From the NCBI RefSeq assembly GCF_032577575.1, contig NZ_JAWFVO010000003.1:122793-186792 (forward strand): DNA of 64,000 nucleotides. The letters run 5' to 3'. Position numbers and translations under genes: made by a program. Shown piece by piece: positions 1 to 64,000 of this stretch. The DNA comes from Veillonella parvula. GTDB taxonomy: Bacteria > Bacillota > Negativicutes > Veillonellales > Veillonellaceae. How positions within the stretch are numbered: the stretch's first letter is position 1; every line of letters starts with the position of its first letter. The notes beneath the pieces are model-generated. The model was not told the origin of the DNA. It worked only from the letters and a program-made list of their open reading frames with translations, and ran no database searches.

Positions 1-381
1 GCAGGCGACGTAGTTGTAGGCGCTGGTGTTCTTAATACTGATGAAAGTGAAGCACAAGTGTTTACTATCTCTGAAGAAGGTTTTGGTAAACGCAATGATG
101 CGGAAGCTTATACATTGCAAAAACGCGGTGGTAAAGGCTCTAAGAACTTCAAGATTACGAACAAAACCGGCGATGTAGTAGCCGTAGAAGTTGTTCATAA
201 CGATGACGAAGTCATGCTTATTTCTGAGCAAGGTAAAATCATCCGCTTCAATATGAATGACATCGCTGTGAAGAAGGGCAAAGCTATCTCTGGTGTGAAA
301 ACACAAAATCTCGACGAAGGTGATAAGGTAGCTAGTATTGCTGTTATTCCAGGCGCTGAAATCGAAGAAGAAGTAGAATAA
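1..381 (+). CDS. gyrA: DNA gyrase subunit A, C-terminal beta-pinwheel (5' truncated by window)
   Basis: Pinwheel repeats (GFGKR..Y..QKRGGKG; G.IIRF; GV...NL..GD.V) and acidic tail. Confidence 0.9.
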   Translation, partial: AGDVVVGAGVLNTDESEAQVFTISEEGFGKRNDAEAYTLQKRGGKGSKNFKITNKTGDVVAVEVVHNDDEVMLISEQGKIIRFNMNDIAVKKGKAISGVKTQNLDEGDKVASIAVIPGAEIEEEVE

Positions 382-461
382 TATAAAACACTATATTAAC
401 TATTGAGTAATTATGGGCGACCATCTAAGATGGTCGCCTCTAGTGTTGGGGGAGTTTAAAA

Positions 462-833
462 ATGAAAAAATGGTTAGCTGCTATGTTTGCAGCAGGGGTT
501 TTCTTTGTAGGTGGCTTTGGTCAAGCTAGTGCTGCTGACTGGTACTATATTGATGCTGATGCTGACGATGCGGCATGGTTTATTGACAACTCGTCTGTAT
601 ATAAAACAGATGATGCGGCTACAGTACTTGTTAAAATCAACAATGTTGAAGGCTTTACATATATTTACACAGTACGGATTGATCGCAAAGAAAAAACATG
701 GACAGAACTTGATACAACAGTATATAGCAATGCTGGTATAGCATTGTTATCCAGTAAAGAAGCACAAAAACCTACGAAAATTGAACCGGATACCATGGGG
801 GCGGAAGTTATGCAGGCCCTATGGGGGAAATAA
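462..833 (+). CDS. Small secreted hypothetical protein, paralog of 2257-2631
   Basis: RBS GGGAG, signal peptide ending ASA, WY..W.IDN.SV motif. Confidence 0.8.
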   Translation: MKKWLAAMFAAGVFFVGGFGQASAADWYYIDADADDAAWFIDNSSVYKTDDAATVLVKINNVEGFTYIYTVRIDRKEKTWTELDTTVYSNAGIALLSSKEAQKPTKIEPDTMGAEVMQALWGK

Positions 834-852
834 TCCAACAATTTAATAGAAG

Positions 853-996
853 CTGATATTCGCTCTGTCTATTTAGATACTCAGAACGTATAAGTAGCCC
901 CGAACTATCCTGAAAGCCTCCATAGTGACCTAAGTCGTTTTCAGAATAGTTCGGGGCTTTCTATATTATTAGTACTCTTACAGGGCGAATATCAGT
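853..996. repeat. Nested inverted repeat (MITE-like or structured RNA)
   Basis: Outer arms GCTGATATTCGCTCTGT/ACAGGGCGAATATCAGT; inner arms AGCCCCGAACTATCCTGAAA/TTTCAGAATAGTTCGGGGCT. Confidence 0.7.
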
Positions 997-1118
997 TTTC
1001 AAATTCGTTGGATTACACACGGTAGAGGCATAGAGAATTATTTATTCCCTTATTTTATGGTATAATGTAAGGGAATAATTTTATTTATAAGGGATTAGAG
1101 CGGAATGGAGGTGTGTGT

Positions 1119-2162
1119 ATGCGTCGTTTTGAGTATGGTCAGATTCAATTTTTGTCGTGGGATATGGATATTTTGAGTCTTATTGCGGGGATTTATCGGG
1201 CAAATGGCAAGGAGGAGGTTTTGCTTTCACAGAGTCCTGCCATATTAGATTCGCTTGTGGAGTTGGCAAAGGTACAGAGTACAGAGGCTTCAAATGCGAT
1301 TGAAGGGATTGTGACGACGAGTACACGTCTCCGGCAGTTGGTGGCTGACAAGACGACACCTCGTAATCGGGATGAGCAGGAAATAATGGGATATCGCGAT
1401 GCATTGAATGTTATCCATAAGAGTTATGATTCTATATCGTTGTCTCGGAACCATATTTTACAGTTGCACAAGATTTTGTATAATTACCAGTTTAATGCAC
1501 GTGGTGGGCAGTTAAAGAGCTTACAGAATTATATTAGTGCTACGTATCCAGATGGTCGAACAGAGGTATTATTTACTCCACTAGCACCTTATGAAACGGC
1601 GGAGGCTCTCGATCAGATTTGCGCGGAATATAATCGGGTTGTAGGTAATGGCGAGGTGGAACCACTTCTAGCGATTCCCATTTTTATTCATGACTTTTTA
1701 TGTATTCACCCTTTTAATGATGGAAATGGTCGCATGAGTCGATTGCTGACGACGTTATTGCTGTATCGAAGTGGTTTTATGGTTGGTAAATATGTGTCCT
1801 TAGAGGCTAAAATTGCAGCAAATAAGGACATGTATTATGCGGCTTTACGCGAGTCTAGTGGTGCGTGGTATGGTGAAAGCTCCTGTCCTACGGCTTTCAT
1901 TCGGTATTGGTTACAAATGTTATTGGCCGCTTATCATGATTTTGAGGAGCGCAGTGCTTTGCTAGTAAATAGCGGTTCTGCGATGAATCAGGTGCAAGCT
2001 GCCATCGATAGGCATTTAGGGGCTTTCACAAAGCAAGATATTAGAGAATGGTGTCCAAATATCAGCGATAGTGCTATTGAAGGTGCAGTGCGTACACTTG
2101 TAAGAAAAGGCAGTATCCAGCGTAAGGGTGGTGGCCGTTCGACCTATTATGTGAAGCTTTAA
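1119..2162 (+). CDS. Fic family protein with C-terminal wHTH
   Basis: HPFNDGNGRMSR Fic motif; SNAIEG inhibitory-type helix; RBS GGAGGTG before ATG 1119. Confidence 0.92.
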   Translation: MRRFEYGQIQFLSWDMDILSLIAGIYRANGKEEVLLSQSPAILDSLVELAKVQSTEASNAIEGIVTTSTRLRQLVADKTTPRNRDEQEIMGYRDALNVIHKSYDSISLSRNHILQLHKILYNYQFNARGGQLKSLQNYISATYPDGRTEVLFTPLAPYETAEALDQICAEYNRVVGNGEVEPLLAIPIFIHDFLCIHPFNDGNGRMSRLLTTLLLYRSGFMVGKYVSLEAKIAANKDMYYAALRESSGAWYGESSCPTAFIRYWLQMLLAAYHDFEERSALLVNSGSAMNQVQAAIDRHLGAFTKQDIREWCPNISDSAIEGAVRTLVRKGSIQRKGGGRSTYYVKL

Positions 2163-2256
2163 GATTCGAGTCCATAAGTTTGTCTTTCATAAAATATTTA
2201 GTTTTCCCTTATATACTAGTTTGTATATTTTTGTATTTTCTTTGAGAGGTATTAAT

Positions 2257-2631
2257 ATGAAAAAAACATTGGCAGCTGTTTTGGCAGCAGGCGCATTATT
2301 AATCGGCGGTATTGGTAGTGTTGATGCGGCTAATTGGTATACAGTAGGCACTGATAGCAATGGTGTTACTTGGTCTATCGACAATGATTCTGTTAAAAAA
2401 GACGATAAAAAAGCGGTAATGGATATTAAAGCGATGGACTACGAAGGGTACCACTACATCGTGACTGAAGAGTTCAATCATAAAAAACGGGAAGTTAAGG
2501 ATCTTAAGGTGACTCTTTATAACCCACAAGGTTATGTTGTGAAAGAGGAACAAGTTAATAAAAATAGCCGTAAAGTTGAGCCAGGTACGCCTGCGTATGC
2601 TGTATTCCAACTTATTTGGGGCGGTAAATAA
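2257..2631 (+). CDS. Small secreted hypothetical protein, paralog of 462-833
   Basis: RBS GAGAGG, signal peptide, NWY..WSIDNDSV motif, IWGGK end. Confidence 0.8.
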   Translation: MKKTLAAVLAAGALLIGGIGSVDAANWYTVGTDSNGVTWSIDNDSVKKDDKKAVMDIKAMDYEGYHYIVTEEFNHKKREVKDLKVTLYNPQGYVVKEEQVNKNSRKVEPGTPAYAVFQLIWGGK

Positions 2632-2769
2632 TTGAATCCTACAGACGAGTACACTATTGATTAGTACAGGCTTGTTTAGATTGAATGATTTTGTGAAAGC
2701 TTCACTTGCGCACGTTCTTTTAAAGAGCGTGCGTTTTTTAGGTGAATTATTCATCTTTCTATGGTAAAA

Positions 2770-2785
2770 TGTGATTTATATTACA
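2770..2785 (+). promoter_or_regulatory. Possible CRP/FNR-family site upstream of the hydrogenase
   Basis: TGTGA-N6-TTACA, one mismatch to TGTGA-N6-TCACA. Confidence 0.35.
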
Positions 2786-2955
2786 CTTTTTCGGAGATTT
2801 TGTGCAAAAGTGTAACAATTCTACATAGTATAAACTTTCACCATAGCGTATACTATAGGTAAGATGCAGAAGTATGGCTTGGGCGTAGTGCTCCGTAGTT
2901 TGGCATATTTCGCCCCAATAGGTTTGGTAGTTATAGTTTGTTAGAGGAGGTCCTC

Positions 2956-4386
2956 ATGTCTCAATACGAATTTATCGATAAACGCGTGCCGATTGCACTC
3001 GACAATCCATCCATTTATCACGACATTTCCAAGTGTAAAAACTGTACGTTATGCCGTCGCGCTTGTGCGGATGTAATGAGCGTACTTGATTACTACGACC
3101 TTGATGCAAACGGCGATGTGCCTGTATGTATCCATTGCGGTCAATGTGCGGCAGCATGCCCATTCGACTCTATGCATGCTAAATCCGAGCTTGAAAAGGT
3201 AAAAGCAGCCCTTGCTGATCCTGAAAAAATCGTCGTAATTCAAACAGCTCCAGCTGTTCGTGTAGCAATTGGTGAAGGCTTCGGTTATGAACCGGGCACA
3301 TTCTTGGAAGGTAAAATGGTCGGTGCCTTGCGTGCACTTGGTGCAGACTATGTAGTAGATACTAACTTTGGTGCGGACTTAACCATTATGGAGGAAGCAT
3401 CCGAGCTTGTAGAACGCCTTAAAAATGGCGGACAAATTCCTCAGTTTACAAGCTGCTGCCCAGCGTGGGTACGCTTTGCGGAAATCTATTTCCCTGAGTT
3501 GATTCCTAACTTGTCTTCTACACGTTCTTGTATCGCTATGGAAGCGGCTATGATTAAAACTTACTTTGCAGAGAAAAAAGGCATCGATCCTCGCAACATT
3601 GTGTCCGTATCTGTAAACCCTTGTACTGCTAAAAAAGCAGAAACAAAACGAGAAGAAGAAAATGCAGCGGCTCGTTATCATAATGATGACTCCCTTGGCA
3701 TGGATACAGATATTTCCATCACAACTCGTGAGTTCATCCGTTGGATTCAAGAGGAAAACCTCGACTTCAATGCCATTGAAGATTCTAAATTTGATGATTT
3801 AATCGGTATGGAAACTGGTGCATCCATTATCTTCGGTAACACCGGTGGTGTTATGGAAGCAGCGATGCGTACGGCTTACAAGCTCATCACTGATAAAGAG
3901 CCACCTCCATATGCGTTGACTCACCTCGAGGACGTTCGCGGTATGGAAGGCGTAAAAGAGGCGACTGTTCAATTGGGTGATGATGTAACATTGTCGGTTG
4001 CCGTTGTTCACGGTGGTAAAAATACACGTGACTTTTTGAATGCTTTGAAAGAAAACGGTAAACATTATGACTTCATTGAAGTTATGGCGTGCCCAGGTGG
4101 CTGTATCGGTGGCGGTGGTCAACCGCGTACTAAATTGCCTCAAGCGGTTAAAACTAAGGAAGCTCGTATCGGCGGCCTTTACGAAGCTGACGAAAACTAT
4201 AAATGGGTTGCGTCCTATGAAAATGAAGAAATTCAAACATTGTACAAAGATTTCTTAGGCGAACCATTGGGTCACAAGGCGCACGAACTTTTACACACAC
4301 ACTACACAGATCGTAGCGCGGTTCTTGGTACTCGTAAAGACGTAACACCTAAAACATGTCCAACATCCCCTAAATTTAAAGGTTAA
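2956..4386 (+). CDS. hydA: [FeFe] hydrogenase, group A, with 2x[4Fe-4S] domain
   Basis: H-cluster motifs FTSCCPAW, PCTAKKAE, EVMACPGGCIGGGGQP; two CxxCxxCxxxC motifs. Confidence 0.93.
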   Translation: MSQYEFIDKRVPIALDNPSIYHDISKCKNCTLCRRACADVMSVLDYYDLDANGDVPVCIHCGQCAAACPFDSMHAKSELEKVKAALADPEKIVVIQTAPAVRVAIGEGFGYEPGTFLEGKMVGALRALGADYVVDTNFGADLTIMEEASELVERLKNGGQIPQFTSCCPAWVRFAEIYFPELIPNLSSTRSCIAMEAAMIKTYFAEKKGIDPRNIVSVSVNPCTAKKAETKREEENAAARYHNDDSLGMDTDISITTREFIRWIQEENLDFNAIEDSKFDDLIGMETGASIIFGNTGGVMEAAMRTAYKLITDKEPPPYALTHLEDVRGMEGVKEATVQLGDDVTLSVAVVHGGKNTRDFLNALKENGKHYDFIEVMACPGGCIGGGGQPRTKLPQAVKTKEARIGGLYEADENYKWVASYENEEIQTLYKDFLGEPLGHKAHELLHTHYTDRSAVLGTRKDVTPKTCPTSPKFKG

Positions 4387-4778
4387 TGATAGCCGATTGC
4401 TTAAATATGGTGCAAGTAAACATATAGTAGCGTTTGCTATTTAGGGTACAACAATATAAAATAGAAAATCCTACGGGTCATGAGTGACTTGATACTCACG
4501 TAGCCTTTTGTTACAGTGCGGTCACTTTTTAAACGATTCGTAGGATTTTTTTATATAATTATTCAAAATTCACATATTTTTACTGTATAACTTTATTATA
4601 ATAATTCAGTATAAAAAAAATTATTTTATTATGAGGAAAAGATGAATCATTTAGTGTATAATATAAAAATATACTGTACGGATCAAGAGGGGACTTATGG
4701 GTGTTGCATTGGGAGAGCAACATAGAAAGCCCATAATATTCATAATATTGCGTAAGCATTAAGGAGCTTTTAGGAGAG

Positions 4779-5927
4779 ATGAACCAGTTTTTTCGGCGGG
4801 TCCTGAGTGGCCTTGCCTTACTAGTTGCTGTCGTTGGTACAACTGGATGCCAACATGAGAGTCAGGCAGAACAAGAAACGGTACGAACTGTATCGTACCG
4901 TGCCGTCCTGGAGTCCGACAAACCCGTGTCTGAAAAGGTGGACACTTGGATTGCGGCCATGTCTCAAGAGGATAAGGTGGGGCAGCTGATGATGATCAGC
5001 CTTCATGGTAGTACGATAGGACAATCCCAAAAGGATGTGATTCGAAAATACCGTGTCAGTGGCGTGATGCTAACGAATGAAAATCTTATTAATAAGAACC
5101 AAGTGAAAACTTTCACCAGCGATATTATGCAAACGGCGATAACCTCTAGCATGGTGACACCCTATATTGCGGTGCATCGTGATCGCATATTGCATGGGAA
5201 TGAAAGTTTCTTGCGGTTGCCGAAGCCCAATCGGTGGGGGCAATTGCCTATGGATCGTATCATTAATTTGGCCACGCGATCTGCTATTGAAATGCGGGAT
5301 ATGGGCTTTAACTTGGTTATTGGGCCTAATGCTAACCTTGGTGTACCGAATATGTCCTATACATCGGACCCCACGTGGGCAGGTCATATAAACCTTGCCA
5401 TGGTGGAGCGTTACCAAATTAATCATATGTGGTCCGCTTATAACTACTTTCCGGCAGTGACCTTAGGGGATGCGTCCTTTGGTTCAGCTAATGAGGCGAA
5501 AGCGTATCTCAGCAATAATGATGTAGCCGTCTTTAAACGGCTCATTGCGCAGACAACGGCGAATAGCTATATGCTTGTGATGAGCCACATTCAGATTCCT
5601 GCTATCGATAATGAACACTTGGCGAGTTCCTCTAAGCCGATTATTGATGGTTGGCTTCGCAAGGAGCTTGGTTATAAAGGTATCGTTATGACGGACCGTA
5701 TCGATGTGGGTGCGTTGCAATCCAATCAAAAGATAGGCGATTACGCTGTGGCTTCCATTTTGGCGGGCAGTGACCTCATTCTTGTTGATGCGGATACGAT
5801 TCATATCGATGAAGTCCATCGTGCGCTGACGCAAGCGGTGGCGGATGGAACGATTACGACCGAGCGGCTTAACGAATCGGTTAAGCGCATCTTATTGATG
5901 AAAATGCAAACGCAAATGGATCCATAA
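4779..5927 (+). CDS. GH3 (NagZ-like) lipoprotein with degenerate catalytic motifs
   Basis: Lipobox-like TTGC; EDKVGQL, LRKELGYKGIVMTD, AGSDLIL, RLNESVKRIL. Confidence 0.8.
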   Translation: MNQFFRRVLSGLALLVAVVGTTGCQHESQAEQETVRTVSYRAVLESDKPVSEKVDTWIAAMSQEDKVGQLMMISLHGSTIGQSQKDVIRKYRVSGVMLTNENLINKNQVKTFTSDIMQTAITSSMVTPYIAVHRDRILHGNESFLRLPKPNRWGQLPMDRIINLATRSAIEMRDMGFNLVIGPNANLGVPNMSYTSDPTWAGHINLAMVERYQINHMWSAYNYFPAVTLGDASFGSANEAKAYLSNNDVAVFKRLIAQTTANSYMLVMSHIQIPAIDNEHLASSSKPIIDGWLRKELGYKGIVMTDRIDVGALQSNQKIGDYAVASILAGSDLILVDADTIHIDEVHRALTQAVADGTITTERLNESVKRILLMKMQTQMDP

Positions 5928-6398
5928 GATATTTAGGAATATTAGATTTTGTAATTAGGAATTTACGAATTAGATATTTACAAGTTAGATATTTACTATT
6001 AAGAAACTTAGTATAAGAAAATTCGGTAACAATTTAATATACTTTATATGCAAATGACGTGCTATACCTCTCAGGTAGCACGTCATTTTTAAAATATATA
6101 GATTAAATTATACATATTAAACTATATAGATTAAAATCTATAGTTTAATATGTATAGCTTATAATGTATAACTTATATAACCACGCCTTATAGGATATGT
6201 TGATATCAAATGTATATGAAAATAAAGTAATCATAAGGCCTTTTATGATGATAAGGCAACATGTATCGCATAAAAGCTCTGATTTGATGCGTAAAAAAAT
6301 TAACATAATAAAAAGCTATGTTAACTATATGAAAAAAAGTTTAATAATGATTTAAAATTATGATATAATAATTTCCGTAAATAGTTGGAGGTGAGTAT

Positions 6399-7463
6399 AT
6401 GAATTTTGTGGGACGTGCTGAAATTATAGAGCGTATCCAGTCCCGAATTGCAATGGGCCAAATGAGTTTATGTGTTGTATATGGTCCTCATCGCAGTGGT
6501 AAATCCTATGTGGCTTCGCAACTTGTACGCCGTCATAAGGCGATATATTTGGCGGGGCGCATGGCCAATGAATCAGTCCATGTGGCTGATATAAATAGAG
6601 CTCTTGAGGCACGTTTTGTTCCTGCTAATGCTCAAGATACATTCGAGCCTGTAGAGAGTTTGCAGCAGGCTTTTGTGAGACTTTTTGAAAGCAGTGTGAA
6701 AACACCTCAGACTGTGGTGATTGACGATTATCCATCTTTGGTGGAAGCAGTTCCTCAGTTTCCCATTCACTTGCGCGATTTGTTAGATACCTACAAAGAT
6801 ACGAGCCGTTTGAACATCATTTTGATGGCTAATGGTCTGGAACAACTCGATGGCCGCATCATTGGCGATCGTAGCCTCATTGGGCCTTTCGTGTCCGAAT
6901 ATCTTGAGGTGAAACCATTTTCCTTGGTTGATATGAAATCCTTGGGTCTTCACTATGCAAAGGATGATTTGCGCACCGTCTTTGCCGTAACCGGTGGGTT
7001 ACCTGCCTATGTGCAATACTTTGATAATGGTGAAAGCATCGATACGAATATTATTAACTTGTTCTTCTCAGTAACGGGAGCTCTCTTTGAAGAAACACAA
7101 TATATTTTGCATCGAGATATGAAGAATATAACTGGCGCCAATGCCATTTTAACGGGCCTTGCTAGCTTGGAAAGACCGTACTACGTAGAGCTTTTACAAG
7201 AAAGCCAAATTAAAAGTGGCACCTTTACATCTCGTTTGAACGATCTCATGTCCATGGGGCTCGTGGGCCGTATTCAGGCAAGTAACCGTGGGAACGCAAA
7301 GTACGCGGATTACCATTTTACGAACAGTATGTTCCATTTCTGGTACCGCTATGTATATAAATATTGGGGCGATATCGTGCGCGGTTATGGCGCTGATGTA
7401 TATTATAATCATGTAAAACCGCAGCTAAAGGACTTTGTCCAAGCCGCGTGTATTGCGATTTAA
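6399..7463 (+). CDS. P-loop ATPase (archaeal-ATPase/ATPase_2 family) with wHTH
   Basis: Walker A GPHRSGKS, Walker B VVIDDY, TGGLPAY, FHFWYRYV. Confidence 0.8.
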   Translation: MNFVGRAEIIERIQSRIAMGQMSLCVVYGPHRSGKSYVASQLVRRHKAIYLAGRMANESVHVADINRALEARFVPANAQDTFEPVESLQQAFVRLFESSVKTPQTVVIDDYPSLVEAVPQFPIHLRDLLDTYKDTSRLNIILMANGLEQLDGRIIGDRSLIGPFVSEYLEVKPFSLVDMKSLGLHYAKDDLRTVFAVTGGLPAYVQYFDNGESIDTNIINLFFSVTGALFEETQYILHRDMKNITGANAILTGLASLERPYYVELLQESQIKSGTFTSRLNDLMSMGLVGRIQASNRGNAKYADYHFTNSMFHFWYRYVYKYWGDIVRGYGADVYYNHVKPQLKDFVQAACIAI

Positions 7464-7756
7464 TCAGACAATCTCAGATTGAATACTACTACCTAAAGAT
7501 TGAATACTATTACCCAATGATAGTATATATTTCCTCTAAAAAATGACACCACATTATGTATGTGGTGTCATTTTTGGTAATTATCTATTTTCAGCAATTA
7601 CCCTTTGAATCGCATAGGTACGGTGTACTATGGATAGAAATTAAGGTTCAAATATAACAGAATATAGGGAAATTCCAAGGAATTGCCAATTTGTCAAAAC
7701 ACTCTTTCCGCGGTATTGTGTACATAAGCGCTATGCCATGGCAGGAAAGGGGATTT

Positions 7757-8623
7757 ATGTTATACACAAACGAAGAACCTTTAGTACAAAGAACATGTAT
7801 TAAAACTGCAAACTTACAAGGTGACAATTTTCAGTTAGAAACGTTAGAAACACAGGCATTACCATCTCATTCTTTACTATCGAAAGCTAATGAGTCTAGG
7901 GAAAGTATTCCAGAGGAATTGAAATTACAGACCCTCGTCTGTGGTCATCAAGTTTTATCGTCCTTGTCGGACAAGAGTCTCGTATCCATCTGTCAAAAGC
8001 CGAATATGAGGATTCAGACGGTAGGATATCAGCCTTGGTCCGTTGATGAGCTTCGCCATGATGCGGTACAAATCGAGCTTTGTCGCAGGTATCGACCGCT
8101 CATCTTGCACTATACGAATCGCATGGGAAACCGTGAGTTCCGCGAGGACGTAGAGAGCTATCTTTGGGCCATCCTCATAGAATCGATTTATAGCTTTGAT
8201 TTGAACGGGGCCGTACCGTTCCCAGGCTTTGTGAAAGCTGGCATTATGTACGGTTACATGCGGTACTGGAAGCGTGAGCGATTGCGTTATCGCCGTGAAA
8301 TTCACATCCCAGATCGCACCACCGATGATGGAGAAGTCACCTTTGGCATGGATATCTTCGCATCTGGCGAAAATGTGGCGGATATGGTGATGAGTGCCGA
8401 CGAAGAGCATAGGCTGCGAGCACGCCTCGTATGGGCCTTAGGTAGATTGTCTCCTGATCAACGAGACCTACTGCGCCGTGTCTACGGTGAATGCCAAAGC
8501 TTGGTATCGGTTAGTGAAGAATTGAACTGTAGTCGTCAAGCTATCCAACGGCGCCACGAACGAGCCATTCGGAAGCTGCGCAGGTATTTGAGTACGGACT
8601 TTACAGACGTGCGTGTGCATTAG
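7757..8623 (+). CDS. Alternative sigma-70 family factor with N-terminal extension
   Basis: Region 2-like (YRPLI..REDVES..FD...VPFPGFV) and region 4 HTH (LSPDQRDLL..SLVSVSEELNCSRQAI); RBS AAAGGGG. Confidence 0.8.
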   Translation: MLYTNEEPLVQRTCIKTANLQGDNFQLETLETQALPSHSLLSKANESRESIPEELKLQTLVCGHQVLSSLSDKSLVSICQKPNMRIQTVGYQPWSVDELRHDAVQIELCRRYRPLILHYTNRMGNREFREDVESYLWAILIESIYSFDLNGAVPFPGFVKAGIMYGYMRYWKRERLRYRREIHIPDRTTDDGEVTFGMDIFASGENVADMVMSADEEHRLRARLVWALGRLSPDQRDLLRRVYGECQSLVSVSEELNCSRQAIQRRHERAIRKLRRYLSTDFTDVRVH

Positions 8624-8883
8624 TTATTATAATTTAATTTCTTATTTATATCCTATATATTGCATATTTCTTTTAATCTCGATTAACGAATATACATAAA
8701 ATATGCAATTCTCAATTTAAATGAGAAAATAATGACACATCAAGGTATATATAACTTTTACAAGATCATAAAGTCATTAAATATACGTAAATTTCTATAG
8801 TTTTGTATATATATTTACAAATTATACAGGCTGATATACAATTAAGTCAGCAGCAGATTAAAGCATGCTAATCTGCTTTCACA

Positions 8884-8895
8884 GAACACGTGTTC
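8884..8895 (+). promoter_or_regulatory. LexA (Cheo) SOS box
   Basis: Perfect palindrome GAAC-ACGT-GTTC about 50 nt upstream of ATG 8943. Confidence 0.6.
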
Positions 8896-8942
8896 ATTGT
8901 ATTGTTGAAAGGAATGTTCCTGATTAGATTGGAGAGAATTCC

Positions 8943-9551
8943 ATGGCAATAGATGATAAACTAACAGATTTGATGGCCGCTCGGCTATCTAAGGGAGAAG
9001 ATTTGGATTTGATCTATACGAATCCAAAGAATCACATTGTTTGTTTTATTCCTACCTATCAACCTAGTGGTGGGGACAGTACGAAGTGTTATTTTGTGGA
9101 TGGTCGTGAAGAAATGGTTCATTTGCCGATGCGCACGATCACGCGAGAGCTAGCGATGCAGGAAGGGCTGAGACCCAATTACATCATGACCAGCGACGGT
9201 CGACGTAGCAGCTATACCGCGCCTAAGACTTATGGTCCGCATCTAACCTTTGCTCATATTAAATGTCGCCGCCCTATCGGTAAGGACGTGGTGTACGGCC
9301 TCTTTAACGTGGCTATACCCTATGAATATATCGTTACAGAAGGTCCGGAACCCGATACGAGCTATATTCATGTGGCGGACTTTGCACCCATCTTGGTGTA
9401 CCAATCTCCGCGTCATGTCAAACACAAACTGAACGAAGCGATGCTAGAACACTGCAACTACGTGCGAAAAATGCTAGCCCGCATCAAACTTAGCCAAAAC
9501 CCTCAAGTCGTGGCCGAACTATTTATCGCCTGGAGAGACCTAACGAGATAA
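8943..9551 (+). CDS. Hypothetical protein, ComK-like regulator
   Basis: RBS GGAGAG; size and residue pattern resemble the ComK family (weak). Confidence 0.5.
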   Translation: MAIDDKLTDLMAARLSKGEDLDLIYTNPKNHIVCFIPTYQPSGGDSTKCYFVDGREEMVHLPMRTITRELAMQEGLRPNYIMTSDGRRSSYTAPKTYGPHLTFAHIKCRRPIGKDVVYGLFNVAIPYEYIVTEGPEPDTSYIHVADFAPILVYQSPRHVKHKLNEAMLEHCNYVRKMLARIKLSQNPQVVAELFIAWRDLTR

Positions 9552-9740
9552 TTCGTTGGACGGTGAAAGTAGAAATAGGAGGGTGGAGAGAAATTTGGAA
9601 AAGGAGGATAGGCGTATAAGAAAATAAATGAAACTGCGGGAGCAGATGAATTATTAAAAATGAGTTACATATGGCACCTCAATAGAGCTACCTTATATAA
9701 GGTAGCTCTATTTTCATATATTTTTCATTAATGCTAGTGA

Positions 9741-9915
9741 TGTGCTATAATAGACCTAGATTTAATCTTTGGAAAAATAAATCTGCGCCGTTGTGATAGT
9801 GGCGCGGTTAAACGACATTATTTTAGCTCGGTAAAGTGCCTTTCGGAGTGGATTTACAATCTCCGCCGTTTTTGGTATTTTAGAACCAGTAAATATCTGT
9901 TGTTTCGAAGACAGG
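9741..9915 (+). promoter_or_regulatory. Family-B CRISPR leader with extended -10 promoter
   Basis: TGnTATAAT; homologous leaders at ~44144-44316, ~46811-46984 and truncated at ~13235-13349. Confidence 0.85.
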
Positions 9916-11118
9916 GTTAAATTAAATAATCCCCTGATGGGGACGGAAACTAGATGAAATATCATCATTTAATAATCCATTACCTAAACATGGGTTAAAT
10001 TAAATAATCCCCTGATGGGGACGGAAACGTCATCTAAGTGCATTGATGGAAATTGGTCTATTCCAAATCAGTTAAATTAAATAATCCCCTGATGGGGACG
10101 GAAACCAGTGATTGGGTTTTTCATGTTAAACCTCACTTTCTCTCCGGTTAAATTAAATAATCCCCTGATGGGGACGGAAACTCTATTTAAATAGAGTTGA
10201 CTTAGAGCATCCTATGAATAGCAGTTAAATTAAATAATCCCCTGATGGGGACGGAAACAGCCTGTTGGCTTGCCTTTCGTTAATTAAAGATTATTGAAAG
10301 GTGTTAAATTAAATAATCCCCTGATGGGGACGGAAACCACCATTCGGTGATATAACGTACCGTTTTCATACCAAGGTGTGAGTTAAATTAAATAATCCCC
10401 TGATGGGGACGGAAACCCTTTATTTGCTAATAACTTCATTAGCATAGCATTTTGTGCTTGTTAAATTAAATAATCCCCTGATGGGGACGGAAACAAAATG
10501 GATTGATTTTAAACCAATCGCAAAAGAAAAATATTACGTTAAATTAAATAATCCCCTGATGGGGACGGAAACCAGAATGGCTTGGGAATAACCAATGCTT
10601 ACACTTTTGAGCGTATGTTAAATTAAATAATCCCCTGATGGGGACGGAAACATAATTTCCGTTGATGTCATATAGTTCGCTATCTGTTTGTGTTAAATTA
10701 AATAATCCCCTGATGGGGACGGAAACAATATCCATACTGCACTCCTTTCAATAAAAATTACACGACAGTTAAATTAAATAATCCCCTGATGGGGACGGAA
10801 ACTTGTTTCATATTGAAGGAGTAAGTTAAATGACATTAGATGATATGTTAAATTAAATAATCCCCATTAGGGGACGGAGACTTATCAGATAAAGCGGATA
10901 CATAGTTTACGATTGTTAAATTCAGTTAAATTAAATGATCCCCATTAGGGGTCGGAAACATACCTTATTCAACCAAACCATTAATACAGTGTAATACCTG
11001 TTTTGTTAAATTAAATGATTCCCATTAGGGGACGGAAACTTCATTCTCACACCAGCAATATTTTGTTTCATCTTTGACTAGCAGTTAAATTAAATAATCC
11101 CCATTAGGGGACAGAGTA
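9916..11118 (+). CRISPR. Array 1, family B repeat GTTAAATTAAATAATCCCCTGATGGGGACGGAAAC, 16 repeats/15 spacers
   Basis: 35-nt repeats, ~40-45 nt spacers, degenerate 3' end; ACGGAAAC type III-A-like tag. Confidence 0.98.
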
Positions 11119-11296
11119 AAATTGCTATAAAGTTTTAAAGACAAAAATAACCACTCTTATTTATAGGGTGGTTATTTTATGTAATGAAGATTTTCCTTCT
11201 TTGGTTAGTCTAATATATTTAAAGTGTTGATCTTCATCTTATTTTTATGATCTAATAGAGATAAGTTAAACTAAATTTTGGTATGGGGAGGATATC

Positions 11297-13138
11297 ATGG
11301 CTGAAATTACGTCCTTAATGAAGGATATTAAGGGGATATTAGATAATAAAAATCAATTTGTTATACCTGATTTTCAACGGAGTTTTGTATGGACAGATAA
11401 AGATGTAGATACACTTTTTTCTGATTTTAAGGAAGATACAGATAATTACACGGATAGGCTTGATACGTTACCTGGGTATTTATTAGGCAATATTGTTTTG
11501 ATTAGCAATGAAAATAATCCGACTAGATTTGATGTGATTGATGGTCAGCAAAGGCTTACAACATTAACGCTCATTTTCTGTGCATTAAATAATTTATTTA
11601 TGGATATTGCGGAAGAGACGCGTCGAAATTTAGGTGCCAATGCAGATATGTGGATGGGGCATACATTTAGCTTTAAAGAGTACTTTAGAATACTAGATAA
11701 TAATTTACAGTTTGTAGATTATAAGATTCTTCATACTCAGGATTTAGATTTTAAAGAGACTTATAAAAGTATCATCAAACAAGGTGCTCTAGTGAGTGAT
11801 GAGGATAATACAAGTGCTAATAACTTAGAGGCTGTTTATGAATCTATTCTTCAGCATTTAAGAAGCATTTATGATGATGAGCCTCAGAAATTATTGTATT
11901 TCTTGCAGTATTTAACTACTAAAGTTAAGTTAATTGAAACTACAGCACCATCGATTGAACGTGCATTCCAGTTGTTTGAGATTTTAAATAATCGTGGTCA
12001 GTCTTTAGAGCCATTAGATCTTTTAAAAAATTACTTACTGAAAAATCTTACCTCTGCACCTGGCATTACACAGAATCAGATTAAGGACTTCTCTGACAGT
12101 TGGAGTCAGTTCTTGAAAAATCTGAAAGATACAGGCAAATCAAAAGCGATTGAAACATCTACTTTCATTAAACATTTTATTATTGGTACAAAAGCAATTA
12201 ATGTAAAGAAGAAGGATTTGTTTGAATATTTTAAAGATAATGAACTTGGAGCGAACGATATTTTGCAACTTTCATCAGATATCAATTCCATCAGTAAGGT
12301 GTATGCTAGTATCAATAGAGACCCACTATCTAATGATTTTTTATCCAATGATGATGGAATGTACACATTATTTACATTGTTTAATACAGTTCAAATTCAT
12401 CCGTTGTTAATGCCGTTCTATAATGCTACGCGTGTAGATAAGGTGAGACTTGTTGATGCGGCTGTGAGATATGTAGCAGCAGTGATATTTTCTTATACGC
12501 AAACGAATGCAATTGAAGCAGAATTGCCTGAAATCATTGAAAAAATATTACATGAATCTGATCCAGTGCGCAGACTAGAGGTTGCAGTAACCGAATTAGA
12601 GTCACGAACAAAACCATATGTTGACTTGATTCGTGCTTTGTTGCCTGTGAAAGATTTTGGCTCTAAAGACAAGAAAAAAGCACCAAAAGCATTCCAAATT
12701 CTTAAATTTATCGAGCTATACTTGAACCAAAGAGACAGTATAAAAACAAATAAAAAGATTGAGTTAGAACATATCATGCCACAAGCTGCAGATAACGAAA
12801 ATTATTCCTTTAATGATGAAGACACTCGAAAGGAATATCTGAATCATCTAGGTAATTTGACACTTTTAGATAAGAGTTTAAATGCCTCTGTTAAGAATGG
12901 TGACTTTGTTGAAAAATTAGATCATTATAAAGCCTGTGAATTTGTTATCACAAGAGCTTTGGCAGAGGACATAGAGAGCCCCGTTCAAAACCAACAACCT
13001 TTGGTTAACTTTCAAAATACATATTTTGCAGTGGATAACTCTGAACAAATAACATACTGGGATAAACCCCAAATCGATGAACGAGGTCAAAAACTCGTAG
13101 AAGTCTTGGAAAAATTACTATTAAAACAAGTTCCATAA
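11297..13138 (+). CDS. GmrSD-like restriction protein (DUF262 + DUF1524 HNH)
   Basis: IPDFQRSFVW, IDGQQRLTTL, FEILNNRG, LEHIMPQ, LGNLTLL..N. Confidence 0.9.
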   Translation: MAEITSLMKDIKGILDNKNQFVIPDFQRSFVWTDKDVDTLFSDFKEDTDNYTDRLDTLPGYLLGNIVLISNENNPTRFDVIDGQQRLTTLTLIFCALNNLFMDIAEETRRNLGANADMWMGHTFSFKEYFRILDNNLQFVDYKILHTQDLDFKETYKSIIKQGALVSDEDNTSANNLEAVYESILQHLRSIYDDEPQKLLYFLQYLTTKVKLIETTAPSIERAFQLFEILNNRGQSLEPLDLLKNYLLKNLTSAPGITQNQIKDFSDSWSQFLKNLKDTGKSKAIETSTFIKHFIIGTKAINVKKKDLFEYFKDNELGANDILQLSSDINSISKVYASINRDPLSNDFLSNDDGMYTLFTLFNTVQIHPLLMPFYNATRVDKVRLVDAAVRYVAAVIFSYTQTNAIEAELPEIIEKILHESDPVRRLEVAVTELESRTKPYVDLIRALLPVKDFGSKDKKKAPKAFQILKFIELYLNQRDSIKTNKKIELEHIMPQAADNENYSFNDEDTRKEYLNHLGNLTLLDKSLNASVKNGDFVEKLDHYKACEFVITRALAEDIESPVQNQQPLVNFQNTYFAVDNSEQITYWDKPQIDERGQKLVEVLEKLLLKQVP

Positions 13139-13349
13139 TGTGAAATAGGATAAACCTGTAGAGATGAATAGAACCATTTGTGTTATAGATCTTATAGTAC
13201 AAATGGTTCTATTATTATTTTGTCATATAATTTATGTGATATAATGAGTTTAGATTTATCCCTTTGAAAGCTAAATTTACGCCGTTGTTATAGTGGCGGG
13301 GTTAAACGGCATTATTTTAGTTCGCTAAAGTGCCTTTCGGGGCGGATTT

Positions 13350-13840
13350 GTTAAATTAAATAATCCCCATTAGGGGACGGAAACGGGATGTTTTCGCCCA
13401 TATGGTCTGCGACAATACGAGCCGCATCGTTAAATTAAATAATCCCCATTAGGGGACGGAAACAACTTAGGATATTGCTTTTCATCTTTCTTAACTACAG
13501 TATATGTTAAATTAAATGATCCCCATTAGGGGACGGAAACAATCTTAAATATGCAGATGATAATATATCAAAGCTCAATCTAGTTAAATTAAATAATCCC
13601 CTAATGGGGACGGAAACTTTACTATCATAGTTGTGGTATTCTCATCCTTCATACGATTAGGTTAAACTAAATAATCCCCATTAGGGGACGGAAACATCCA
13701 CCAGCTCGCTTTACCAGTAACAGCTATATAATGCTGGCGTATCCCCATTAGGGGACGGAAACGCTTGAATAGCTGAAACATTATTACGTTTCTTTTGGTT
13801 TTCTGGTTAAATTAAATAATTCCCTTATGGGGATGGTTCT
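13350..13840 (+). CRISPR. Array 2, family B, 7 repeats (one internally deleted at 13739-13762)/6 spacers
   Basis: GTTAAATTAAATAATCCCCATTAGGGGACGGAAAC variants. Confidence 0.95.
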
Positions 13841-14024
13841 TATGTCAAAAACTCATATAAGTACAGAAATATAGCCAGTATATTCTTTTTAGTGGATATA
13901 CTGGCTTTTTGTATAAATTAGATAGTTTTCTATTGGTTTTAATCAGAAATGAATATATAATGAAAACGATAGATTGTGGGTGTTATATATTCAGATATGC
14001 GTAAGATAGAAAGGAGGGATTTTA

Positions 14025-14795
14025 TTGTCTGATAATGTAGAGATTATGTCTATAGAGTTGGTTATAGTTGCAGATCTATCTATCAAAATTGTACAGTCTA
14101 TAGGTAGTGTTTTACATGGTGTACTAATGGAGTTTGTGGGAACAGAGTATGCAGGCCAATTACATGAGACTGGTTTACGTCCTTATAGCCAATATATTTA
14201 CTTTGATAAACATAAAAAACAATATATATGGCGTCTTTCAGCTGTAACAGCTGATGCAGTTAATCGTATAGTAAGACCTACGTTAGAAATGCCTGAGAAA
14301 ATCTTCTTAAAGCAAAAGCGAGGTTATTTATATATTAAAGATAGAACTATTTTGGAAGAAACCTCCTATGAGGCTTTGATACATAAGTTCTGGAGTAGTG
14401 ATGCATTCTACTCTCAGACTAAGTTACAGTGCATGAGTACCACAAGTTTTAAAGTAGATCAGCAATATACAATCTTCCCCGAAGCATTTCGTATATACCG
14501 CTATTTATTACGTCAATGGAATCAGTTTAGTACTTCTGGAACGATGGATACGGATTCCCTATTAGGTGCTCTTGAAGTTGGCGTATTTATCCGAGATTAT
14601 AATCTACGCATGGGTATATATGGACTTGAAGGTATAAAAATAAGAGGATTCCGAGGTCAAATTGTTATGCAATTTAAAAGAAATATAGAATTGCAAAAAA
14701 TTTTGGCACTATTGAGTTATTATAGTCAATTTACTGGACTTGGTATTAAAACGGCACTTGGTATGGGTGGTGTGAAGTGTGAAATTATAGAATAG
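14025..14795 (+). CDS. cas6: CRISPR endoribonuclease Cas6 (III-A-like)
   Basis: LHGVLM, RPYSQY, C-terminal GLGIKTALGMG G-loop; TTG start after AAGGAGG. Confidence 0.92.
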   Translation: MSDNVEIMSIELVIVADLSIKIVQSIGSVLHGVLMEFVGTEYAGQLHETGLRPYSQYIYFDKHKKQYIWRLSAVTADAVNRIVRPTLEMPEKIFLKQKRGYLYIKDRTILEETSYEALIHKFWSSDAFYSQTKLQCMSTTSFKVDQQYTIFPEAFRIYRYLLRQWNQFSTSGTMDTDSLLGALEVGVFIRDYNLRMGIYGLEGIKIRGFRGQIVMQFKRNIELQKILALLSYYSQFTGLGIKTALGMGGVKCEIIE

Positions 14796-15055
14796 TTTCC
14801 ACTAGAAATATATGAATGTTAAAAAGCTAATATTCATATATTATTGGCTTTATCTGAATTTATAGATAGAGTTTTTCGTACAGTTTTACTTGTTTATCTA
14901 GGTATAGTAGATAGTATCTTAATTGTCTAAATATGGTATTAAATGAGAAGAATTGACATGGATATTATGGTATGGTCTTAGACTAAGGGTAATAAGGGTA
15001 GATGATTGATTATATTTTTCTTTAAACTCAAATGAAAAGAAAATGAACTTAATTG

Positions 15056-15237
15056 TTGACGTAAAATCTATAAACCCTTATAATAACTGTGATCTTAGAA
15101 AAATCATTTACCACTAGTATTTACCTATGCTCATCGACATTTTAGAGCCAATGGGAGTACAATTTGACCGTTTACGGTGTGAGGTTTGCCAAAACCTATT
15201 TTTGAGACCCATGAATACTGGCTTTTTAAGACACGCT
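15056..15237 (+). promoter_or_regulatory. Family-A CRISPR leader with sigma-A promoter
   Basis: TTGACG-N17-TATAAT at 15056-15084; same leader starts at 23941, 26062 and 43121. Confidence 0.9.
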
Positions 15238-15770
15238 GTTGCAACAGTGCTTACCGTTTACGGTATTGAAACTCATAGGAGGAAATATCATGACACATGT
15301 AGTATTTATCGGTTGCAACAGTGCTTACCGTTTACGGTATTGAAACGCGCGGTATTCCGATACTATCACCAGTAATCGAGGAGTTGCAACAGTGCTTACC
15401 GTTTACGGTATTGAAACCTAGAAGATTCACCGACATCATCAGGGATATCGACGTTGCAACAGTGCTTACCGTTTACGGTATTGAAACTTACTAGGAATCC
15501 CTAACACTTCATTTTGAATATGAGTTGCAACAGTGCTTACCGTTTACGGTATTGAAACTATCATTATAAGAGAATTTATCATCGGTATCCTGAACGTTGC
15601 AACAGTGCTTACCGTTTACGGTATTGAAACGCTTCATAAACTGCGATAACACACATAATAATTCTCGTTGCAATAGTACTTACCGTTTACGGCATTGAAA
15701 CTTCAAGTATGTTTCGGTTTTCGCCAATGATTCTTTTTGCATGTTGCAACAGTACTTACCGTTATGATAT
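15238..15770 (+). CRISPR. Array 3, family A repeat GTTGCAACAGTGCTTACCGTTTACGGTATTGAAAC, 8 repeats (last degenerate)/7 spacers
   Basis: 35-nt repeats ending ATTGAAAC. Confidence 0.97.
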
Positions 15771-15895
15771 ATGTCGCAGACTGTGAGGTAGAAGCGGCAC
15801 AGCGCAACGATGAAATCCCCATACTGCAGTTATCTATACAGATTGAAGGCAAATAAAGGTGATAAGGGGTTGTACTATATTTTCATTTCTAATAG

Positions 15896-15930
15896 AAAAC
15901 GAGTGAATTTTTTGATTCACTCGTTTTTTT
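15896..15930 (+). terminator. Intrinsic terminator after array 3
   Basis: AAAACGAGTGAAT/ATTCACTCGTTTT hairpin plus U tract; homolog at ~25097-25130. Confidence 0.75.
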
Positions 15931-15932
15931 AG

Positions 15933-15977
15933 TCTTAGTTTTTTTGAATTTGGTTATATTAGATTTCATCCTATACT
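15933..15977 (+). promoter_or_regulatory. Shared non-canonical promoter motif (copy 1 of 6)
   Basis: TCTTAGTTTTTTTGAAT-N22-TATACT; same spacing at 23439, 25134, 25228, 26759, 37954. Confidence 0.75.
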
Positions 15978-16103
15978 AAAGATGTAGCCGATAAGCGGTA
16001 ATAATTTTAATATGCTTAGGGTATCTTAGTTTTGTATTAAATCATTGGTAGCTTGTTGGGGATTGTAGAAAATATGTATAGTGTTAGGTATAGGAGGTAG
16101 TAT

Positions 16104-16133
16104 ATGAACGTTAATAGGAATGGATTATTCTAA
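16104..16133 (+). CDS. Micro-ORF MNVNRNGLF (9 aa)
   Basis: TAGGAGGT RBS. Confidence 0.45.
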   Translation: MNVNRNGLF

Positions 16134-16170
16134 TAATAGTATATTTAGTTGTAATGATAGGAGGGATGTT

Positions 16171-16239
16171 ATGTCGCCTTTAGCAGTGGATTCTGCAGTA
16201 GCAGTGTTAGTAGCGGTGCTTGATGCACTTGAAGAGTAA
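16171..16239 (+). CDS. Hydrophobic micropeptide MSPLAVDSAVAVLVAVLDALEE (22 aa)
   Basis: AGGAGG RBS; hydrophobic core with acidic tail. Confidence 0.6.
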   Translation: MSPLAVDSAVAVLVAVLDALEE

Positions 16240-16287
16240 TTTTATTTATGTATGTTGATCGGTTAAAGTTTGTAAGGTGGTGATATT

Positions 16288-16320
16288 TTGAGTAAGTATA
16301 GAATTGGATTAGAAAAGTAA
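16288..16320 (+). CDS. Micro-ORF MSKYRIGLEK (10 aa, TTG start)
   Basis: AAGGTGGTGA RBS; resembles MTCRIGYLKL at 25313. Confidence 0.35.
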   Translation: MSKYRIGLEK

Positions 16321-16540
16321 TTATTTTGTTAAATTGTATAGACAGTTAATCATATGTCCGGCTTCATACTATCTCGAACAGAGCGTAGTAAGTGACCTCG
16401 GGTTTTTGGATTCGTTAAGTTTTAGTACATAGTATTATTGTATAATTGGTGTAGATTTTGATTTGGATACAAGAAAGTTAAAGGACCTAGTGCATAGAGA
16501 TATGTGACTAGGTCCTTTTAATCATATAATTTTATAAATA

Positions 16541-18910
16541 TTAGATACTAGGGGCATGAATGAGTGCTGTTTTATAAATTGTTTCTAGTTGCTTTTTTAA
16601 CGGACTATCATCTGTAATTCGGACTGCACAGCCTAGTTTTAATAAATGTCGTAAGATATCTATTTCCTGGAAGGGAAGATAGCTAACTTCAATGGTAAAC
16701 TCTTCATCGTTGATATCTTTAGCTTGAATTGTATAGTTGCTAAAATAGTTAAAGCAACGATCAACTGCATTATTTGCATCGTGCAAGGTAAATGTTACGG
16801 TTCGCTTTGATTCATCTCTATAGTTAGCATATATAGTTTCTATATTTTCTAGTCGTGGTGCAGCCGTTTTTATGATATTAGATTCATTGCGTAGTGGATA
16901 GTCTAAAAAGGTATCCGTTGCATGGTCATAGGCAATAAGCGTATAGCCATTGCTTCCTACAGAGTATTCTATCCGACAAGGAGATAGCTCCTTATCTTGA
17001 ATCATGATACGTTCGTTATTTTGGATAGCTTGTAAGCACTGGGTGATTACTTGCATTGTTAACGGAGTATCGTTTGTCATGGTTGGAACACGTGTCCATG
17101 ATCCTTTTGGAAAGGTAGTGTCTACAGTTTTTAATTCAGTAGATAATATTTGACATAGCTCTGGTGAAAGCAGCCAGTTAGCTCGAGTATCAGAAATGAG
17201 GTCCTTTAAGAACATTCTTTCAGCATCAGAGATAATAACAAGAGGTAAATCTGGAAGAATAGACTCAACCTCTTCGCCATTTTCATTCGGCTCTACTAAT
17301 GCATCGGCTAGGAATTGCTCATAATCATCATTCCGCAATGTTTTTTTGTATGGGGCTGGCGTGAGCAGCCTACGATGATTAATTAATCCTTCTATATCTT
17401 GTTTTGTATGGACAACACCATTAATTAAGTCTAATTGCAATTGGTATTGTGTCGTAAAGGTAATAGCATTGATATCGTTTAAAACGGATGATACATAGGT
17501 ACCATCTAAGTCTTTGTCTTTTTTAGTTCTGTTATTATCAGATTCTTTTCTTTGGAGTGGATGAAGAAATCGATTAATTTTCTTTCGCTTTTTATATCCT
17601 TCTGGTTCTACAAAATCTATATTTAAAGAGGCGTATAAATTATTGTAGAATTTATCCTTAATACTGGATTTGTTTGTGTATGTAATATATACATAAGGTA
17701 AATAGCTACGTAATTGCGGTAATAATTGTAATGCATCTGGTACTTCTAGTTGCAATTCTATATATTCATCTGTTCTTGAGAGCATTGTTAGTGACTCTTT
17801 GAAATGACGAATAAATTTATCGTAGACCAACTCATAATCTTTTAAGGTCAAGAAGTGAATGATACAAGTATCAAATGTTTTATCTCTTGTTTGTATTTTT
17901 GGTACAGTATTAGTACTGTTATATTTTGTAACCTCAAGAGACTTGATGCGATCAATACGATTCCATTGGATACGTCCATTATTAATACTACATAGCATAT
18001 TTTTATTTTCCCCATAATAGGTTTGTAACGCTAATGGACTAACGATTTCCCTAGGTTTCCCAGATTCATAAAAGGATAGACGCACCTTTTTTTGTCGATG
18101 TAAGGCATCGGCTAAAGGGTAGAAAATATCTCCATCAATTACATTATTTGGATTATTATCCTTGAAAGAAAAATATGTATTATTAAAGTCATAGTACATA
18201 GACTTTTGTTGGTCTTTTAAAGAAAAGTCATTAATTAAATACATAATTTTCTTGAGTAAGATATGACCTGCTGCTGAAGTAATAGAAACATTAGTATAAA
18301 AGAATACTGCCATTGCTAGCTCTTGCAACTGCTGTTTTGATAGTTCCTCTATAATAGTTGGTTTTATTGAATATGTATAGCCTTTTGTGAGCTCTGTTTT
18401 GGTGATAGCACCTAAAATTTCTAAAGTCTTTACTTGGCGTTGAATATATTGTTGGTCAATAATGCAAGGGGGCTCTTGTTTTTTATTTCGTTGCTCATAT
18501 AGGTTTTTTACTAAATCAATATAGTGATCCAAGTATGGTTCTTGGTTTAAATTAGTATATAAATCTGTAATAGTTACATCATCGTTTGCTCCAATATATG
18601 ATAAGATGCAGAGCTGTACATAAATTTGTTCTGGAACGGCAGCATATAATTCATATAAATTGTTAAGATAATTATAGCCATCTATAAAATCATCTTTTGC
18701 CAAATGATGAATGGATGTTTTCCCAATTCTTTGCGTGTAAATGTGACGTATGATATCAAAATAATCAAGGCGACGAATCACATCGTCGTGCTGACTTTCT
18801 TTGATACCACGAACTGTTGCTTTACCTCTATTATGGTTCCCGAAGGTTAAGCTGCGGATAAATTGGCGCATACTAGCTAAATCATTTAGATAATTAGTTG
18901 TTGTTGCCAT
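16541..18910 (-). CDS. Large double-WYL transcriptional regulator (PafBC-fusion-like)
   Basis: Two WYL-like segments (ALHRQKKVRLSF..VSP..RIDRIKSLEV; AIQNNERI..SPCRIEY..YTLIAY) and WCX-like ends (LLKLGCAVRI...LK); RBS AAGGGAG before ATG 18910. Confidence 0.75.
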   Translation of the reverse strand: MATTTNYLNDLASMRQFIRSLTFGNHNRGKATVRGIKESQHDDVIRRLDYFDIIRHIYTQRIGKTSIHHLAKDDFIDGYNYLNNLYELYAAVPEQIYVQLCILSYIGANDDVTITDLYTNLNQEPYLDHYIDLVKNLYEQRNKKQEPPCIIDQQYIQRQVKTLEILGAITKTELTKGYTYSIKPTIIEELSKQQLQELAMAVFFYTNVSITSAAGHILLKKIMYLINDFSLKDQQKSMYYDFNNTYFSFKDNNPNNVIDGDIFYPLADALHRQKKVRLSFYESGKPREIVSPLALQTYYGENKNMLCSINNGRIQWNRIDRIKSLEVTKYNSTNTVPKIQTRDKTFDTCIIHFLTLKDYELVYDKFIRHFKESLTMLSRTDEYIELQLEVPDALQLLPQLRSYLPYVYITYTNKSSIKDKFYNNLYASLNIDFVEPEGYKKRKKINRFLHPLQRKESDNNRTKKDKDLDGTYVSSVLNDINAITFTTQYQLQLDLINGVVHTKQDIEGLINHRRLLTPAPYKKTLRNDDYEQFLADALVEPNENGEEVESILPDLPLVIISDAERMFLKDLISDTRANWLLSPELCQILSTELKTVDTTFPKGSWTRVPTMTNDTPLTMQVITQCLQAIQNNERIMIQDKELSPCRIEYSVGSNGYTLIAYDHATDTFLDYPLRNESNIIKTAAPRLENIETIYANYRDESKRTVTFTLHDANNAVDRCFNYFSNYTIQAKDINDEEFTIEVSYLPFQEIDILRHLLKLGCAVRITDDSPLKKQLETIYKTALIHAPSI

Positions 18911-19078
18911 TATTGACTCCCTTTTAAATATGTACATTCTCGACTGTACAAAATAATTCTTAATTATGAATATAACATGATACAATATAAAATGTAAGGA
19001 TAAAATTCGAGGTTAGGTTCTGATAATGCACGGATGACCAAGTGTAGTTAATCAATTAATGTAGGTTTGGTGAAAGCT

Positions 19079-21223
19079 ATGGCAATTCATAATATATTTT
19101 TATCTTTTTTGAGTAAGGTGTCTAATACGAGTATAAAGACGATTGTAAATACAGATATGGAAGATGCTATTCGTAGTAGCATTGCCACGAATGAGTCGTC
19201 TTTGAAATATATTTTATACCATACATGGAAGGATGAAAAAACAAGAGATATATCCTTTGATAAGATATATTTATTATGTACTGATGGTGTAATGGCACAT
19301 CAAAGTAATAGCCCATCATCTTATGATATCTTTGTTAATCAAATGTGTAAGTTTTATAACGTGATGGGCCACAATGAGCAGGCCTTTTTAGATGCTCTTG
19401 ATCATGTCCCATGTGGTACAGACTTAGATGATATTAGTCGTATTAAGTCTAGCATCATTGAGATGTCAAAGAAGATTCTTGACTTTAAAGATACTTTCAC
19501 CAATGATAAAGATGAGGTCCGCCTCTATATGGATATCACTGGTGGCCCACGCAATGCAGCTATGATTCTCCTTGTTATTAGTAGACTGCTCGCCTATCAT
19601 GGTATCATTGTTGATGATGTATATTACTCTGGTTATAAGGAGATTGAGAACGGCCCAGGAGAAATTACAGTTCATAAAGTGCTAGATATTTATGAGCTAT
19701 TTGATATTATTGCAGGATTTGAAGAGTTTAAACTATTTGGTAGTGCCAAAAAATTAAATACTTACTTTAAGTCACCTGAAAATATTGGAACAGGTAATAT
19801 TGAATCGACTGCTACAGCTACAAAAAAATTGCTAAAAGCTATGGACAGCTTTTCAGAAGCTATTAATATTTCAAGCCGTGGAGCATTTGAAAAATCTATA
19901 GCTCGTCTTGATGATAGCTTAGCCTTAGTACGTAGCATGGCAAATAATACAGATAACAATAAGACCTTTGACCAAGAATTGATTGAATTATTGCACAAAC
20001 CTATTGAGCAGTCGTATACTACACTTTTACAACATCATCGCAATCATGCTTCTGATGAACTAGCCTATATTGACTGGTGTTTAGATCATGATTATTTACA
20101 ACAAGCACTTACCTTATTTTGTGAATATGTACCGGAATACGCAGTAGATAAAGGTATTATAGAGTGTAATCCACTTGTGTTTAATGCATATTATGAAGAT
20201 ACCCTACAGAATAAAGAAAAGAGATTGCTACAAGCTGCTATAAAAGCATGGAATAGAGCGGGGAATCATATCCAGTTTAGTACATTTTATAATGTAGTCA
20301 TGCCCGATCATGATAAAAAAACTTCTGAAAAAGATGTACGGTCTATGCCTATGCGCTTATTCAATTCTATTAATAACGCTCGTATGCAAAACTTGGCGGC
20401 TATGATAAATACAAAAAAAGATAAAGTAGCTCCTAATATCGATAAAGTAATTACTTATTATATTAAATTCGTAAGAAACGAAAAAAAGAAAATACAAATT
20501 GTTGAAAGAGACCTCCAAAAGCAGAAAGAACGTATTCATCTGATGGTGGATGAAGAAACTACTAAACTTAGAGAAAAATGTGAGGTTCTTTTAAATCAAT
20601 ATGAGTTTACACTTTATTTACAAGACGATAGATATGCTGAAAATTATACATTATTAGAATATATCTCGTTTTTGCAAGATATTCTTGAAAGTGCAGAGAA
20701 TGTAGAAACCTTTAATAATATCTTAGAGTCATTACGTAAAAATATAATATCTGAAGTCTTAAGTAAAGAGGAATTTAAAGAGTATATTATTTGTGATGCA
20801 GATAATTCTTCATTTAGGTTGAAAAAAACAAGTATGTTAGCGCGTAATGTGGTGTGTAATGCTATATTAAATCATTTAATTGCAGAAAAGAAATATAAGG
20901 CTTATAAAAGTTTGATTATGCATCAGTTACCAGATACTAAAGATAGTGCGGTTACTACGGCTGAGCTTTTGTTATCACAACAAAAGCCTAATCATAGAGG
21001 GGTTCCTTTATTTGAGGTCTCTGGTGTGTACATTCCACATGTTCTATTAGATGATATAGCTAAGACTATGAAGTTTATTGAACAATACTTTGAGATAAAA
21101 AAAGCACGTAATGATAGTAATCATGCAAATAAAGAAGCATTATGTAAATATACTACTTCACAAGAATTGCTAGATGAGATGCGTAAATGTGTGGCAATGG
21201 CAAGAGAATTGAGTAGAAAATAG
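19079..21223 (+). CDS. CARF-HEPN (TM1812/Csx1-Csm6-like) cOA-activated nuclease
   Basis: CARF motif YMDITGGPRN; HEPN RNDSNH. Confidence 0.85.
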   Translation: MAIHNIFLSFLSKVSNTSIKTIVNTDMEDAIRSSIATNESSLKYILYHTWKDEKTRDISFDKIYLLCTDGVMAHQSNSPSSYDIFVNQMCKFYNVMGHNEQAFLDALDHVPCGTDLDDISRIKSSIIEMSKKILDFKDTFTNDKDEVRLYMDITGGPRNAAMILLVISRLLAYHGIIVDDVYYSGYKEIENGPGEITVHKVLDIYELFDIIAGFEEFKLFGSAKKLNTYFKSPENIGTGNIESTATATKKLLKAMDSFSEAINISSRGAFEKSIARLDDSLALVRSMANNTDNNKTFDQELIELLHKPIEQSYTTLLQHHRNHASDELAYIDWCLDHDYLQQALTLFCEYVPEYAVDKGIIECNPLVFNAYYEDTLQNKEKRLLQAAIKAWNRAGNHIQFSTFYNVVMPDHDKKTSEKDVRSMPMRLFNSINNARMQNLAAMINTKKDKVAPNIDKVITYYIKFVRNEKKKIQIVERDLQKQKERIHLMVDEETTKLREKCEVLLNQYEFTLYLQDDRYAENYTLLEYISFLQDILESAENVETFNNILESLRKNIISEVLSKEEFKEYIICDADNSSFRLKKTSMLARNVVCNAILNHLIAEKKYKAYKSLIMHQLPDTKDSAVTTAELLLSQQKPNHRGVPLFEVSGVYIPHVLLDDIAKTMKFIEQYFEIKKARNDSNHANKEALCKYTTSQELLDEMRKCVAMARELSRK

Positions 21224-21283
21224 GATATTTAATATAAGAGGCTATAGATAGTAATAATCTATAGCCTTTTAGTTTTTATGAAA

Positions 21284-23302
21284 TTATTGTTGATTATACG
21301 TACAGATATACTCACGAACCTCACGAATATCATTAAGACATTGTTTTAACTCTCTTTTTATGTCTTCACTTTCAATAAACTGGCCCCGCTTTTCTTCACG
21401 TGCATGTGCCGTATCATTTCGACTACCTTTTAATGTTCTATACAGGTTTAATATGCGAGCCACTTGTGTTATTTTTTCTGGATTGCTTTTTAATACTGAA
21501 TTAAGTGTGAGTCCATCTATACCATAAAGTTGATGGGGAAATAAATCTATTGGATATTGATATGATACAAAATTAGCAAATAGAAAACGATATATATCAT
21601 CATTGTTTGAGTTCGTGAAGATTGAAATAAATGCATCTCTTACCTTAAAGAGTTTATTAGTGTCGTTAAGTGTAATTTCATATTGATCATTAACTGTTAC
21701 AACATCGCTAGGTAAATCTTTAATTTCTTTTAATTGATGTACAAGTGCAGCAGTAAAATATCTTCTAATATCTTTACTGAACTCATTTATACCTACAATA
21801 GATTTGGTATTTATACCTATATTACTGATAAGTCGCAGTAGCTTACTAGGCACATTAACATTATTATTGGTAAACGTTTTGTATTTCAAATAATTATGTG
21901 GCTCTTTTTCTGCTTCTTTTAAGATTATTTGATTAATATCGTTTATTAGTTGCTCTTCAAATTTAGGGTATTGTGTATCCTCTCTAGTAATGTTAGTGCT
22001 AATGTTATTTTTCTTGTTTTTTAATGTTCGTTGGATAATTTGCTTAGACTCTTTTGAAAAATCACCACTAAAGTATTTCAGTAATACGCTTTTTATTTTA
22101 TTATTAATCTTAGTCGCTCTATTGTTTACGATTTCCATTGTTTTGGCGGTATACTCATTAATCGTATTAAAGTTCTCCATAGAGGCACTCAATTCATTGT
22201 CTGAGTCTGTAGGGAAGATTGTGTCGTCTAAAATAATCATTTTAGATTCTAAAATAGCACGAGGTACAAATTCAGCGAATAGTGCTAAGGCTTGCTGTAG
22301 ATAACCATTAGCTAGGCACCAATCAATGTATGCTAAATCGTCTTCTTTATTAGCTAGCACTGTTTTATAGTTATTTTGAATTTTGCCACTCATTAATTTG
22401 AGTGCCTCAATTTCAAAGTTTTTATGGTTTTCCCTATTATTTGCAGGTATTTCTTGTTTAGAGGATTCGATATCTGTTAAAAGTTTATGAATGTCCTCCA
22501 TGGATCTTTGGAATATACCGCGACTAGATAGACGAACGGCTTCTGAAAAATCTCCCATGCTAGAGATTAGTTCTTTGATTTGGACATCGGGGTTATCTAA
22601 GGTGTTTACATAGTTTTTTAATGTATCAACACTACCAAATTGGTTGAACTCAGCAAATCCTGTAATCATATCGTAAATATTATAGATGGAGTTCCCTTCA
22701 TATACTCGCACTATGCTATTGTTATTTGCATTTACATTGGCATATAAAATAGATCCAATTTCAATACCTTGAAAAGCTACTAGTCTAATGATGGCAATCA
22801 TCAGCATAATCGCAGTTCGTGGGCCACCAGATAAGTCTACATGTAAGATAACCCTGTCGTCAGATGACTTGCTTTTGTAATATTCCATTATAGCTTGAGA
22901 CATATCTATGATGCTGTCCTTTAGATTGTCTATATAGTCGATGTCACCACAATCTATATAATTAATTGTTTCTGGGTCCCACGTAATAGGTATACTGGTT
23001 TTATTGATATAATCACACATTTGCTCTTCAAATACGTTTAGGCTTGATATGGTAGATTCTTTAAACGTATTCTCCATTTCTGGTGATTTAAAAAAGAATA
23101 GCTTATCTAATTTGAAAGCAGAGTTCTCTTTTCTTTTATTATGTAAAAGATACTTTAAAGCGGATTCATTGGTTTGACGGATGACATCAAAGGGAGCTAT
23201 CTCAGTAAGATTAACAACTGTTTTTTCTAGCTTTTGCGGATTATATGGATTATCTTTCGTATGTAAGGTGCTTAAAAATGTTAGGTAAATATGATGTTCC
23301 AT
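21284..23302 (-). CDS. Second CARF-HEPN nuclease, paralog of 19079-21223
   Basis: HVDLSGGPRT; TNESALKY; YIDWCL..YLQQAL; HEPN RNDTAH. Confidence 0.85.
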   Translation of the reverse strand: MEHHIYLTFLSTLHTKDNPYNPQKLEKTVVNLTEIAPFDVIRQTNESALKYLLHNKRKENSAFKLDKLFFFKSPEMENTFKESTISSLNVFEEQMCDYINKTSIPITWDPETINYIDCGDIDYIDNLKDSIIDMSQAIMEYYKSKSSDDRVILHVDLSGGPRTAIMLMIAIIRLVAFQGIEIGSILYANVNANNNSIVRVYEGNSIYNIYDMITGFAEFNQFGSVDTLKNYVNTLDNPDVQIKELISSMGDFSEAVRLSSRGIFQRSMEDIHKLLTDIESSKQEIPANNRENHKNFEIEALKLMSGKIQNNYKTVLANKEDDLAYIDWCLANGYLQQALALFAEFVPRAILESKMIILDDTIFPTDSDNELSASMENFNTINEYTAKTMEIVNNRATKINNKIKSVLLKYFSGDFSKESKQIIQRTLKNKKNNISTNITREDTQYPKFEEQLINDINQIILKEAEKEPHNYLKYKTFTNNNVNVPSKLLRLISNIGINTKSIVGINEFSKDIRRYFTAALVHQLKEIKDLPSDVVTVNDQYEITLNDTNKLFKVRDAFISIFTNSNNDDIYRFLFANFVSYQYPIDLFPHQLYGIDGLTLNSVLKSNPEKITQVARILNLYRTLKGSRNDTAHAREEKRGQFIESEDIKRELKQCLNDIREVREYICTYNQQ

Positions 23303-23617
23303 AATATGGCTCCTAGAGAATCGAGAATTAAAAATGAAGCTTTTATGAATACTATACCAAATTTTATATAAATTACATAGAGCCTAGCCCATAGTAAAAT
23401 AATAGATATATAAGCGAATCTTAAAATTTATGTTTACGTCTTAGTTTTCTTGAATAGGGATATATGGGTTCACATTTTATAATAACCTTGTAACCTAAAT
23501 AAAATACCTTTTGATTCATAAAACCAAAGATTCGTTCTACTTTTATGAACTCATAGGTAGACCGGATTAGTTCATACTTTAGATGGTTAATTTAAGTTCA
23601 TATAATAAGGAGGTAAC

Positions 23618-23650
23618 ATGTGTAGAAAGATTAGTCGTGTAGATATGTAA
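23618..23650 (+). CDS. Micro-ORF MCRKISRVDM (10 aa)
   Basis: Perfect TAAGGAGGT RBS. Confidence 0.45.
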   Translation: MCRKISRVDM

Positions 23651-23697
23651 TTGTACTTTTGTTGTTTCAGGCTTTTAGTATAGGAGGAGGTGTTTGT

Positions 23698-23748
23698 ATG
23701 GAACTATTTGTTGAGTTTGGTTTAGTTCATGTTTGTGTTGAGGAGTAA
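23698..23748 (+). CDS. Micropeptide MELFVEFGLVHVCVEE (16 aa)
   Basis: AGGAGGAGGTG RBS; acidic tail. Confidence 0.55.
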   Translation: MELFVEFGLVHVCVEE

Positions 23749-23780
23749 TTTTGATCATTATAATTGAATCTGATGTTAAT

Positions 23781-23820
23781 TAGACCTATTCATATGATGT
23801 CTCATATGAGTAGGTCTTTT
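23781..23820 (+). terminator. Intrinsic terminator closing a micropeptide cassette
   Basis: AGACCTATTCATATGA/TCATATGAGTAGGTCT plus U tract; homolog at ~25901-25936. Confidence 0.75.
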
Positions 23821-24122
23821 ATATATGTAACATTTGGTCACAATCATTTTCTACTGTAATAAATGTATTATAAAATTTGCTGAATATAAGTTTTATCTGT
23901 ATTTGGCTAAGATGATTAAAAAAGAAAATGATAAGGAATATTGACGCCAAATTCAAAAAACCTTATAATAACTGTAATCTTAGAAAAATCATTTACCACC
24001 AGTATTTACCTATGTTCATGAGCATTTTTAATCTAAGGGGAGCACAAACTGACCGTTTTCGGTATGAGGTTTTCCAAAACCTATTTTTTAGCCCCATGAA
24101 TACTGGCTTTCTGAGAGACACT

Positions 24123-24953
24123 GTTGCAACAGTACTTACCGTTTACGGTATTGAAACATAAAGGTCAAGTAATTTTCTGTATTGGTTCTGCAGAGTTGCA
24201 ACAGTACTTACCGTTTACGGTATTGAAACAAAGCTCATCAGCATTAATAAGTCGGATAGTATATTTATGTTGCAACAGTACTTACCGTTTACGGTATTGA
24301 AACTTATGATAACTTTGGCCATCTAGTTCTGATTCATTCCCAGTTGCAACAGTACTTACCGTTTACGGTATTGAAACTTCTTGAATTGCTGGGGTTAAAA
24401 TGCCTTTAATGAGTTGGTTGCAACAGTACTTACCGTTTACGGTATTGAAACTGATAGTCTCCTTTGCAAAATAGTACCGGATTTTTTAGTTGCAACAGTA
24501 CTTACCGTTTACGGTATTGAAACACGAAAAATTAAATTGTTCAATAGTATTTTTCTACGTGTTGCAACAGTACTTACCGTTTACGGTATTGAAACGCTTT
24601 GATTTCGGTAGGTATGCTTCTTTATATTTATGGTTGCAACAGTACTTACCGTTTACGGTATTGAAACATGAACAGTCTCTTCGGATGCATGTATTTTCTT
24701 TTCGGTTGCAACAGTACCTACCGTTTACGGTATTGAAACTTATATACGAATTTCATAATTATTCTCCTCTACCGGTTGCAACAGTACCTACCGTTTACGG
24801 TATTGAAACATTCCATTTAAAGATGCCTCTGTATCGTCAATACACACAGTTGTAACAGTACTTACCGTTTACGGTATTGAAACGTTTTAAGACGATGTGT
24901 TTCTTTTTCGCCCATATCATGCAAGTTGCAACAGTACTTACCGTTTACGGTAT
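24123..24953 (+). CRISPR. Array 4, family A (GTAC variant), 12 repeats/11 spacers; last repeat interrupted
   Basis: GTTGCAACAGTACTTACCGTTTACGGTATTGAAAC. Confidence 0.97.
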
Positions 24954-25050
24954 GCGCCGAAGGGTGCAAGACAGCAGAGGAGCAAAGCGACGATGAGGTC
25001 CGCACATCTCAAGTACCTGAACGAAGTGAAGGTAAAACAAGGGTGATAAG
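24954..25050 (+). repeat. Repeat-embedded ~100-nt element, array 4 copy
   Basis: Near-identical to 26275-26378 and 26471-26574; followed by a degenerate repeat remainder. Confidence 0.9.
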
Positions 25051-25312
25051 ACAATAGTACTTACTGTTTATGATTGTGTATTTTCATATTTAATGCAAAA
25101 GAGTGAATCTAAAGATCCACTCTTTTTTTTGTGTCTTAGTTATTTTGAATATGGACTTGTCGCTTTTCATTTTATAATGATTTTGTAGCCCAAAGGGAAA
25201 TACTTGAATTATAGAGATGGTCGTTCGCCTTAGTTTTTATGAATTCAATTGTATCTTTGATAAGGTTATACTATGGATAGTTAATTTAGTCATATGAGTT
25301 GGGAGGTAATGA

Positions 25313-25345
25313 ATGACTTGTAGAATTGGATATTTGAAATTGTAA
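25313..25345 (+). CDS. Micro-ORF MTCRIGYLKL (10 aa)
   Basis: GGGAGGT RBS. Confidence 0.45.
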   Translation: MTCRIGYLKL

Positions 25346-25392
25346 ATGTCAAAGGATTTGTTTTGTTTATATGTATTTTAGGAGGAATTAAT

Positions 25393-25500
25393 ATGCTACC
25401 ATTATTTGCAGCAGCAGCGGCCGCAGCCGCATGGGAAGGTTTTGCAGCAGGTGTATTATTAGGTGTGTCCGTATATCAAGCCGTTAAGTCTGATGACTAG
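25393..25500 (+). CDS. Hydrophobic peptide MLPLFAAAAAAAAWEGFAAGVLLGVSVYQAVKSDD (35 aa)
   Basis: AGGAGG RBS; poly-Ala with mixed codons, GxxxG, acidic tail. Confidence 0.7.
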   Translation: MLPLFAAAAAAAAWEGFAAGVLLGVSVYQAVKSDD

Positions 25501-25536
25501 TTGTTGGTTGATATATTAAGAAAGGTAGGTGATAGT

Positions 25537-25596
25537 ATGTATCCATATATAGGTTTTGCCGTAGGATTAATAGTATGTAAATTATTTGAGGACTAA
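25537..25596 (+). CDS. Micropeptide MYPYIGFAVGLIVCKLFED (19 aa)
   Basis: AGGTAGGTGA RBS. Confidence 0.6.
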   Translation: MYPYIGFAVGLIVCKLFED

Positions 25597-25613
25597 TACA
25601 AGGAGAAAATAGT

Positions 25614-25667
25614 ATGAAACAATTGTTACAATATAAATTAGTAGAAAACAGGAGATGTAAGTTTTAA
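25614..25667 (+). CDS. Micropeptide MKQLLQYKLVENRRCKF (17 aa)
   Basis: AAGGAG RBS. Confidence 0.45.
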   Translation: MKQLLQYKLVENRRCKF

Positions 25668-25707
25668 GGATTGTATTAAAAGGTTTTAATTGTAATGAGG
25701 TGAAAAT

Positions 25708-25788
25708 ATGGATGAACTATTGGATCTAGTAATAGAACTAGTTGTTGATGAAGCAGTAGATTTTGTACTAGACGAATTATTTGATTGA
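25708..25788 (+). CDS. Acidic amphipathic peptide MDELLDLVIELVVDEAVDFVLDELFD (26 aa)
   Basis: GAGGTGA RBS; only acidic and hydrophobic residues. Confidence 0.6.
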   Translation: MDELLDLVIELVVDEAVDFVLDELFD

Positions 25789-25805
25789 GTATAGGAGAGG
25801 TGTAC

Positions 25806-25865
25806 ATGTCAACTCTAATAGGATTATTATTGTTGTATATATTCGCTTGGTATCTTGAGGATTAA
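25806..25865 (+). CDS. Micropeptide MSTLIGLLLLYIFAWYLED (19 aa)
   Basis: AGGAGAGGTG RBS; TM-like with acidic tail. Confidence 0.6.
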   Translation: MSTLIGLLLLYIFAWYLED

Positions 25866-26245
25866 TAGTAGAAATAATGATGGAATATAATTGTATATAG
25901 GCCTATTCATATGATATCGTATGGATAGGTCTTTTTATATGTAGTAGATAGACTAAATCCTTTTTTAGGTATTCAAATTAAGTTAAAAGTTGTTAAACTT
26001 AGATACTATCTACATTTAATTAAAAATAAGCCATAAGTCAGAAAGAAAACGATAAAGAATATTGACGTAAAATCGAGAAACCCTTATAATTACTGTAACC
26101 TTAGAAAAATCATTTACCACCAGTATTTACTTATGCTTATCGGTATTTTTGATCCAATGGGAGCTCAATCTGACCGTTTACGGTGTGAGGTTTGCCAAAA
26201 CTTAATTTTAAGCCCCATGAATACTGGCTTTCTGAGGTATGCTGT

Positions 26246-26672
26246 GTTGCAACAGTGCTTACCGTTTACGGTATGCGCCGAAGGGTGCGAGACAACAGAG
26301 GAGCAAAGCAACGATGAGGTCCGCACATCTCAAGTGCCTGAACGAAGTGAAGGTAAAACGAAGGTGATAAGGGATTCAGCTTACCGTTTACGGTATTGAA
26401 ACGGTGTCATTGGGTCTTCAGAAACAGTAATTACCTACCCAGTTGCAACAGCTTTTACCGTTTGCGGTATGCGCAGAAGGGTGCGAGACAGCAGAGAATC
26501 AAAGCGACGATGAGGTCCGCACATCTCAAGTACCTGAACGAAGTAAAGGTAAAACGAAGGTGATAAAGGATTCAGCTTACCGTTTACGGTATTGAAACTC
26601 TTTATCAATTTCAGTAGCTTTAGGTAAATTTACAGTTGCAACAGCTCTTACCGTTTACGGTATGCGTCGAAG
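26246..26672 (+). CRISPR. Array 5: full leader, two 157-nt expanded repeats, 2 spacers and a partial third repeat
   Basis: Repeats 26246-26402 and 26442-26598; spacers 26403-26441 and 26599-26634. Confidence 0.88.
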
Positions 26673-26844
26673 AATGGGAATATCTAACTTAAAAATTACA
26701 TAATAATAAAGAACTGTGTTTTTGTGTATATCACACAAAGATACAGTTCTTTTTTTGTTCCTAGTTTTTCTGATTAGTTTACTTTCAGTATGATTCGTAT
26801 AATGAACTCAACAAGTTTAATTGGTCTTATATAGGAGGTAGTAT

Positions 26845-26907
26845 ATGGCAATGTTGTTTTTAACTTTATTGGTGTGGTTTATATTACCATCACGGAATGA
26901 TTATTAA
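26845..26907 (+). CDS. Micropeptide MAMLFLTLLVWFILPSRNDY (20 aa)
   Basis: TAGGAGGT RBS; first ORF after the shared promoter at 26759. Confidence 0.55.
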   Translation: MAMLFLTLLVWFILPSRNDY

Positions 26908-26917
26908 GGAGGGTATT

Positions 26918-27316
26918 ATGGAAAATTTACAGCAAGAATTAAAGTCTATGTTGTCCTTATCAGGGCGTATGAATCGTCGCTCTTATTTTATGAATTTGTT
27001 GATGATTATTGGTATTGGCTATCTTGGGGGCCTTTGTATTAGTCTTGCCCCTGTATCAAAGTTTTTCTGGGTATTGGGTTGGTCAATCATAGGGTATTCT
27101 GTTGTTCGAGAGTTAGCTATTGCATCGCGTCGTATTCATGATTTAAATGGGCCAACTTATCTAGCAGGTATTTATATTGTGGCCGCTATAATAGCTATTT
27201 TTGAGCCCACTTTGGCTAAAATAATGGGATTTGTAAAAATTGGTTTAGTGCTGATGCCAGGGAATGAAGATCCTAATAATTATGGTGAAAAACCGGATTC
27301 AATGATTGTTGTTTAG
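26918..27316 (+). CDS. DUF805 (YhaH-like) membrane protein
   Basis: GRMNRRSYF, RRIHDLN, PG...NNYGE motifs. Confidence 0.88.
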   Translation: MENLQQELKSMLSLSGRMNRRSYFMNLLMIIGIGYLGGLCISLAPVSKFFWVLGWSIIGYSVVRELAIASRRIHDLNGPTYLAGIYIVAAIIAIFEPTLAKIMGFVKIGLVLMPGNEDPNNYGEKPDSMIVV

Positions 27317-27332
27317 TAAAGGAGTAAATGGA

Positions 27333-27413
27333 ATGACTGGCTTCATAGGGATATTTTTGTGTGGGATTGTATTGCTTATGATTTTTGATTCTCTGATTAA
27401 TGGTAGAAAGTAA
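27333..27413 (+). CDS. Small TM peptide MTGFIGIFLCGIVLLMIFDSLINGRK (26 aa)
   Basis: AAAGGAG RBS; fills the gap before cas2. Confidence 0.55.
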   Translation: MTGFIGIFLCGIVLLMIFDSLINGRK

Positions 27414-27430
27414 AGATACAGGAGGTTCTG

Positions 27431-27706
27431 ATGCAGTATCTTATTTCTTATGATATTTCCGATACTAAAATTAGAAATAAGGTAGTTAAGTATTTAGAAT
27501 CCTTCTGTTACCGCGTACAGTATAGTGTGTTTTTATGTGTTCATGCTCACGTTAGAGTAGAAACGATTGCCAAAAAGCTCGAGGTGCTAACACAAGGGGA
27601 TGAAACACGGCGTCTCCTCATCGTCTCTATTTCTGACACAGCTAAGACACCTATATGGTGTAATAAAATGATTCCATTAACAGAGGATAAGATGTTGATC
27701 ATTTAA
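27431..27706 (+). CDS. cas2: Cas2
   Basis: YLISYDISD, RVQYSVF. Confidence 0.93.
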   Translation: MQYLISYDISDTKIRNKVVKYLESFCYRVQYSVFLCVHAHVRVETIAKKLEVLTQGDETRRLLIVSISDTAKTPIWCNKMIPLTEDKMLII

Positions 27707-27720
27707 TTTTGTAGGAGGTT

Positions 27721-28719
27721 GTGATGTTAGAAACTTTATATGTAATGACACCTGGTATATCGATACGACAAGATGGAGGATTGTTAGTACTTGAAAAAGA
27801 TCATTCTGTTATTAAAGAAATTCCTATAGCGACTGTATCAAATCTTGTATTAGGCCGAACGATTCAAATTTCTACGCAGGTTATGTTTTCTTTAGTGAAG
27901 CAAGGTTCTCTCATTCAGTTTGTAGATTATAAGTATCAGCTTGTAGGGACCTTAGGGGATGAGCATACGACTTTACAACGTTTGTTGTGGCAAGTAGCAT
28001 GCTTTCAAAATCAAGAATTTGCCTTAGATGGGGCCAAATATATTGTGCGACGTAAGATTAAAGGTCAGATAGCCTTGTTGAATCAGTACAAAAAGAGTAA
28101 ATGCATTCCAAATTTTGTGGCCGTACATAGAACGATGCAAGCGTTGCTGAAACGTGTAGAAAGAACAAAAAAAGTAGACACATTACGTGGTATAGAGGGA
28201 TTAGCATCTAGGACTTATTTTTCTGTATTAAGACATGTATTATCTGAACCATGGGAATTTTCTGGCCGTAGACGTCATCCTAGCCCTGATCCTGTTAACG
28301 CTATCTTGAGTTATGGCTATTCGTTTTTAGAACGGGAAGTACGTGCCTGTTTGTTGACTGCTGGTTTAGATGTACGCATAGGTGTTCTACATAGCACGAA
28401 TAATCGAAAGGATAGTTTAGTGTACGATGTAATGGATATATTTAGACAAGATATAATCGATCGCTTTGTATTAAAACTATTGAATCGTCATATGATACTC
28501 CCTGAAGATTTTGATCTATCAGAACGAGGTTGTTTTTTATCTAAAGAGACCAATAAGGAATGGGTGGAGCTTTATGAGGACTATATGAAAGCGGAGCTTT
28601 CTCGCCTTGATAATCTAGCACCAAGAAAATGGATTCAACAAGAAATACAAGCTTTTATTTCATATCTCAAATCGTTAGGTGAAACAGTAGATATTGAAAA
28701 ATCTGAGAATATATCTTGA
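27721..28719 (+). CDS. cas1: Cas1
   Basis: LRGIEG, GRRRHPSPDPVNAILSYGY, GVLH, SLVYDVMD. Confidence 0.95.
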   Translation: MMLETLYVMTPGISIRQDGGLLVLEKDHSVIKEIPIATVSNLVLGRTIQISTQVMFSLVKQGSLIQFVDYKYQLVGTLGDEHTTLQRLLWQVACFQNQEFALDGAKYIVRRKIKGQIALLNQYKKSKCIPNFVAVHRTMQALLKRVERTKKVDTLRGIEGLASRTYFSVLRHVLSEPWEFSGRRRHPSPDPVNAILSYGYSFLEREVRACLLTAGLDVRIGVLHSTNNRKDSLVYDVMDIFRQDIIDRFVLKLLNRHMILPEDFDLSERGCFLSKETNKEWVELYEDYMKAELSRLDNLAPRKWIQQEIQAFISYLKSLGETVDIEKSENIS

Positions 28720-28911
28720 TAGTAGGGGCCGATGTATATGTAAAAATATGGTATCAGCCTATACATTCGTGTAATTATATACAATTTATAAAATATGAAA
28801 AATCTTTCATAAATCATGTATTTATGAGTGATTTTTTTTATACGATTTGCTATTATTAAAGATGAATAATAAATGAATTTTGTTTTGTAGTTTGTATAGT
28901 GAGGAGTGGTT

Positions 28912-29277
28912 ATGTTTATCAATCATACGAATCATCCTTCTCAATATTGGTCGGATGAACAGTTGGCAGCAGCTCATCAATATGGTGAGGTGGTAGATAT
29001 ACCATTTCCCCTCATTGATCCAGCGTTACCATCTGGTGAAATTGGGCAGCTAGTACAGGAATATGCAGGGAGGATTATAAGTCTTAATCCACAGGCTGTC
29101 TTGTGCCAGGGGGAATTTGTATACTGTCACGCTTTAGTGGAACGACTATTAGCAGTGGGAATTACTGTATTAGCGGCCACTAGTGAGCGCTTGGTGAGTG
29201 AATCTTACGAAGCAGGCATAAATGAGAAAATCGTCAACTTTCAGTTTGTTCAATTTCGAGAATATTGTCATTTATAA
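28912..29277 (+). CDS. Csx20/Csx15-like small protein, putative cOA ring nuclease
   Basis: NHTNHPS..W, IPFP.IDP, QGEF, AATSER, FVQFREY; immediately upstream of cas10. Confidence 0.65.
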   Translation: MFINHTNHPSQYWSDEQLAAAHQYGEVVDIPFPLIDPALPSGEIGQLVQEYAGRIISLNPQAVLCQGEFVYCHALVERLLAVGITVLAATSERLVSESYEAGINEKIVNFQFVQFREYCHL

Positions 29278-29307
29278 ATGTTGTGTTAATAGGTAAGGAG
29301 TGAGCCT

Positions 29308-30909
29308 ATGCAAGTAAATGCCATATTGTTTGATGTGCAGTCTATTCAAAAGTATATTTTTGCTAACAATAAACTGAAGGCCAATGTTGGAGCATCGTTT
29401 ATTGTGGATAGATTGTTTGAGGATGTACTGTGTAAAGAAATTATCAATAAGCTTGGGGTAGAGGCTGACACTATATCCTGGTTGACACGTAGTGACAGCA
29501 TTACATCTCTTCCAAAACCTATATACGTTGCGTATATTGGCGGCGGTAATGCTCTGGTTCTTGTAGATGATAAACATGAAAGTTTGGTTCAAGATATTGT
29601 TAAGAAATTTACGACTCAAGTTTTGGTGCAGTATCCAGGTCTAAAAGTAGGTGCCACAACTGGTTACATTACTCTTGATGGAACACAGTTTTCTGCAGAT
29701 CTCGGCAAATTATATAAACAACTGAAAGCTAATCAATTTGCATTGAATCTAATTGTGCATCCTGCCAATACAGGTTTGACAACCATTTGTGATTTCAGTG
29801 GTGATGTAGCAGATACAACGCAAAGCTTTGGTGATGACAAGCGCTTAGTTGCTACATCCTTCACAGCTAAGTTTGAAGCCTTTGAGGCTGCGAATAGCCG
29901 TTTAAAAATAGACTTATTTGGTACGGAAACGACTGATTGGGTATTTCCATCTGAATTTGAAGAGTTAGGTCAAAACCAATCTACCGAAAAGAGTAAAACA
30001 GGTATCAATGATATTGCTATCGTTCATATCGATGGTAATAACATGGGTGCTCACTTTAGACAATGTAAAACATTAGAAGAACGCAGTGCTCTTTCTAAAC
30101 GTGTAGCTACAAAGACATTGGAGAGCTTTAAAGCATTGGTGCAATGGATTATTGATAAATACGATATTCTTGATGAAAACCTCGAATTGTCTAAGAATAT
30201 GTTGCCAATCCGTCCGATTATCATTGGTGGCGATGATATTACTTTTATTTGCAATGCTCGTATTGCAGTGCAAGCCTCTCACTATTTAATGCAACAACTC
30301 TTGAGTGATAAGAACGGCATATCCATCTCTTCTTGTGCTGGTATTGCTGTAATTCCTACGTCTTACCCATTCTTTAGAGGCTATGAAATGGCAGAGCAGC
30401 TTTGCGATAGCGCTAAATCTAAAATGCGTGAATATAATGCGGTGCACAAGGTTAATGAGTCTTGTTGGATGGATTTTGCCTTCCTTCATGGTGAAACAGC
30501 ACCTACCTTGGAGCAGTTTTTCGCTAATGAATATAGTAGCTTAACCGGTAATATGCATTTTGGGCCATATCAAGTGTTTAATGATAATATTGAGGCTGAA
30601 AAAGATATATTTGCTCTTTCAAAATTATTAGAGTGTACACATCAATTTATTTTGGTTAAGGATAAAGCATATTCAGGTGATTTGCTGGCTCATAATAAGG
30701 TCAAAGAATTGCGTTCTGTATTACAAGATAATGAACATATGTGGACTGTATTCCTCGAGCAGCTGCGCAACACTAATAAATTTATGCCTACTGTATTTGG
30801 TTGGGATGCTTTCAAAGAAAAACTGTGGGCTAAGGTAAATGGTAAAATGCGTACGCCATATGTTGATGCCATAGAATTAATGGATTATGTTTTGCCTGGA
30901 TTGGAGTAA
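29308..30909 (+). CDS. cas10: Cas10, type III-D; no HD domain, intact GGDD
   Basis: FDVQSIQKYIF, YIGGGN, HIDGNNMG, IIGGDD. Confidence 0.93.
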   Translation: MQVNAILFDVQSIQKYIFANNKLKANVGASFIVDRLFEDVLCKEIINKLGVEADTISWLTRSDSITSLPKPIYVAYIGGGNALVLVDDKHESLVQDIVKKFTTQVLVQYPGLKVGATTGYITLDGTQFSADLGKLYKQLKANQFALNLIVHPANTGLTTICDFSGDVADTTQSFGDDKRLVATSFTAKFEAFEAANSRLKIDLFGTETTDWVFPSEFEELGQNQSTEKSKTGINDIAIVHIDGNNMGAHFRQCKTLEERSALSKRVATKTLESFKALVQWIIDKYDILDENLELSKNMLPIRPIIIGGDDITFICNARIAVQASHYLMQQLLSDKNGISISSCAGIAVIPTSYPFFRGYEMAEQLCDSAKSKMREYNAVHKVNESCWMDFAFLHGETAPTLEQFFANEYSSLTGNMHFGPYQVFNDNIEAEKDIFALSKLLECTHQFILVKDKAYSGDLLAHNKVKELRSVLQDNEHMWTVFLEQLRNTNKFMPTVFGWDAFKEKLWAKVNGKMRTPYVDAIELMDYVLPGLE

Positions 30910-30911
30910 GT

Positions 30912-31559
30912 ATGTACACATTAACTATTAAATTATTGTCGCCAACGATGCTTATGTCTGGCCAAGGCGATGTCAACACGGACAGCACTATCGTCCATGA
31001 TCGTTATGGAATTCCTTTTATTCCTGCTAAACGTGTGCGTGGTGTTTTATATGAAAGTGCCATTGAAGTAGCTGAAATGATGTATGCCGTAGGTTTGAAT
31101 ACCTTTACTATTGATGATGTAAAGGTATTGTTTAATCGCCTTGAAGGTGCAGAGGATAACCCTAGATTATCTATTTCTAATTTAACAATTGCTGATTATG
31201 ACGTGGTAGCTAGTGAATTAGCGGCTCTTGAAGAGCAATATCCAGCAGTGTTTACGAAGGAACGTGTCCTCGAAGAGTACACATCTATGCGTTATTACAC
31301 ATCTATCGATCAAGTAACAGGTACAGCACTAGAGGGGACGTTGCATAACTCTCGCGTTCTCAATAGAGGTCTTGCTTTCAGTGGTCAAATCGATGTGGAA
31401 GATATGACGGAATTAGAACGATTGATTTTAGCATGTGCAGTGCGTAATTTGACTGGCATTGGTGGTAAACGTAATCGTGGCTTTGGTCAAGTGGAATGCA
31501 TAATTGATGACACATCTTTTGATTTAGAATCTTTAGGGGGTACATTATGGAACAAGTAA
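30912..31559 (+). CDS. csm3: Cas7/Csm3-like RAMP
   Basis: PFIPAKRVRG, IGGKRNRGFG. Confidence 0.85.
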   Translation: MYTLTIKLLSPTMLMSGQGDVNTDSTIVHDRYGIPFIPAKRVRGVLYESAIEVAEMMYAVGLNTFTIDDVKVLFNRLEGAEDNPRLSISNLTIADYDVVASELAALEEQYPAVFTKERVLEEYTSMRYYTSIDQVTGTALEGTLHNSRVLNRGLAFSGQIDVEDMTELERLILACAVRNLTGIGGKRNRGFGQVECIIDDTSFDLESLGGTLWNK

Positions 31560-33124
31560 ATATTACGATTACCGTTAAATCCCCAACGCTTATTGCGAAT
31601 TCCTCCACGGCAGGTGTATTAACATCTACACGTGGCTCTATTGATGGTCGAGTATTGCGCGGTCTTTTTGCTTCTCAGTTTATTTCCTCTCATAAACTTG
31701 GTAGAGAAGCTCATAAAAACCAGGATTTTATGAAGTTATTCTATGGTGACTTACGATTTGTTGCTGCTTATAAGCATACGCCAAAAGGTACGTCCTTCCC
31801 AGCACCGTTGAGCTTACAAAAGAACAAAAATGCAGAAGGCTATGCCAGTGATGATGCCGTAGACTTCTACACGGGTAAAGATCTTTTGGGTTTTAAAGGT
31901 GTTAAAGGTTTTGTCATTGTAGATGGCAAAGAATGTAGTCCTGTACAAATTGAAACGGCTATTAAATTACATATGTCTCGTTCCTTAGAGCAAGAACGTG
32001 TGCAAGGTCGCAGTAAAGATGGTAATATCTTTAATTATGAATACATTGAGCCAAATCAAGTATTTGTAGGTTCTGTGGTGGGGCCTAAAGCTGCATTAGA
32101 AGAGTTTGTTCGTCAATTCCCTAAACAGTTGGATTGTCATATCGGTCGCTCTCGTCGTACTGAATATGGTCATTGTCTCGTTGAAATTGGTGATATTACA
32201 GTTGTTCCAACGCCAGTAAATATTGGTAACTCTGTATATGTGCGACTTCATACGCCATTAGTGTTAGGCAATGAATCTATTAGTCATGTAGTAGCACAAG
32301 CAGTACAACCGATTGGTTCAGATATCTCTGTAGGTACTGTGTTTGCCTCTTATCAAGAGGAGCAAAGCTTTAATAGTATTTGGGGCGTTCGTAGTAGTGC
32401 TGAAGCGTCTGCATCTGCTGGTAGTATCGTAGAGCTTGTAAAGGAATCTGGTTGGTCTCAAGATGATCTAGATAAACTACAAAATATCTTGTATAACGGC
32501 ATGGGTACTCGACTTCAAGAGGGCTATGGTCAAGGCCGTTTATGGACTCCTGGCGAGTTCAAGATGGTGAAATTAGGTAAGCAAGAAGCACCTAAGCTCA
32601 AATCTTTACATACGCCAACACAAGAAATTGCTAAAAAGGTTTTGGAAAAACAAGTTATTGTAAATGCTCGTTTGCGTGCTGCTCACGATGTAGATACATA
32701 TATTAAACGTACTATGTCTAGAAGTGGTGTATCTAAGCATTTTGCATCTGTACTATTGACTGAACTTGGTACAAATCATGAAACTGGTCATAAGCAATTA
32801 CAACAATTCTTGGAAGACAAGAAGGCAGAAGGACAAAAGAAAAATGAGCCTAGAGTTATTGAAAAGAACTTGCGTGAGTTCCATTTAGAGCATGCTTATA
32901 CGCGGAGTGAAACAAAGCGTGTTAACTTGATGGAGTATATCATTGATTTTGATGCTCCTACATTAGTGGCAGCTTGTTTGGCAAAATCTGGTGAAAGTGG
33001 AACATACTACGAAATTCCTGCTGAATTAGTCGATATAGTAGGGCTCGACAAACAAAAACTTTCAAATGTAGTGGCCTACGAATATTGGACATATTTCTTT
33101 AGACATATTAGAAAGATTAAGTAA
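31547..33124 (+). CDS. csx10: Csx10-like Cas5 RAMP with helical (Cas11-like) C-terminus
   Basis: IDGRVLRG, IGRSRRTEYG, GMGTRLQEGYG; ends YWTYFFR. Confidence 0.75.
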   Translation: MEQVNITITVKSPTLIANSSTAGVLTSTRGSIDGRVLRGLFASQFISSHKLGREAHKNQDFMKLFYGDLRFVAAYKHTPKGTSFPAPLSLQKNKNAEGYASDDAVDFYTGKDLLGFKGVKGFVIVDGKECSPVQIETAIKLHMSRSLEQERVQGRSKDGNIFNYEYIEPNQVFVGSVVGPKAALEEFVRQFPKQLDCHIGRSRRTEYGHCLVEIGDITVVPTPVNIGNSVYVRLHTPLVLGNESISHVVAQAVQPIGSDISVGTVFASYQEEQSFNSIWGVRSSAEASASAGSIVELVKESGWSQDDLDKLQNILYNGMGTRLQEGYGQGRLWTPGEFKMVKLGKQEAPKLKSLHTPTQEIAKKVLEKQVIVNARLRAAHDVDTYIKRTMSRSGVSKHFASVLLTELGTNHETGHKQLQQFLEDKKAEGQKKNEPRVIEKNLREFHLEHAYTRSETKRVNLMEYIIDFDAPTLVAACLAKSGESGTYYEIPAELVDIVGLDKQKLSNVVAYEYWTYFFRHIRKIK

Positions 33125-33137
33125 GGAGGACCGTCGT

Positions 33138-34472
33138 ATGTTAAACTCTGCAAGTGTAATAGGGCGGTACACTCTAACTGGTACTGTCAAACTCACAAGC
33201 CCTCTCGTTATTCGAGCTGGTGTTAGTAATGATATTTTAAATGATACTGTAGACGATATTGTAGTAACCTATCACGATGGCCAACCATTCATTCCTGGGA
33301 CATCCTTAGCAGGCGTATTGCGCCAAGCGATTCAAGGCCTTAAACCTGTATCTGAAGATGTATTATTTGGTTCCATTGATGACAAAGGTACACAAAGCGC
33401 ATTACAGATCAATGATATTCCATTAGATAATACAAATATTGTCGTTCGTGATGGCATCTGTATAGACGATGTGCGTGGTGTCACTAAAGATGGCGCAAAA
33501 TATGACTTCGAAGTCATCGAGTCTGGTGCGACTGGTCGATTGCGTATCGATTGCGTGATTCGTCAATGCCACGAAAATCAAGCGGATAAGATTGAGCGAG
33601 CTCTTGTAGCGTTAGCTAATCTACTTAAAAACGGCATCTCCATTGGTGCTCGTACGGTGAATGGTTTAGGTCGCATAACATGTAAAGATATTTCTTTAGA
33701 GCATTATGACTTCACTAAGCCAGAACATGTAAAAGCGTGGTTATTACGCAAAGTTGGTACATCTGTTGCTATTCCTGAGCAACGCATGATTGCTGAAAAA
33801 GACCTTGTTATAGATATGGAATGCTATTTAGAAGATACTGTTCTTATTAAATCTATCTTCGAAGAGGCTTGGGAAGATAAGTCCGTGGCTCTCTTTATTC
33901 CAGGTACATCAATTAAGGGCGTATTACGTCACCATTGTAGCTGTATACTACAGGTATTAGGCCGTAGCAATCAAGCGGTGGATGCACTCTTTGGCTATAG
34001 CATTGAAAAAACCAATGAAAGCCGTAAAGGTCGTGTTATGGTAGATGAAGTTTACTTTGATAAATCTTTTACACAAGAGGAGCAACCTCGCATTCGCATG
34101 GACCGCTTTACAGGCGGTGCCATGAATGGTGCTTTATTCCAAGACCATCCTGTACGTAAGGGGAAAGGTAAAGAGTTAGTATTCCCATTGTGTATGACTG
34201 TTAAAGACTGTAGTGATAGTGAAGCGGGCCTTGTGCTACTCCTTGTGAAAGATCTTATGACAGGTCAAATTACGTTGGGTGCTAATCGTACAATCGGTTA
34301 TGGCCGCATTAAAGGTAATTCTGTTACGGCTCAATATCATGGTGAACGTTATAGTATCGATGATACTGGTAAGGTTACGGAAGGTGAAGCTACTAAACTT
34401 GAAGCTTTGGTTCAAGCGTTACATCAATCTACAGAAGATACAATGTTAGCTAAGGAGGGCACTCATGAGTAA
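33138..34472 (+). CDS. Tandem Cas7-Cas7 RAMP
   Basis: Two IPGTS.G motifs and two G-loops (IGARTVNGLG, LGANRTIGYG). Confidence 0.85.
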   Translation: MLNSASVIGRYTLTGTVKLTSPLVIRAGVSNDILNDTVDDIVVTYHDGQPFIPGTSLAGVLRQAIQGLKPVSEDVLFGSIDDKGTQSALQINDIPLDNTNIVVRDGICIDDVRGVTKDGAKYDFEVIESGATGRLRIDCVIRQCHENQADKIERALVALANLLKNGISIGARTVNGLGRITCKDISLEHYDFTKPEHVKAWLLRKVGTSVAIPEQRMIAEKDLVIDMECYLEDTVLIKSIFEEAWEDKSVALFIPGTSIKGVLRHHCSCILQVLGRSNQAVDALFGYSIEKTNESRKGRVMVDEVYFDKSFTQEEQPRIRMDRFTGGAMNGALFQDHPVRKGKGKELVFPLCMTVKDCSDSEAGLVLLLVKDLMTGQITLGANRTIGYGRIKGNSVTAQYHGERYSIDDTGKVTEGEATKLEALVQALHQSTEDTMLAKEGTHE

Positions 34473-35028
34473 ACAATTACATAGCCATGAAGGTGTATAT
34501 ACACGTACTAGCGGTACATGCGGCCCTACAGCTAATGTGAACGTACTAGCTGTAGTAAATGAATACATGAAGCAAGAGGGCCTAGTTATTACTTGGTCTG
34601 TCCATGAAGTTAAATGGGGCTATTACAAGCAAGGTAGTTTCCAATTTTCTGATGGTACAACTGACGTAGACTTGGCGTATCTACAAGATATGCGTATCTT
34701 TAATGAAACAGAAGAGTTGCGTCTCACTATACAACATGGTGAGATTGTATATCGCTATATTAACGATGAAGCTGGTGAACCTGTAACTTTTGTTGACTCT
34801 TCCTCTCGTATGATTGGTGAAGTTGATGCAGGTCGTACTCAGTTGAACCGAGCAGAAGGATTTACAAACTTAGTTGATACAGGACGTAAACTTTCACAAA
34901 CTATCCCTGTGTCCACAACAAAACAATACTGTTATTTAACGACACGCAATTACATTGGCTATTTAGATAATCATCAAGCGAGCTATACAGATTATCGATA
35001 TGTCAAAATCGTAGATAAGGAGGTCTAG
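34465..35028 (+). CDS. csx19: Csx19
   Basis: YLQDMRIFNETEELR, RNYI.Y, DYRY; position in the III-D operon. Confidence 0.8.
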   Translation: MSKQLHSHEGVYTRTSGTCGPTANVNVLAVVNEYMKQEGLVITWSVHEVKWGYYKQGSFQFSDGTTDVDLAYLQDMRIFNETEELRLTIQHGEIVYRYINDEAGEPVTFVDSSSRMIGEVDAGRTQLNRAEGFTNLVDTGRKLSQTIPVSTTKQYCYLTTRNYIGYLDNHQASYTDYRYVKIVDKEV

Positions 35029-35029
35029 T

Positions 35030-37042
35030 ATGGCTGGTAAAGGTAAAAGTAAAAATAGACATGCTGCTAGTGCGGCCTTCTTTGCACGAAATAATCCAGG
35101 AATGGATGTTGAAAAAGTAGCTAATGAAAGACATTCTGGCGGAAATCGTGGTGGTGGGCAAAATCGTTCTGGTGGCTATAATAATTCCTACAATAATCAA
35201 GGCGGTAATCGTAGTGGTGGTAACAGCAAATACCCAAGTGAGCCAGCAAGTGCAGCGTATAATTTTGTACGCTTGCCAGAGCATGTAATTCCAGCTGAGT
35301 TTTACAATGGTCATTTTGAAGGAGTTACGAAAGACGTGTTGAAGGCTTATTGTGATCATGTACAACAAGCTGATATACATACAGGTTATATAGACCTTAC
35401 CATTACAACTGAAACACCTCTATTCATTGGTGGACCGTCTAAACAAGACGAGGATACACCACTTGAATTTTATGGTGGCCAAGATAATCCTACAATTCCG
35501 GGGACAAGCCTTAAAGGTATGGTAAAACAAATCTTCAAGATTGTTACAGCTAGTAGCTTTAGACCATACCAACGGGGAACGGGTCTTGGTGATTTCGAAG
35601 ATAGATATCTTTATTTCCGTGATTTTGCAAGCTCTATTAAATCCCTCAAAGAATACTATGCTGCTCGTATGGTGGGAAAGGAAATAAATGCAAAAGGTGA
35701 AGAAAAGGCTGCTACAAAAGCGACACCTGGCTTTATCATTCAGACTGTAGATAATAACTATTTTGCTATACCTAGTGAATCTAGAAAAATGTCTTATTCT
35801 GACGATTATGAAATGCAGAAGAAGAAAAATACTCCGTCTATTGATTGGACGGATCAGTATGTAAACATCCATACTGGTAGAATGAATTCTAAAATGTCTT
35901 ATATGCGTATTACTCGACCTGGTAATTTTGAAGGTAAGCGCATTCCGATTCTTCAAGAATGTATCGACAGTTATAAAGACGATAAAAACCGTGGTACATT
36001 AAATCTATTGGATAAAAAAGTCGGTAAATCTGGTGATGCAGCCAAGAATTATACTCGTTGTAATGATGTTAAGTTTGTAGTACCATGTTTCTTCTCTGAA
36101 AAAGATGGTATTGTAGAGCATTTTGGTCATGGTCGATTCTATCGTATTGCATATGACTTGAAAATTAGCGACCACTTACCAACTACATTAGAGCAACATA
36201 ATAATGGTGTGGATCTTTGTGATAGTGTATTTGGCTATGGCGATAATTGGGCTGGCCGCTTATCCTTCTCCGATGCTCATGTTGTGGGACCTGTGAGAAT
36301 GTGCCAATCTGATTACCCACATCCATTGATGGGGCCTAATCCAACATCCTTTCAATTGTATTTAGAGCAAGATGTAGATAATCACTCCACTTATAACCAT
36401 TGGGGGCATGAAGGGGCATCCATTCGCGGTTATAAAATGTACTGGCATCAACCGTTAGCAAAAGTAAAAGATTGGACTCGTACAGAAGAGGAAAAAGCCA
36501 TTAAAGGTACTCGTAAAATTCGTCCAGTTGATACTGGCGTTACCTTTAAAAGCCGCATTCATTTTGACCGATTAAGCAGCGTTGAGCTAGGCGCATTGTT
36601 GATGTCCTTAGATTTAGATCATTACTCTGGCGGTAATCGTCGTACATACTATAAACTTGGTATGGGAAAATCCATCGGTTTTGGTAGTATTAAACTAGAG
36701 TCTGCTGTAACGGTTTTCGATAGTAAAGAACGCTATGGCAGCCTATTCGGTGGTGATACTTGGAATACTGGAGATAGCACAACTACTCCTAATGAGTATG
36801 TAGATTCTTTCACTCAGTATCGCGATAATGTACTAGGTTCTAACATATCCTCTTATAAAGCGATGCTAGATGATTTGTTCATGATGCTAGATTGGAATAT
36901 TGCTAATGGTCCAAATGCAGCTAAAAACTGGACTGATGGTATTTCTATGATGACCATTAAGAATAATAAAATGGATCCTCGTATCAAATACCGTAGCAAG
37001 CTAGATACACCTAAATCCTTCATCGCAAAGTGGTCTAAATAA
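35030..37042 (+). CDS. Cas7 with large insertion (TIGR03986-like)
   Basis: AAYNFV, IPGTSLKG, IRGYKMYWH, KLGMGKSIGFGSI. Confidence 0.88.
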   Translation: MAGKGKSKNRHAASAAFFARNNPGMDVEKVANERHSGGNRGGGQNRSGGYNNSYNNQGGNRSGGNSKYPSEPASAAYNFVRLPEHVIPAEFYNGHFEGVTKDVLKAYCDHVQQADIHTGYIDLTITTETPLFIGGPSKQDEDTPLEFYGGQDNPTIPGTSLKGMVKQIFKIVTASSFRPYQRGTGLGDFEDRYLYFRDFASSIKSLKEYYAARMVGKEINAKGEEKAATKATPGFIIQTVDNNYFAIPSESRKMSYSDDYEMQKKKNTPSIDWTDQYVNIHTGRMNSKMSYMRITRPGNFEGKRIPILQECIDSYKDDKNRGTLNLLDKKVGKSGDAAKNYTRCNDVKFVVPCFFSEKDGIVEHFGHGRFYRIAYDLKISDHLPTTLEQHNNGVDLCDSVFGYGDNWAGRLSFSDAHVVGPVRMCQSDYPHPLMGPNPTSFQLYLEQDVDNHSTYNHWGHEGASIRGYKMYWHQPLAKVKDWTRTEEEKAIKGTRKIRPVDTGVTFKSRIHFDRLSSVELGALLMSLDLDHYSGGNRRTYYKLGMGKSIGFGSIKLESAVTVFDSKERYGSLFGGDTWNTGDSTTTPNEYVDSFTQYRDNVLGSNISSYKAMLDDLFMMLDWNIANGPNAAKNWTDGISMMTIKNNKMDPRIKYRSKLDTPKSFIAKWSK

Positions 37043-37845
37043 TGCTAGGCACAGTTACTATTGCTTTAGAAGCTCAAAATAGAGGCAGCTTGCCTGCCTT
37101 TCCTGGGCGATATCTACATGCAGCACTCTTCTCTATTCTTAGTCATATAGATGCAGATGAGGCTACATGGTGGCATGATATGGAAGGAATAAAGCCTTTC
37201 TCACTACAATTATCCTTTAAAGAGCTTCGTCAAGATAATATCATTCGATGTGGGGATATCTTATATTTACATGTTTCTGTATGGCATAGTGAGTTATGGG
37301 GATTAGTAGAAGGTATATCTGAGGGCTTAGAAGTAGTCTTTGGTAGACTACGAACTACAATTGTAGGGGTTCGTTACGGGGCACCGTTTAATCTACCGTT
37401 GAAAGTAGATAATGAACTGGAGCTCATCAGTCGGCGCCTTTCTGCAAAACAGGTGAGACGTATTACTTTTGAAGTTATGATGCCTACATCCTTTAATGGG
37501 ACACATGGAGATATAACCTTTCCTACAGTAAGTCTTATTTTTTCCTCACTTGTAGACAAATGGAATGCTGGTGATATGACCGATGCATTAAATAAGGATT
37601 TAATACGGACGGTCGTTGAGAAGGTTACTCTTGAACGCTGGGAAGGTCATACAAAACGCGTGTTTTATGGTCGTGATCGTGGCCTTACTGGTTTTGTAGG
37701 CAAGTTTACCTTTAATATTTCTAAACTTACAGAAGAGGAAAACCAACTCATTACTATTTTGGCACTCTTCGGTCAGCACAGTGGCATAGGTAGATTATCT
37801 AGCCAAAGTCTTGGTCAAGTACGTGTTACATTACAAAACAAATAG
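37042..37845 (+). CDS. cas6: Second Cas6
   Basis: YLHAALF, KPFS, PTSF, GFVG, GIGRLSSQSLG. Confidence 0.88.
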   Translation: MLGTVTIALEAQNRGSLPAFPGRYLHAALFSILSHIDADEATWWHDMEGIKPFSLQLSFKELRQDNIIRCGDILYLHVSVWHSELWGLVEGISEGLEVVFGRLRTTIVGVRYGAPFNLPLKVDNELELISRRLSAKQVRRITFEVMMPTSFNGTHGDITFPTVSLIFSSLVDKWNAGDMTDALNKDLIRTVVEKVTLERWEGHTKRVFYGRDRGLTGFVGKFTFNISKLTEEENQLITILALFGQHSGIGRLSSQSLGQVRVTLQNK

Positions 37846-38008
37846 GACATATAGTCCATACAACTAAATTCTATGGGAGCATAGATATAGTTACTCTCAA
37901 TGAAAGAAGCCTTAAAGGCATCTGTTATAGATGTCTTTGAGGCTTCTTTTTGTTCCTAGTTTTTTTGATTATCTCCATTTTTGGATTACTCGTATAATGA
38001 ACACACAA

Positions 38009-38176
38009 GTTAAGCCTGAGGGGTAAAGCATCGAGTAATCATTTTACCTCCTATGAGCATGATATTTCTCCTTTTATAAAATAAAATTTCTCCTTTCTAC
38101 ACACATGAACCCTTTAGGGTTTTGAGGCCGTCTTTAACGGTTTAAAATTTAGCGATGCTCGCCTCACAGGTTTAAC
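38009..38176 (+). ncRNA. Putative structured RNA with three anti-SD motifs
   Basis: 5'/3' pairing GTTAAGCCTG/CAGGTTTAAC and AGCATCG/CGATGCT; CCTCCT and two CTCCTTT in the loop; begins just after the -10 at 37993. Confidence 0.55.
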
Positions 38177-38338
38177 AGTAATTTTAATGTTTGTGTTAAT
38201 TGATAGTATGGTTTCTTTCTTGATGGGTGTTGTTATTTTTTGATGATTGTTTGATTGGTCTTATAGTTGTAAGTGTTGTTTGTTTTATTGTATAGTTTGA
38301 AATTTTGTTATATGTAGTTTTTACACATGGAGGTTCTT

Positions 38339-39001
38339 ATGGAACAGTTAATTAGACGTTTTACTTTATCTAGCAATGAATATTTATCTCGTGATTGTGT
38401 TGGTTATTATCGTGACTTGTATTTACGCTTTCGTGAGCCAGGAAATCCTGATTTTCTTAATACCTTAAAAAATACATTGAACAACTATTGTCCTAGTGTC
38501 CTAAAATCTGCCCGTCAGGAAGTGTATGATAGAGTAAAAAGGGATATTCCCGATATCATGAAGGCTGAAAAGCTTGAGGAGGCGGTTGTTGCCGTTGTAC
38601 CTAGATCTAAAGCCCTTATGTCACCTAACCAGTTAGGCTTCCGCGATGCGGTGCAAGAGTGTGTCAGAATATTACAGGCCAACGGATACTCAGGTATCAG
38701 AGATGGCATCGGTTGTATTATGCGACATACAAATACGAAGACAACACATATTCATAAAAATTTGCCAGGCTTTGATAATTGCGGTAGCGAGCCCTATGTG
38801 GGCATTACAAATGACACTTGTCATATTGACGCCGATGCAGTTCGAGGCAAAACGGTTATTTTAATTGATGATATTTATACAAAAACAGTGAACGTTGATG
38901 AGGATTGTATTCAGGCATTATATGATGCGGGCGCAGCTCGTGTTGTATTCTACGCCGTTGCATACACCTACCGTCGTTCTTCTTATAGAAAAGGGGCATA
39001 A
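38339..39001 (+). CDS. Phosphoribosyltransferase (ComF/ShosT-like)
   Basis: VVPRSK, PRPP loop VILIDDIYTKT, GAARV. Confidence 0.85.
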   Translation: MEQLIRRFTLSSNEYLSRDCVGYYRDLYLRFREPGNPDFLNTLKNTLNNYCPSVLKSARQEVYDRVKRDIPDIMKAEKLEEAVVAVVPRSKALMSPNQLGFRDAVQECVRILQANGYSGIRDGIGCIMRHTNTKTTHIHKNLPGFDNCGSEPYVGITNDTCHIDADAVRGKTVILIDDIYTKTVNVDEDCIQALYDAGAARVVFYAVAYTYRRSSYRKGA

Positions 39002-39002
39002 T

Positions 39003-39950
39003 ATGAATATTTCACCGATAGCTTTAAAAATTTGGGCCGTCCATAATACGACGAGCCGCATTACAACTAGAAAGAGCTTTCACGATACTTGGAAAACGGA
39101 GGATGAATTCCTCGCCATGATGAGCGAAATTCCCAACATCGATGATGTAGTGCATGAACTATCCGTAGCGGTAGATGACATGGACTGGATGGACGGTGCA
39201 GTATGCTGCTTTGATGCGGAGTTTCCAGTTATTAATGAAAGCGCCCCTAAAGGGGATTGTCCGTATCTCTTGTTCTACAAGGGGGATTTGTCCTTACTAG
39301 GTGATTTAAATCGTAATGTGGCGGTCATCGGTTATACGACGCCTAATGAAAATCTCATTGCTCGTGAAAGCAAGATTGTTGAGTATTTAGTCCATCATGG
39401 CCAACATATCGTAAGCGGCCTTGCTAAAGGCTGTGATGCCATCGGACATACGGTATGTATGGAACGTGGAGGAAAGACGATTGCCATCTTGCCATCACCA
39501 TTAAATGCTATTTCACCGGCAGACCATCGGGACATGGCCCATCAAATTATCGAAAAAGGTGGTCTTGTTATTTCTGAATACTACAATGGGCCGCGCAGTC
39601 GTCATGAAGCGATTAATCGTTATGTAGAGCGAGATCGGTTGCAAGCGTTATTTGCCAAGGCTGTAGTGCTCATCGCTAGCTATGAAGGCCGAGATGGAGA
39701 TAGTGGCTCCCGTCATGCTATGGGCAAAGCACACTCTTATGGACATCTAGCCTGTGTCATGTATGATGAAACGACAGATGGCGAAGTACTTGAGATGAAA
39801 TTGAACCGTAGCCTACTTTCACAGCAAAAAGCAAAACAATTGGTGACAAATCCAAGTGGAGTCGGTACGGCAGGATATAGCTCGGTAATGGTGGATGACC
39901 TCGTAAGCCTTGTGAATCCTGCATTAGAGGCACAGCAAAAACTATTTTAA
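39003..39950 (+). CDS. DprA/Smf-like protein (ShosA-like)
   Basis: PYLLFYKG, IVSGLAKGCD, GGLVISEY, ERDRLQA, SGS. Confidence 0.88.
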   Translation: MNISPIALKIWAVHNTTSRITTRKSFHDTWKTEDEFLAMMSEIPNIDDVVHELSVAVDDMDWMDGAVCCFDAEFPVINESAPKGDCPYLLFYKGDLSLLGDLNRNVAVIGYTTPNENLIARESKIVEYLVHHGQHIVSGLAKGCDAIGHTVCMERGGKTIAILPSPLNAISPADHRDMAHQIIEKGGLVISEYYNGPRSRHEAINRYVERDRLQALFAKAVVLIASYEGRDGDSGSRHAMGKAHSYGHLACVMYDETTDGEVLEMKLNRSLLSQQKAKQLVTNPSGVGTAGYSSVMVDDLVSLVNPALEAQQKLF

Positions 39951-39976
39951 TATTTTTATGACTAAAGGAGGTTCTT

Positions 39977-40513
39977 ATGTTTCACATTGTAGATGTAGAT
40001 AACACCTTGGTGTTCACCGACGAACTTAATACAGCGGGCTATGTACATGCTTTTGCCTGTGTGGACTTAGAACCTCGTAAGGTCGTGCCACGCATCACAC
40101 GTGAAATTGTGCAGGAATGGTATCCTCAGCTGACAAAGGGTGAAGTAATGCATATTACTAGACTCAAACAGGACTATGTAGAACGCCATTTAGAGGTATC
40201 TCAGCTGAACGAATCTGTAGCACGTGTGCTTGTTACCTATGGTAGTGAACGTTGTGCCCTGTGGACTGTGGCCAATCCTGAACGGGTGCGTATGTTACTA
40301 AGATACCATAAGATTACCGAATATAGAGCGATTCGCTTTAGCAATAAAAAAGAGGATGATGTAGCCCATGCTGTACAGGATTTCTGTGTACTCTTTGGTT
40401 GTGAGCCTGAGGACTTATGCTTTCACGAAGACAATCCTGAGGTTATTAACTATCTTCGGAATCTAGGATTGACCGTAATGGCTGTGGAATCAGTTGCAGA
40501 ATGTGGTAAATAG
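39977..40513 (+). CDS. HAD-superfamily hydrolase
   Basis: DVDNTL motif I; FHEDN motif IV. Confidence 0.75.
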   Translation: MFHIVDVDNTLVFTDELNTAGYVHAFACVDLEPRKVVPRITREIVQEWYPQLTKGEVMHITRLKQDYVERHLEVSQLNESVARVLVTYGSERCALWTVANPERVRMLLRYHKITEYRAIRFSNKKEDDVAHAVQDFCVLFGCEPEDLCFHEDNPEVINYLRNLGLTVMAVESVAECGK

Positions 40514-40613
40514 AGAAATAGGATTTGACAATGATAGGAATTGGTTGTTATATATTAAAACGTTTGTATAAAGAGAGTTTGTTATTATGTAGTATTATGC
40601 ATAGGGAGGATTT

Positions 40614-42869
40614 ATGAGATTTTTAACCTTAAGCACAACAGGTATATTTAATGCGATTCGACCATCGTTGTTTCTACCCATAGAAGGAAAGGAAACAACG
40701 ACATTTTTGCTTGCTTTGGATTATTATGTACCAGATCGATGTTTCTTAGAAGATGAACAAGAGGATGTGGAGGCAGCTCGAGAAAGGTATGATTTAGAAC
40801 GTAAACGTATTCGTGCTTTTGTAAAAGCACTTTACAATGACTGGGGAAAGCCTATAGAGGAGTTGCGAACAGAAGTTATCAATTGTTTGCCAGAGTTTAT
40901 TAGTCATGGTACCTATAATGGGGAATCATTATTATCTGAACCTCGTGATGGATATTATACTATTTATCCTATGTATAAAAGCTATCGAGGTAGGGATATG
41001 CTATTCCCAACACATCAATCTTCTAAAGAGGAGGCTCAGTATATATTCGATCATATGCTTAGATATTTTTTAAAGGCCTTCTTTGAACCAGATGCTTTTT
41101 TTGGTTATTTAGACGGTGCATTTCATATTGATACCCCTTTATCTGTCACAACAGTTCAACAGATTTTGGAAGATCTCGAGCGTGAAGCAGTACCATCTCC
41201 ATTGTCGGTTTCCTCAATTCCCAATACCTATACCCTGGACGAACCTACGATAATTAATACAGAGTTCCTATTAATCGCTGATGCCTTTGGTGCTTACATG
41301 GTACAAGCAATGGAAGGTGATACAGAGAGTGAACAGTTAGCTGCTTTAACAGAGGATCCATTTGTCTGTGAGATGTGTTGTAGTTTACATAAGTGTTTTA
41401 TGATTAACAATAGATGTTTTAGCATATCCATTTATGATGAATGTAATATTTGGGTAGATAAAATATTAGATGCTTATGTTATACATGATTATTTATAGAT
41501 TCTTAACGTTTATAATGATGAGTTTCCATCCTATGACGATGGGGTAATCGGCTATGAGAAACAATATCTTGTAGGACCTTTACTTGATAACCTTGTAAAA
41601 GACCTCACACGAAAGAAACTGTTAGTTCAGTTATCTCCTCAAAATGAGCAGCGTAAGGAGTATCTTAACTTTATACTCACCTATGATGAGGCAGTGCAGT
41701 CTATTTTTGAGGAAATATGTGAAAAAAAGATAAATCGACGAGACATCTATAAGCAGCAAGACTTAGCAACTGTACTAACTCTAGACGTTCGCCTGTGCTG
41801 TACATTTTATTGTATGATTGATGCATGTCGCTATGCTTTTAATAGACGCATGTATGCCGATATTTTACCGATTGTAGACAAGTTAGATGCTCAACTTGCA
41901 AAGGTACAAATTTCTGCGACAGATGCTTGGCAAGTTGAGTATTTAGTGAAAGTATCTCGCATATCTCAGTGGTATCGAGCACTAGCCTATGCTTGTTTAG
42001 GAGATGAAAGAATAGAGCCAATATTACAAGATTTAATGGTTATACAACAGCAGGATCCAGTTTTGTATAAAGAACATATAGATTCTATTTTTGAGAATTT
42101 AGACGATCCAGAACATGCTTTTAATATAGAACATTTACTCTATGCATTGCTACATTATTACATAGAAACAAATAATCAACTTGGCTATGAGCGTTATATT
42201 AAAGAGTTGTATCCACCAATATTAGGGATAGATTCAGATTACAAAGTACAAAAGAATATACTGTTATACGGTGAAGATGGTAAATATTGTGAAAATTATT
42301 CTAATAGAGATTTCTATTTATGGGTGAAAGCGTTGTGGGCGTTCTACTTAGATGATATTGATAAAGAATTTTGGAATGAATTGGCAGAACAATGGGAAAA
42401 ACAGGACTATATACCTATTTTTTATGGCATAAATGACTATGAGCTATGTGTTAACTATATGATTAAGCTAGCTGTTCATTTTGGAGATATGCAACGAGCC
42501 GAGAAATATAAAAAAGAATTTGATATGGCTCTTCCTAATAAGAAAGAACCTATGGAGGATGCACCTAGTGGATATACATGGCCTTTCTTCGATTGCTATA
42601 TAATAGCTCAAGTTAATGAAACGTTAGGAAATATAGAAATAGCAAAAGAATACTATCACAAAGCTCTTTCCATGGCTTCTTTTGGCGAAGCACGCTGGGA
42701 ACAATACGAAGAACAACATGGTGGCATATGGAAGACCTACAAAGACTTTGGTTATAGTGGACCAGATCTGAAATTTGAAGATTGGATTAAAGATAGTACC
42801 GTGACCTATGACACCATAGAAGAATATAAAAAAGCATTAGATAAGTATGTATTTTATATGTATAAGTAG
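40614..42869 (+). pseudogene. ~750-aa protein with TPR-like C-terminus, split by in-frame TAG at 41496
   Basis: Both ORFs are in the same frame and 41499-41693 is open. Confidence 0.75.
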
Positions 42870-43302
42870 AGACTATATAGAAAAATCTATATACCTATTT
42901 TTATAAAGATTTCCATACAAAATTTTATTTATAGATTGAGGTTATGAGCCTAAAATATAACTATATAGTTATTATCTTTATGCCTTAAAGAATAAAAGAA
43001 CTCGCTTAACAAAATGTTAGGAGGGTTCTTTTGTTTAAACTGTATATCGAAAAAAATAACTATCAAAATTTTATTAATAGTATTTCCTTAAAATATAATG
43101 AAAAGAAAATGAATTAAATATTGACGCAAAATCTGAAAAACCTTATAATTACTGTAACATTAGAAAAATCATTTACCACCAGTATTTACCTATGCTCATC
43201 GGCATTTTTAATCCCATGGGAGCTCAATCTGACCGTTTACGGTGTGAGGTTTGCCAAAACCTATTTTTAAGCCCCATGAATACTGGACTACTGAGGCCTG
43301 CT

Positions 43303-44069
43303 GTTGCAACAGCACTTACCGTTTACGGTATTGAAACATTAGCATCTTCTATGATGCTATTCATAGTTTCGCCATGTTGCAACAGCACTTACCGTTTACG
43401 GTATTGAAACAGCATAATATCAATGAAGTTATTGATGCTACAATTAAGGTTGCAACAGCACTTACCGTTTACGGTATTGAAACATACAATCAGAGCAGTA
43501 TTTTGGTTTGTCGGAGTTGAGTTGCAACAGCACTTACCGTTTACGGTATTGAAACTAAATTAAATATTCTCATCATATATTCACAATAATAATATAGTTG
43601 CAACAGCACTTACCGTTTACGGTATTGAAACCCATAATAGTAGCCATCATAAGATTCAGCTACTGCATCGTTGCAACAGCACTTACCGTTTACGGTATTG
43701 AAACTTCTAATAAAGAAACTTTTTCTTCCATAAAATCTCCTAGTTGCAACAGCACTTACCGTTTACGGTATTGAAACGCCCCATCAGGACGGCCACTCCA
43801 ATCAACGATTTGGCCAGTTGCAACAGCACTTACCGTTTACGGTATTGAAACTTTGATAACCAACGTAGACCGAAGAATGGATCTACGGGTTGCAACAGCA
43901 CTTACCGTTTACGGTATTGAAACTTGCCGACATCTGTATTGCCTGTACTGATATTGGCATTGTTGCAACAGCACTTACCGTTTACGGTATTGAAACGAGT
44001 AAGCTTCAAGCATACCACAAGTATCAGTGATTAGGTTGCAACAGCAATTAACGTTTATAGTATATTAAT
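43303..44069 (+). CRISPR. Array 6, family A (GCAC variant), 11 repeats/10 spacers
   Basis: GTTGCAACAGCACTTACCGTTTACGGTATTGAAAC. Confidence 0.97.
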
Positions 44070-44316
44070 AGAACCATTATTTTTAGTTTGATATATTGAT
44101 AGAGTTATCTCACTAATGCCAATGGTTCTATTTCTTTTGTTTATGGTATAATATAGCTAGATTTAAAACTCGGAAAACCAAATCTGCGCCGTTGTTATAA
44201 TGGTGCGGTTTATCGGCGTTATTTTAGTGGACTAAAGTACTTTTTAGGTCGGTTTTGTAATCTCCGCCGTTTTTTTCATTTTCCGATCAGTAAATACCTG
44301 TGATTTCAAAGACAGG

Positions 44317-45126
44317 GTTAAATAAAATAATCCCCATTAGGGGACGGAAACTCTTTATCATGGTGTTTCAGGATTACTTGTGTATATCCAGTATTGTTAA
44401 ATAAAATAATCCCCATTAGGGGACGGAAACCCTTTTTAGTAATAAAATTCGATAACTTGCGAACATTCAAGATGTTAAATAAAATAATCCCCATTAGGGG
44501 ACGGAAACTCATATATTAAAAATTCGCCTTGATTATTTTGTAAATACACGTTAAATAAAATAATCCCCATTAGGGGACGGAAACATCTTTCTGAGTATCG
44601 TCCCAGATTACACATCCAAGGTGTTGGTGTTAAATAAAATAATCCCCATTAGGGGACGGAAACAAATGTACATTCTATCTGTGAACAGACGTACTGTTAA
44701 ACCGTGTTAAATAAAATAATCCCCATTAGGGGACGGAAACTCTTTTTCAATAAGGCTTGCATATCCGCTTCTAGTTGGGCTGTACGTTAAATAAAATAAT
44801 CCCCATTAGGGGACGGAAACTATTGGATTTACCTGAGTCGTATCATACATCCCAGTGTATACAGTTAAATAAAATAATCCCCATTAGGGGACGGAAACCC
44901 TTTGCTATCAGTGGCAACCATGTATTTAAAGCCTTTCACGTGTTAAATAAAATAATCCCCATTAGGGGACGGAAACTTTTCAGCTTTTTTATCAACTAAT
45001 TGATATAGACCTTCACCAGTTAAATAAAATAATCCCTATTAGGAGACGGAAACCCGCCACCACGAATACCCTTAGTGTTCGCCAACGGTACAAGTTAAAA
45101 AGATAATCCCCACTAGGAGTCGGTTT
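44317..45126 (+). CRISPR. Array 7, family B, 11 repeats/10 spacers
   Basis: GTTAAATAAAATAATCCCCATTAGGGGACGGAAAC. Confidence 0.97.
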
Positions 45127-45394
45127 TTATCTCAAAAACTCATATGAGTACAAAAATATAACCAGTATATTCTTTTTAGTGAATATACTGGTTTTTTGTA
45201 TAAATCTGGTAGTTTTCTATTGGATTAAATTGGAAATGAATATATAATGAAAAAAGAGAGCTTTAATTCTTAGTAGTGTTTGGCGGCGATGTGAAGGCTA
45301 AGACATTTGTACTGCTGTAGAAATTCAATCGTTATCATCTTTAGACCCAAATTGATTCCTTAGCGTATTCATTTGTATAAAAGGAGGCGACTAT

Positions 45395-46390
45395 ATGTCA
45401 TCCTTATATGTTACAGAAGCAGGATCGTTTATCAAGCGTGACGGTGGTCATGTTGTAGTTGGTCGTAATAATGAGGTATTGTTCGAGGTTCCTTTAGAGC
45501 GAATCGAAGATATTACTGTCTTTGACTCAGTATCTATAACAAGCTCATTGGTAACTGATTTTATTGAACGTGGCGTACCGATTACATGGCTATCTGGTTA
45601 TGGCAAGTATTTTGGTACTATAATCAATACGAATACTATTGACATTAACAAACATAAGAAGCAATTTGATCTGTTAGATGATAATGCATTTAGAGTGGCT
45701 ATGTCACGTAAAATTATTCGGGCAAAGGTGCGTAATCAGCTGACTATTCTTCGCCGCTACGCACGTAATTTGGAAGAGGATATCAATATAGATGTACAGA
45801 TTGCGAATATTAAATCTGTACGTAGTCATATTGGTGAATGTATGCGTGTATCTGAACTCATGGGGTATGAAGGGCTGATAAGTCGTCTTTATTTTGAAGC
45901 ACTCGGTAAAATTGTGCCATCTGCCTTTGCTTTTACAAAACGTACAAAACAACCGCCTCGAGATCCGTTTAATGCCATGCTCGGATTAGGTTACAGCATG
46001 CTGTTTAATGAAATCTTAGCTGGTGTTATTAATGCAGGTCTCCATCCATTCGTAGGAGTCATGCATAGCCTAGCTAAAGGTCATCCAGCCCTCGCATCTG
46101 ACTTAATTGAAGAATGGCGGGCGCCAATTATAGATTCTATGGTGCTATCTATGGTGAGCCGTAATATGGTAGATTTATCTGAATTTGATAATTCTGATAA
46201 AGGTTGCTACCTGACAGCAGAGGGGCGTAAGGCATTTTTAATGGCCTATAATAAGAAAATTCGTTCTGAAAATCAATATATTGATGATTGTAAAAGCTAT
46301 CGTGAATCTATCTATAAACAGTGTAAGCAATTTGCTAGTGCAATTATACACGAAGATGTAGATTTGTATACGCCATTGGAGATTCACTGA
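45395..46390 (+). CDS. cas1: Cas1 (III-A-like)
   Basis: LMGYEG, RTKQPPRDPFNAMLGLGY, HPALASDLIEEWR. Confidence 0.95.
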   Translation: MSSLYVTEAGSFIKRDGGHVVVGRNNEVLFEVPLERIEDITVFDSVSITSSLVTDFIERGVPITWLSGYGKYFGTIINTNTIDINKHKKQFDLLDDNAFRVAMSRKIIRAKVRNQLTILRRYARNLEEDINIDVQIANIKSVRSHIGECMRVSELMGYEGLISRLYFEALGKIVPSAFAFTKRTKQPPRDPFNAMLGLGYSMLFNEILAGVINAGLHPFVGVMHSLAKGHPALASDLIEEWRAPIIDSMVLSMVSRNMVDLSEFDNSDKGCYLTAEGRKAFLMAYNKKIRSENQYIDDCKSYRESIYKQCKQFASAIIHEDVDLYTPLEIH

Positions 46391-46391
46391 T

Positions 46392-46667
46392 ATGAAAAAG
46401 TTTATCGTCCTAGTTATCTATGATGTGGTGGATAACAAAACGCGTAACCGTCTTGTTAAATGCTTGGAACGTTATGGCGTTCGTGTCCAAAAATCTGCAT
46501 TTGAAGCATTGCTTAATAGGAAGCAATATGATGCTATGATGCGGCGAGCTAGCAAGATGATTAATCCTATAGAGGACTCCTTACGAGTCTATGTCCTTGA
46601 TGACATTATAAATATCTATACTTGGGGGATTGGAGAACGTAAGGAACAAGACTGCATCATTCTTTAA
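46392..46667 (+). CDS. cas2: Cas2
   Basis: VIYDVVD, RVQKSAFE, DSLRVY. Confidence 0.95.
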   Translation: MKKFIVLVIYDVVDNKTRNRLVKCLERYGVRVQKSAFEALLNRKQYDAMMRRASKMINPIEDSLRVYVLDDIINIYTWGIGERKEQDCIIL

Positions 46668-46984
46668 ATATAAACAGTTACTCTCGATTAATACTGTTAC
46701 GATGTAGAGGTGTAATTAACAATAATAGGATCATTAATATTGGTAAAAGTATTTCAGGATTTGATGTTTTGTATTGATGATTCTATTATTGTAGTATCTA
46801 TTTCCCTATATGATATAATGGGTCTAGAATTTAACTCCTGAGAAATTAAATCTGCGCCGTTGTTATAATGGTGCTGTTTAACAGTGTTATTTTAGTTTGC
46901 TAAAGTGCTTTTTAGGATTAATTTGTAATCTCCGCCGTTTTTTGTGTTTTGGAACCAGTAAATATCTGTTGTTTCAAAGACAGG

Positions 46985-48265
46985 GTTAAATTAAATAATC
47001 CCCCAATGGGGACGGAAACCTCATCACAATAAGATGAATTAATATATAGTGCGACTATACGAGTTAAATTAAATAATCCCCCAATGGGGACGGAAACGAC
47101 TCAAAATAACTATTCAAGCGTTTTAAAATACTAAGAGCAGTTAAATTAAATAATCCCCCAATGGGGACGGAAACCTCACTCTTCCATTTATCCAAACGAT
47201 AGTTTAAATTACATGTTAAATTAAATAATCCCCCAATGGGGACGGAAACATTCTTCTGGTAAAAAATCGATAGAGTAACCAGAATACGCTTGTTAAATTA
47301 AATAATCCCCCAATGGGGACGGAAACAGATTTTCATTTCAAAACTCCTTTTTATTAAAAATTTGAGAATGTTAAATTAAATAATCCCCCAATGGGGACGG
47401 AAACTGGCCATCAAAACCGTACTCAAACGTTTGTTAAGTAAATATGGCGTTAAATTAAATAATCCCCCAATGGGGACGGAAACCCCTATGAACGCAGTTT
47501 GGCAAATTATCGACATGGCTACAGGTGTTAAATTAAATAATCCCCCAATGGGGACGGAAACTTATTCCATGTGTCTTTATCTCTTGCGTTCCTCTTGATT
47601 GCTGAAGTTAAATTAAATAATCCCCCAATGGGGACGGAAACGTATCGCCATCACGTAAGTTCAATTTTAGGTAAGCTGTTTTAGTTAAATTAAATAATCC
47701 CCCAATGGGGACGGAAACATTTACCGCTCTTTTCGTTTCGCTCTTATGGTGGCGATTTACCGGTTAAATTAAATAATCCCTTGATGGGGACGGAAACAAG
47801 TGATTGGCGTTCTTAACATGGAAATCTCTTGTACTAATAGTTAAACTAAATAATCCCCATTAGGGGACGGAAACAATGGGATAATCCATCCATTAACGAA
47901 TTCTGGATCATAATTGTTAAATTAAATAATCCCCTGATGGGGACGGAGACCCGTGGACTTTTTCGTATTCTGCTTCCCAGTCGACTTGCCCGTTCGATTA
48001 AATTAAATAATCCCCATTAGGGGACGGAAACTATATTTCTCGGATAGAATAGTGGAGTCCGAAGAAATTGATAGTTAAATAAAATAATCCCCATTAGGGG
48101 ACGGAAACGCCATATAGTGCTAACACTGGATGTAATAGGCATCAGGGACACTGTTAAATTAAATAATCCCCTTTAGGGGACGGAAACAGTTCGACATTTC
48201 TGACAAGGTAACTTCTTGCCTCACTAAGGCGTTAAATTAAATAATCCCTTTTAGGGGACAGAAAG
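46985..48265 (+). CRISPR. Array 8, family B, 17 repeats/16 spacers
   Basis: GTTAAATTAAATAATCCCCCAATGGGGACGGAAAC with mixed trailer variants. Confidence 0.97.
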
Positions 48266-48550
48266 GCACTACCTTATTATTGTAGGTAGTGCCTTATGTA
48301 TAATCTAAGGGTTTAATTGTCTTGTATTATAAATACTTAAGGTTTCGTTACTTTCTCTCTTGGAATGAAGGGTGGATTATTGAAATAAAATAAGTGATAT
48401 TTATAATATATAATATATTAAGTAACTATATTTATTATTTAGTGTGTATGGGATTGGGGAGCTTTCAAAGGATAAATATCATTTGCCATTTTCTATTGGT
48501 CATGGTGAATTTATTTTCTTTGGTGGTAACGAGGTTTCACTCACTATTTA

Positions 48551-48747
48551 TAACTGATTATTGTCATTGCTTTGGGATCCCTAGTATCCTTTATTTGTCT
48601 TACAAAAAGCAAATAGCCCTCCGTTACCTAGTTTAACTAGATAACTGAAAGGCTATTTACTAATCTTTTTTCGATTTCGAGATGCGCTCGATGTTTCGAC
48701 TTGTCTGACTATCTTTTAATATTATAGAGATAAAGGTATATCATCAA
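48551..48747. pseudogene. Type I TA remnant: toxin 3' fragment plus antitoxin half
   Basis: ..LVSFICLTKSK* after an in-frame TAA; downstream sequence homologous to 50583-50715. Confidence 0.65.
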
Positions 48748-48959
48748 ATTAAGATGAATATGTACAATTGTATTAGATTAGTATTCTTAAACGGATTTAT
48801 TTTTGAGTACTGATAATTAAATTTAATGATAAGATGTATAATAAAGTATAGTGATTCAAGCAACATAATTTGCATTAGGTATACTCTTGGCAAACCGCAT
48901 ATATGAATGTGTATGGTGTGCAATTCGATGATGTAGTTGGAGAATAGGAGGCGCATATT

Positions 48960-50303
48960 ATGGCAAGCACAGTAATCGATAGTAAAGTGTTTGGGGCATT
49001 ATTTAGTACTGATGAAATGAGACGTGTATTTAGCGATCTAAATCTTGTACAGAAATGGTTAGATACCGAGGCAGCTCTTGCACAGGCACAAGGTGAACTC
49101 GGTGTGATTCCTAAAACTCAAGCTGAAGATATCGTTAAGTATGCTGATGCTAAGGCTCTTAATATTGACGAGATTGGCGAGTTTTATAAATCCTCTATTA
49201 CCATTGTTCCTTTGTTGAAAGCTTTCAAAGAAATCCTGCCAGATAATGCAGGCGAATATGTCCATTGGGGAGCCACAAGCCAAGATATTGTCGATACAGG
49301 TCTTATCCTGCAAGAGAAAGAGGCATACCAAATTATCTTACGAGATATGAAATTGTGCCAACAACATGTACTTAATTTTGTAAAAAAATATAAAGATACC
49401 ATTATGTGTGGTCGTACTCATGTTATTCATGCGTTGCCGATTACATTAGGTTATAAAGTAGCCGTATGGGCCGATGAATTGGGGCGCGATATTCAACGGT
49501 TAGAAGAGATTGAAAAACGTGTATTTGTGGGGCAAATGTCTGGTGCGGTTGGTACATTAGCATCACAACCAGAAAAAGGCTTAGAAACACAACAACGCAT
49601 GATGGAAATTTTGGGGCTCGGTCAACCGACTATCTCCTGGCATGTTGCTCGTGATAGCCAAGCAGAGTTTGCTAGTACACTAGCTTTATGTGCAGGTACA
49701 TTAGGCCGCATCGCTCATGAAATATTAAGCTTACAACGTACCGAAATTCTTGAGTTAGAAGAACCGTTCTTCATGGGTAAAGTTGGTTCCTCTACCATGC
49801 CACATAAACGTAATCCTCAAGTATTAGAAAACATTATCGCTGTTTGTCGTAGCGTACGTACTATTGCTCCTGGTATTACGGAAGCCATGATCTGTGAAAA
49901 TGAACGCGATTGGGGATGTTTATTAACAGAATGGGAATCCATTCCAAGAGCCTGTGAATTATTGGCTGCTGCCTTAGAAAAATCTAAAGACGTATTAGAA
50001 AATCTTATTGTATATCCAAAACATATGGAATAAAACCTATACAAACTACGTGGCTTGATGATGAGCGAATGTATCATGATGCATTTGGCACCTCGTTTGG
50101 GCCGTATGACAGCACATTCCATTGTTTACCGTACATGTATGAAAGCCTATGAAGAAGAAGCACAAATGAAAGATGCCTTGATGGCTGAACCAGAGGTTAC
50201 GGAAGCCTTTACAGAAGCAGAAATCGACTATATGTTGGACCCTCATAACTACCTTGGTCTAGCCGTTCAATTTGCAGATCGAGTACTACAAAAATATAAA
50301 TAA
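48960..50303 (+). pseudogene. Adenylosuccinate lyase family gene with in-frame TAA at 50031
   Basis: HWGATSQD, GRTH, GSSTMPHKRNP; frame continues to 50303. Confidence 0.85.
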
Positions 50304-50480
50304 ATCACTATCCTATGAATACTAAAAAGCCCGTCCTAAGATGGGCTTTCCTTATATATTTATCTGTATATTTCTATTATTCGTTCCTTATTGTATCGTA
50401 TATTAGTTCGCTATATAATAAACTTAGGATAGTCAGATGAGGTTGGGCCTCTCTTCGTCATCGAAGGGAGGGATAAGCCT

Positions 50481-50582
50481 ATGAGTGATTATGAAATAAT
50501 CATGCTCTTATTACAGGTAATAACGGTTGTTATTGCCTTTGGGGCATTAATAGCGCTTATTTGTCTCACAAAAGACAAATAG
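50481..50582 (+). CDS. Type I holin-like toxin MSDYEIIMLLLQVITVVIAFGALIALICLTKDK
   Basis: GGGAGG RBS; MS.YE..IAFG.L pattern, single TM, Lys-rich end. Confidence 0.8.
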   Translation: MSDYEIIMLLLQVITVVIAFGALIALICLTKDK

Positions 50583-50681
50583 CCCTCCGTTGCCTAGTGT
50601 AACTAGATAACTGAAAGGCCATTTCCTAATCTTTTTTCAATTTCGAGATGCGCCTGACGTTACGACTCGTCTGACTATCTT
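50560..50681 (-). ncRNA. Putative antisense antitoxin RNA (3' end approximate)
   Basis: Minus-strand TTGACG-N17-TATAAT at 50715-50687, convergent with the toxin gene. Confidence 0.65.
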
Positions 50682-50871
50682 CTTATATTATAGTAAGGTT
50701 ATTATATATCGTCAAATTATGATGAACACGTGTATGGCATACAGTTTGATGATGGTATTGTAAAATGAGAAAACTCCTATTGGCTTTCACCGATAGGAGT
50801 TTTTGGTTTTATAATTGTAATTTTATAGCACTTTTAAGTCTATTATTAAGTGACAGATTATAACAAATTGA

Positions 50872-52290
50872 TTATACTTCTTTTACATCATCAGGTATAG
50901 CCGGTGGAGCCGGTGGTTTACCCATGGATCTTTCAATAAATACCACAGCGACAAAGACGATGAGGCTGACGATGGAACCGAAGATGATGGACATAATGCC
51001 ATATGGGTTGCCAACGAATTCCCAGTATACGCCTGCGATGGAGCCGAGCATGATGGACCAAATGCCAGCGCCAGCTGTTGCATTTTTCCACGTGAGGCCC
51101 AATAGGAATGCGGCGAATGGGCCAGCGGATCTCATTGTGAAAGCAAATACGAGCATCGGAATGATGGCTTTGCTTACGAGGGAGATGATAATGGCGATGA
51201 TACCGAGGAATAGCACGCATAGACGGCTATATCTAGTGAGCTGTGCATCGGTGAGGCTTTTACCAAAATGATGTTCCACAATATCCTTGGTAAATACAGT
51301 TGCGGCGCCTAAGAGGTCGCCTGCGCCTGATGAAAGCGTAGCCGACACGACCGCGGCCATAACGAAGCCTGCCATTATAGGAGGCATGAGGTTAAGCGCT
51401 ACCGTTGCCACCGCATTGTTCGCTTCGATGTTCGGGAATTCAGCCAATGCTACGAGGCCTAATACGGCAGGAACAAAGGCGAATAGAGCCATAATAATCC
51501 CGCAAATGATAGAACCGAGAACGGCCGTTCTTTCATTTTTCGCTGCGAAGTACCGTTGAACTGACTCTTGCCCAGTGGAGAAGGTCATGAAATACATGAT
51601 GACAAGGCCGATGATGGTTTTCCAACCCACCTTTGTAAAGCCTAGCTGTTCAGGTGGCAATTTTGTCACTACCGACTCCCAGCCGCCCACATTGTGTAAG
51701 ACGAACGGTACCGCGAGGGAGAAGCCCCCAACGAGAACGAAGAAGTGGATTACGTCCGTCATCGTTACGCTCCACATGCCGCCGGACATGGTGTAAATTA
51801 CGAGTACCGCGCCACAGATGAGGATGGCGAGCTCTGTTGAAAGTCCGGTGAGAACGCTAATAATGGTTGCAGTTGCTGTAATCTGTACGCCTGCTAGTGT
51901 AATTGTTGCCAGCATGGACAGAATGGAAGTAATGAGATGGCTAGACGCGCCGAAACGACGGCCGATGATCTCCGGTACGGTTGTTGCCATAGCACGCCGC
52001 AAGAGTGGTGCGATGAAAGCAACGAGAATAACACCAATCCCTGCAGATACTACGTACCAACCTGCAGACAAACCCCAAGAACCATACGCTTTCGCTGCTA
52101 CACCTACGGTGCTCCCACCACCGATTTCCGTAGCTGCTAATGTGCCTGCCGTCATAAGAACCCCAATACGACGACCTGCGAGTAGATAGTCAGTACTATC
52201 TTTTACACGAATATGACAATACACGCCGACTAATAAATTTAGTAATAAATAGGCGCAAACAATAAACCAAATAATAGTCAGAGAATCCAT
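50872..52290 (-). CDS. Sodium:solute symporter family protein
   Basis: DYLLAGR, YTMSGGM.SV..TD, QRYFAAK; many TM helices. Confidence 0.92.
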   Translation of the reverse strand: MDSLTIIWFIVCAYLLLNLLVGVYCHIRVKDSTDYLLAGRRIGVLMTAGTLAATEIGGGSTVGVAAKAYGSWGLSAGWYVVSAGIGVILVAFIAPLLRRAMATTVPEIIGRRFGASSHLITSILSMLATITLAGVQITATATIISVLTGLSTELAILICGAVLVIYTMSGGMWSVTMTDVIHFFVLVGGFSLAVPFVLHNVGGWESVVTKLPPEQLGFTKVGWKTIIGLVIMYFMTFSTGQESVQRYFAAKNERTAVLGSIICGIIMALFAFVPAVLGLVALAEFPNIEANNAVATVALNLMPPIMAGFVMAAVVSATLSSGAGDLLGAATVFTKDIVEHHFGKSLTDAQLTRYSRLCVLFLGIIAIIISLVSKAIIPMLVFAFTMRSAGPFAAFLLGLTWKNATAGAGIWSIMLGSIAGVYWEFVGNPYGIMSIIFGSIVSLIVFVAVVFIERSMGKPPAPPAIPDDVKEV

Positions 52291-52447
52291 ATGACACCTC
52301 CAAAAATTTACACTATCTAGAGATTCATACTAAATCACCCTTACTACTTGCGGTGCATATATCAAGTATAGTTTAATTATCCATAAAAACTGGGGAAAAT
52401 ACAAAGAGGAGTTTCTTGGAACGTTGGAGAATGTATATATATTAGGA

Positions 52448-52526
52448 ACTAAATTATAAAATTATTAATCATAGGCACAGCCTTATTTACATAGTATACT
52501 TATGCTAATAAGACTGTGCTTATTTT
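52448..52526. repeat. Duplicated block containing a ~50-nt palindrome (second copy 54520-54598)
   Basis: TAGGCACAGCCTTRTTTACATAGTATACTTATGCTAATAAGRYTGTGCTTA. Confidence 0.85.
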
Positions 52527-52563
52527 ATTGAGAGACAAGATTCATTTTTTGAGAGAGGTTTTT

Positions 52564-53136
52564 ATGATTCAACGTATTTTGATACTAGCTCTTGTGTTGC
52601 TGGCTTTCACCATGCCTACAGAGGCAATTACTTATCAGGAATTGAAAACGTCGCCACAGTTTAAGCTTGTTTATTCTCAGTCGATGAATGGGCCCATAGA
52701 GAGTGGTGGCTTGTATATCTATTTAAACACTTATTCGATTGAGGCCCTACGCTATGCACCGCCACAGTATTCCTTGCGCGGGACTTACTATATTGTGATG
52801 GATACGTCTTATCAATCTATCATCAATGAGAGACAGCTCACCGTGGATTATGATACTAACTATTCGTTAGCGACACTTATTCATTCGTCTCGTATCATGA
52901 ATCCGAGCCCGTCTATGCTGGCTTTGATTGAGGCTAGTGAAAGTAAGTCTGGTTTAGCTATGACAGGGGTAGATGTAGCGAGATATACATTTGATGGGGC
53001 GACAAAGCCAATGCATTATGTAAACGATACGCGTAAGGTCCCACTTAACCGTAATAATACTATTATATATGATATAGCGGATGCTATGTTTGTATCTGTA
53101 TATCAGCAGCATTTTGATGATATTGTGGCCCAATGA
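52564..53136 (+). CDS. Secreted hypothetical protein
   Basis: GAGAGG RBS, signal peptide. Confidence 0.75.
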   Translation: MIQRILILALVLLAFTMPTEAITYQELKTSPQFKLVYSQSMNGPIESGGLYIYLNTYSIEALRYAPPQYSLRGTYYIVMDTSYQSIINERQLTVDYDTNYSLATLIHSSRIMNPSPSMLALIEASESKSGLAMTGVDVARYTFDGATKPMHYVNDTRKVPLNRNNTIIYDIADAMFVSVYQQHFDDIVAQ

Positions 53137-53141
53137 GGTGG

Positions 53142-53714
53142 ATGATGAAACGCATATATTTACTTTCACTATGGTTACTAAGCTGCCTCGTGTTGCCAAT
53201 GCAAATCCAAGCCGTATCACAAGCTGACTTATTAAACGCAGAACGATTTGAACACATCGATTCGAGTGCTGACTCTGGAAGAGGAGATGGAAAATATTTG
53301 GATCTTTCATCTGTTAAGTCTGTAACGGCGCCGAATGGCCATCGTCGTATTGAAGCCGTCATTTATGTTTCCATGCCTGCTGCGAATATGATTCAAGGAC
53401 TTTCAGTACAATACGATTACCAAATGGATCGTTCTTTGCGCCATTTGATTAATGATCATGATAGAAGTTTAAAACAAGGTGATAAGACCCCATATATCTC
53501 TATTTGGCGTGCAAAGCAAGGAAGTTCAGGAATTACAGGGACCGTTAATGATGGCGGTACCTATTACAATAATGGACAAATTCGCCAACAACGTATATAT
53601 GCAGAAAATCTAAAAGCTATGATTCTACCTGCTGAATTTGGTGATGAAAAATATAAATTGCCTAATTTGATCTATAAAAAGATCTTTGGACTATCTTATG
53701 ATGATGAGTTGTAA
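53142..53714 (+). CDS. Secreted hypothetical protein, distant paralog of the previous gene
   Basis: Signal peptide; Y.Y....SL..LI motif shared. Confidence 0.75.
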   Translation: MMKRIYLLSLWLLSCLVLPMQIQAVSQADLLNAERFEHIDSSADSGRGDGKYLDLSSVKSVTAPNGHRRIEAVIYVSMPAANMIQGLSVQYDYQMDRSLRHLINDHDRSLKQGDKTPYISIWRAKQGSSGITGTVNDGGTYYNNGQIRQQRIYAENLKAMILPAEFGDEKYKLPNLIYKKIFGLSYDDEL

Positions 53715-53719
53715 TATTT

Positions 53720-54160
53720 ATGTATGGCACTAGAGTGGTTAAAACAGTGAATAAACATAGATTAAAGATAAAACTTGTTTTTGGACTCCTAATAAAGCTT
53801 GTGCTTTTACTTATTTGGGGAATCTCTATTTGGGCTTTCTATACATTGCTCTATGATCGATATGTATTAGAAGCATATCCATTAAGGGATTATTTGCCAG
53901 TATTGATATTTACCTTTGGGAATATTTGGGTTTTACCGTGGCTTATTTTGTGGCATGAGAAACTATATCCAGCGTTTGATAAACCAAAAATTTATTATAG
54001 AGTGAAAGCTTGGTACTTTTCTTTGAAAGACCAATCTTTAGTGGGGACATTTATCTTTTATAGTATAGATTTTGTTATAAAGCTAGGGATATTAATGTAT
54101 GGCACTATTATTGTTTTAGCTATTGTTATTTTTGTATCTCTTACTTGGCTCCGGTTCTGA
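53720..54160 (+). CDS. Membrane hypothetical protein (about 3 TM)
   Basis: Hydrophobic segments; follows the previous gene directly. Confidence 0.6.
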   Translation: MYGTRVVKTVNKHRLKIKLVFGLLIKLVLLLIWGISIWAFYTLLYDRYVLEAYPLRDYLPVLIFTFGNIWVLPWLILWHEKLYPAFDKPKIYYRVKAWYFSLKDQSLVGTFIFYSIDFVIKLGILMYGTIIVLAIVIFVSLTWLRF

Positions 54161-54290
54161 TCATTACTGGACTGATTCTTCATTAGCTCTTAAAAGCTCC
54201 TAAACACTCATATTGGATTTCTGATATATTCTTAACTTATTTACACAATGCAAAAGCCAAGCTATTCATATTTAAAAATAGCTTGGCTTT

Positions 54291-54472
54291 TATTAGTGGA
54301 GCACTTGTGGCGCTTATTTGTTTAGAAATAGCAAAATAGCCCTTCGTTTCTTCGGAAATTAGATAAAACGAAAAGGCCATTTCTACATGTTATTTGTTTG
54401 TGAGATGAGCCTGACGTCACTACTCGTCTGACTATCTACTTATATTATAGGGATAAAGGGATATATCGTCAA
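54291..54472 (-). ncRNA. Orphan antitoxin-like copy with toxin 3' remnant
   Basis: Minus-strand TTGACG-N17-TATAAT (54472-54444); CTCGTCTGACTATC conserved; ..GALVALICLEIAK* remnant on +. Confidence 0.55.
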
Positions 54473-54631
54473 ATGGAGATAAACCTTATATATACCAATT
54501 ATAGATATATCATACATATACTAAATTATAAAATTATTAATAATAGGCACAGCCTTGTTTACATAGTATACTTATGCTAATAAGGTTGTGCTTATTTATG
54601 TTGTAATGTGAGAGAAAAAAGAGAGGGTTTT

Positions 54632-55852
54632 ATGTTACGTAAAAGTTTGATTATCATGGCTGTACTAGCTGCTTTCACCATGAATGTAAGCGCTGTACAG
54701 ATAGAAGTGCCAGCAGGACAGCCACCTATACCAGGGGCAGATGCGAATATCCCTGCCAATGCCTATGAAAACTATCGGGCCGGTAGCTTGAGCAATGTAG
54801 GAGCTAGTGATGTTATAAAATTACATTCTGAATCTAAAAAACGCATGGACATGTATGTAACTGACTGGGGACTAACACGAGATGAAGTCAATCAGATAGC
54901 AAGCGATTCGGAGAAGTTGATGGACTTACTTGTTAATGAGTCTGCAGTTGTGTTGTTGCATGATGAGCGTAATAACATTCGGGCATCTGTTCCTGGACTA
55001 CTATTAGCAAGTAAGTATTACCCAAAACGCAGTGATGGTGAACGTTTATCTATTGTAAGAGAGAATTCCATATTTTTTGCGATTGGTACAAAACAGAATT
55101 ATGATGATGCATTAGGCAAATTAAAATCAGAGCGAAAAGGGGAGTTTACATATCCGGGTATCACACATGGTAAATGGGCTATTGAAACTGAGTCTTTCGG
55201 TGAGAATACGCCTGCTATGGTTGCTGTAGTTGGTTTATTTAATCAACCGAATCAAGAATATATGGTAGGTCTTAGCTACAAAAATCAGCCTGTTACCGGC
55301 AAGCTCGAGCACGTTATGAGTAATTATGTAATTCCGTCGATTCGATCGTTAGATGACATGGATCATTATAGTGAAAGTATTCAATGGGATAATTTCACAT
55401 ATCGTATTCCTAAAGGGCTCAAACTAATAGCACAGAAATCGTTAAAGGACTCTGCCGAAATGAGAGACTATCGTGGATCAGGTATCCGACTTATTGTAGC
55501 TAAGAAACCTGTAAAAGTAGATGATAAATATATCTATTCATTTATTGACGAGATTTCGGAAATAAAGCCAGAAAGTCAAATCATAGGTGATGTACCTATT
55601 CAATCAGCATCTGTTTGGAATAATGGCGTTCCTAGTCTTTTAGTAGATAACTATCAACCAGGAAAAACGTCTTTAATGCATCGATTCTTACGTGATGACA
55701 AGAATGTATATATAATGAGCTTAGTTTATATTGATGGGGCTACGCCATATTCTCATATTCAGCTGCGTAATACGGTAGAATATTCTGATTTTGCAAATGT
55801 TGAGACACTGCGGAATAAAGTAATCCGTATGCAAAGTAAAGATAAAATGTAA
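54632..55852 (+). CDS. Secreted hypothetical protein
   Basis: Signal peptide ending VSA; long ORF. Confidence 0.75.
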   Translation: MLRKSLIIMAVLAAFTMNVSAVQIEVPAGQPPIPGADANIPANAYENYRAGSLSNVGASDVIKLHSESKKRMDMYVTDWGLTRDEVNQIASDSEKLMDLLVNESAVVLLHDERNNIRASVPGLLLASKYYPKRSDGERLSIVRENSIFFAIGTKQNYDDALGKLKSERKGEFTYPGITHGKWAIETESFGENTPAMVAVVGLFNQPNQEYMVGLSYKNQPVTGKLEHVMSNYVIPSIRSLDDMDHYSESIQWDNFTYRIPKGLKLIAQKSLKDSAEMRDYRGSGIRLIVAKKPVKVDDKYIYSFIDEISEIKPESQIIGDVPIQSASVWNNGVPSLLVDNYQPGKTSLMHRFLRDDKNVYIMSLVYIDGATPYSHIQLRNTVEYSDFANVETLRNKVIRMQSKDKM

Positions 55853-55887
55853 TTCAGTTGTTTATAAAATCGTTCAGGAGAGAGAAC

Positions 55888-56463
55888 ATGAAAAGAAAAT
55901 ACATGATTACGGGGCTTGTTATCGGCCTGCAATTGGTAAGTGGTTATAGTTATGTGACAGATGCAAGTTGGTTGAGCAAAACGTGGGATCGCCTTGAAAC
56001 AAATGCAGCGAAACAGTCTTACGATTGGCCGAAAGCTGAGCAGTATACTCATTATGCGGGAGGACAACTTGTAGGTGCTAACTTACCAGACGAGGATATG
56101 ATGGTTCTTGGTGTTTCATTAGGTAATACCTTTGATAGTGTGAAAGCAAGTTTGGGGCAGCCTACTGAAGAAACTAGTAGAGGACTCACCTATGGTGGTG
56201 TTACCTTTGGGAGTTTTAAAATGGATGGTGTAGAGTCAGTTGTTACCTATATGATGATCGAGAATCGTGATGCCACAACACATAGAGGCATTGCCGTAGG
56301 CGACTCCATGCGAAAAGTCCTTAATGTATACGGTAGACCTGATTTAGTAGACTCTAATAATCGATGGTTTTATGGGAAATATCGCTATCGTACGGATATG
56401 ATGCATGGCATACAATTTGAACAAAAAGGCGATAAAGTAAGTAAAATTATGATTTATAGATAA
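55888..56463 (+). CDS. Secreted hypothetical protein
   Basis: GGAGAG RBS; GVSLG..LGQP / GIAVG..YGRP internal repeat. Confidence 0.75.
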   Translation: MKRKYMITGLVIGLQLVSGYSYVTDASWLSKTWDRLETNAAKQSYDWPKAEQYTHYAGGQLVGANLPDEDMMVLGVSLGNTFDSVKASLGQPTEETSRGLTYGGVTFGSFKMDGVESVVTYMMIENRDATTHRGIAVGDSMRKVLNVYGRPDLVDSNNRWFYGKYRYRTDMMHGIQFEQKGDKVSKIMIYR

Positions 56464-56697
56464 TTATATTAGAATAAAAGAGACGAAAAAGCCGAGCTAC
56501 GTTAAATTTTGAGTAGCTTGGCTTTACTTATAAACATAACTATTTATTAACTTTTATGTACTCGATTATGAGTATAATTATAAGATTTATGAAAAATATA
56601 TGAATTAATTTATTGTTTTATGCTAAAATGAAGTTAATTATACGGTGTTTGGCGACTTATAGATTATATATCACGTTTAAATAGTAAATTTTGGCAA

Positions 56698-56821
56698 TAA
56701 AAAACTCAATTCCGAAGAATTGAGAGTAGGTGCCCTACGTCGGGCAGCCCGAAGGCATTGTAAATTAATTTGTATTTGAACTCGTAATGTAATTCTGTAA
56801 ACCTCCAAAACTAGTTGGATT
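56698..56821 (-). ncRNA. tracrRNA
   Basis: Anti-repeat 56774-56811 with GAGU bulge, hairpins and U tract; minus-strand TTGACA-N17-TATACT at 56856-56828. Confidence 0.88.
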
Positions 56822-56882
56822 AATTATAGTATAGTTAAGCATTTGATGAATGTCAATTATTAATTTCCAAAGGAGAGGACTT

Positions 56883-59800
56883 ATGGAAACGCAAGCATCG
56901 AACCAACTTATTTCAAGTCATTTGAAAGGATATCCAATTAAAGATTATTTTGTGGGGTTAGATATTGGTACAAGCTCAGTGGGCTGGGCAGTAACCAATA
57001 AGGCCTATGAGTTGCTGAAATTTCGATCTCATAAAATGTGGGGAAGTCGTTTATTTGATGAGGGAGAATCCGCTGTAGTACGTCGTGGATTCCGGTCCAT
57101 GCGTCGTCGTTTGGAACGTCGTAAATTACGCTTAAAACTATTAGAAGAATTGTTTGCTGATGCTATGGCACAGGTGGATCCTACATTCTTTATGCGCCTT
57201 CGTGAAAGTAAATACCACTATGAAGATAAAACGACAGGTCATAGCTCAAAACATATTCTATTTATTAACGAGGACTATACTGATCAAGATTATTTCAAAG
57301 CGTATCCTACTATATATCATTTACGTGCAGAGTTAATGAAAGATGGTACTGATGATATTCGTAAGTTATTCTTGGCAGTACACCATATTTTAAAGTACCG
57401 TGGTAACTTCCTCTATGAAGGGGCTTCATTTGATTCAAATGCTTCAACGCTTGATGATGTTCTTAAACAAGCCTTAAAAAATATCATCTTCAATTGTTTT
57501 GATTCTACTGCTGCAATTGGTTCTATCGGTCAAATCCTTATGGAGCCAGGTAAAACAAAATCTGACAAAGCAAAGGCCATAGAACGTCTTGTTGATACAT
57601 ATATAATTACTGATGAAGTGGATACTTCTGGTAAAACTCAAAAAGAACAGGTCAAGGAGGATAAAAAAAGACTTAAATCATTTGTTAATTTGGTGTTAGG
57701 TTTATCTGCGAGCCTTACTGACTTATTCGGCTCTGTAGAGGATTTAGATGAAGATCTTAAAAAGTTACAAATTATAGGGGATACATATGATGAGAGACGT
57801 GACGACCTAGCTAAAGCTTGGGGAGAGGAGATTCATAGTATTGATGATTGTAAATCTGTATATGATGCTATTATCCTCATGTCTATTAAAGAACCTGGCC
57901 TTACTATTTCTGAGTCTAAGGTACAAGCTTACAACAAACACAAAGATGATTTAGTTCTGCTTAAATCTTTATTAAAGGCTGATAGAAAGCTCTATAATGC
58001 GATGTTTAAGGCTGATGAAAAAGGTCTACATAACTATGTGCATTATATTAAACAAGGCCGTACAGAGGAAACTAGTTGTACCCGTGAAGATTTTTATAAA
58101 TACACTAAGAAAATAGTAGAGGGATTATCTGATTCTAAGGATAAAGAGTATATTCTTAGTCAAATTGAGCTACAAACATTATTACCATTACAACGGATTA
58201 AAGACAATGGCGTTATTCCTTATCAATTACATTTGGAGGAACTCAAGACTATTCTTGATAAATGTAAATCCAAATTCCCATTCCTAAATGAAGTGGCTGA
58301 TGGATATTCTGTAGCAGAGAAACTTATTAAACTGCTTGAATTCCGTATTCCATACTATGTAGGGCCTTTAAATACACATCATAATGTGAATAATGGCGGG
58401 TTCGCTTGGGCTGTTCGTAAAGCCTCTGGTCAGGTTACACCATGGAATTTTGAAGATAAAATTGATAGAGAAAAATCAGCAGCAGCTTTCATCAAAAACC
58501 TTACGAATAAATGCACTTATTTGTTAGGTGAAGATGTGCTGCCTAAATCATCTCTTTTATATAGTGAGTTCATGTTGCTCAACGAACTAAATAGTGTGCG
58601 TATTGATGGGAAGCCATTAGAGACAAAGGTAAAAGCTCATCTTATTGAGGCCGTGTTTAAGCAAGACCATAAGAAATTGACCAAAAATCGGATAGAGCAG
58701 TTTTTAAAAGATAATGGTTATATCTCAAACCCTCATAAACCTGAGATTACAGGTCTAGATGGGGAAATTAAAAATGATCTAACATCTTATCGTGATATGG
58801 TTCGTATCCTTGGCGATGGTTTTGATACATCTATGGCTGAAGAGATTATTACGGATATTACTATCTTTGGTGAAAGTAAGAAAATGTTACGTGAAACGTT
58901 ACGTAATAAATTTTCTTCTCGCCTTGATGATGAGGTTATCAAAAAGTTTGCCAAATTACGATATCGAGATTGGGGCCGTCTTTCTAAGAAATTACTAAAT
59001 GGTATTGATGGCTGTGATAAGGCTGGAGACGGTACTTCTGTAACCATTATTGAAGCAATGCATGATTTTAGCTATAACTTGATGGAACTATTAGGCGATA
59101 AATTCTCATTTATGGAACGTATTCAAGAGATAAATGATAAATTAACAGCAGGCCAAGTAGTAGATCCTCATGATATTATCGATGAACTGGCACTTTCACC
59201 AGCTGTTAAGCGTGCGGTATGGCAAGCATTGCGCATCGTTGATGAGGTTGCACATATTAAAAAAGCGTTACCGGCTCGTATCTTTGTAGAAGTAACACGG
59301 TCAAATAAAGCAGAGAAAAAGAAAAAGGACTCCCGTCAAAAACGATTATCTGATTTATATGCGGCTATAAAACATGATGACTCCTTGGTAGAAGCTCTTA
59401 ATGGACAAAAATTTAATACATTAAAATCTGACTTGTCAGGATGTGATGATGCGGCGTTAAGAAGTAAAAAACTCTATTTGTATTACACACAAATGGGGCG
59501 TTGTGCTTACACAGGGAATATTATAGATTTAAATTTATTAAATACAGATAACTATGATATTGATCATATTTATCCTCGCAGTCTTACAAAAGATGATAGC
59601 TTTGATAATTTAGTATTATGTGAGCGTACTGCGAATGCTAAAAAGTCGGATATGTATCCAATAGACAATACGATTCAAACTAACCAAAAGGTATTCTGGT
59701 CATTCTTGAAACATCAAGGCCTTATTAGTGAACGGAAATATGAGCGCCTTACTCGCATTACACCACTTACAGAAGATGATTTAAGTGGCTTTATTGCTCG

Positions 59801-61079
59801 TCAGTTAGTAGAAACTAATCAATCTGTTAAGGCTGCTACAACATTGTTGCGCCGTCTTTACCCAGATGTTGATGTTGTCTTTGTAAAAGCAGAGAATGTA
59901 ACAGACTTCCGTCATGATAATAACTTTATCAAAGTTCGCTCATTGAATCATCACCATCATGCTAAAGATGCTTATTTAAATATTGTTGTTGGTAATGTAT
60001 ATCATGAAAGATTTACTCGTAACTTCCGTGCATTCTTTAAAAAGAATGGAGCTAATCGTACATATAACTTAGCGAAGATGTTCAATTATGATGTAAATTG
60101 CACAAATGCTAAAGATGGAAAAGCTTGGGATGTAAAAACAAGCATGGATACTGTTAAGAAAATGATGGCCAGCAACGATGTTCGAGTGACGAAACGTTTA
60201 TTAGAACAAACCGGTGCATTAGCTGATGCAACTATATATAAAGCTACTGTTGCAGGGAAAGCTAAAGATGGTGCTTATATAGGGATGAAAACTAAGTCTA
60301 GTGTGTTTGCAGATGTTTCTAAGTATGGTGGCATGACAAAAATTAAGAATGCCTATTCTATTATTGTTCAATATACAGGTAAAAAAGGTGAAGTGATTAA
60401 GGAAATCGTGCCATTACCAATCTATTTAACAAATCGAAATACAACTGATCAAGATTTAATTAACTATGTAGCATCTATTACTCCACAAGCAAAAGATATT
60501 TCTATCATTTATGGAAAACTGTGCATTAATCAATTAGTTAAGGTTAATGGATTCTATTACTATTTGGGTGGGAAAACTAATAGTAACTTCTGTATTGATA
60601 ATGCGATTCAAGTCATTGTTTCAAATGAATGGATTCCATACCTCAAAGTGCTTGAGAAGTTTTATAATATGAGAAAAGATAATAAGGATTTGAAGGCAAA
60701 TGTTGTATCAACAAGAGCTCTTGATAATAAGCATACGATAGAGGTTAGAATCGTAGAAGAGAAAAATATAGAGTTCTTTGATTACTTGGTAAGTAAACTT
60801 AAAATGCCTATATATCAAAAGATGAAAGGGAATAAAGCAGCTGAACTATCAGAAAAGGGATATGGTTTATTTAAAAAAATGTCTTTAGAAGAACAGAGTA
60901 TTCATTTGATAGAGCTTTTAAACTTATTAACAAATCAAAAAACTACTTTTGAAGTTAAGCCTTTAGGAATAACAGCATCTAGATCAACTGTGGGGAGTAA
61001 AATAAGTAATCAAGATGAATTTAAAGTTATCAATGAATCCATTACAGGATTATATTCTAATGAAGTAACTATAGTTTAA
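56883..61079 (+). CDS. cas9: Cas9, type II-A, 1398 aa from ATG 56883
   Basis: RuvC GLDIGTSSVGWA, IFVEVTR, HHAKDAY; HNH DIDHIYPRS; Arg-rich bridge helix. Confidence 0.98.
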   Translation: METQASNQLISSHLKGYPIKDYFVGLDIGTSSVGWAVTNKAYELLKFRSHKMWGSRLFDEGESAVVRRGFRSMRRRLERRKLRLKLLEELFADAMAQVDPTFFMRLRESKYHYEDKTTGHSSKHILFINEDYTDQDYFKAYPTIYHLRAELMKDGTDDIRKLFLAVHHILKYRGNFLYEGASFDSNASTLDDVLKQALKNIIFNCFDSTAAIGSIGQILMEPGKTKSDKAKAIERLVDTYIITDEVDTSGKTQKEQVKEDKKRLKSFVNLVLGLSASLTDLFGSVEDLDEDLKKLQIIGDTYDERRDDLAKAWGEEIHSIDDCKSVYDAIILMSIKEPGLTISESKVQAYNKHKDDLVLLKSLLKADRKLYNAMFKADEKGLHNYVHYIKQGRTEETSCTREDFYKYTKKIVEGLSDSKDKEYILSQIELQTLLPLQRIKDNGVIPYQLHLEELKTILDKCKSKFPFLNEVADGYSVAEKLIKLLEFRIPYYVGPLNTHHNVNNGGFAWAVRKASGQVTPWNFEDKIDREKSAAAFIKNLTNKCTYLLGEDVLPKSSLLYSEFMLLNELNSVRIDGKPLETKVKAHLIEAVFKQDHKKLTKNRIEQFLKDNGYISNPHKPEITGLDGEIKNDLTSYRDMVRILGDGFDTSMAEEIITDITIFGESKKMLRETLRNKFSSRLDDEVIKKFAKLRYRDWGRLSKKLLNGIDGCDKAGDGTSVTIIEAMHDFSYNLMELLGDKFSFMERIQEINDKLTAGQVVDPHDIIDELALSPAVKRAVWQALRIVDEVAHIKKALPARIFVEVTRSNKAEKKKKDSRQKRLSDLYAAIKHDDSLVEALNGQKFNTLKSDLSGCDDAALRSKKLYLYYTQMGRCAYTGNIIDLNLLNTDNYDIDHIYPRSLTKDDSFDNLVLCERTANAKKSDMYPIDNTIQTNQKVFWSFLKHQGLISERKYERLTRITPLTEDDLSGFIARQLVETNQSVKAATTLLRRLYPDVDVVFVKAENVTDFRHDNNFIKVRSLNHHHHAKDAYLNIVVGNVYHERFTRNFRAFFKKNGANRTYNLAKMFNYDVNCTNAKDGKAWDVKTSMDTVKKMMASNDVRVTKRLLEQTGALADATIYKATVAGKAKDGAYIGMKTKSSVFADVSKYGGMTKIKNAYSIIVQYTGKKGEVIKEIVPLPIYLTNRNTTDQDLINYVASITPQAKDISIIYGKLCINQLVKVNGFYYYLGGKTNSNFCIDNAIQVIVSNEWIPYLKVLEKFYNMRKDNKDLKANVVSTRALDNKHTIEVRIVEEKNIEFFDYLVSKLKMPIYQKMKGNKAAELSEKGYGLFKKMSLEEQSIHLIELLNLLTNQKTTFEVKPLGITASRSTVGSKISNQDEFKVINESITGLYSNEVTIV

Positions 61080-61107
61080 AACGAGTGTGTTAGTATTAGG
61101 GGTTATT

Positions 61108-61983
61108 ATGAGTTGGCGTATGGTAGTCATAAGTAGTCGTTCTAAGTTAGATTTTAAAATGAATTACATGATTATTCGCAAAGACTTTGAGACGACTAAG
61201 GTGTATATTGATGAAATATATATGCTGATTGTTGAATCTACGGCGGTGAGCCTCACCGCCGTACTACTAAACGAGTTGATTAAGAAAAAAGTGGCTATTG
61301 TGTTTTGTGATGAGAAACGGAATCCAGCCAGTGAGGTTCTTCCATTATATGGTAGTCACAATAGTAGTAAACGATGTCGTGAACAGGCTGAATGGTCTAA
61401 AGAGTTGCAAGCTTCTATATGGACAGAAATTGTACGACGTAAGATTATGAATCAAGCAGAGCTATTACAGCATCAGGAGTTAGTTGAAGCAGATTTACTA
61501 TACCAATATCTTGATGAGCTGACTCTAAATGATGAAACTCAACGTGAGGGGCATGCTGCAAAAGTATATTTTAATGCTTTGTTTGGAAAATCATTTTCTC
61601 GCGAACAGGATAATGCTATTAATGCAGCACTGAATTATGGATATGCGATATTGTTTTCTGCGGTAAATCGAGAGATTTTATCGTTAGGTTATATTACTCA
61701 GCTAGGTCTTAATCACTGTAATTAATTTAATCCGTATAATTTAGGTTCTGATTTGATGGAACCGTTGAGAGGCTTTGTTGATGCGGTTGTTATCAAGTCG
61801 ATACCTACAGAATTCAATCGAGATGTTAAATTGTCACTTATAGAATTACTATCTGAAGATGTAAAAATTAATGATACTATTCAGACATTTAGTGCCGCTA
61901 TTCGCGTTTACTGTAAAAGTGTATTTGATGCATTGCGGAATCAAGATGCTTCAGAGATTAGGTTTATAGAATATGAGCTATAG
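61108..61983 (+). pseudogene. cas1: Type II cas1 with in-frame TAA at 61723
   Basis: REGHAAKVYF, NAALNYGY; reads HCN*FNPYNLGSDLMEP in one frame. Confidence 0.88.
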
Positions 61984-62293
61984 ATTTATGAGAATACTAG
62001 TGATGTTTGATCTACCGACGTTGACTTCGGAAGATAGAAAAGAATATAGGAATTTTAGGAAGTATTTAATTGTATCAGGATTCCTCATGTTACAAGAATC
62101 TGTGTACTCAAAATTAGTTCTTAATACAACTAGTGCCAACATTATAATGGACCATGTACGTAAAAATAAGCCACCTAATGGTAGCTTGTTTATGTTAACT
62201 GTTACAGAAAAACAGTTTTCAAGAATGGAGATTGTAGTGGGCGATAAGCAAAGTGAGGTTATAGACTCAACGGAGAGGGTGCTTATGATATGA
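61973..62293 (+). CDS. cas2: Cas2, type II
   Basis: MSYRFMRILVMFDLP, LQESVY, VTEKQF. Confidence 0.95.
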   Translation: MSYRFMRILVMFDLPTLTSEDRKEYRNFRKYLIVSGFLMLQESVYSKLVLNTTSANIIMDHVRKNKPPNGSLFMLTVTEKQFSRMEIVVGDKQSEVIDSTERVLMI

Positions 62294-62962
62294 AATTGAT
62301 GTATCAAGATTCTACGTTAGACTTTGAAGTATCTAGTGATAAGGCAACTGTTATATCATTTGAGAATTGTAAAGTATTTCGACGTATGGTCACAGAGCTT
62401 GATATACAATGCGATGGAGGGGACGGCCCCTGGATTTTAAATGATAATAATAAGGCGTTCAATTTAGATAAATATGGACATATAATATAATCCATTATAT
62501 GTAGATATAAATAGTAAAGCCTTATTAACCAAATTACAAAATCAATTATCTAAAGAAGCCTTGTTGATGACAGAAGAGGTGGCAGATATTGTAAATCGTC
62601 TTTATGCTTTTTATTATTCTTTAGAATTTGGATATCCTTTATCAATCCAACATAAACTTGAAATTGGTACTGCTGAACTTATTAAGCTAGGTAGCTTTAA
62701 CTTTGAGTTTAATCGTACAGGGGATATCATGGATCTCATGTCTTATATAGAAGTGGTGGATACATTATTATCTCCCATGTTATATATTATGGTAAATCTA
62801 GATTTAGTTTTAAATGATGATGAGATTAATGCATTTTATCAAAACATGTTGAGTAGACAATTACGATTAGTTTGTTTAACGACAGGATCTTTTGATAAAG
62901 AAAATCTTGATAAAAGCCTTATAAATGGGTATATTTTAGATGATGATTTCTGTGTTATTTAA
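62290..62962 (+). pseudogene. csn2: csn2, frameshifted at ~62486
   Basis: Two ORFs in different frames joined at ATATAATATAAT; ends ILDDDFCVI. Confidence 0.82.
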
Positions 62963-63026
62963 AGTGGATACAGAATTACACCTGGTGGTAGCCCGAGTTA
63001 CTCTTGAGCCTCAAATTTAATTTGGG

Positions 63027-63986
63027 GTTTGAGAGTAGTGTAATTCTGTAAACCTCTAAAACATTACCACAGGCTATACAGTAAAGAGCGTTGTTTGAGA
63101 GTAGTGTAATTCTGTAAACCTCTAAAACAATTATATGGTATTCACTGGTCCTCATGTAGTTTGAGAGTAGTGTAATTCTGTAAACCTCTAAAACTTGACC
63201 ACTACTTCAGGCTTGTCGAGTTGCGTTTGAGAGTAGTGTAATTCTGTAAACCTCTAAAACATTACCTTTATTGTATGGATGTTCTCCTAAGTTTGAGAGT
63301 AGTGTAATTCTGTAAACCTCTAAAACAGCGCGGACATAGTGACGCGCAACATTAGTGTTTGAGAGTAGTGTAATTCTGTAAACCTCTAAAACCCGTATTG
63401 TTGAGGCGGCATTAAATCAGTTGTTTGAGAGTAGTGTAATTCTATAAACCTCTAAAACCGGTATTATGATATGGATTTTGACTGGCTAGTTTGAGAGTAG
63501 TGTAATTCTATAAACCTCTAAAACTGCCAGTACCGTTGGCACGTTTCATGGACAGTTTGAGAGTAGTGTAATTCTATAAACCTCTAAAACTTTGTGAAGC
63601 TTAATACTACCCTTGCAAGTGTTTGAGAGTAGTGTAATTCTATAAACCTCTAAAACTCTTATTGTTTATCACACGATCTACTACAAGTTTGAGAGTAGTG
63701 TAATTCTATAAACCTCTAAAACGAAAGAGTTAGAGATAGAGAAAGAGTTAGAGTTTGAGAGTAGTGTAATTCTGTAAACCTCTAAAACTCCATTGCTCAA
63801 AAAAATGGCTTTAAGCCAGTTTGAGAGTAGTGTAATTCTGTAAACCTCTAAAACGCTGCGGCGGTAAATAGCAATAGTCAATTAGTTTGAGAGTAGTGTA
63901 ATTCTGTAAACCTCTAAAACGCCATCGTCTACCCATTGATTTACCGATACGTTTGAGAGTAGTGTAATTCTGTAAATCTCTAAAAT
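63027..63986 (+). CRISPR. Array 9, type II-A repeat GTTTGAGAGTAGTGTAATTCTGTAAACCTCTAAAAC, 15 repeats/14 spacers of 30 nt
   Basis: 66-nt period; repeats 7-11 carry a G>A variant; last repeat degenerate. Confidence 0.98.
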
Positions 63987-64000
63987 TGTAGAAGAATTCA

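Follow-up and report, generated by a model that had tools for sequence, protein, structure and literature searches.

A candidate island-local regulon of a PafBC-like double-WYL protein in a Veillonella type III-D CRISPR island

It is still largely an open question in Bacillota what turns on CRISPR adaptation and abortive modules at the moment of need. A defence island of Veillonella parvula, contained in the 64,000-nucleotide stretch of DNA analysed here (the window), raises this question in a specific form. Six promoters share one upstream element with an invariant spacing to the -10, and the island encodes a 789-aa protein with two WYL domains. Does this protein control these promoters? We consider it probable that the six sites are operators of this PafBC-like WYL pseudo-heterodimer, which would activate an island-local regulon; binding, activation, ligand and infection trigger are what we infer. 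The finding supplies a named candidate regulator, an exact putative operator with fixed geometry and a list of candidate targets.

At each of the six sites the element, TCYTAGTTWTYYTGAWT, lies 22 nt upstream of a -10 that is close to perfect. TAGTT starts at 15936, 23442, 25137, 25231, 26762 and 37957, and TATAAT or TATACT follows exactly 36 nt on in 6/6, as an earlier note on this DNA had claimed. The consensus as that note wrote it matches five sites, and the sixth, 26762, has a C in place of one W. The genome-wide search that it called for found the full pattern, TAGTT-N4-TGAWT-N22-TATAMT, six times in 2,198,608 nt and never outside the window. Without the -10, the motif half has 28 genome matches, 6 of them with TAnnMT at +36; elsewhere between 20 and 55, no offset has more than 2. 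With a leave-one-out matrix, just 1 to 6 positions in the genome reach the score of the site left out, each of them with a -10 at +36. The TGAWT half is needed, because TAGTT with TATAMT alone shows no genome-wide enrichment (14 at +36, 2-13 at other offsets). Generic promoter scans returned roughly shuffled counts (76 vs 73.5; 25 vs 28.1). No LexA-type box was found near the six sites.

The element is asymmetric and 17 nt long, and 22 nt separate it from a -10 of the housekeeping type. The absence of a -35 at 17 nt also held up, the best match at 16-19 nt spacing among the six promoters being no more than 3/6. The 3' end of the element reads TTGAWT in 4/6 sites and has 4/6 identity to TTGACA, making it -35-like but with a 22-nt spacer. 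Spacer identity among the six sites is 23-64%, and three pairs look paralogous (23442/25137, 64%; 26762/37957, 55%; 15936/23442, 55%). The six window sites are thus not six independent origins. A consensus of 21 spacer lineages concentrates its information in the element and the -10, with almost none across most of the spacer. All the lineages (21/21) have C(-2) and T(+6), though the pattern imposed neither base, and the element consensus is asymmetric and non-palindromic. With a predicted start site 6-8 nt past the -10, the element would span about -51 to -35.

All the downstream units that the earlier note had named are present. On the + strand, promoter 1 (15933..15977; element 15933-15949, -10 TATACT 15972-15977) precedes peptide cassette 1 (16104..16320), with three RBS-preceded ORFs for predicted peptides of 9, 22 and 10 aa, the second of them hydrophobic and acidic at one end. 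The double-WYL gene lies on the - strand (16541..18910). Two convergent Csx1-like CARF-HEPN genes come next (19067..23302; 19067-21223 on +, 21284-23302 on -); no element lies upstream of these in the window, and in distant loci such genes are targets. The remaining features are on the + strand. Promoter 2 (23439..23483; element 23439-23455, -10 TATAAT 23478-23483) is followed by cassette 2 (23618..23817; 10 and 16 aa), which ends in a terminator-like hairpin (23782-23817). Promoter 3 (25134..25178; element 25134-25150, -10 25173-25178) and promoter 4 (25228..25272), 94 nt past it, stand before cassette 3 (25313..25932; 10, 35, 19, 17, 26 and 19 aa), which also ends in a terminator-like hairpin (25899-25932). 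Tandem promoter pairs ~88-95 nt apart also occur in three relatives (G069, G077, G097). Small hydrophobic proteins likewise adjoin CRISPR arrays in the type I toxins of Clostridium difficile (PMC5961336). The window differs in having several predicted peptides per transcript, mostly acidic-ended, behind a WYL-type promoter, and an antisense RNA was not identified.

Promoter 5 (26759..26803; element 26759-26775, -10 26798-26803) lies immediately 3' of a terminator-like hairpin (26708..26752) and precedes genes for a 20-aa peptide, DUF805, a 26-aa peptide, cas2 and cas1 (26845..28719). The Type III-D interference operon (csx20, cas10, RAMPs, csx10, csx19, cas6; 28906..37845) may be transcribed by read-through from promoter 5 or from a promoter of its own. 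Promoter 6 (37954..37998; element 37954-37970, -10 37993-37998), again directly 3' of a terminator-like hairpin (37903..37949), stands before a structured RNA (38003..38178) with a long covarying closing stem, several anti-Shine-Dalgarno-like stretches and no Rfam family match. After it come a ShosT-like PRTase (38339-39001; PADLOC ShosT E 1.1e-9), a ShosA/DprA-like gene (39003-39950; PADLOC ShosA E 3.4e-45) and a putative 178-aa HAD hydrolase (39977-40513), whose 51%-identical homologue has a weak Pfam match (E 0.006, below cut-off). By these PADLOC matches the toxin module proposed earlier is ShosTA-like. Known ShosTA also pairs a PRTase toxin with an adjacent DprA-like antitoxin; a hydrolase domain is fused N-terminally to the PRTase (PMC11961720). 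Here the PRTase is ~220 aa and unfused, with the separate putative HAD gene after shosA and the structured RNA before shosT.

The 789-aa protein consists of an extra N-terminal domain (1-85), a wHTH (~91-184), WYL (254-331), WCX, a linker, a predicted wHTH, a second WYL (619-685) and WCX. Its double-WYL identity, part of the original proposal, stands as a PafBC-like fusion on a PADLOC WYL match (E 3.7e-13), Pfam WYL/WCX domains in homologues and a fold match; Pfam and NCBIfam searches gave no WYL match for the window protein itself. The model has pLDDT 90.5 and pTM 0.92 (a single-sequence fold, pLDDT 35, was unusable). Its top structural match over residues 92-788 is fused PafBC, 6SJ9 (E 2.8e-16; Z 14.8, 386 aligned, rmsd 18.6), and the next is DriD. 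Some homologues are split into ~420-aa and ~320-aa proteins encoded by tandem genes. The 789-aa protein is a single-chain version of this two-gene PafB/PafC-like pair, which is found across Bacillota. Its first WYL domain has an R318-I-D-R321 loop, and the second appears to lack an R-x-D-R-like loop; by a simple pattern, such a loop occurs in 18/52 N-halves vs 1/51 C-halves. In the model the extra N-terminal domain has a helix-helix-helix-hairpin topology. Pfam, PDB-sequence and profile searches gave no match for it as a winged helix.

PafBC is known from Actinobacteria, among which Arthrobacter aurescens has a naturally fused form, PDB 6SJ9 (PMC6789036, PMC11804915). The two systems share a pair of different wHTH-WYL-WCX modules, split or fused, a non-palindromic site and a housekeeping -10. 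In PafBC both WYL domains have an arginine loop between strands 4 and 5, and ssDNA triggers its adaptation of sigma. By itself PafBC does not bind its DNA (PMC11804915). The systems differ in that the PafBC motif, at -26, falls between the -35 and the -10 and serves a genome-wide DNA-repair regulon, whereas all six full matches here are inside the defence island. The window protein, from a Bacillota host, also has the extra 85-aa N-terminal domain and an apparently degenerate second WYL loop. The window geometry is closer to that of DdaA and DriD. DdaA of Moraxellaceae is a WYL activator with a motif ~50 bp upstream of the start that raises CRISPR-Cas and restriction-modification expression; it is a chromosomal DNA-damage regulator with a palindrome, CGWCA-N5-TGWCG (PMC12392091). 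The window protein is instead a pseudo-heterodimer with an asymmetric site, encoded on the island that it is predicted to control. DriD of Caulobacter keeps an identical site-to-(-10) distance in all targets without a recognisable -35, but binds as a homodimer to a palindrome overlapping the -35 position (PMC13004042). Like DriD, many relatives have a divergent promoter pointing away from the regulator gene. The window sites thus have the fixed distance to a -10 without a -35, while two modules and an asymmetric site stand in place of a single-module protein on a palindrome.

Is this geometry kept beyond the genus? With a matrix built from the window only, +36 ranks first of 22 offsets in 49 distant loci at thresholds of 6-8 bits. 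At 8 bits there are 19 matches at +36 (mean 7.1, max 12 over offsets), and at 5 bits the excess is gone (57 vs mean 48.2). By a pattern that was shaped after several of the loci had been seen, a +36 match occurs in only 19/49 distant loci. Without a matrix, six rtcB-divergent loci have in common an invariant 21-nt block starting TCGCA, with a -10-like hexamer at +36 in five and at +37 in one. In one other family, a variant pattern has no match in 60 genomes that lack a WYL match and matches 5/20 WYL-positive genomes, exactly the five used to derive it. Gene and element are present in four genomes where cas10 was not found (G016, G322, G171, G136); four WYL-positive type III-D loci (G349, G307, G396, G142) show no convincing element. 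At the level of sequence, the element co-occurs with the WYL protein, and its spacing is kept beside distant homologues whatever the target.

Several distant variants end in an exact TTGACA 22 nt ahead of the -10. The 3' half of the element (TTGAWT here) could therefore be a true -35 for sigma region 4 across a 22-nt spacer, with the WYL protein binding only the TC-N-YA half and re-registering sigma. PafBC acts by displacing sigma region 4 (PMC11804915), and the 789-aa protein has three candidate winged-helix domains. We nevertheless consider this unlikely: in 2/6 window sites C or A replaces the first T of the hexamer, the rtcB-type variant has TTTAAT there, and TGA could be read by a recognition helix of the regulator by itself.

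That the same protein at the same site is a ligand-released repressor strikes us as quite unlikely. CapW, BrxR and Sll7009 are also wHTH-WYL-WCX regulators encoded within defence islands. Defence-adjacent WYL regulators are often repressors, Sll7009 at a CRISPR locus among them (PMC4012209), and some putative targets here have products that may be toxic and would have to be shut off tightly. Those repressors have a single module, whereas the window has two modules and activator-type promoter geometry. The CRISPR leaders in the window, which we call unregulated, have promoters of the form TTGACG-17-TATAAT; the six promoters lack a -35 at 16-19 nt. Their asymmetric site stands upstream of the core promoter with a spacing constant to a single base, which a steric repressor would not need.

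In the genus, element and gene travel together. The gene is present in 8/82 genus genomes and the element in 8/8 of those (43 sites). The earlier note had asked about genomes lacking the gene: the element occurs in 3/74, at one site each, in an island remnant. A looser pattern gives single matches in 7/58 genomes without the gene. In the relatives' fetched regions, 35/35 matches of the six-site window matrix at >=19 bits have TATAMT at +36. Shared ancestry of the genomes and linkage of the sites to the island mean that these genus counts overstate independence.

The element might be read by another factor, such as the local sigma factor (7691-8623) offered earlier as an alternative, or by some other protein of the island or the chromosome. 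Here, as in G016 and G035, the sigma gene lies at the island's flank, and the genome encodes a second WYL protein and LexA. This is very unlikely. The sigma gene is in 72/82 genomes, most of them without the element, so it does not track it, and the -10 is of the housekeeping type. Of the island genes that could be labelled, none but the WYL gene or pair recurs in all of the CRISPR, ShosTA-only, DUF1848 and rtcB loci. Least plausible of all is a set of regulator-free copies of one terminator-promoter block duplicated within the island, to which the paralogous pairs, the terminator-like hairpins before at least two sites and the T-rich element would point, since element and spacing are retained while spacers have diverged into 21 lineages, and the same geometry with changed sequence stands beside homologues of ~20-25% identity in other families.

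If the 789-aa pseudo-heterodimer is the activator, the six promoters would be weak on their own. The protein's first WYL domain, where the R-x-D-R loop is retained, would bind a fragment of nucleic acid. The winged-helix domains, among them probably the conserved extra domain at the N terminus, would dock on the element and recruit or stabilise the housekeeping holoenzyme of RNA polymerase. The appearance of foreign or damaged nucleic acid would then co-induce spacer acquisition through cas1/cas2, the ShosTA-like module and the short hydrophobic peptide cassettes. Such a regulon would be island-local and portable, taking in whichever defence or repair genes adjoin it in relatives. A broader reading is speculative, and we hold it to be rather improbable as a whole. 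Three-winged-helix WYL pseudo-dimers across Bacillota would use a new geometry, in which TC-N-YA, near -50, is recognised by the extra N-terminal winged helix, allowing housekeeping sigma to use an out-of-phase -35-like hexamer at a 22-nt spacer. This portable switch would couple nucleic-acid sensing to spacer acquisition and to membrane-active micro-peptides, an undescribed abortive-infection or neighbour-killing arm next to type III-D arrays.

A specific antitoxin role for the structured RNA was considered and is unsupported, because its pairing with peptide start regions is no better than with ordinary genome starts (percentiles 7-76).

PafBC-type pairs have been characterised in Actinobacteria, and the window family extends this design by another domain and promoter position. 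The element can also serve as a discovery tool, since peptide cassettes, a DUF1848 operon, a DUF7017 protein, rtcB and a structured RNA, all found behind it in relatives, become candidates for a role in defence or repair. A viral scan gave five singletons, and the one inspected showed no link. The collection-wide variant scan returned 86 stretches, 62 of them scattered singletons taken to be background and 24 with WYL or island genes. In that scan the variant element at L170, with no cas gene nearby, lies beside a second, broken WYL pair.

The earlier note had placed six promoters by their TAGTT starts at 15936, 23442, 25137, 25231, 26762 and 37957. All six sites were recovered, each with a -10 hexamer exactly 36 nt after TAGTT (+36). 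The consensus written for them fits five sites and one deviates. A genome-wide search returned the full pattern six times, always in the window, and with a leave-one-out matrix each omitted site still fell within the top six positions of the genome. The lack of a -35 also held: at 16–19 nt spacing the best match is at most 3 of 6 at the six promoters, in contrast to the four array leaders, which read TTGACG-17-TATAAT. A notable subsidiary alternative is that a TTGA hexamer in the element is itself a -35 used across the 22 nt. Because the six sites include paralogues (spacers up to 64% identical), the decisive test lies in relatives.

Homologues of the 789-aa double-WYL protein (gene 16541..18910, minus strand) occur in 8 of 82 genomes of the genus, its own included, at 38–100% identity. 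Using a pattern slightly widened after the sites of genome G035 had been inspected, these eight contain 6, 9, 6, 1, 3, 4, 10 and 4 element sites. Three of the other 74 genomes have one site each. G029 and G072 carry theirs at a shared chromosomal position, in front of a peptide cassette and a single repeat, and the G099 site precedes a truncated shosT. None of the three genomes gave a WYL-pair match, and the loci look like island remnants. A looser, window-only pattern gives single matches in 7 of 58 gene-less genomes, five of the seven being one orthologous site. In fetched regions of relatives, all 35 window-matrix matches of at least 19 bits have a -10 at +36; the regions were picked around known matches, and motif matches lacking a -10 would still have appeared. 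The consensus of 52 sites from 21 spacer lineages is TCYTAGTTWTYYTGAWT. It is asymmetric across these lineages, and its spacer is unconstrained except for T at +21 (17/21 lineages). The sigma factor encoded at 7691, the other reader proposed, was rejected; its gene is present in 72 of the 82 genomes.

PADLOC WYL profiles match the protein (E 3.7e-13), and several relatives carry Pfam WYL or WCX. The 196 relatives include many stand-alone proteins, of ~420 aa where they match the first half and of ~320 aa where they match the second. A structure model built from a 69-row alignment (pLDDT 90.5, pTM 0.92) is closest to the natural PafBC fusion 6SJ9 (E 2.8e-16); the next matches, in order, are DriD, PafBC on polymerase, CapW and BrxR. 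PafBC aligns with residues 92–788 of the model, and residues 91–184 match many winged helices. Residues 1–85 form an extra N-terminal domain, better conserved in the family than the next domain (37% versus 21% mean column identity). Its modelled topology is winged-helix-like, and no profile match confirmed a winged helix there. The first WYL domain retains R303 and an R318-I-D-R321 loop, a type of loop not seen in the second. PafBC needs the arginines of the corresponding loop (PMC6789036).

Three of the window targets are cassettes of RBS-preceded ORFs of 9–35 aa, many hydrophobic with acidic ends; terminator-like hairpins close two of them. The others are a peptide-DUF805-peptide-cas2-cas1 unit and a structured RNA (38003–38178) followed by shosT-shosA-HAD. 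Transcription from the promoter of the cas2-cas1 unit (promoter 5, at 26762) may continue into the type III-D interference genes, or these may have a promoter of their own. Similar peptide cassettes lie behind the element in G069, G088 and G097 and behind a variant element in G228 and G335, and the element directly heads csx20-cas10 or csx1 operons in G312, G156, G199 and G228. The RNA has a long covarying stem and anti-Shine-Dalgarno-like stretches. Two-sided changes affect 13 of 29 pairs across the eight sequences from which the structure itself derives, and this covariation is higher than in any of 500 shuffles or any slid control. The RNA matches no Rfam family and does not pair specifically with the peptide starts. 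In relatives it lies 5' of shosT or of a CRISPR leader, and it has been lost by deletion in G099 and G097, where shosT is truncated.

Searched against 401 genomes of the class, a profile of the C-terminal half matched 89 at E 1e-10 or better; the weakest of these matches are probably other WYL proteins. In the phylum it matched 20 of 401 at E 1e-25. Of 51 distant loci fetched, G276 and G322, with the window-type element, were excluded before counting, leaving 49. In the fetched loci the WYL halves are adjacent genes or fused; some neighbour type III-D and csx1 genes, and others lie by rtcB, by a DUF1848 operon, by a helicase or by shosTA. With the six-site window matrix, +36 ranks first of 22 offsets at 6, 7 and 8 bits (38, 27 and 19 matches versus means of 24.9, 12.3 and 7.1) and no longer at 5 bits; offset p-values are nominal because the loci are related. 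After refinement on the first 29 loci, the 20 held out gave eight matches at +36 versus a mean of 1.0 elsewhere (10 bits).

Six loci from five families, in which the WYL pair is divergent from an rtcB RNA-ligase operon (L117, L116, L119, L121, L123 and L126), were aligned without a matrix. All six share the invariant 21-nt element TCGCAAACTTTTTTTAATGAT; five of them have a -10-like hexamer at +36 and the sixth has it at +37. G136 also carries a second copy farther along the sequence. Other distant variants include TCACAGTTTTTTTGACA, TCGCACTTTTTTTGACA and TCCTACTTTTTCTGRCA; a TCYTAG type is limited to one clade of fused proteins. In one family a variant pattern occurs in 5 of 20 WYL-positive genomes, the same five it was drawn from, and in 0 of 60 lacking a WYL match. 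No cas10 match was obtained in four genomes that have both the gene and the element. Only 19 of the 49 distant loci have a +36 match, found with a pattern that some of these loci had helped to shape, and no element match was obtained at several WYL-positive type III-D loci; these may use other, unmodelled variants or have lost the control. At locus L091 of G335 (12990–18975), two tandem WYL pairs flank cas1-cas2, with two element variants in one island. An unannotated 300-aa gene with a DUF1848 gene, a candidate defence or repair module, is a recurrent divergent target of the WYL pair (L078, L079, L094, L170).

Comparative evidence supports the proposed WYL-element regulon well, and we consider it real. 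The analysis establishes the sequence and spacing of the element, its co-occurrence with the gene and the fold of the protein. The 789-aa protein is very probably the reader of the element and, if so, probably an activator, as the earlier note had supposed; single-stranded DNA or RNA is slightly favoured as its ligand. The protein would bind single-stranded nucleic acid and then activate the housekeeping holoenzyme, a step proposed because of the promoter geometry and the DriD and DdaA precedents. DriD sites lie at an identical distance to the -10 in promoters without a -35 (PMC13004042), and the DdaA motif lies ~50 bp upstream, DdaA raising CRISPR-Cas activity (PMC12392091). The protein would work like DriD, DdaA and PafBC, and an asymmetric site suits a PafBC-like pseudo-heterodimer (PMC6789036, PMC11804915). 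Unlike PafBC, it has no -26 element or genome-wide repair regulon; unlike DriD and DdaA, it is not a single module on a palindrome. WYL genes near CRISPR loci have long been predicted to be regulators (PMC4012209). No description of this WYL pair, element or regulon was found in the literature covered, with subscription papers mostly outside it.

The window is a defence island flanked by chromosomal genes in a 2.2-Mb genome. It carries several CRISPR arrays, which fall into three repeat types, together with a type III-D operon and a Cas9 locus; other genes encode two Csx1-like CARF-HEPN proteins, a GmrSD-type nuclease and a ShosTA-like pair. The second repeat type (9916–13760, 44317–48265) has its own cas6 (14025) and cas1-cas2 (45395–46667), and no separate interference operon was seen within the window; the GmrSD-type gene lies between two of its arrays. 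Repeats are broken by a conserved ~120-nt insert (24926–25050, 26247–26405, 26443–26600, 26636–26680), complete copies of which show part of the repeat duplicated 3' of the insert. Also frequent in G035 arrays, it is possibly a small mobile element or structured RNA carried in arrays. Upstream of an ATPase gene at 6399 (PADLOC PDC-S27), positions 6031–6175 contain two adjoining inverted repeats, both AT-rich, plus a 14-nt tandem unit; a related unit lies at 8781. The type II-A cas1 ORF (61087–61725) encodes only 212 aa, covering profile positions 2–220 of 283, and the csn2 ORF at 62561 is also partial; both are possibly broken genes. Two ORFs at 40614–42869 correspond to one TPR-like protein of 749–816 aa in relatives, a gene probably split in this genome.

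Follow-up and report, generated by a model that had tools for sequence, protein, structure and literature searches.

Type I toxins and the membrane peptides of the SOS response (Fst/Ldr, TisB, DinQ) are short and hydrophobic with charged tails, and some of them are induced by damage. The staphylococcal PSM-alpha operon expresses several short amphipathic peptides from one promoter. Genes of this size are mostly passed over by gene callers and by surveys of cas-accessory genes. The regulator PafBC occurs in fused or split form and its promoters lack a functional -35 element, while the site of DriD, which activates the division inhibitor gene didA, has its 3' end at position -36 (both as described in the available part of PMC9186387). 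The accessible text of Sberro et al. (10.1101/494179) reports 27 small families linked to CRISPR, and describes family #395508 as a 28-aa transmembrane protein of Veillonella that in 65 of 72 contigs lies no more than 10 genes away from CRISPR genes. The literature, mostly in its open-access share, yielded no description of a polycistronic cassette like the one reported here or of its promoter motif; an earlier note on this DNA states that no described system is known to have this layout.

The stretch of Veillonella parvula DNA analysed here (the window, 64,000 nucleotides) contains a large defence island with three types of CRISPR repeat, a type III-D module (csx10, csx19) and Cas9. The cluster to which the neighbouring CARF protein belongs includes a member named from V. 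parvula. The earlier note had placed six consecutive ORFs of 10-35 aa, each with a strong RBS, between tandem promoter motifs and a terminator, and the whole cassette between two CRISPR arrays; all of these elements were located (Table 1). By sequence inspection, the six plus-strand ORFs of this cassette (cassette C) lie within 25281-25940, and their anti-SD duplex energies range from -8.5 to -14.4 kcal/mol. Six such ORFs were obtained in 0 of 2000 dinucleotide shuffles of the same interval, the maximum being five, reached once. In the 2.2-Mb genome, cassette C is the sole run of more than three such SD-ORFs. Predicted RBS accessibility is mixed (0.14-0.64 unpaired). Two terminator-like sites were found against 0.3 expected.

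Table 1. Positions of cassette C and of related or neighbouring features in the window
Feature	Position	Strand	Remarks
Cassette A	15934..16518	+	Motif promoter, ORFs 16104-16133 (9 aa) and 16171-16239 (22 aa), terminator
Tandem WYL-WCX protein (PafBC-like fusion)	16541..18985	-	Candidate activator; probable start 18910
CARF-HEPN (Csx1/Csm6-like) protein	19067..21223	+	
CARF-HEPN (Csx1/Csm6-like) protein	21284..23302	-	
Cassette B, paralogous	23440..23820	+	Motif promoter, ORFs 23618-23650 (10 aa) and 23698-23748 (16 aa), terminator
CRISPR array upstream of cassette C	24123..24953	+	Leader with its own canonical promoter at 23941
Promoter P1	25135..25178	+	16-bp motif (CYTAGTWWTNNTGAWW type) + 22 nt + TATAAT; -35 poor (2/6)
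Promoter P2	25229..25272	+	16-bp motif (CYTAGTWWTNNTGAWW type) + 22 nt + TATACT; -35 poor (3/6)
ORF1	25313..25345	+	10 aa, basic, not hydrophobic; SD, start and length kept
ORF2	25393..25500	+	35 aa, hydrophobic helix rich in small residues, GxxxG; signature gene of the family
ORF3	25537..25596	+	19 aa, hydrophobic, acidic tail
ORF4	25614..25667	+	17 aa, basic, not hydrophobic
ORF5	25708..25788	+	26 aa, acidic amphipathic helix, net charge -10
ORF6	25806..25865	+	19 aa, hydrophobic, acidic tail
Intrinsic terminator	25899..25932/25936	+	15 pairs; sequence common to cassettes C and B
Leader and short array downstream of cassette C	26062..26663	+	Canonical sigma-70 promoter 26062-26090
cas2-cas1 operon	26760..28719	+	Motif promoter, 20-aa ORF (26845-26907), DUF805 membrane protein, 26-aa ORF (27333-27413), cas2, cas1
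ShosTA-like pair	37955..39950	+	Motif promoter, ShosT-like PRTase, ShosA-like DprA

Four of the peptides had been described as hydrophobic with acidic C-termini. The four acidic ends are present, and the hydrophobic character holds for ORF2, ORF3 and ORF6, but not for ORF5, which is amphipathic. ORF4 corresponds by position to a 16-aa acidic peptide of other cassettes. A Pfam scan, limited to peptides of at least 20 aa, gave no family match for 5 window peptides (ORF2 and ORF5 included) or for 14 related peptides, with one sub-threshold hit (E 0.28); ORF3, ORF4 and ORF6 are too short for it, ORF3 being represented by its longer relatives. ORF3 has an Fst-like look, for which Pfam gave no support among these relatives. 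The ESM Atlas returned no named match; its best entry is an unnamed 32-aa cluster (0.91), which may be the query's own. Complex prediction with four copies of ORF2 scored 0.02 and speaks neither for nor against an assembly. Rfam gave no match over cassette C, its two hits being sub-threshold and due to chance, and a scan for consensus promoters listed none on the minus strand across it. Of 22 public sequencing runs listed, one with a match is on record as RNA. Among contigs from four runs of doubtful RNA status, X1 covers 25195-25884 and 25900-26089, and X7 spans the region as DNA would.

The two sister cassettes of the window share features with cassette C. In cassette A, the peptide at 16171-16239 is hydrophobic with an acidic tail, and a TTG-start ORF of 10 aa is also present. 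Cassette B lies upstream of the array-4 leader and has a longer form in genome G051 and locus L175. Two further small hydrophobic ORFs flank the DUF805 gene at the start of the cas2-cas1 operon, in which cas2 is a 91-aa ORF named from its place and size. The ORF just upstream of cas2 has 26 aa in the window, compared to 28 aa in G074 and G297; going by size, context and the description that is accessible, our guess is that this cas2-proximal peptide is family #395508. The 27 CRISPR-linked families reported in the accessible text of Sberro et al. (10.1101/494179) may also include ORF2 or other peptides of the cassettes.

Several other elements of the window deserve mention. An element of about 105-125 nt sits at a fixed place inside CRISPR repeats and is copied along arrays (24954-25060, 26275-26380, 26471-26575). 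Three close copies, none of them outside the island, occur in the genome, and many copies in L047 (G076), G297 and L046; the folding z of the element is -2.7 and Rfam gave no match. At 40614-42869, two ORFs of 294 and 391 aa, the second with a weak TPR match, correspond in G051, G062 and G074 to one ORF of 751-760 aa that has the same start, hence this gene looks split in the genome of the window. A hydrophobic ORF of 33 aa with a strong SD at 50481-50582 is kept in G057 and G089, and with a sub-threshold Hol_Tox match (E 0.14) it is a possible type I toxin. An alternative sigma-70-family factor is encoded at the island edge (7691-8623). The cas1 next to cas9 (61087-61725) measures only 212 aa, matches its Pfam model in part and is possibly broken. 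Further defence genes of the island encode a GmrSD-like nuclease between two arrays (11297-13138), a PDC-S27-like ATPase (6399-7463) and a SoFic-like protein (1113-2162).

Comparison of cassette copies bears on the coding status of the ORFs. Among 15 six-ORF copies, ORF2 and ORF5 are intact in all 15, ORF1 in 14, ORF4 in 13 and ORF3 in 12, and ORF6 is intact in 12 of 14 complete copies. ORF3 is broken in 3/15 copies, the start codon of ORF4 is gone in 2/15, and ORF6 is not intact in 2/14; ORF content differs between cassette copies. Deletions within ORF2 (3 and 12 nt) are in frame. Codon models gave omega values of 1.0 (ORF1), 0.43 (ORF2), 0.33 (ORF3), 0.63 (ORF4, weak), 0.20 (ORF5) and 0.42 (the 16-aa peptide standing in the place of ORF4 in other cassettes), with likelihood-ratio statistics against omega = 1, computed with a simpler model, of 0.05, 30, 21, 4.6, 23 and 10.5, respectively; the underlying alignments are short and their members were chosen by peptide pattern, which biases omega downwards. 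The families so covered are those of ORF1 to ORF5 and of the 16-aa peptide, the pattern having missed the ORF6 family.

A codon comparison paired by synteny is free of this selection bias. Differences at codon position 2, codon position 3 and in intergenic DNA amount to 5/132, 16/132 and 19/141 for the second copy in G051, and to 17/128, 39/128 and 42/133 for L179. Two distance classes are informative; in both, position 2 is 2.3-4 times less variable than position 3, and position 3 varies about as much as intergenic DNA. Close strains show position 1 differences as frequently as position 3 differences and are uninformative. At the protein level, purifying selection acts on ORF2, ORF3 and ORF5. 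The coding status of these three ORF families is well supported, and the cassette ORFs in general are very probably protein-coding; ORF4 and ORF6 are weakly supported as functional peptides. ORF1 keeps its SD, start and length at an omega near 1, and hence is probably a leader ORF rather than an effector. The ORFs and RBSs are conserved, and three ORF families have omega well below 1, as expected from the earlier reading of the run as a peptide operon. Some of the six do not resemble functional peptides, as ORF1 has an omega of about 1 and certain copies contain a broken ORF3, ORF4 or ORF6.

The exact ORF2 protein occurs in 986 contigs. The repeat of the array is carried by 8 of 81 other Veillonella genomes, and the Veillonella regions fetched contain cassettes in G051 (three with ORF2), G062, G074, G057 and G070, the latter two with relics; the regions fetched from G076 and G096 showed no cassette. 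Nine ORF2 homologues are present in G089, mostly as units of promoter, cassette, leader and array. At least two CRISPR repeats accompany 26 of 27 metagenome loci. The remaining locus, L192, lies inside a long ORF that has no repeats and was regarded as spurious. At the protein level, a search gave 145 clusters (E up to 10); among the 120 listed, none has a Pfam domain, and the named members are from Anaerovibrio and Megasphaera. A DNA search of 40 relatives, a set without island carriers, gave chance matches only, and 390 further genomes of the phylum gave no cassette match. None of 166 candidate stretches from viral contigs was related, and phage and plasmid records were likewise without a match.

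A profile built from Veillonella only had six strong matches among 401 genomes of the class, five of them csx19-positive, compared to 41/401 genomes with csx19 overall (the csx19 tally and the profile search used two draws of 401 genomes with identical family tallies, apparently the same set). None of its 14 weak genome matches (E 0.005-0.05) recurred with a broader profile, which matched 9/401 genomes and is partly circular, as sequences of G356 and G419 were included in it. In G200, a member of another family, a cassette directly follows genes of III-D, CARF and ring-nuclease-like type. Two cassettes are present in G450, of the same genus as G200: the first is flanked by an array and cas1-cas2-like genes, the second by a RAMP-like gene and an array (genes read by eye). 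Among 36 further III-D (csx19) loci, taken from 43 csx19 places at up to 40 kb each (five places in genomes already known and two others were left out), two have clear cassettes (G356, G419) and 34 have none; in G297 just the cas2-proximal ORFs are present, and the small ORFs of G341 are unrelated. In G419, a 10-codon ORF follows each tandem promoter. Near cas1 of G341, in the stretch from this gene to an array leader, two similar promoter-like repeats are followed by small glycine-rich hydrophobic ORFs. The sole new genome found with the broader profile, G405, carries a cassette of three ORFs next to genes that, read by eye, are recombinase-like and RadC-like, and the 3 kb around it contain no CRISPR repeat.

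As judged by sequence comparison, cassettes of varying make-up recur in Veillonella, where they frequently stand directly ahead of a CRISPR leader. They also occur in two further families of the Negativicutes, for the most part at III-D loci. Since only 2/36 further III-D loci have one, III-D does not need the cassette, and on these counts the cassette family is a sporadic Negativicutes module that is enriched at III-D loci yet not required by them. Taken together, cassette C is real and conserved, and as a unit it has apparently not been described before.

P1 and P2 share a layout in which a 16-bp motif stands 22 nt before a TATAAT-type -10 element, a spacing found in 34 of 38 motif/-10 pairs. 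Neither P1 nor P2 is of the standard sigma-70 type, and a scan for such promoters listed neither of them. Motif promoters match the -35 consensus at 2-3 of 6 positions, whereas the array leaders have canonical promoters. A motif matrix trained on other genomes finds its six top sites in the genome of the window (29-35 bits) all within the island, the next site scoring 17.5 bits. Two of these six strong sites stand before cassette C, and one each before cassette A, cassette B, the cas2-cas1 operon and the ShosTA-like pair. Upstream of the cassettes of G356 and G419 the 16+22 layout occurs as well, with a diverged sequence. From this common motif with its fixed spacing we infer that cassette C is co-regulated with cas2-cas1, the ShosTA-like pair and the two sister cassettes. 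In G089-like strains (L088 12143-14151, L187, L189), a tandem motif promoter precedes a RecD2-like/PDC-M16A-like helicase gene, which widens the candidate regulon. A different promoter-like motif (GGAAAC/GT, 17-19 nt, GATAT) occurs in seven copies before and inside the cassettes of G200 (L089) and G450 (L104, L105).

The island also encodes a tandem WYL-WCX protein, which likely activates the motif promoters. WYL models match the product of this gene in two stretches. Its homologues show WYL and WCX matches on both halves, each half ending in WCX, and weak HTH matches; they occur fused or split into two adjacent genes, the split form being found in G356, G419 and G450, all of which bear cassettes. 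A single-sequence fold of the regulator reached a pLDDT of 35, and a PDB sequence search gave no match. Among III-D loci, the motif exceeds 10 bits in 4 of 12 WYL-positive loci (blastp) and in 0 of 24 others, a comparison between related and not independent loci; 8 of the 12 do not reach this value. With the query used, the WYL gene was not found in the cassette carriers G200, G405, G057 and G070, and the last two keep the motif.

We tentatively read cassette C as a polycistronic small-peptide operon within an inducible regulon of the III-D island, namely its membrane-peptide output under WYL control, at somewhat less than even probability. The WYL protein would sense ssDNA or RNA arising from infection or damage, and would bind the motif at about -50 to -35, switching on promoters without a good -35 element. 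Two promoters and strong RBSs would then yield a burst of peptides. More weakly inferred is that the hydrophobic ORF2, ORF3 and ORF6 and the amphipathic ORF5 might act at the inner membrane, with the membrane or one of its complexes as the target, and that they might slow growth or phage development during spacer acquisition, as DidA does under DriD. A role of the peptides in membrane growth arrest or against phage is conceivable, though the odds lie slightly against it; its two grounds are peptide physicochemistry and the analogy to DriD-didA. The earlier note had associated the cassette with defence, offering abortive-infection toxins, bacteriocin-like peptides, phage-entry blockers or Cas modulators. 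The association is supported by the CRISPR repeats at the metagenome loci and by the motif common to cas2-cas1 and the ShosTA-like pair; the four functions stay candidates.

Other explanations were weighed against this one. The peptides may be modulators that bind Cas10/Csm, CARF-HEPN, Cas1-Cas2, WYL or phage proteins, with the acidic ORF5 as a nucleic-acid mimic. The strongly negative charge of ORF5 together with its lowest omega, the two small ORFs inside the cas2-cas1 operon, and the cassettes adjoining III-D cas genes in G200, G450 and G419 would fit such a role; however, the conserved members are mostly hydrophobic, nearly all other III-D loci (34/36) do without a cassette, and cassettes persist in G070 and G405, where the csx19 marker was not found. 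We regard this as unlikely. Equally unlikely is that a formerly useful or mildly selected operon is copied along with the leader-array unit and has no present role in defence. The unit of motif, cassette, leader and array is repeated in G089 and duplicated in G051, its ORF content is unstable with some ORFs broken, and relics are seen in G057 and G070, all as a passenger would leave behind. Selection on ORF2, ORF3 and ORF5, the motif kept at exact spacing, and the occurrence at III-D loci of three families in differing positions and orientations argue to the contrary.

A little less probable still is that the RNA is the agent, its SD-AUG sites sequestering ribosomes in a CreT-like manner, or stabilising or insulating transcripts before the leader, with the peptide sequence being incidental. 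The unusually strong SDs, the 10-codon ORFs of G419, and ORF1, with its signals and length kept at neutral omega, point in this direction. On the other hand, ORF2, ORF3 and ORF5 show omega below 1 and in-frame indels, and leaders have their own promoters and lie behind the terminator. The best of 83 spacers scores 0.67 against the cassettes, while shuffled spacers score 0.63-0.70; since no spacer exceeds this chance level, no CreA-like guide was found. Three further spacers have at most 8 nt in common with the cassettes.

It is improbable that the peptides are released as PSM-like or leaderless surfactants or bacteriocins that kill neighbouring cells or lyse the infected one: one operon with several short peptides, the amphipathic members in G450 and G356 (hydrophobic moment 0.5-0.7) and the GxxxG of ORF2 are compatible with it, but the charge is neutral to anionic, the Pfam scan described above supplied no relative, and 41 of 58 long window ORFs, scanned for bacteriocin processing and export genes, include no peptidase or ABC exporter. 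Just as improbable is a role as small membrane proteins of the superinfection-exclusion kind, which block a receptor or the injection of DNA. Single short hydrophobic helices with charged tails and the co-regulation with a DUF805 membrane protein are set against the lack of relatives in the viral, phage and plasmid records searched and an induction that, following DNA sensing, would be too late for the first phage.

Returning to the reading of cassette C as membrane-peptide output of a WYL-controlled regulon, we consider a wider putative module, which is more speculative and on balance doubtful. In it, a PafBC-like tandem WYL sensor would switch on spacer acquisition, the ShosTA-like pair and modular, duplicating cassettes of 10-40-aa peptides, the latter forming a joint membrane effector that might arrest infected cells while III-D immunity is acquired; the composition of the cassette would be shuffled like a repertoire. 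If the reading of cassette C holds, peptide effectors form a layer of the III-D islands in Negativicutes that has been overlooked, and the sensing of infection is tied to cas1-cas2 expression through a WYL activator whose binding motif is defined. With the motif and its six targets in hand, this tie is open to direct tests.

Compared to known systems, the staphylococcal PSM-alpha operon differs in that the peptides here are anionic or hydrophobic and stand in a defence island, with no exporter found among the window ORFs scanned. CreTA and CRISPR-repressed toxins, as far as described in the available part of PMC8501985, are alike in being small elements of CRISPR-cas loci with strong translation signals. 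In contrast to them, the cassettes have no matching guide among the spacers compared, are selected at protein level and occur in a III-D context. Type I toxins and SOS peptides (SidA being named in the accessible part of PMC9186387) are likewise short hydrophobic peptides with charged tails. Unlike these, the present peptides are polycistronic and without a Pfam match, the promoter scan listed none in antisense, and their own promoters are of activator type rather than LexA type. Family #395508 is a single gene, and its description, in the part available, includes neither cassette nor regulator. The DriD-didA system and the PafBC regulon, according to the accessible part of PMC9186387, share with the candidate regulon a WYL-WCX activator, a site just upstream of -35 and a weak -35 element. 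They differ from it in that the candidate regulon does not reach beyond a CRISPR island, its motif is asymmetric and stands 22 nt from the -10 element, and its output is a polycistron of 10-35-aa ORFs present in several copies.

What the first reader, a model, noticed from the sequence alone, without database searches (positions are those of the whole stretch)
26246..26672. CRISPR array built from 157-nt repeats carrying a conserved 104-nt element between two Cas6 hairpins
Seen: behind an intact leader and promoter, each repeat reads repeat nt 1-29, then a 104-nt element, then repeat nt 12-35. The ~18 nt containing the ACCG-TTTA-CGGT hairpin are therefore duplicated on both sides. Normal 39- and 36-nt spacers lie between the giant repeats. 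The element enters at the same base in array 4 (24954) and in the partial repeat at 26664, with a decayed copy after array 3 (~15770-15870). Known: Cas6 cuts 3' of the hairpin, leaving an 8-nt tag. Inference: processing would release normal crRNAs plus a constant ~122-nt RNA with a non-canonical 5' end. This is either a domesticated Cas6-matured RNA or a repeat-targeting mini mobile element.
Basis: partly seen in the sequence, partly recalled or inferred. Interest (0 to 1): 0.9.

Follow-up and report, generated by a model that had tools for sequence, protein, structure and literature searches.

The report
Structured RNA nested inside CRISPR repeats
In this Veillonella genome and its relatives, some repeats of a type III CRISPR array are split by a conserved, folded RNA element of about 100 bases that keeps a copy of the repeat's processing hairpin on each side, an arrangement that seems not to have been described and whose role is unknown.

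Summary
Window 26246-26402 and 26442-26598 are 157-nt "giant repeats": repeat nt 1-29, an insert (X), then the rest of the repeat. Normal spacers lie between them, behind a promoter and before a terminator. In relatives the right-hand part is repeat nt 4-35, so the duplication is 26 nt and X is about 96 nt.

X is not a local accident. It lies in the arrays of 9 of the 10 family genomes that carry this repeat. All 268 copies found in metagenome contigs keep a flanking repeat hairpin, and none stands alone.

X folds into two hairpins with many compensatory changes, on the crRNA strand only.

Its first hairpin belongs to a wider family, found in 99 of 121 genomes. In this genome the non-CRISPR copies sit just downstream of 5S rRNA genes.

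Giant repeats are rare next to the leader and common towards the trailer. A conserved "X + decayed repeat + terminator" module ends many arrays. I found no site that is filled in one strain and empty in another.

Best reading: X is a resident intervening RNA bracketed by Cas6 sites. It would be cut out as a ~122-nt RNA and copied by recombination between repeats. Cas6 cleavage and any function are untested.

The parts
26062..26090 (+). Promoter-like site of array 5 (TTGACG, 17-nt spacer, TATAAT)
   Evidence: 11 of 12 consensus positions. It lies in a leader homologous to the leaders of arrays 3 and 4 (family D3).
26170..26190 (+). Repeat-like hairpin in the leader (CTGACCGTTTACGGTGT), 57-59 nt upstream of the first repeat
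   Evidence: The same feature is present in the leaders of nearly all related arrays (the 'HP(57)R5' token).
26246..26402 (+). Giant repeat 1: repeat nt 1-29 (26246-26274), insert X with decayed repeat nt 4-11 (26275-26378), repeat nt 12-35 (26379-26402)
   Evidence: (family D4)
26273..26394 (+). Predicted Cas6 product, 122 nt. Its 5' end is AUGCGCCG and its 3' end is the repeat hairpin.
   Evidence: Inference from the canonical cut 8 nt before the repeat's end. Folding gives -33.8 kcal/mol, z -2.05 against shuffles.
26280..26331 (+). Hairpin P1 of X. Stems are 26280-26293 and 26319-26331. The apical loop of about 25 nt is nearly invariant and carries GAGGAG and AUG.
   Evidence: compensatory changes at pairs 10-59, 17-52, 21-49 and 22-48. 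G.U pairs make it strand-specific.
26335..26355 (+). Hairpin P2 of X (UGCCU-GA-AC-GAA-GU-GA-AGGUA), with a tandem G.A internal loop
   Evidence: Pair 71-77 reads AU 81, GC 68, CG 42. Pair 65-83 reads AU 141, CG 41. Pair 72-76 reads CG 194, UA 17.
26403..26441 (+). Spacer 1 (39 nt)
26442..26598 (+). Giant repeat 2, 92% identical to giant repeat 1
   Evidence: An orthologous unit with the same GAGAATC variant is present in G054.
26599..26634 (+). Spacer 2 (36 nt)
   Evidence: an identical spacer lies in G054 (L048), also between giant units.
26635..26672 (+). Terminal stub: repeat nt 1-29 plus the first 9 nt of X (GCGTCGAAG), then unrelated trailer
   Evidence: family D5
26708..26752 (+). Intrinsic-terminator-like hairpin that closes the array 5 transcription unit
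24925..25081 (+). Terminal unit of array 4: repeat nt 1-29, X, a decayed repeat, then a hairpin and T-run
   Evidence: The same terminal module recurs in many metagenome contigs and in G041 and G054.
15764..15875 (+). Decayed copy of X after the last repeat of array 3
   Evidence: Model R1 hits window 15773-15831 at E 7e-4. An orthologous weak hit lies in L190.

Best explanation
X is a resident 'intervening sequence' of this type III CRISPR locus, not a free-living repeat.

What it is. X is a structured RNA module of about 96 nt. It belongs to a family found across the Veillonella family of genomes, whose usual home in this genome is the DNA just downstream of 5S rRNA genes. In the arrays it sits between two partial copies of the repeat, nt 1-29 on the left and nt 4-35 on the right. 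Each partial copy keeps the Cas6 stem-loop and cut site.

How it would work:
1. The array is transcribed from the leader promoter (consensus match only).
2. Cas6 cuts at both hairpins (inferred, not shown).
3. The crRNAs on either side get normal 8-nt tags.
4. X is released as a ~122-nt RNA. Its 5' end (AUGCGCCG) is not a crRNA tag, so the effector complex should not load it (inferred).

What is shown. The fold of X (P1 and P2) is under selection on the crRNA strand.

How it spreads (partly shown, partly inferred). The oldest and most conserved position is the last unit of the array, ahead of the terminator. Internal and tandem copies arise mainly by recombination, gene conversion or segmental duplication between repeats, because X is bracketed by 26-29 nt identical to every other repeat. 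Segmental duplication is shown; the rest is inferred.

What X RNA does is unknown. My guess is a role in cis for the long untranslated transcript, for example protecting or defining its 3' end, as for the relatives that follow 5S rRNA genes.
For: Always in this context:
- In the own genome, X occurs only in the CRISPR region.
- In 13 loci from 8 related genomes, every copy is hairpin-X-hairpin at fixed distances.
- In metagenome contigs, of 268 copies, 232 have a hairpin on both sides, 27 on the left only and 9 on the right only. 15 of those 36 lie at contig ends. None lacks a hairpin on both sides.

Tied to the repeat family:
- The repeat occurs in 10 or more copies in 10 of 121 family genomes.
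- 9 of these 10 carry X.

Fold under selection:
- In 69 distinct copies, 91.5% of cells are paired, against 44% or less when partners are slid. 9 pairs show compensatory changes. 0 of 500 shuffles reach the observed score.
- 231 distinct metagenome copies show the same pattern.
- The short form of P2 exists only in the CRISPR lineage, so its covariation (AU/GC/CG) arose after X was captured.
- Pair 12-57 is G.U in 63 of 69 copies, so only this strand pairs.

Wider family:
- P1 covaries across CRISPR and non-CRISPR copies.
- Model R1 hits 99 of 121 genomes.
- The non-CRISPR R1 hits in the own genome lie at 4 loci, each with a 5S rRNA gene just upstream.

Terminal module and polarity:
- 68 leader-anchored arrays were parsed.
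- Giant units make up 34 of 483 in the leader halves and 135 of 483 in the trailer halves.
- Position 1 is giant in 5 of 68 arrays. The last visible unit is giant in 31 of 68.

Stable inheritance and duplication:
- 48 spacer pairs are shared by different contigs.
- 33 are normal in all, 11 giant in all, 2 multi-copy in all, 1 giant against an internally deleted X, 1 other. None is normal in one contig and giant in another.
- Repeated [giant repeat + spacer] units with identical spacers lie in G075, G079 and G013.

Transcription unit: promoter and terminator consensus matches flank array 5, with none inside X.
Against: - Cas6 cleavage and the 122-nt RNA have not been observed. The runs laid were contigs, which cannot show RNA ends, and cover in one RNA library (X14) may be DNA carry-over.
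- Isolated giant units lie between lineage-specific spacers while the first repeat is normal in 63 of 68 arrays. This needs conversion of repeats after the spacers were acquired. An active insertion mechanism would explain that as well as, or better than, recombination.
- Up to 31 copies in one genome is more than a functional RNA should need.
- Arrays of the same repeat can lack X entirely, as in window 43303-44070 and genome G109. X is therefore not required for the system.
- The relatives near rRNA genes lie after an intrinsic terminator, so a shared role in the transcript's 3' end is a guess.
- Kin and overlapping strains are not independent, so the counts overstate the support.
Confidence: 0.45

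Rival explanations
1. X is an active, non-autonomous mobile element that targets the CRISPR repeat. An enzyme supplied in trans makes cuts staggered by 26 bp, between repeat nt 3/4 and nt 29/30, and inserts X. The enzyme could be an integrase-like activity (the array's own Cas1-Cas2 is the boldest candidate) or a single-strand HUH transposase that uses the repeat hairpin. The hairpins of X are kept because mobility needs them.
For: - The geometry repeat(1-29)-X-repeat(4-35) is what a 26-bp staggered cut gives.
- Giant units become more frequent with distance from the leader, that is with the age of the repeat: 34 of 483 against 135 of 483.
- Isolated giants lie between unique spacers although the first repeat is normal in 63 of 68 arrays.
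- Tandem (X-hairpin)n runs of up to 6 copies occur.
- Copy number reaches 31 per genome.
Against: - The left half-repeat is no more like its own right half (identity 0.827) than like the right halves of other copies in the same genome (0.855). There is no fresh duplication signal.
- 0 of 48 spacer pairs shared between contigs differ between normal and giant.
- X has no terminal inverted repeats (sequence).
- Y1 transposase is intact in only 2 of the 6 X-bearing genomes examined (G079, G075). It is broken in G000 and G054 and absent in G041 and G013, although G013 has 16-20 copies.
- Y2 transposase was not found, but the control did not ring either, so that search is uninformative.
- Unequal crossing-over explains the tandems equally well.
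Confidence: 0.25
2. X is a domesticated trans-acting small RNA that Cas6 matures, a second kind of product of the array. It could be a regulator, a sponge for Cas6 or for ribosomes, or a CreT-like RNA that acts through the Shine-Dalgarno-like GAGGAG and the AUG displayed in the P1 loop.
For: - The P1 loop is nearly invariant and carries GAGGAG and, about 10 nt later, AUG.
- Both flanking hairpins are conserved in 232 of 268 copies.
- The fold is under selection.
- X is present in 9 of 10 genomes with this repeat.
- CreT toxins are small RNAs whose activity depends on an SD motif, a start codon and a hairpin, and creTA modules lie next to cas6 (PMC10097628, passages read).
Against: - No conserved reading frame. 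A 2-nt indel between P1 and P2 shifts the frame in 16 of the 69 copies.
- The second codon varies between AGG and AAG.
- The own genome's relatives near 5S genes have no AUG in the loop.
- Copy number runs from 0 to 31 and is not dosage-like.
- A toxin transcribed with the array from a strong promoter, with no CreA-like repressor, is implausible.
- No target was identified.
Confidence: 0.15
3. X is a neutral relic. One old insertion near the end of an ancestral array was carried along as arrays and loci duplicated. Its apparent structure is only inherited from the family near rRNA genes.
For: - The terminal 'X + decayed repeat + trailer' module is shared by arrays 3, 4 and 5 and by many contigs.
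- Segmental duplications occur.
- Decayed or internally deleted copies exist: window 15764-15875, and L092 against L044.
Against: - Compensatory changes in the short P2, which is specific to the CRISPR lineage, need selection after capture.
- The flanking hairpins are kept, while right-hand repeat nt 4-13 were free to decay.
- Giants lie between lineage-specific spacers in arrays that share almost no spacers.
Confidence: 0.1

Closest known systems
Intervening sequences (IVS) in bacterial 23S rRNA genes, removed from the transcript by RNase III without re-ligation (recalled knowledge, no call)
   Same: Both are an extra structured segment lodged in a gene for a stable, non-coding RNA. The host's own processing nuclease cuts it out at the RNA level and leaves functional flanking pieces. 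Presence and copy number vary between strains and operons.
   Different: - The host gene here is a CRISPR repeat and the presumed nuclease is Cas6.
- The cut sites are provided by duplication of the repeat hairpin, not by a stem within the insert.
- Excision has not been shown.
Structured intergenic repeat families and MITEs: REP/BIME, BOX, ERIC, Correia elements (recalled knowledge)
   Same: - Short, non-coding, hairpin-forming, modular units that lie at the 3' ends of transcription units.
- The relatives near rRNA genes are arranged as (A-B)n modules, and many start with GTAG next to the hairpin, as REPs do.
   Different: - X itself is never scattered. It is confined to one position of one CRISPR repeat.
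- It has no terminal inverted repeats.
- No RAYT-type Y1 transposase is consistently present.
CreTA modules: CreT RNA toxin and CreA degenerate crRNA (PMC10097628, passages read; PMC8501985, abstract in search listing only)
   Same: - A small non-crRNA RNA embedded in a class 1 CRISPR-Cas locus.
- CreA is flanked by two degenerate repeats.
- CreT depends on an SD motif, a start codon and a hairpin.
   Different: - X lies inside the array and is transcribed with it.
- It is multi-copy.
- It has no conserved mini-ORF and no rare-codon run.
- No divergent promoter with a CreA target was seen.
- Relatives of X exist outside CRISPR loci.
Solitary repeat units / RNA anti-CRISPRs (Racr) of phages (PMC10651486, abstract in search listing only)
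   Same: Repeat hairpins are used outside the normal repeat-spacer register, and Cas6-type proteins would bind them.
   Different: Racrs are phage-encoded repeat mimics with no cargo. Here the hairpins belong to the host's own array and bracket a conserved structured cargo.

Membership tests
CRISPR array (Cas6-processed, type III-associated) | Direct repeats separated by unique spacers of similar length | tested here: met
   spacers of 39 and 36 nt between the giant repeats. Neighbouring arrays have 35-nt repeats and 35-41-nt spacers.
CRISPR array (Cas6-processed, type III-associated) | Leader with promoter, and cas genes nearby | tested here: met
   for the promoter, for the leader family. 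Cas6 14025-14792 and 37042-37842, Cas2 27431-27703, Cas1 27721-28716, Cas10 29308-30906, and RAMP proteins.
CRISPR array (Cas6-processed, type III-associated) | Repeat of uniform length, typically 23-50 nt (recalled) | tested here: not met
   Units of 157 nt here. Elsewhere units of about 279, 400 and 522 nt carry 2-4 X copies.
CRISPR array (Cas6-processed, type III-associated) | Cas6 cleavage at the hairpin base giving an 8-nt 5' tag | not testable with these tools
   Only contigs were served. The hairpin and ATTGAAAC are present on the right of each unit. The hairpin followed by AUGCGCCG is on the left.
MITE / non-autonomous transposon | Terminal inverted repeats | tested here: not met
   The ends GCGCCGAAGG... 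and ...GGTGATAAGG are not reverse complements of each other (sequence).
MITE / non-autonomous transposon | Target-site duplication made at each insertion | tested here: inconclusive
   A 26-nt direct duplication exists. But the two halves of a unit are no more alike than halves of different units: 0.827 against 0.855.
MITE / non-autonomous transposon | Filled and empty sites among related genomes, and dispersed copies | tested here: not met
   0 of 48 shared spacer pairs differ between normal and giant. 0 of 268 copies lie outside the repeat context. The sample of informative sites is small: 14 involve a giant or multi-copy unit.
REP / RAYT system | Hairpin with a conserved 5' GTAG, and a cognate Y1 (RAYT) transposase in the genome | tested here: not met
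   GTAG is present in many relatives near rRNA genes, but X has GAAG or GCAG there. Y1_Tnp is broken in G000 and G054 and absent in G041 and G013.
CreT-type RNA toxin | SD motif plus start codon plus a conserved mini-ORF or rare codons, repressed by a CreA guide | tested here: not met
   SD-like motif and AUG are present. The frame is not conserved: a 2-nt indel occurs in 16 of 69 copies, and the second codon is AGG or AAG. The own genome's relatives lack the AUG. No CreA-like partner was looked for beyond the array.
Any Rfam family | Match to a curated covariance model | tested here: not met
   0 matches at gathering score in the whole window. Nothing relevant at E up to 10 on 26230-26420 or on a relative near a 5S gene.
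5S rRNA-derived element | Significant sequence or structure similarity to 5S rRNA | tested here: not met
   Local alignment to the genome's own 5S scores z -0.03 for X, and +0.30 and -0.60 for two relatives, against 500 shuffles. There is no 5S model hit on the element.

The most novel reading that the evidence does not exclude
CRISPR arrays of this Veillonella type III system make two classes of Cas6-matured RNA: crRNAs, and a constant, structure-selected ~122-nt RNA encoded inside the repeats. In addition, normal repeats are converted to X-bearing repeats in place, by an insertion reaction with a 26-bp stagger at the repeat hairpin. That reaction could be catalysed by the adaptation integrase Cas1-Cas2 itself. 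On this reading X would be either a functional partner of the system or the first element known to home into CRISPR repeats by using the CRISPR machinery.
Probability: 0.2. Interest if true: 0.9.

Novelty: new variant of a known kind. Interest (0 to 1): 0.72.

Why it matters
CRISPR repeats are taken to be short and uniform, and array finders assume this. Here a folded RNA of about 96 nt lives inside the repeat in almost every genome that has this repeat family. It appears to do so without breaking the array, because the Cas6 hairpin is duplicated on both sides.

If Cas6 does release it, arrays can carry passenger or accessory RNAs that are processed like crRNAs. This would be a natural counterpart of engineered Cas6-flanked RNA cassettes.

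The arrangement also offers a natural test of how the integrase finds the far end of a repeat, since array 5 of this genome starts with a 157-nt repeat.

The link to a covarying element downstream of 5S rRNA genes, found in 99 of 121 genomes, points to an undescribed structured-RNA family attached to operons for stable RNAs.

In practice, such arrays will be split or missed by CRISPR annotation tools.

Tried and rejected
**Known RNA family.** There were no matches at gathering score in the window and nothing relevant at relaxed thresholds. A weak match of the right-hand part to CRISPR-DR36 (E 4.8) is not significant.

**Small protein.** The SD + AUG mini-ORF (17 codons in the window) is not conserved. 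There is a 2-nt indel in 16 of 69 copies, and the own genome's relatives have no AUG. The 88-aa ORF at 26133-26399 merely runs across the leader and repeat.

**5S rRNA origin.** By eye, P2 and the 3' tail resemble parts of 5S rRNA. Alignment scores are no better than shuffles. Dropped.

**HUH transposases.** Y1 has no consistent presence. The Y2 search found nothing, but its control was silent, so it is uninformative.

**Fresh target duplication.** Not seen.

**Filled/empty polymorphism.** None in 48 shared spacer pairs. The power is low.

**Internal promoter in X.** None found by the consensus scan.

**Expression.**
- The look-up of sequencing runs gave only assembled contigs, and no run held half of the sampled words.
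- After laying them, I first read the joint '26402 -> 26246' with 12 different inserts of 34-40 nt as giant-spacer-giant. I withdrew that reading, because normal repeats give the same joint.
- Contigs of one RNA library (X14) cover 26025-26402. This does not prove transcription and says nothing about RNA ends.

**Cas6 relatives.** Of 12 loci found, the 11 with 77-80% identical Cas6 showed none of this repeat and no X. The one I checked (L196) carries the other repeat type.

**Literature.** Five full-text searches listed no paper describing an element inside CRISPR repeats or a repeat family near 5S genes in Veillonella. I read only listings and abstracts, plus passages of PMC10097628. Subscription journals are not covered.
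Full report
**1.

Array 5 begins behind a leader that is homologous to the leaders of arrays 3 and 4 (repeat finder family D3). The leader carries a promoter-like site at 26062-26090, matching 11 of 12 consensus positions.

The array reads as follows:
- Giant repeat 1, 26246-26402.
- Spacer 1, 39 nt, 26403-26441.
- Giant repeat 2, 26442-26598.
- Spacer 2, 36 nt, 26599-26634.
- A stub at 26635-26672: repeat nt 1-29 plus the first 9 nt of the insert.
- Unrelated sequence, then a terminator-like hairpin at 26708-26752.

Each giant repeat is repeat nt 1-29, then 104 nt, then repeat nt 12-35. The junction GGTAT|GCGCC recurs at 24954 in the last unit of array 4. A decayed copy follows array 3 (covariance model hit at window 15773-15831, E 7e-4).

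**2. The true boundaries**

In G079, G013 and G022 the right-hand part of the unit reads GCAACAGTACCTACCGTTTACGGTATTGAAAC, which is repeat nt 4-35. The unit is therefore repeat(1-29) - X (about 96 nt) - repeat(4-35), with a 26-nt direct duplication.

In the lineage of the window (G000, G041, G054) nt 4-13 of the right-hand copy have drifted to GGGATTCAG. The hairpin and the last 8 nt are kept. That is why only 17-18 nt look duplicated here.

Units with 2, 3, 4 and up to 6 X copies exist. In these the copies are separated only by the 26-nt piece, with a period of about 122 nt and no spacer.

**3. Where X occurs**

In the window's own genome, the 104-nt query matches only the CRISPR region. There are three good copies, and the decayed copy after array 3 gives only a weak partial match (E 1.29).

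In the family (121 genomes, one per species), 24 have a BLAST match. The strong, multi-copy matches are in G041, G054, G075, G079, G097, G106, G013 and G022, which span two genera.

A token map of 13 fetched loci shows that every copy sits hairpin-37 nt-core-45 nt-hairpin inside arrays of this repeat.

The repeat itself, at 10 or more copies, is found in 10 of 121 genomes. Nine of these ten have X in their arrays; G109 does not.

After I dropped 11 loci that overlap others on the same contig, or that are the same contig as G079, 268 X cores remained:
- 232 have a repeat hairpin on both sides.
- 27 have one on the left only. 12 of these are at a contig edge. Most of the other 15 are array-terminal units whose right repeat has decayed.
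- 9 have one on the right only, 3 of them at a contig edge.
- None has no hairpin.

So the CRISPR-type element is never found away from this repeat.

By Cas6 similarity the relatives are Veillonella parvula, V. atypica, V. hominis and unnamed Veillonella. Of those 12 loci only the one with 96% identical Cas6 has this repeat. The other 11 showed neither this repeat nor X. The one I checked, L196, carries the window's other repeat type.

**4. X is a folded RNA on the crRNA strand**

I aligned 69 distinct copies of the predicted Cas6 product (72 extracted, 5 further cores skipped for missing flanks). I then tested a structure of my own:
- P1 is a long hairpin, columns 9-22 with 48-60, window 26280-26331.
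- P2 is a short hairpin with a tandem G.A loop, columns 64-84, window 26335-26355.
- The third helix is the 3' repeat hairpin.

Results:
- 91.5% of cells pair, against 44% or less when partners are slid by 1-3 columns.
- 9 pairs show changes on both sides.
- 0 of 500 shuffles reach the observed values for four of the five measures; for further pair types, 2 of 500 do.

These shuffles ignore relatedness, so they are not probabilities.

231 distinct cores from metagenome contigs give the same picture:

| Pair | Pair types seen |
|---|---|
| 71-77 | AU 81, GC 68, CG 42 |
| 65-83 | AU 141, CG 41, GU 34 |
| 72-76 | CG 194, UA 17, UG 13 |
| 17-52 | CG 169, UG 20, UA 17 |
| 21-49 | AU 149, GU 44, GC 17 |

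Pair 12-57 is G.U in 63 of 69 copies, so the opposite strand could not form it.

RNAalifold on its own proposed a different base for P1. My version is the one with covariation. The single-sequence fold of the window's product is modestly better than shuffles (z -2.05).

The apical loop of P1, about 25 nt, is nearly invariant. It carries GAGGAG and, about 10 nt later, AUG. A peptide is unlikely:
- A 2-nt indel between P1 and P2 changes the frame in 16 of 69 copies.
- The second codon varies.
- The genome's own non-CRISPR relatives have no AUG there.

**5. X has relatives outside CRISPR**

Weak single BLAST hits in 15 other genomes turned out to be a related element. It has the same P1 and a longer P2.

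P1 covaries across both kinds of copy. 94.1% of cells pair, 5 pairs have compensatory changes, and the covariation score is 0.352 against 0.128 in shuffles.

A covariance model of P1 (R1) finds matches in 99 of 121 family genomes, in three genera, mostly at 1-10 copies.

In the window's genome the six non-CRISPR hits (one of them weak, E 0.8) lie at 4 loci, all close to contig ends. In each locus a 5S rRNA gene lies just upstream. The same holds in G040.

At these loci the element follows the rRNA terminator as alternating modules, (P1-type, P2-type)n. In five other genomes it follows a gene whose product ends ...FCLGK. I take this to be mnmE, from recall and not from any call.

The short P2 is specific to the CRISPR lineage, so its covariation arose after X was captured into the repeat.

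By eye, parts of the element resemble 5S rRNA. Alignment scores are no better than shuffles and the 5S model does not hit it. I dropped that idea.

**6. How X is distributed along arrays**

I parsed 68 arrays anchored by a leader, 17 from species genomes and 51 from metagenome contigs. They are not all independent; for example the window's array 5 recurs in L120 and L129. Results:
- Position 1 next to the leader is giant in 5 of 68 arrays, and position 2 in 4 of 68.
- In the 55 arrays with 8 or more units, 34 of 483 units in the leader half are giant, against 135 of 483 in the trailer half.
- The last visible unit is giant in 31 of 68.

A conserved terminal module, made of X, a decayed repeat, about 30 nt and a terminator, ends array 4 of the window and many arrays elsewhere.

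**7. Tests for mobility**

- *Fresh duplication.* The left and right half-repeats of one unit are no more alike (identity 0.827) than halves of different units in the same genome (0.855, 1224 comparisons).
- *Polymorphism.* 48 adjacent spacer pairs are shared by different contigs. 33 have a normal repeat in all, 11 a giant in all, 2 a multi-copy unit in all, 1 a giant against an internally deleted X, and 1 an odd length in all. None is normal in one and giant in another. Only 14 of these sites involve a giant or multi-copy unit, so the power is low.
- *Segmental duplication.* This does occur. Identical spacers next to identical giant units are repeated in G075, G079 and G013.
- *Transposases.* A Y1 (IS200-type) gene is intact in G079 and G075. 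It is broken in G000 and G054 and absent in G041 and G013, which has 16-20 X copies. The Y2 search was uninformative. Cas1 here is a plain 332-aa Cas1 with no reverse-transcriptase fusion.

**8. Expression**

No raw reads were on offer. All runs came as contigs, and none held half of the sampled words. Contigs of one RNA library cover 26025-26402, including X, but this may be DNA and cannot show ends. The frequent joint 26402 -> 26246 with varied inserts of 34-40 nt cannot tell giant repeats from normal ones, so I make nothing of it.

**9. Reading**

Shown:
- The architecture, and its strict tie to this repeat.
- Its spread through almost all genomes that have the repeat.
- The selected, strand-specific fold.
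- The kinship with elements downstream of 5S rRNA genes.
- The trailer-ward polarity.
- Stable inheritance at the sites that could be compared.

Inferred:
- Cas6 cuts at both hairpins and releases a ~122-nt RNA that the effector should ignore, because its 5' end is not the tag ATTGAAAC.
- The neighbouring crRNAs are unaffected.
- Copies multiply mainly by recombination between repeats.

I rank the explanations as follows:

| Explanation | Confidence |
|---|---|
| Resident intervening RNA bracketed by Cas6 sites | about 0.45 |
| Active repeat-targeting mobile element | 0.25 |
| Domesticated trans-acting RNA | 0.15 |
| Neutral relic | 0.10 |

Isolated giant units lie between lineage-specific spacers, although the first repeat is almost always normal. 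Repeats must therefore be converted after spacer acquisition, by gene conversion or by true insertion.

**10. Comparison and novelty**

X works most like the intervening sequences of 23S rRNA genes that RNase III removes (recalled). It looks most like modular hairpin repeat families such as REP/BIME or BOX (recalled). It is a member of none: it meets neither the MITE, the REP/RAYT, the CreT nor any Rfam criterion tested.

Five full-text searches listed nothing on elements inside CRISPR repeats. The library lacks most subscription journals, and I read listings and abstracts only, plus passages of PMC10097628.

I rate it a new variant of a known kind, of high interest. It is robust and recurrent, and it bears on how Cas6 and the integrase read a repeat.

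Noticed in passing
window 26170-26190; also about 15164, 24049 and 43229: Every leader of this array family carries a near-copy of the repeat hairpin (CTGACCGTTTACGGTGT) 57-59 nt upstream of the first repeat. The same is seen in almost all related arrays. It could be a Cas6 site that trims the leader, or an anchor for the integrase.
   Followed up: partly
G000 contigs C1:248-306, C1:847990-848048, C2:472941-472999, C4:136051-136647 (loci L055-L061): A covarying hairpin family (P1) with alternating P2-type modules lies just downstream of 5S rRNA genes, after the rRNA terminator. Model R1 finds it in 99 of 121 family genomes. It matches no Rfam family, so it is a candidate new structured-RNA or repeat family.
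   Followed up: partly
window 10301-10656, 13429-13617, 44317-45055, 63027-63985: The window is a CRISPR super-locus. It holds a second repeat family (GTTAAATTAAATAATCCCC..GGGGACGGAAAC) in several short arrays and a third, type II-like repeat family at the far end. There are two Cas1-Cas2 pairs (27431-28716 and 45395-46664). No giant units were seen in these other arrays.
   Followed up: no
window 16541-18982 (-), 19067-21220 (+), 21284-23299 (-): Three large ORFs (813, 718 and 671 aa) between arrays 3 and 4 have no Pfam match at E 0.001. They may be unknown accessory or defence genes within the CRISPR locus.
   Followed up: no
window 11297-13135: A GmrSD-type restriction endonuclease gene lies between the short arrays, adding to the defence-island character of the region.
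   Followed up: no
window 43303-44070: An array of the same repeat family, with the same kind of leader, has 11 normal repeats, a degenerate last repeat and no X. X is therefore not obligatory even within one genome.
   Followed up: yes
L092 against L044 (metagenome contig against G013): At one pair of shared spacers the unit is 158 nt in one record and 92 nt in the other. This is an internal deletion within X, and is the only length difference among the shared sites.
   Followed up: partly
G000:C3:54501-54785 (outside the window): A Y1 (IS200-type) transposase pseudogene with four stop codons. Intact copies exist in G079 and G075.
   Followed up: partly
L057 1455-1492: An Rfam match just above gathering score to 'IBV_D-RNA', a coronavirus element, in a bacterial locus next to a 5S gene (35.6 bits against a cut-off of 35). 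This is almost certainly a chance match to a hairpin.
   Followed up: no
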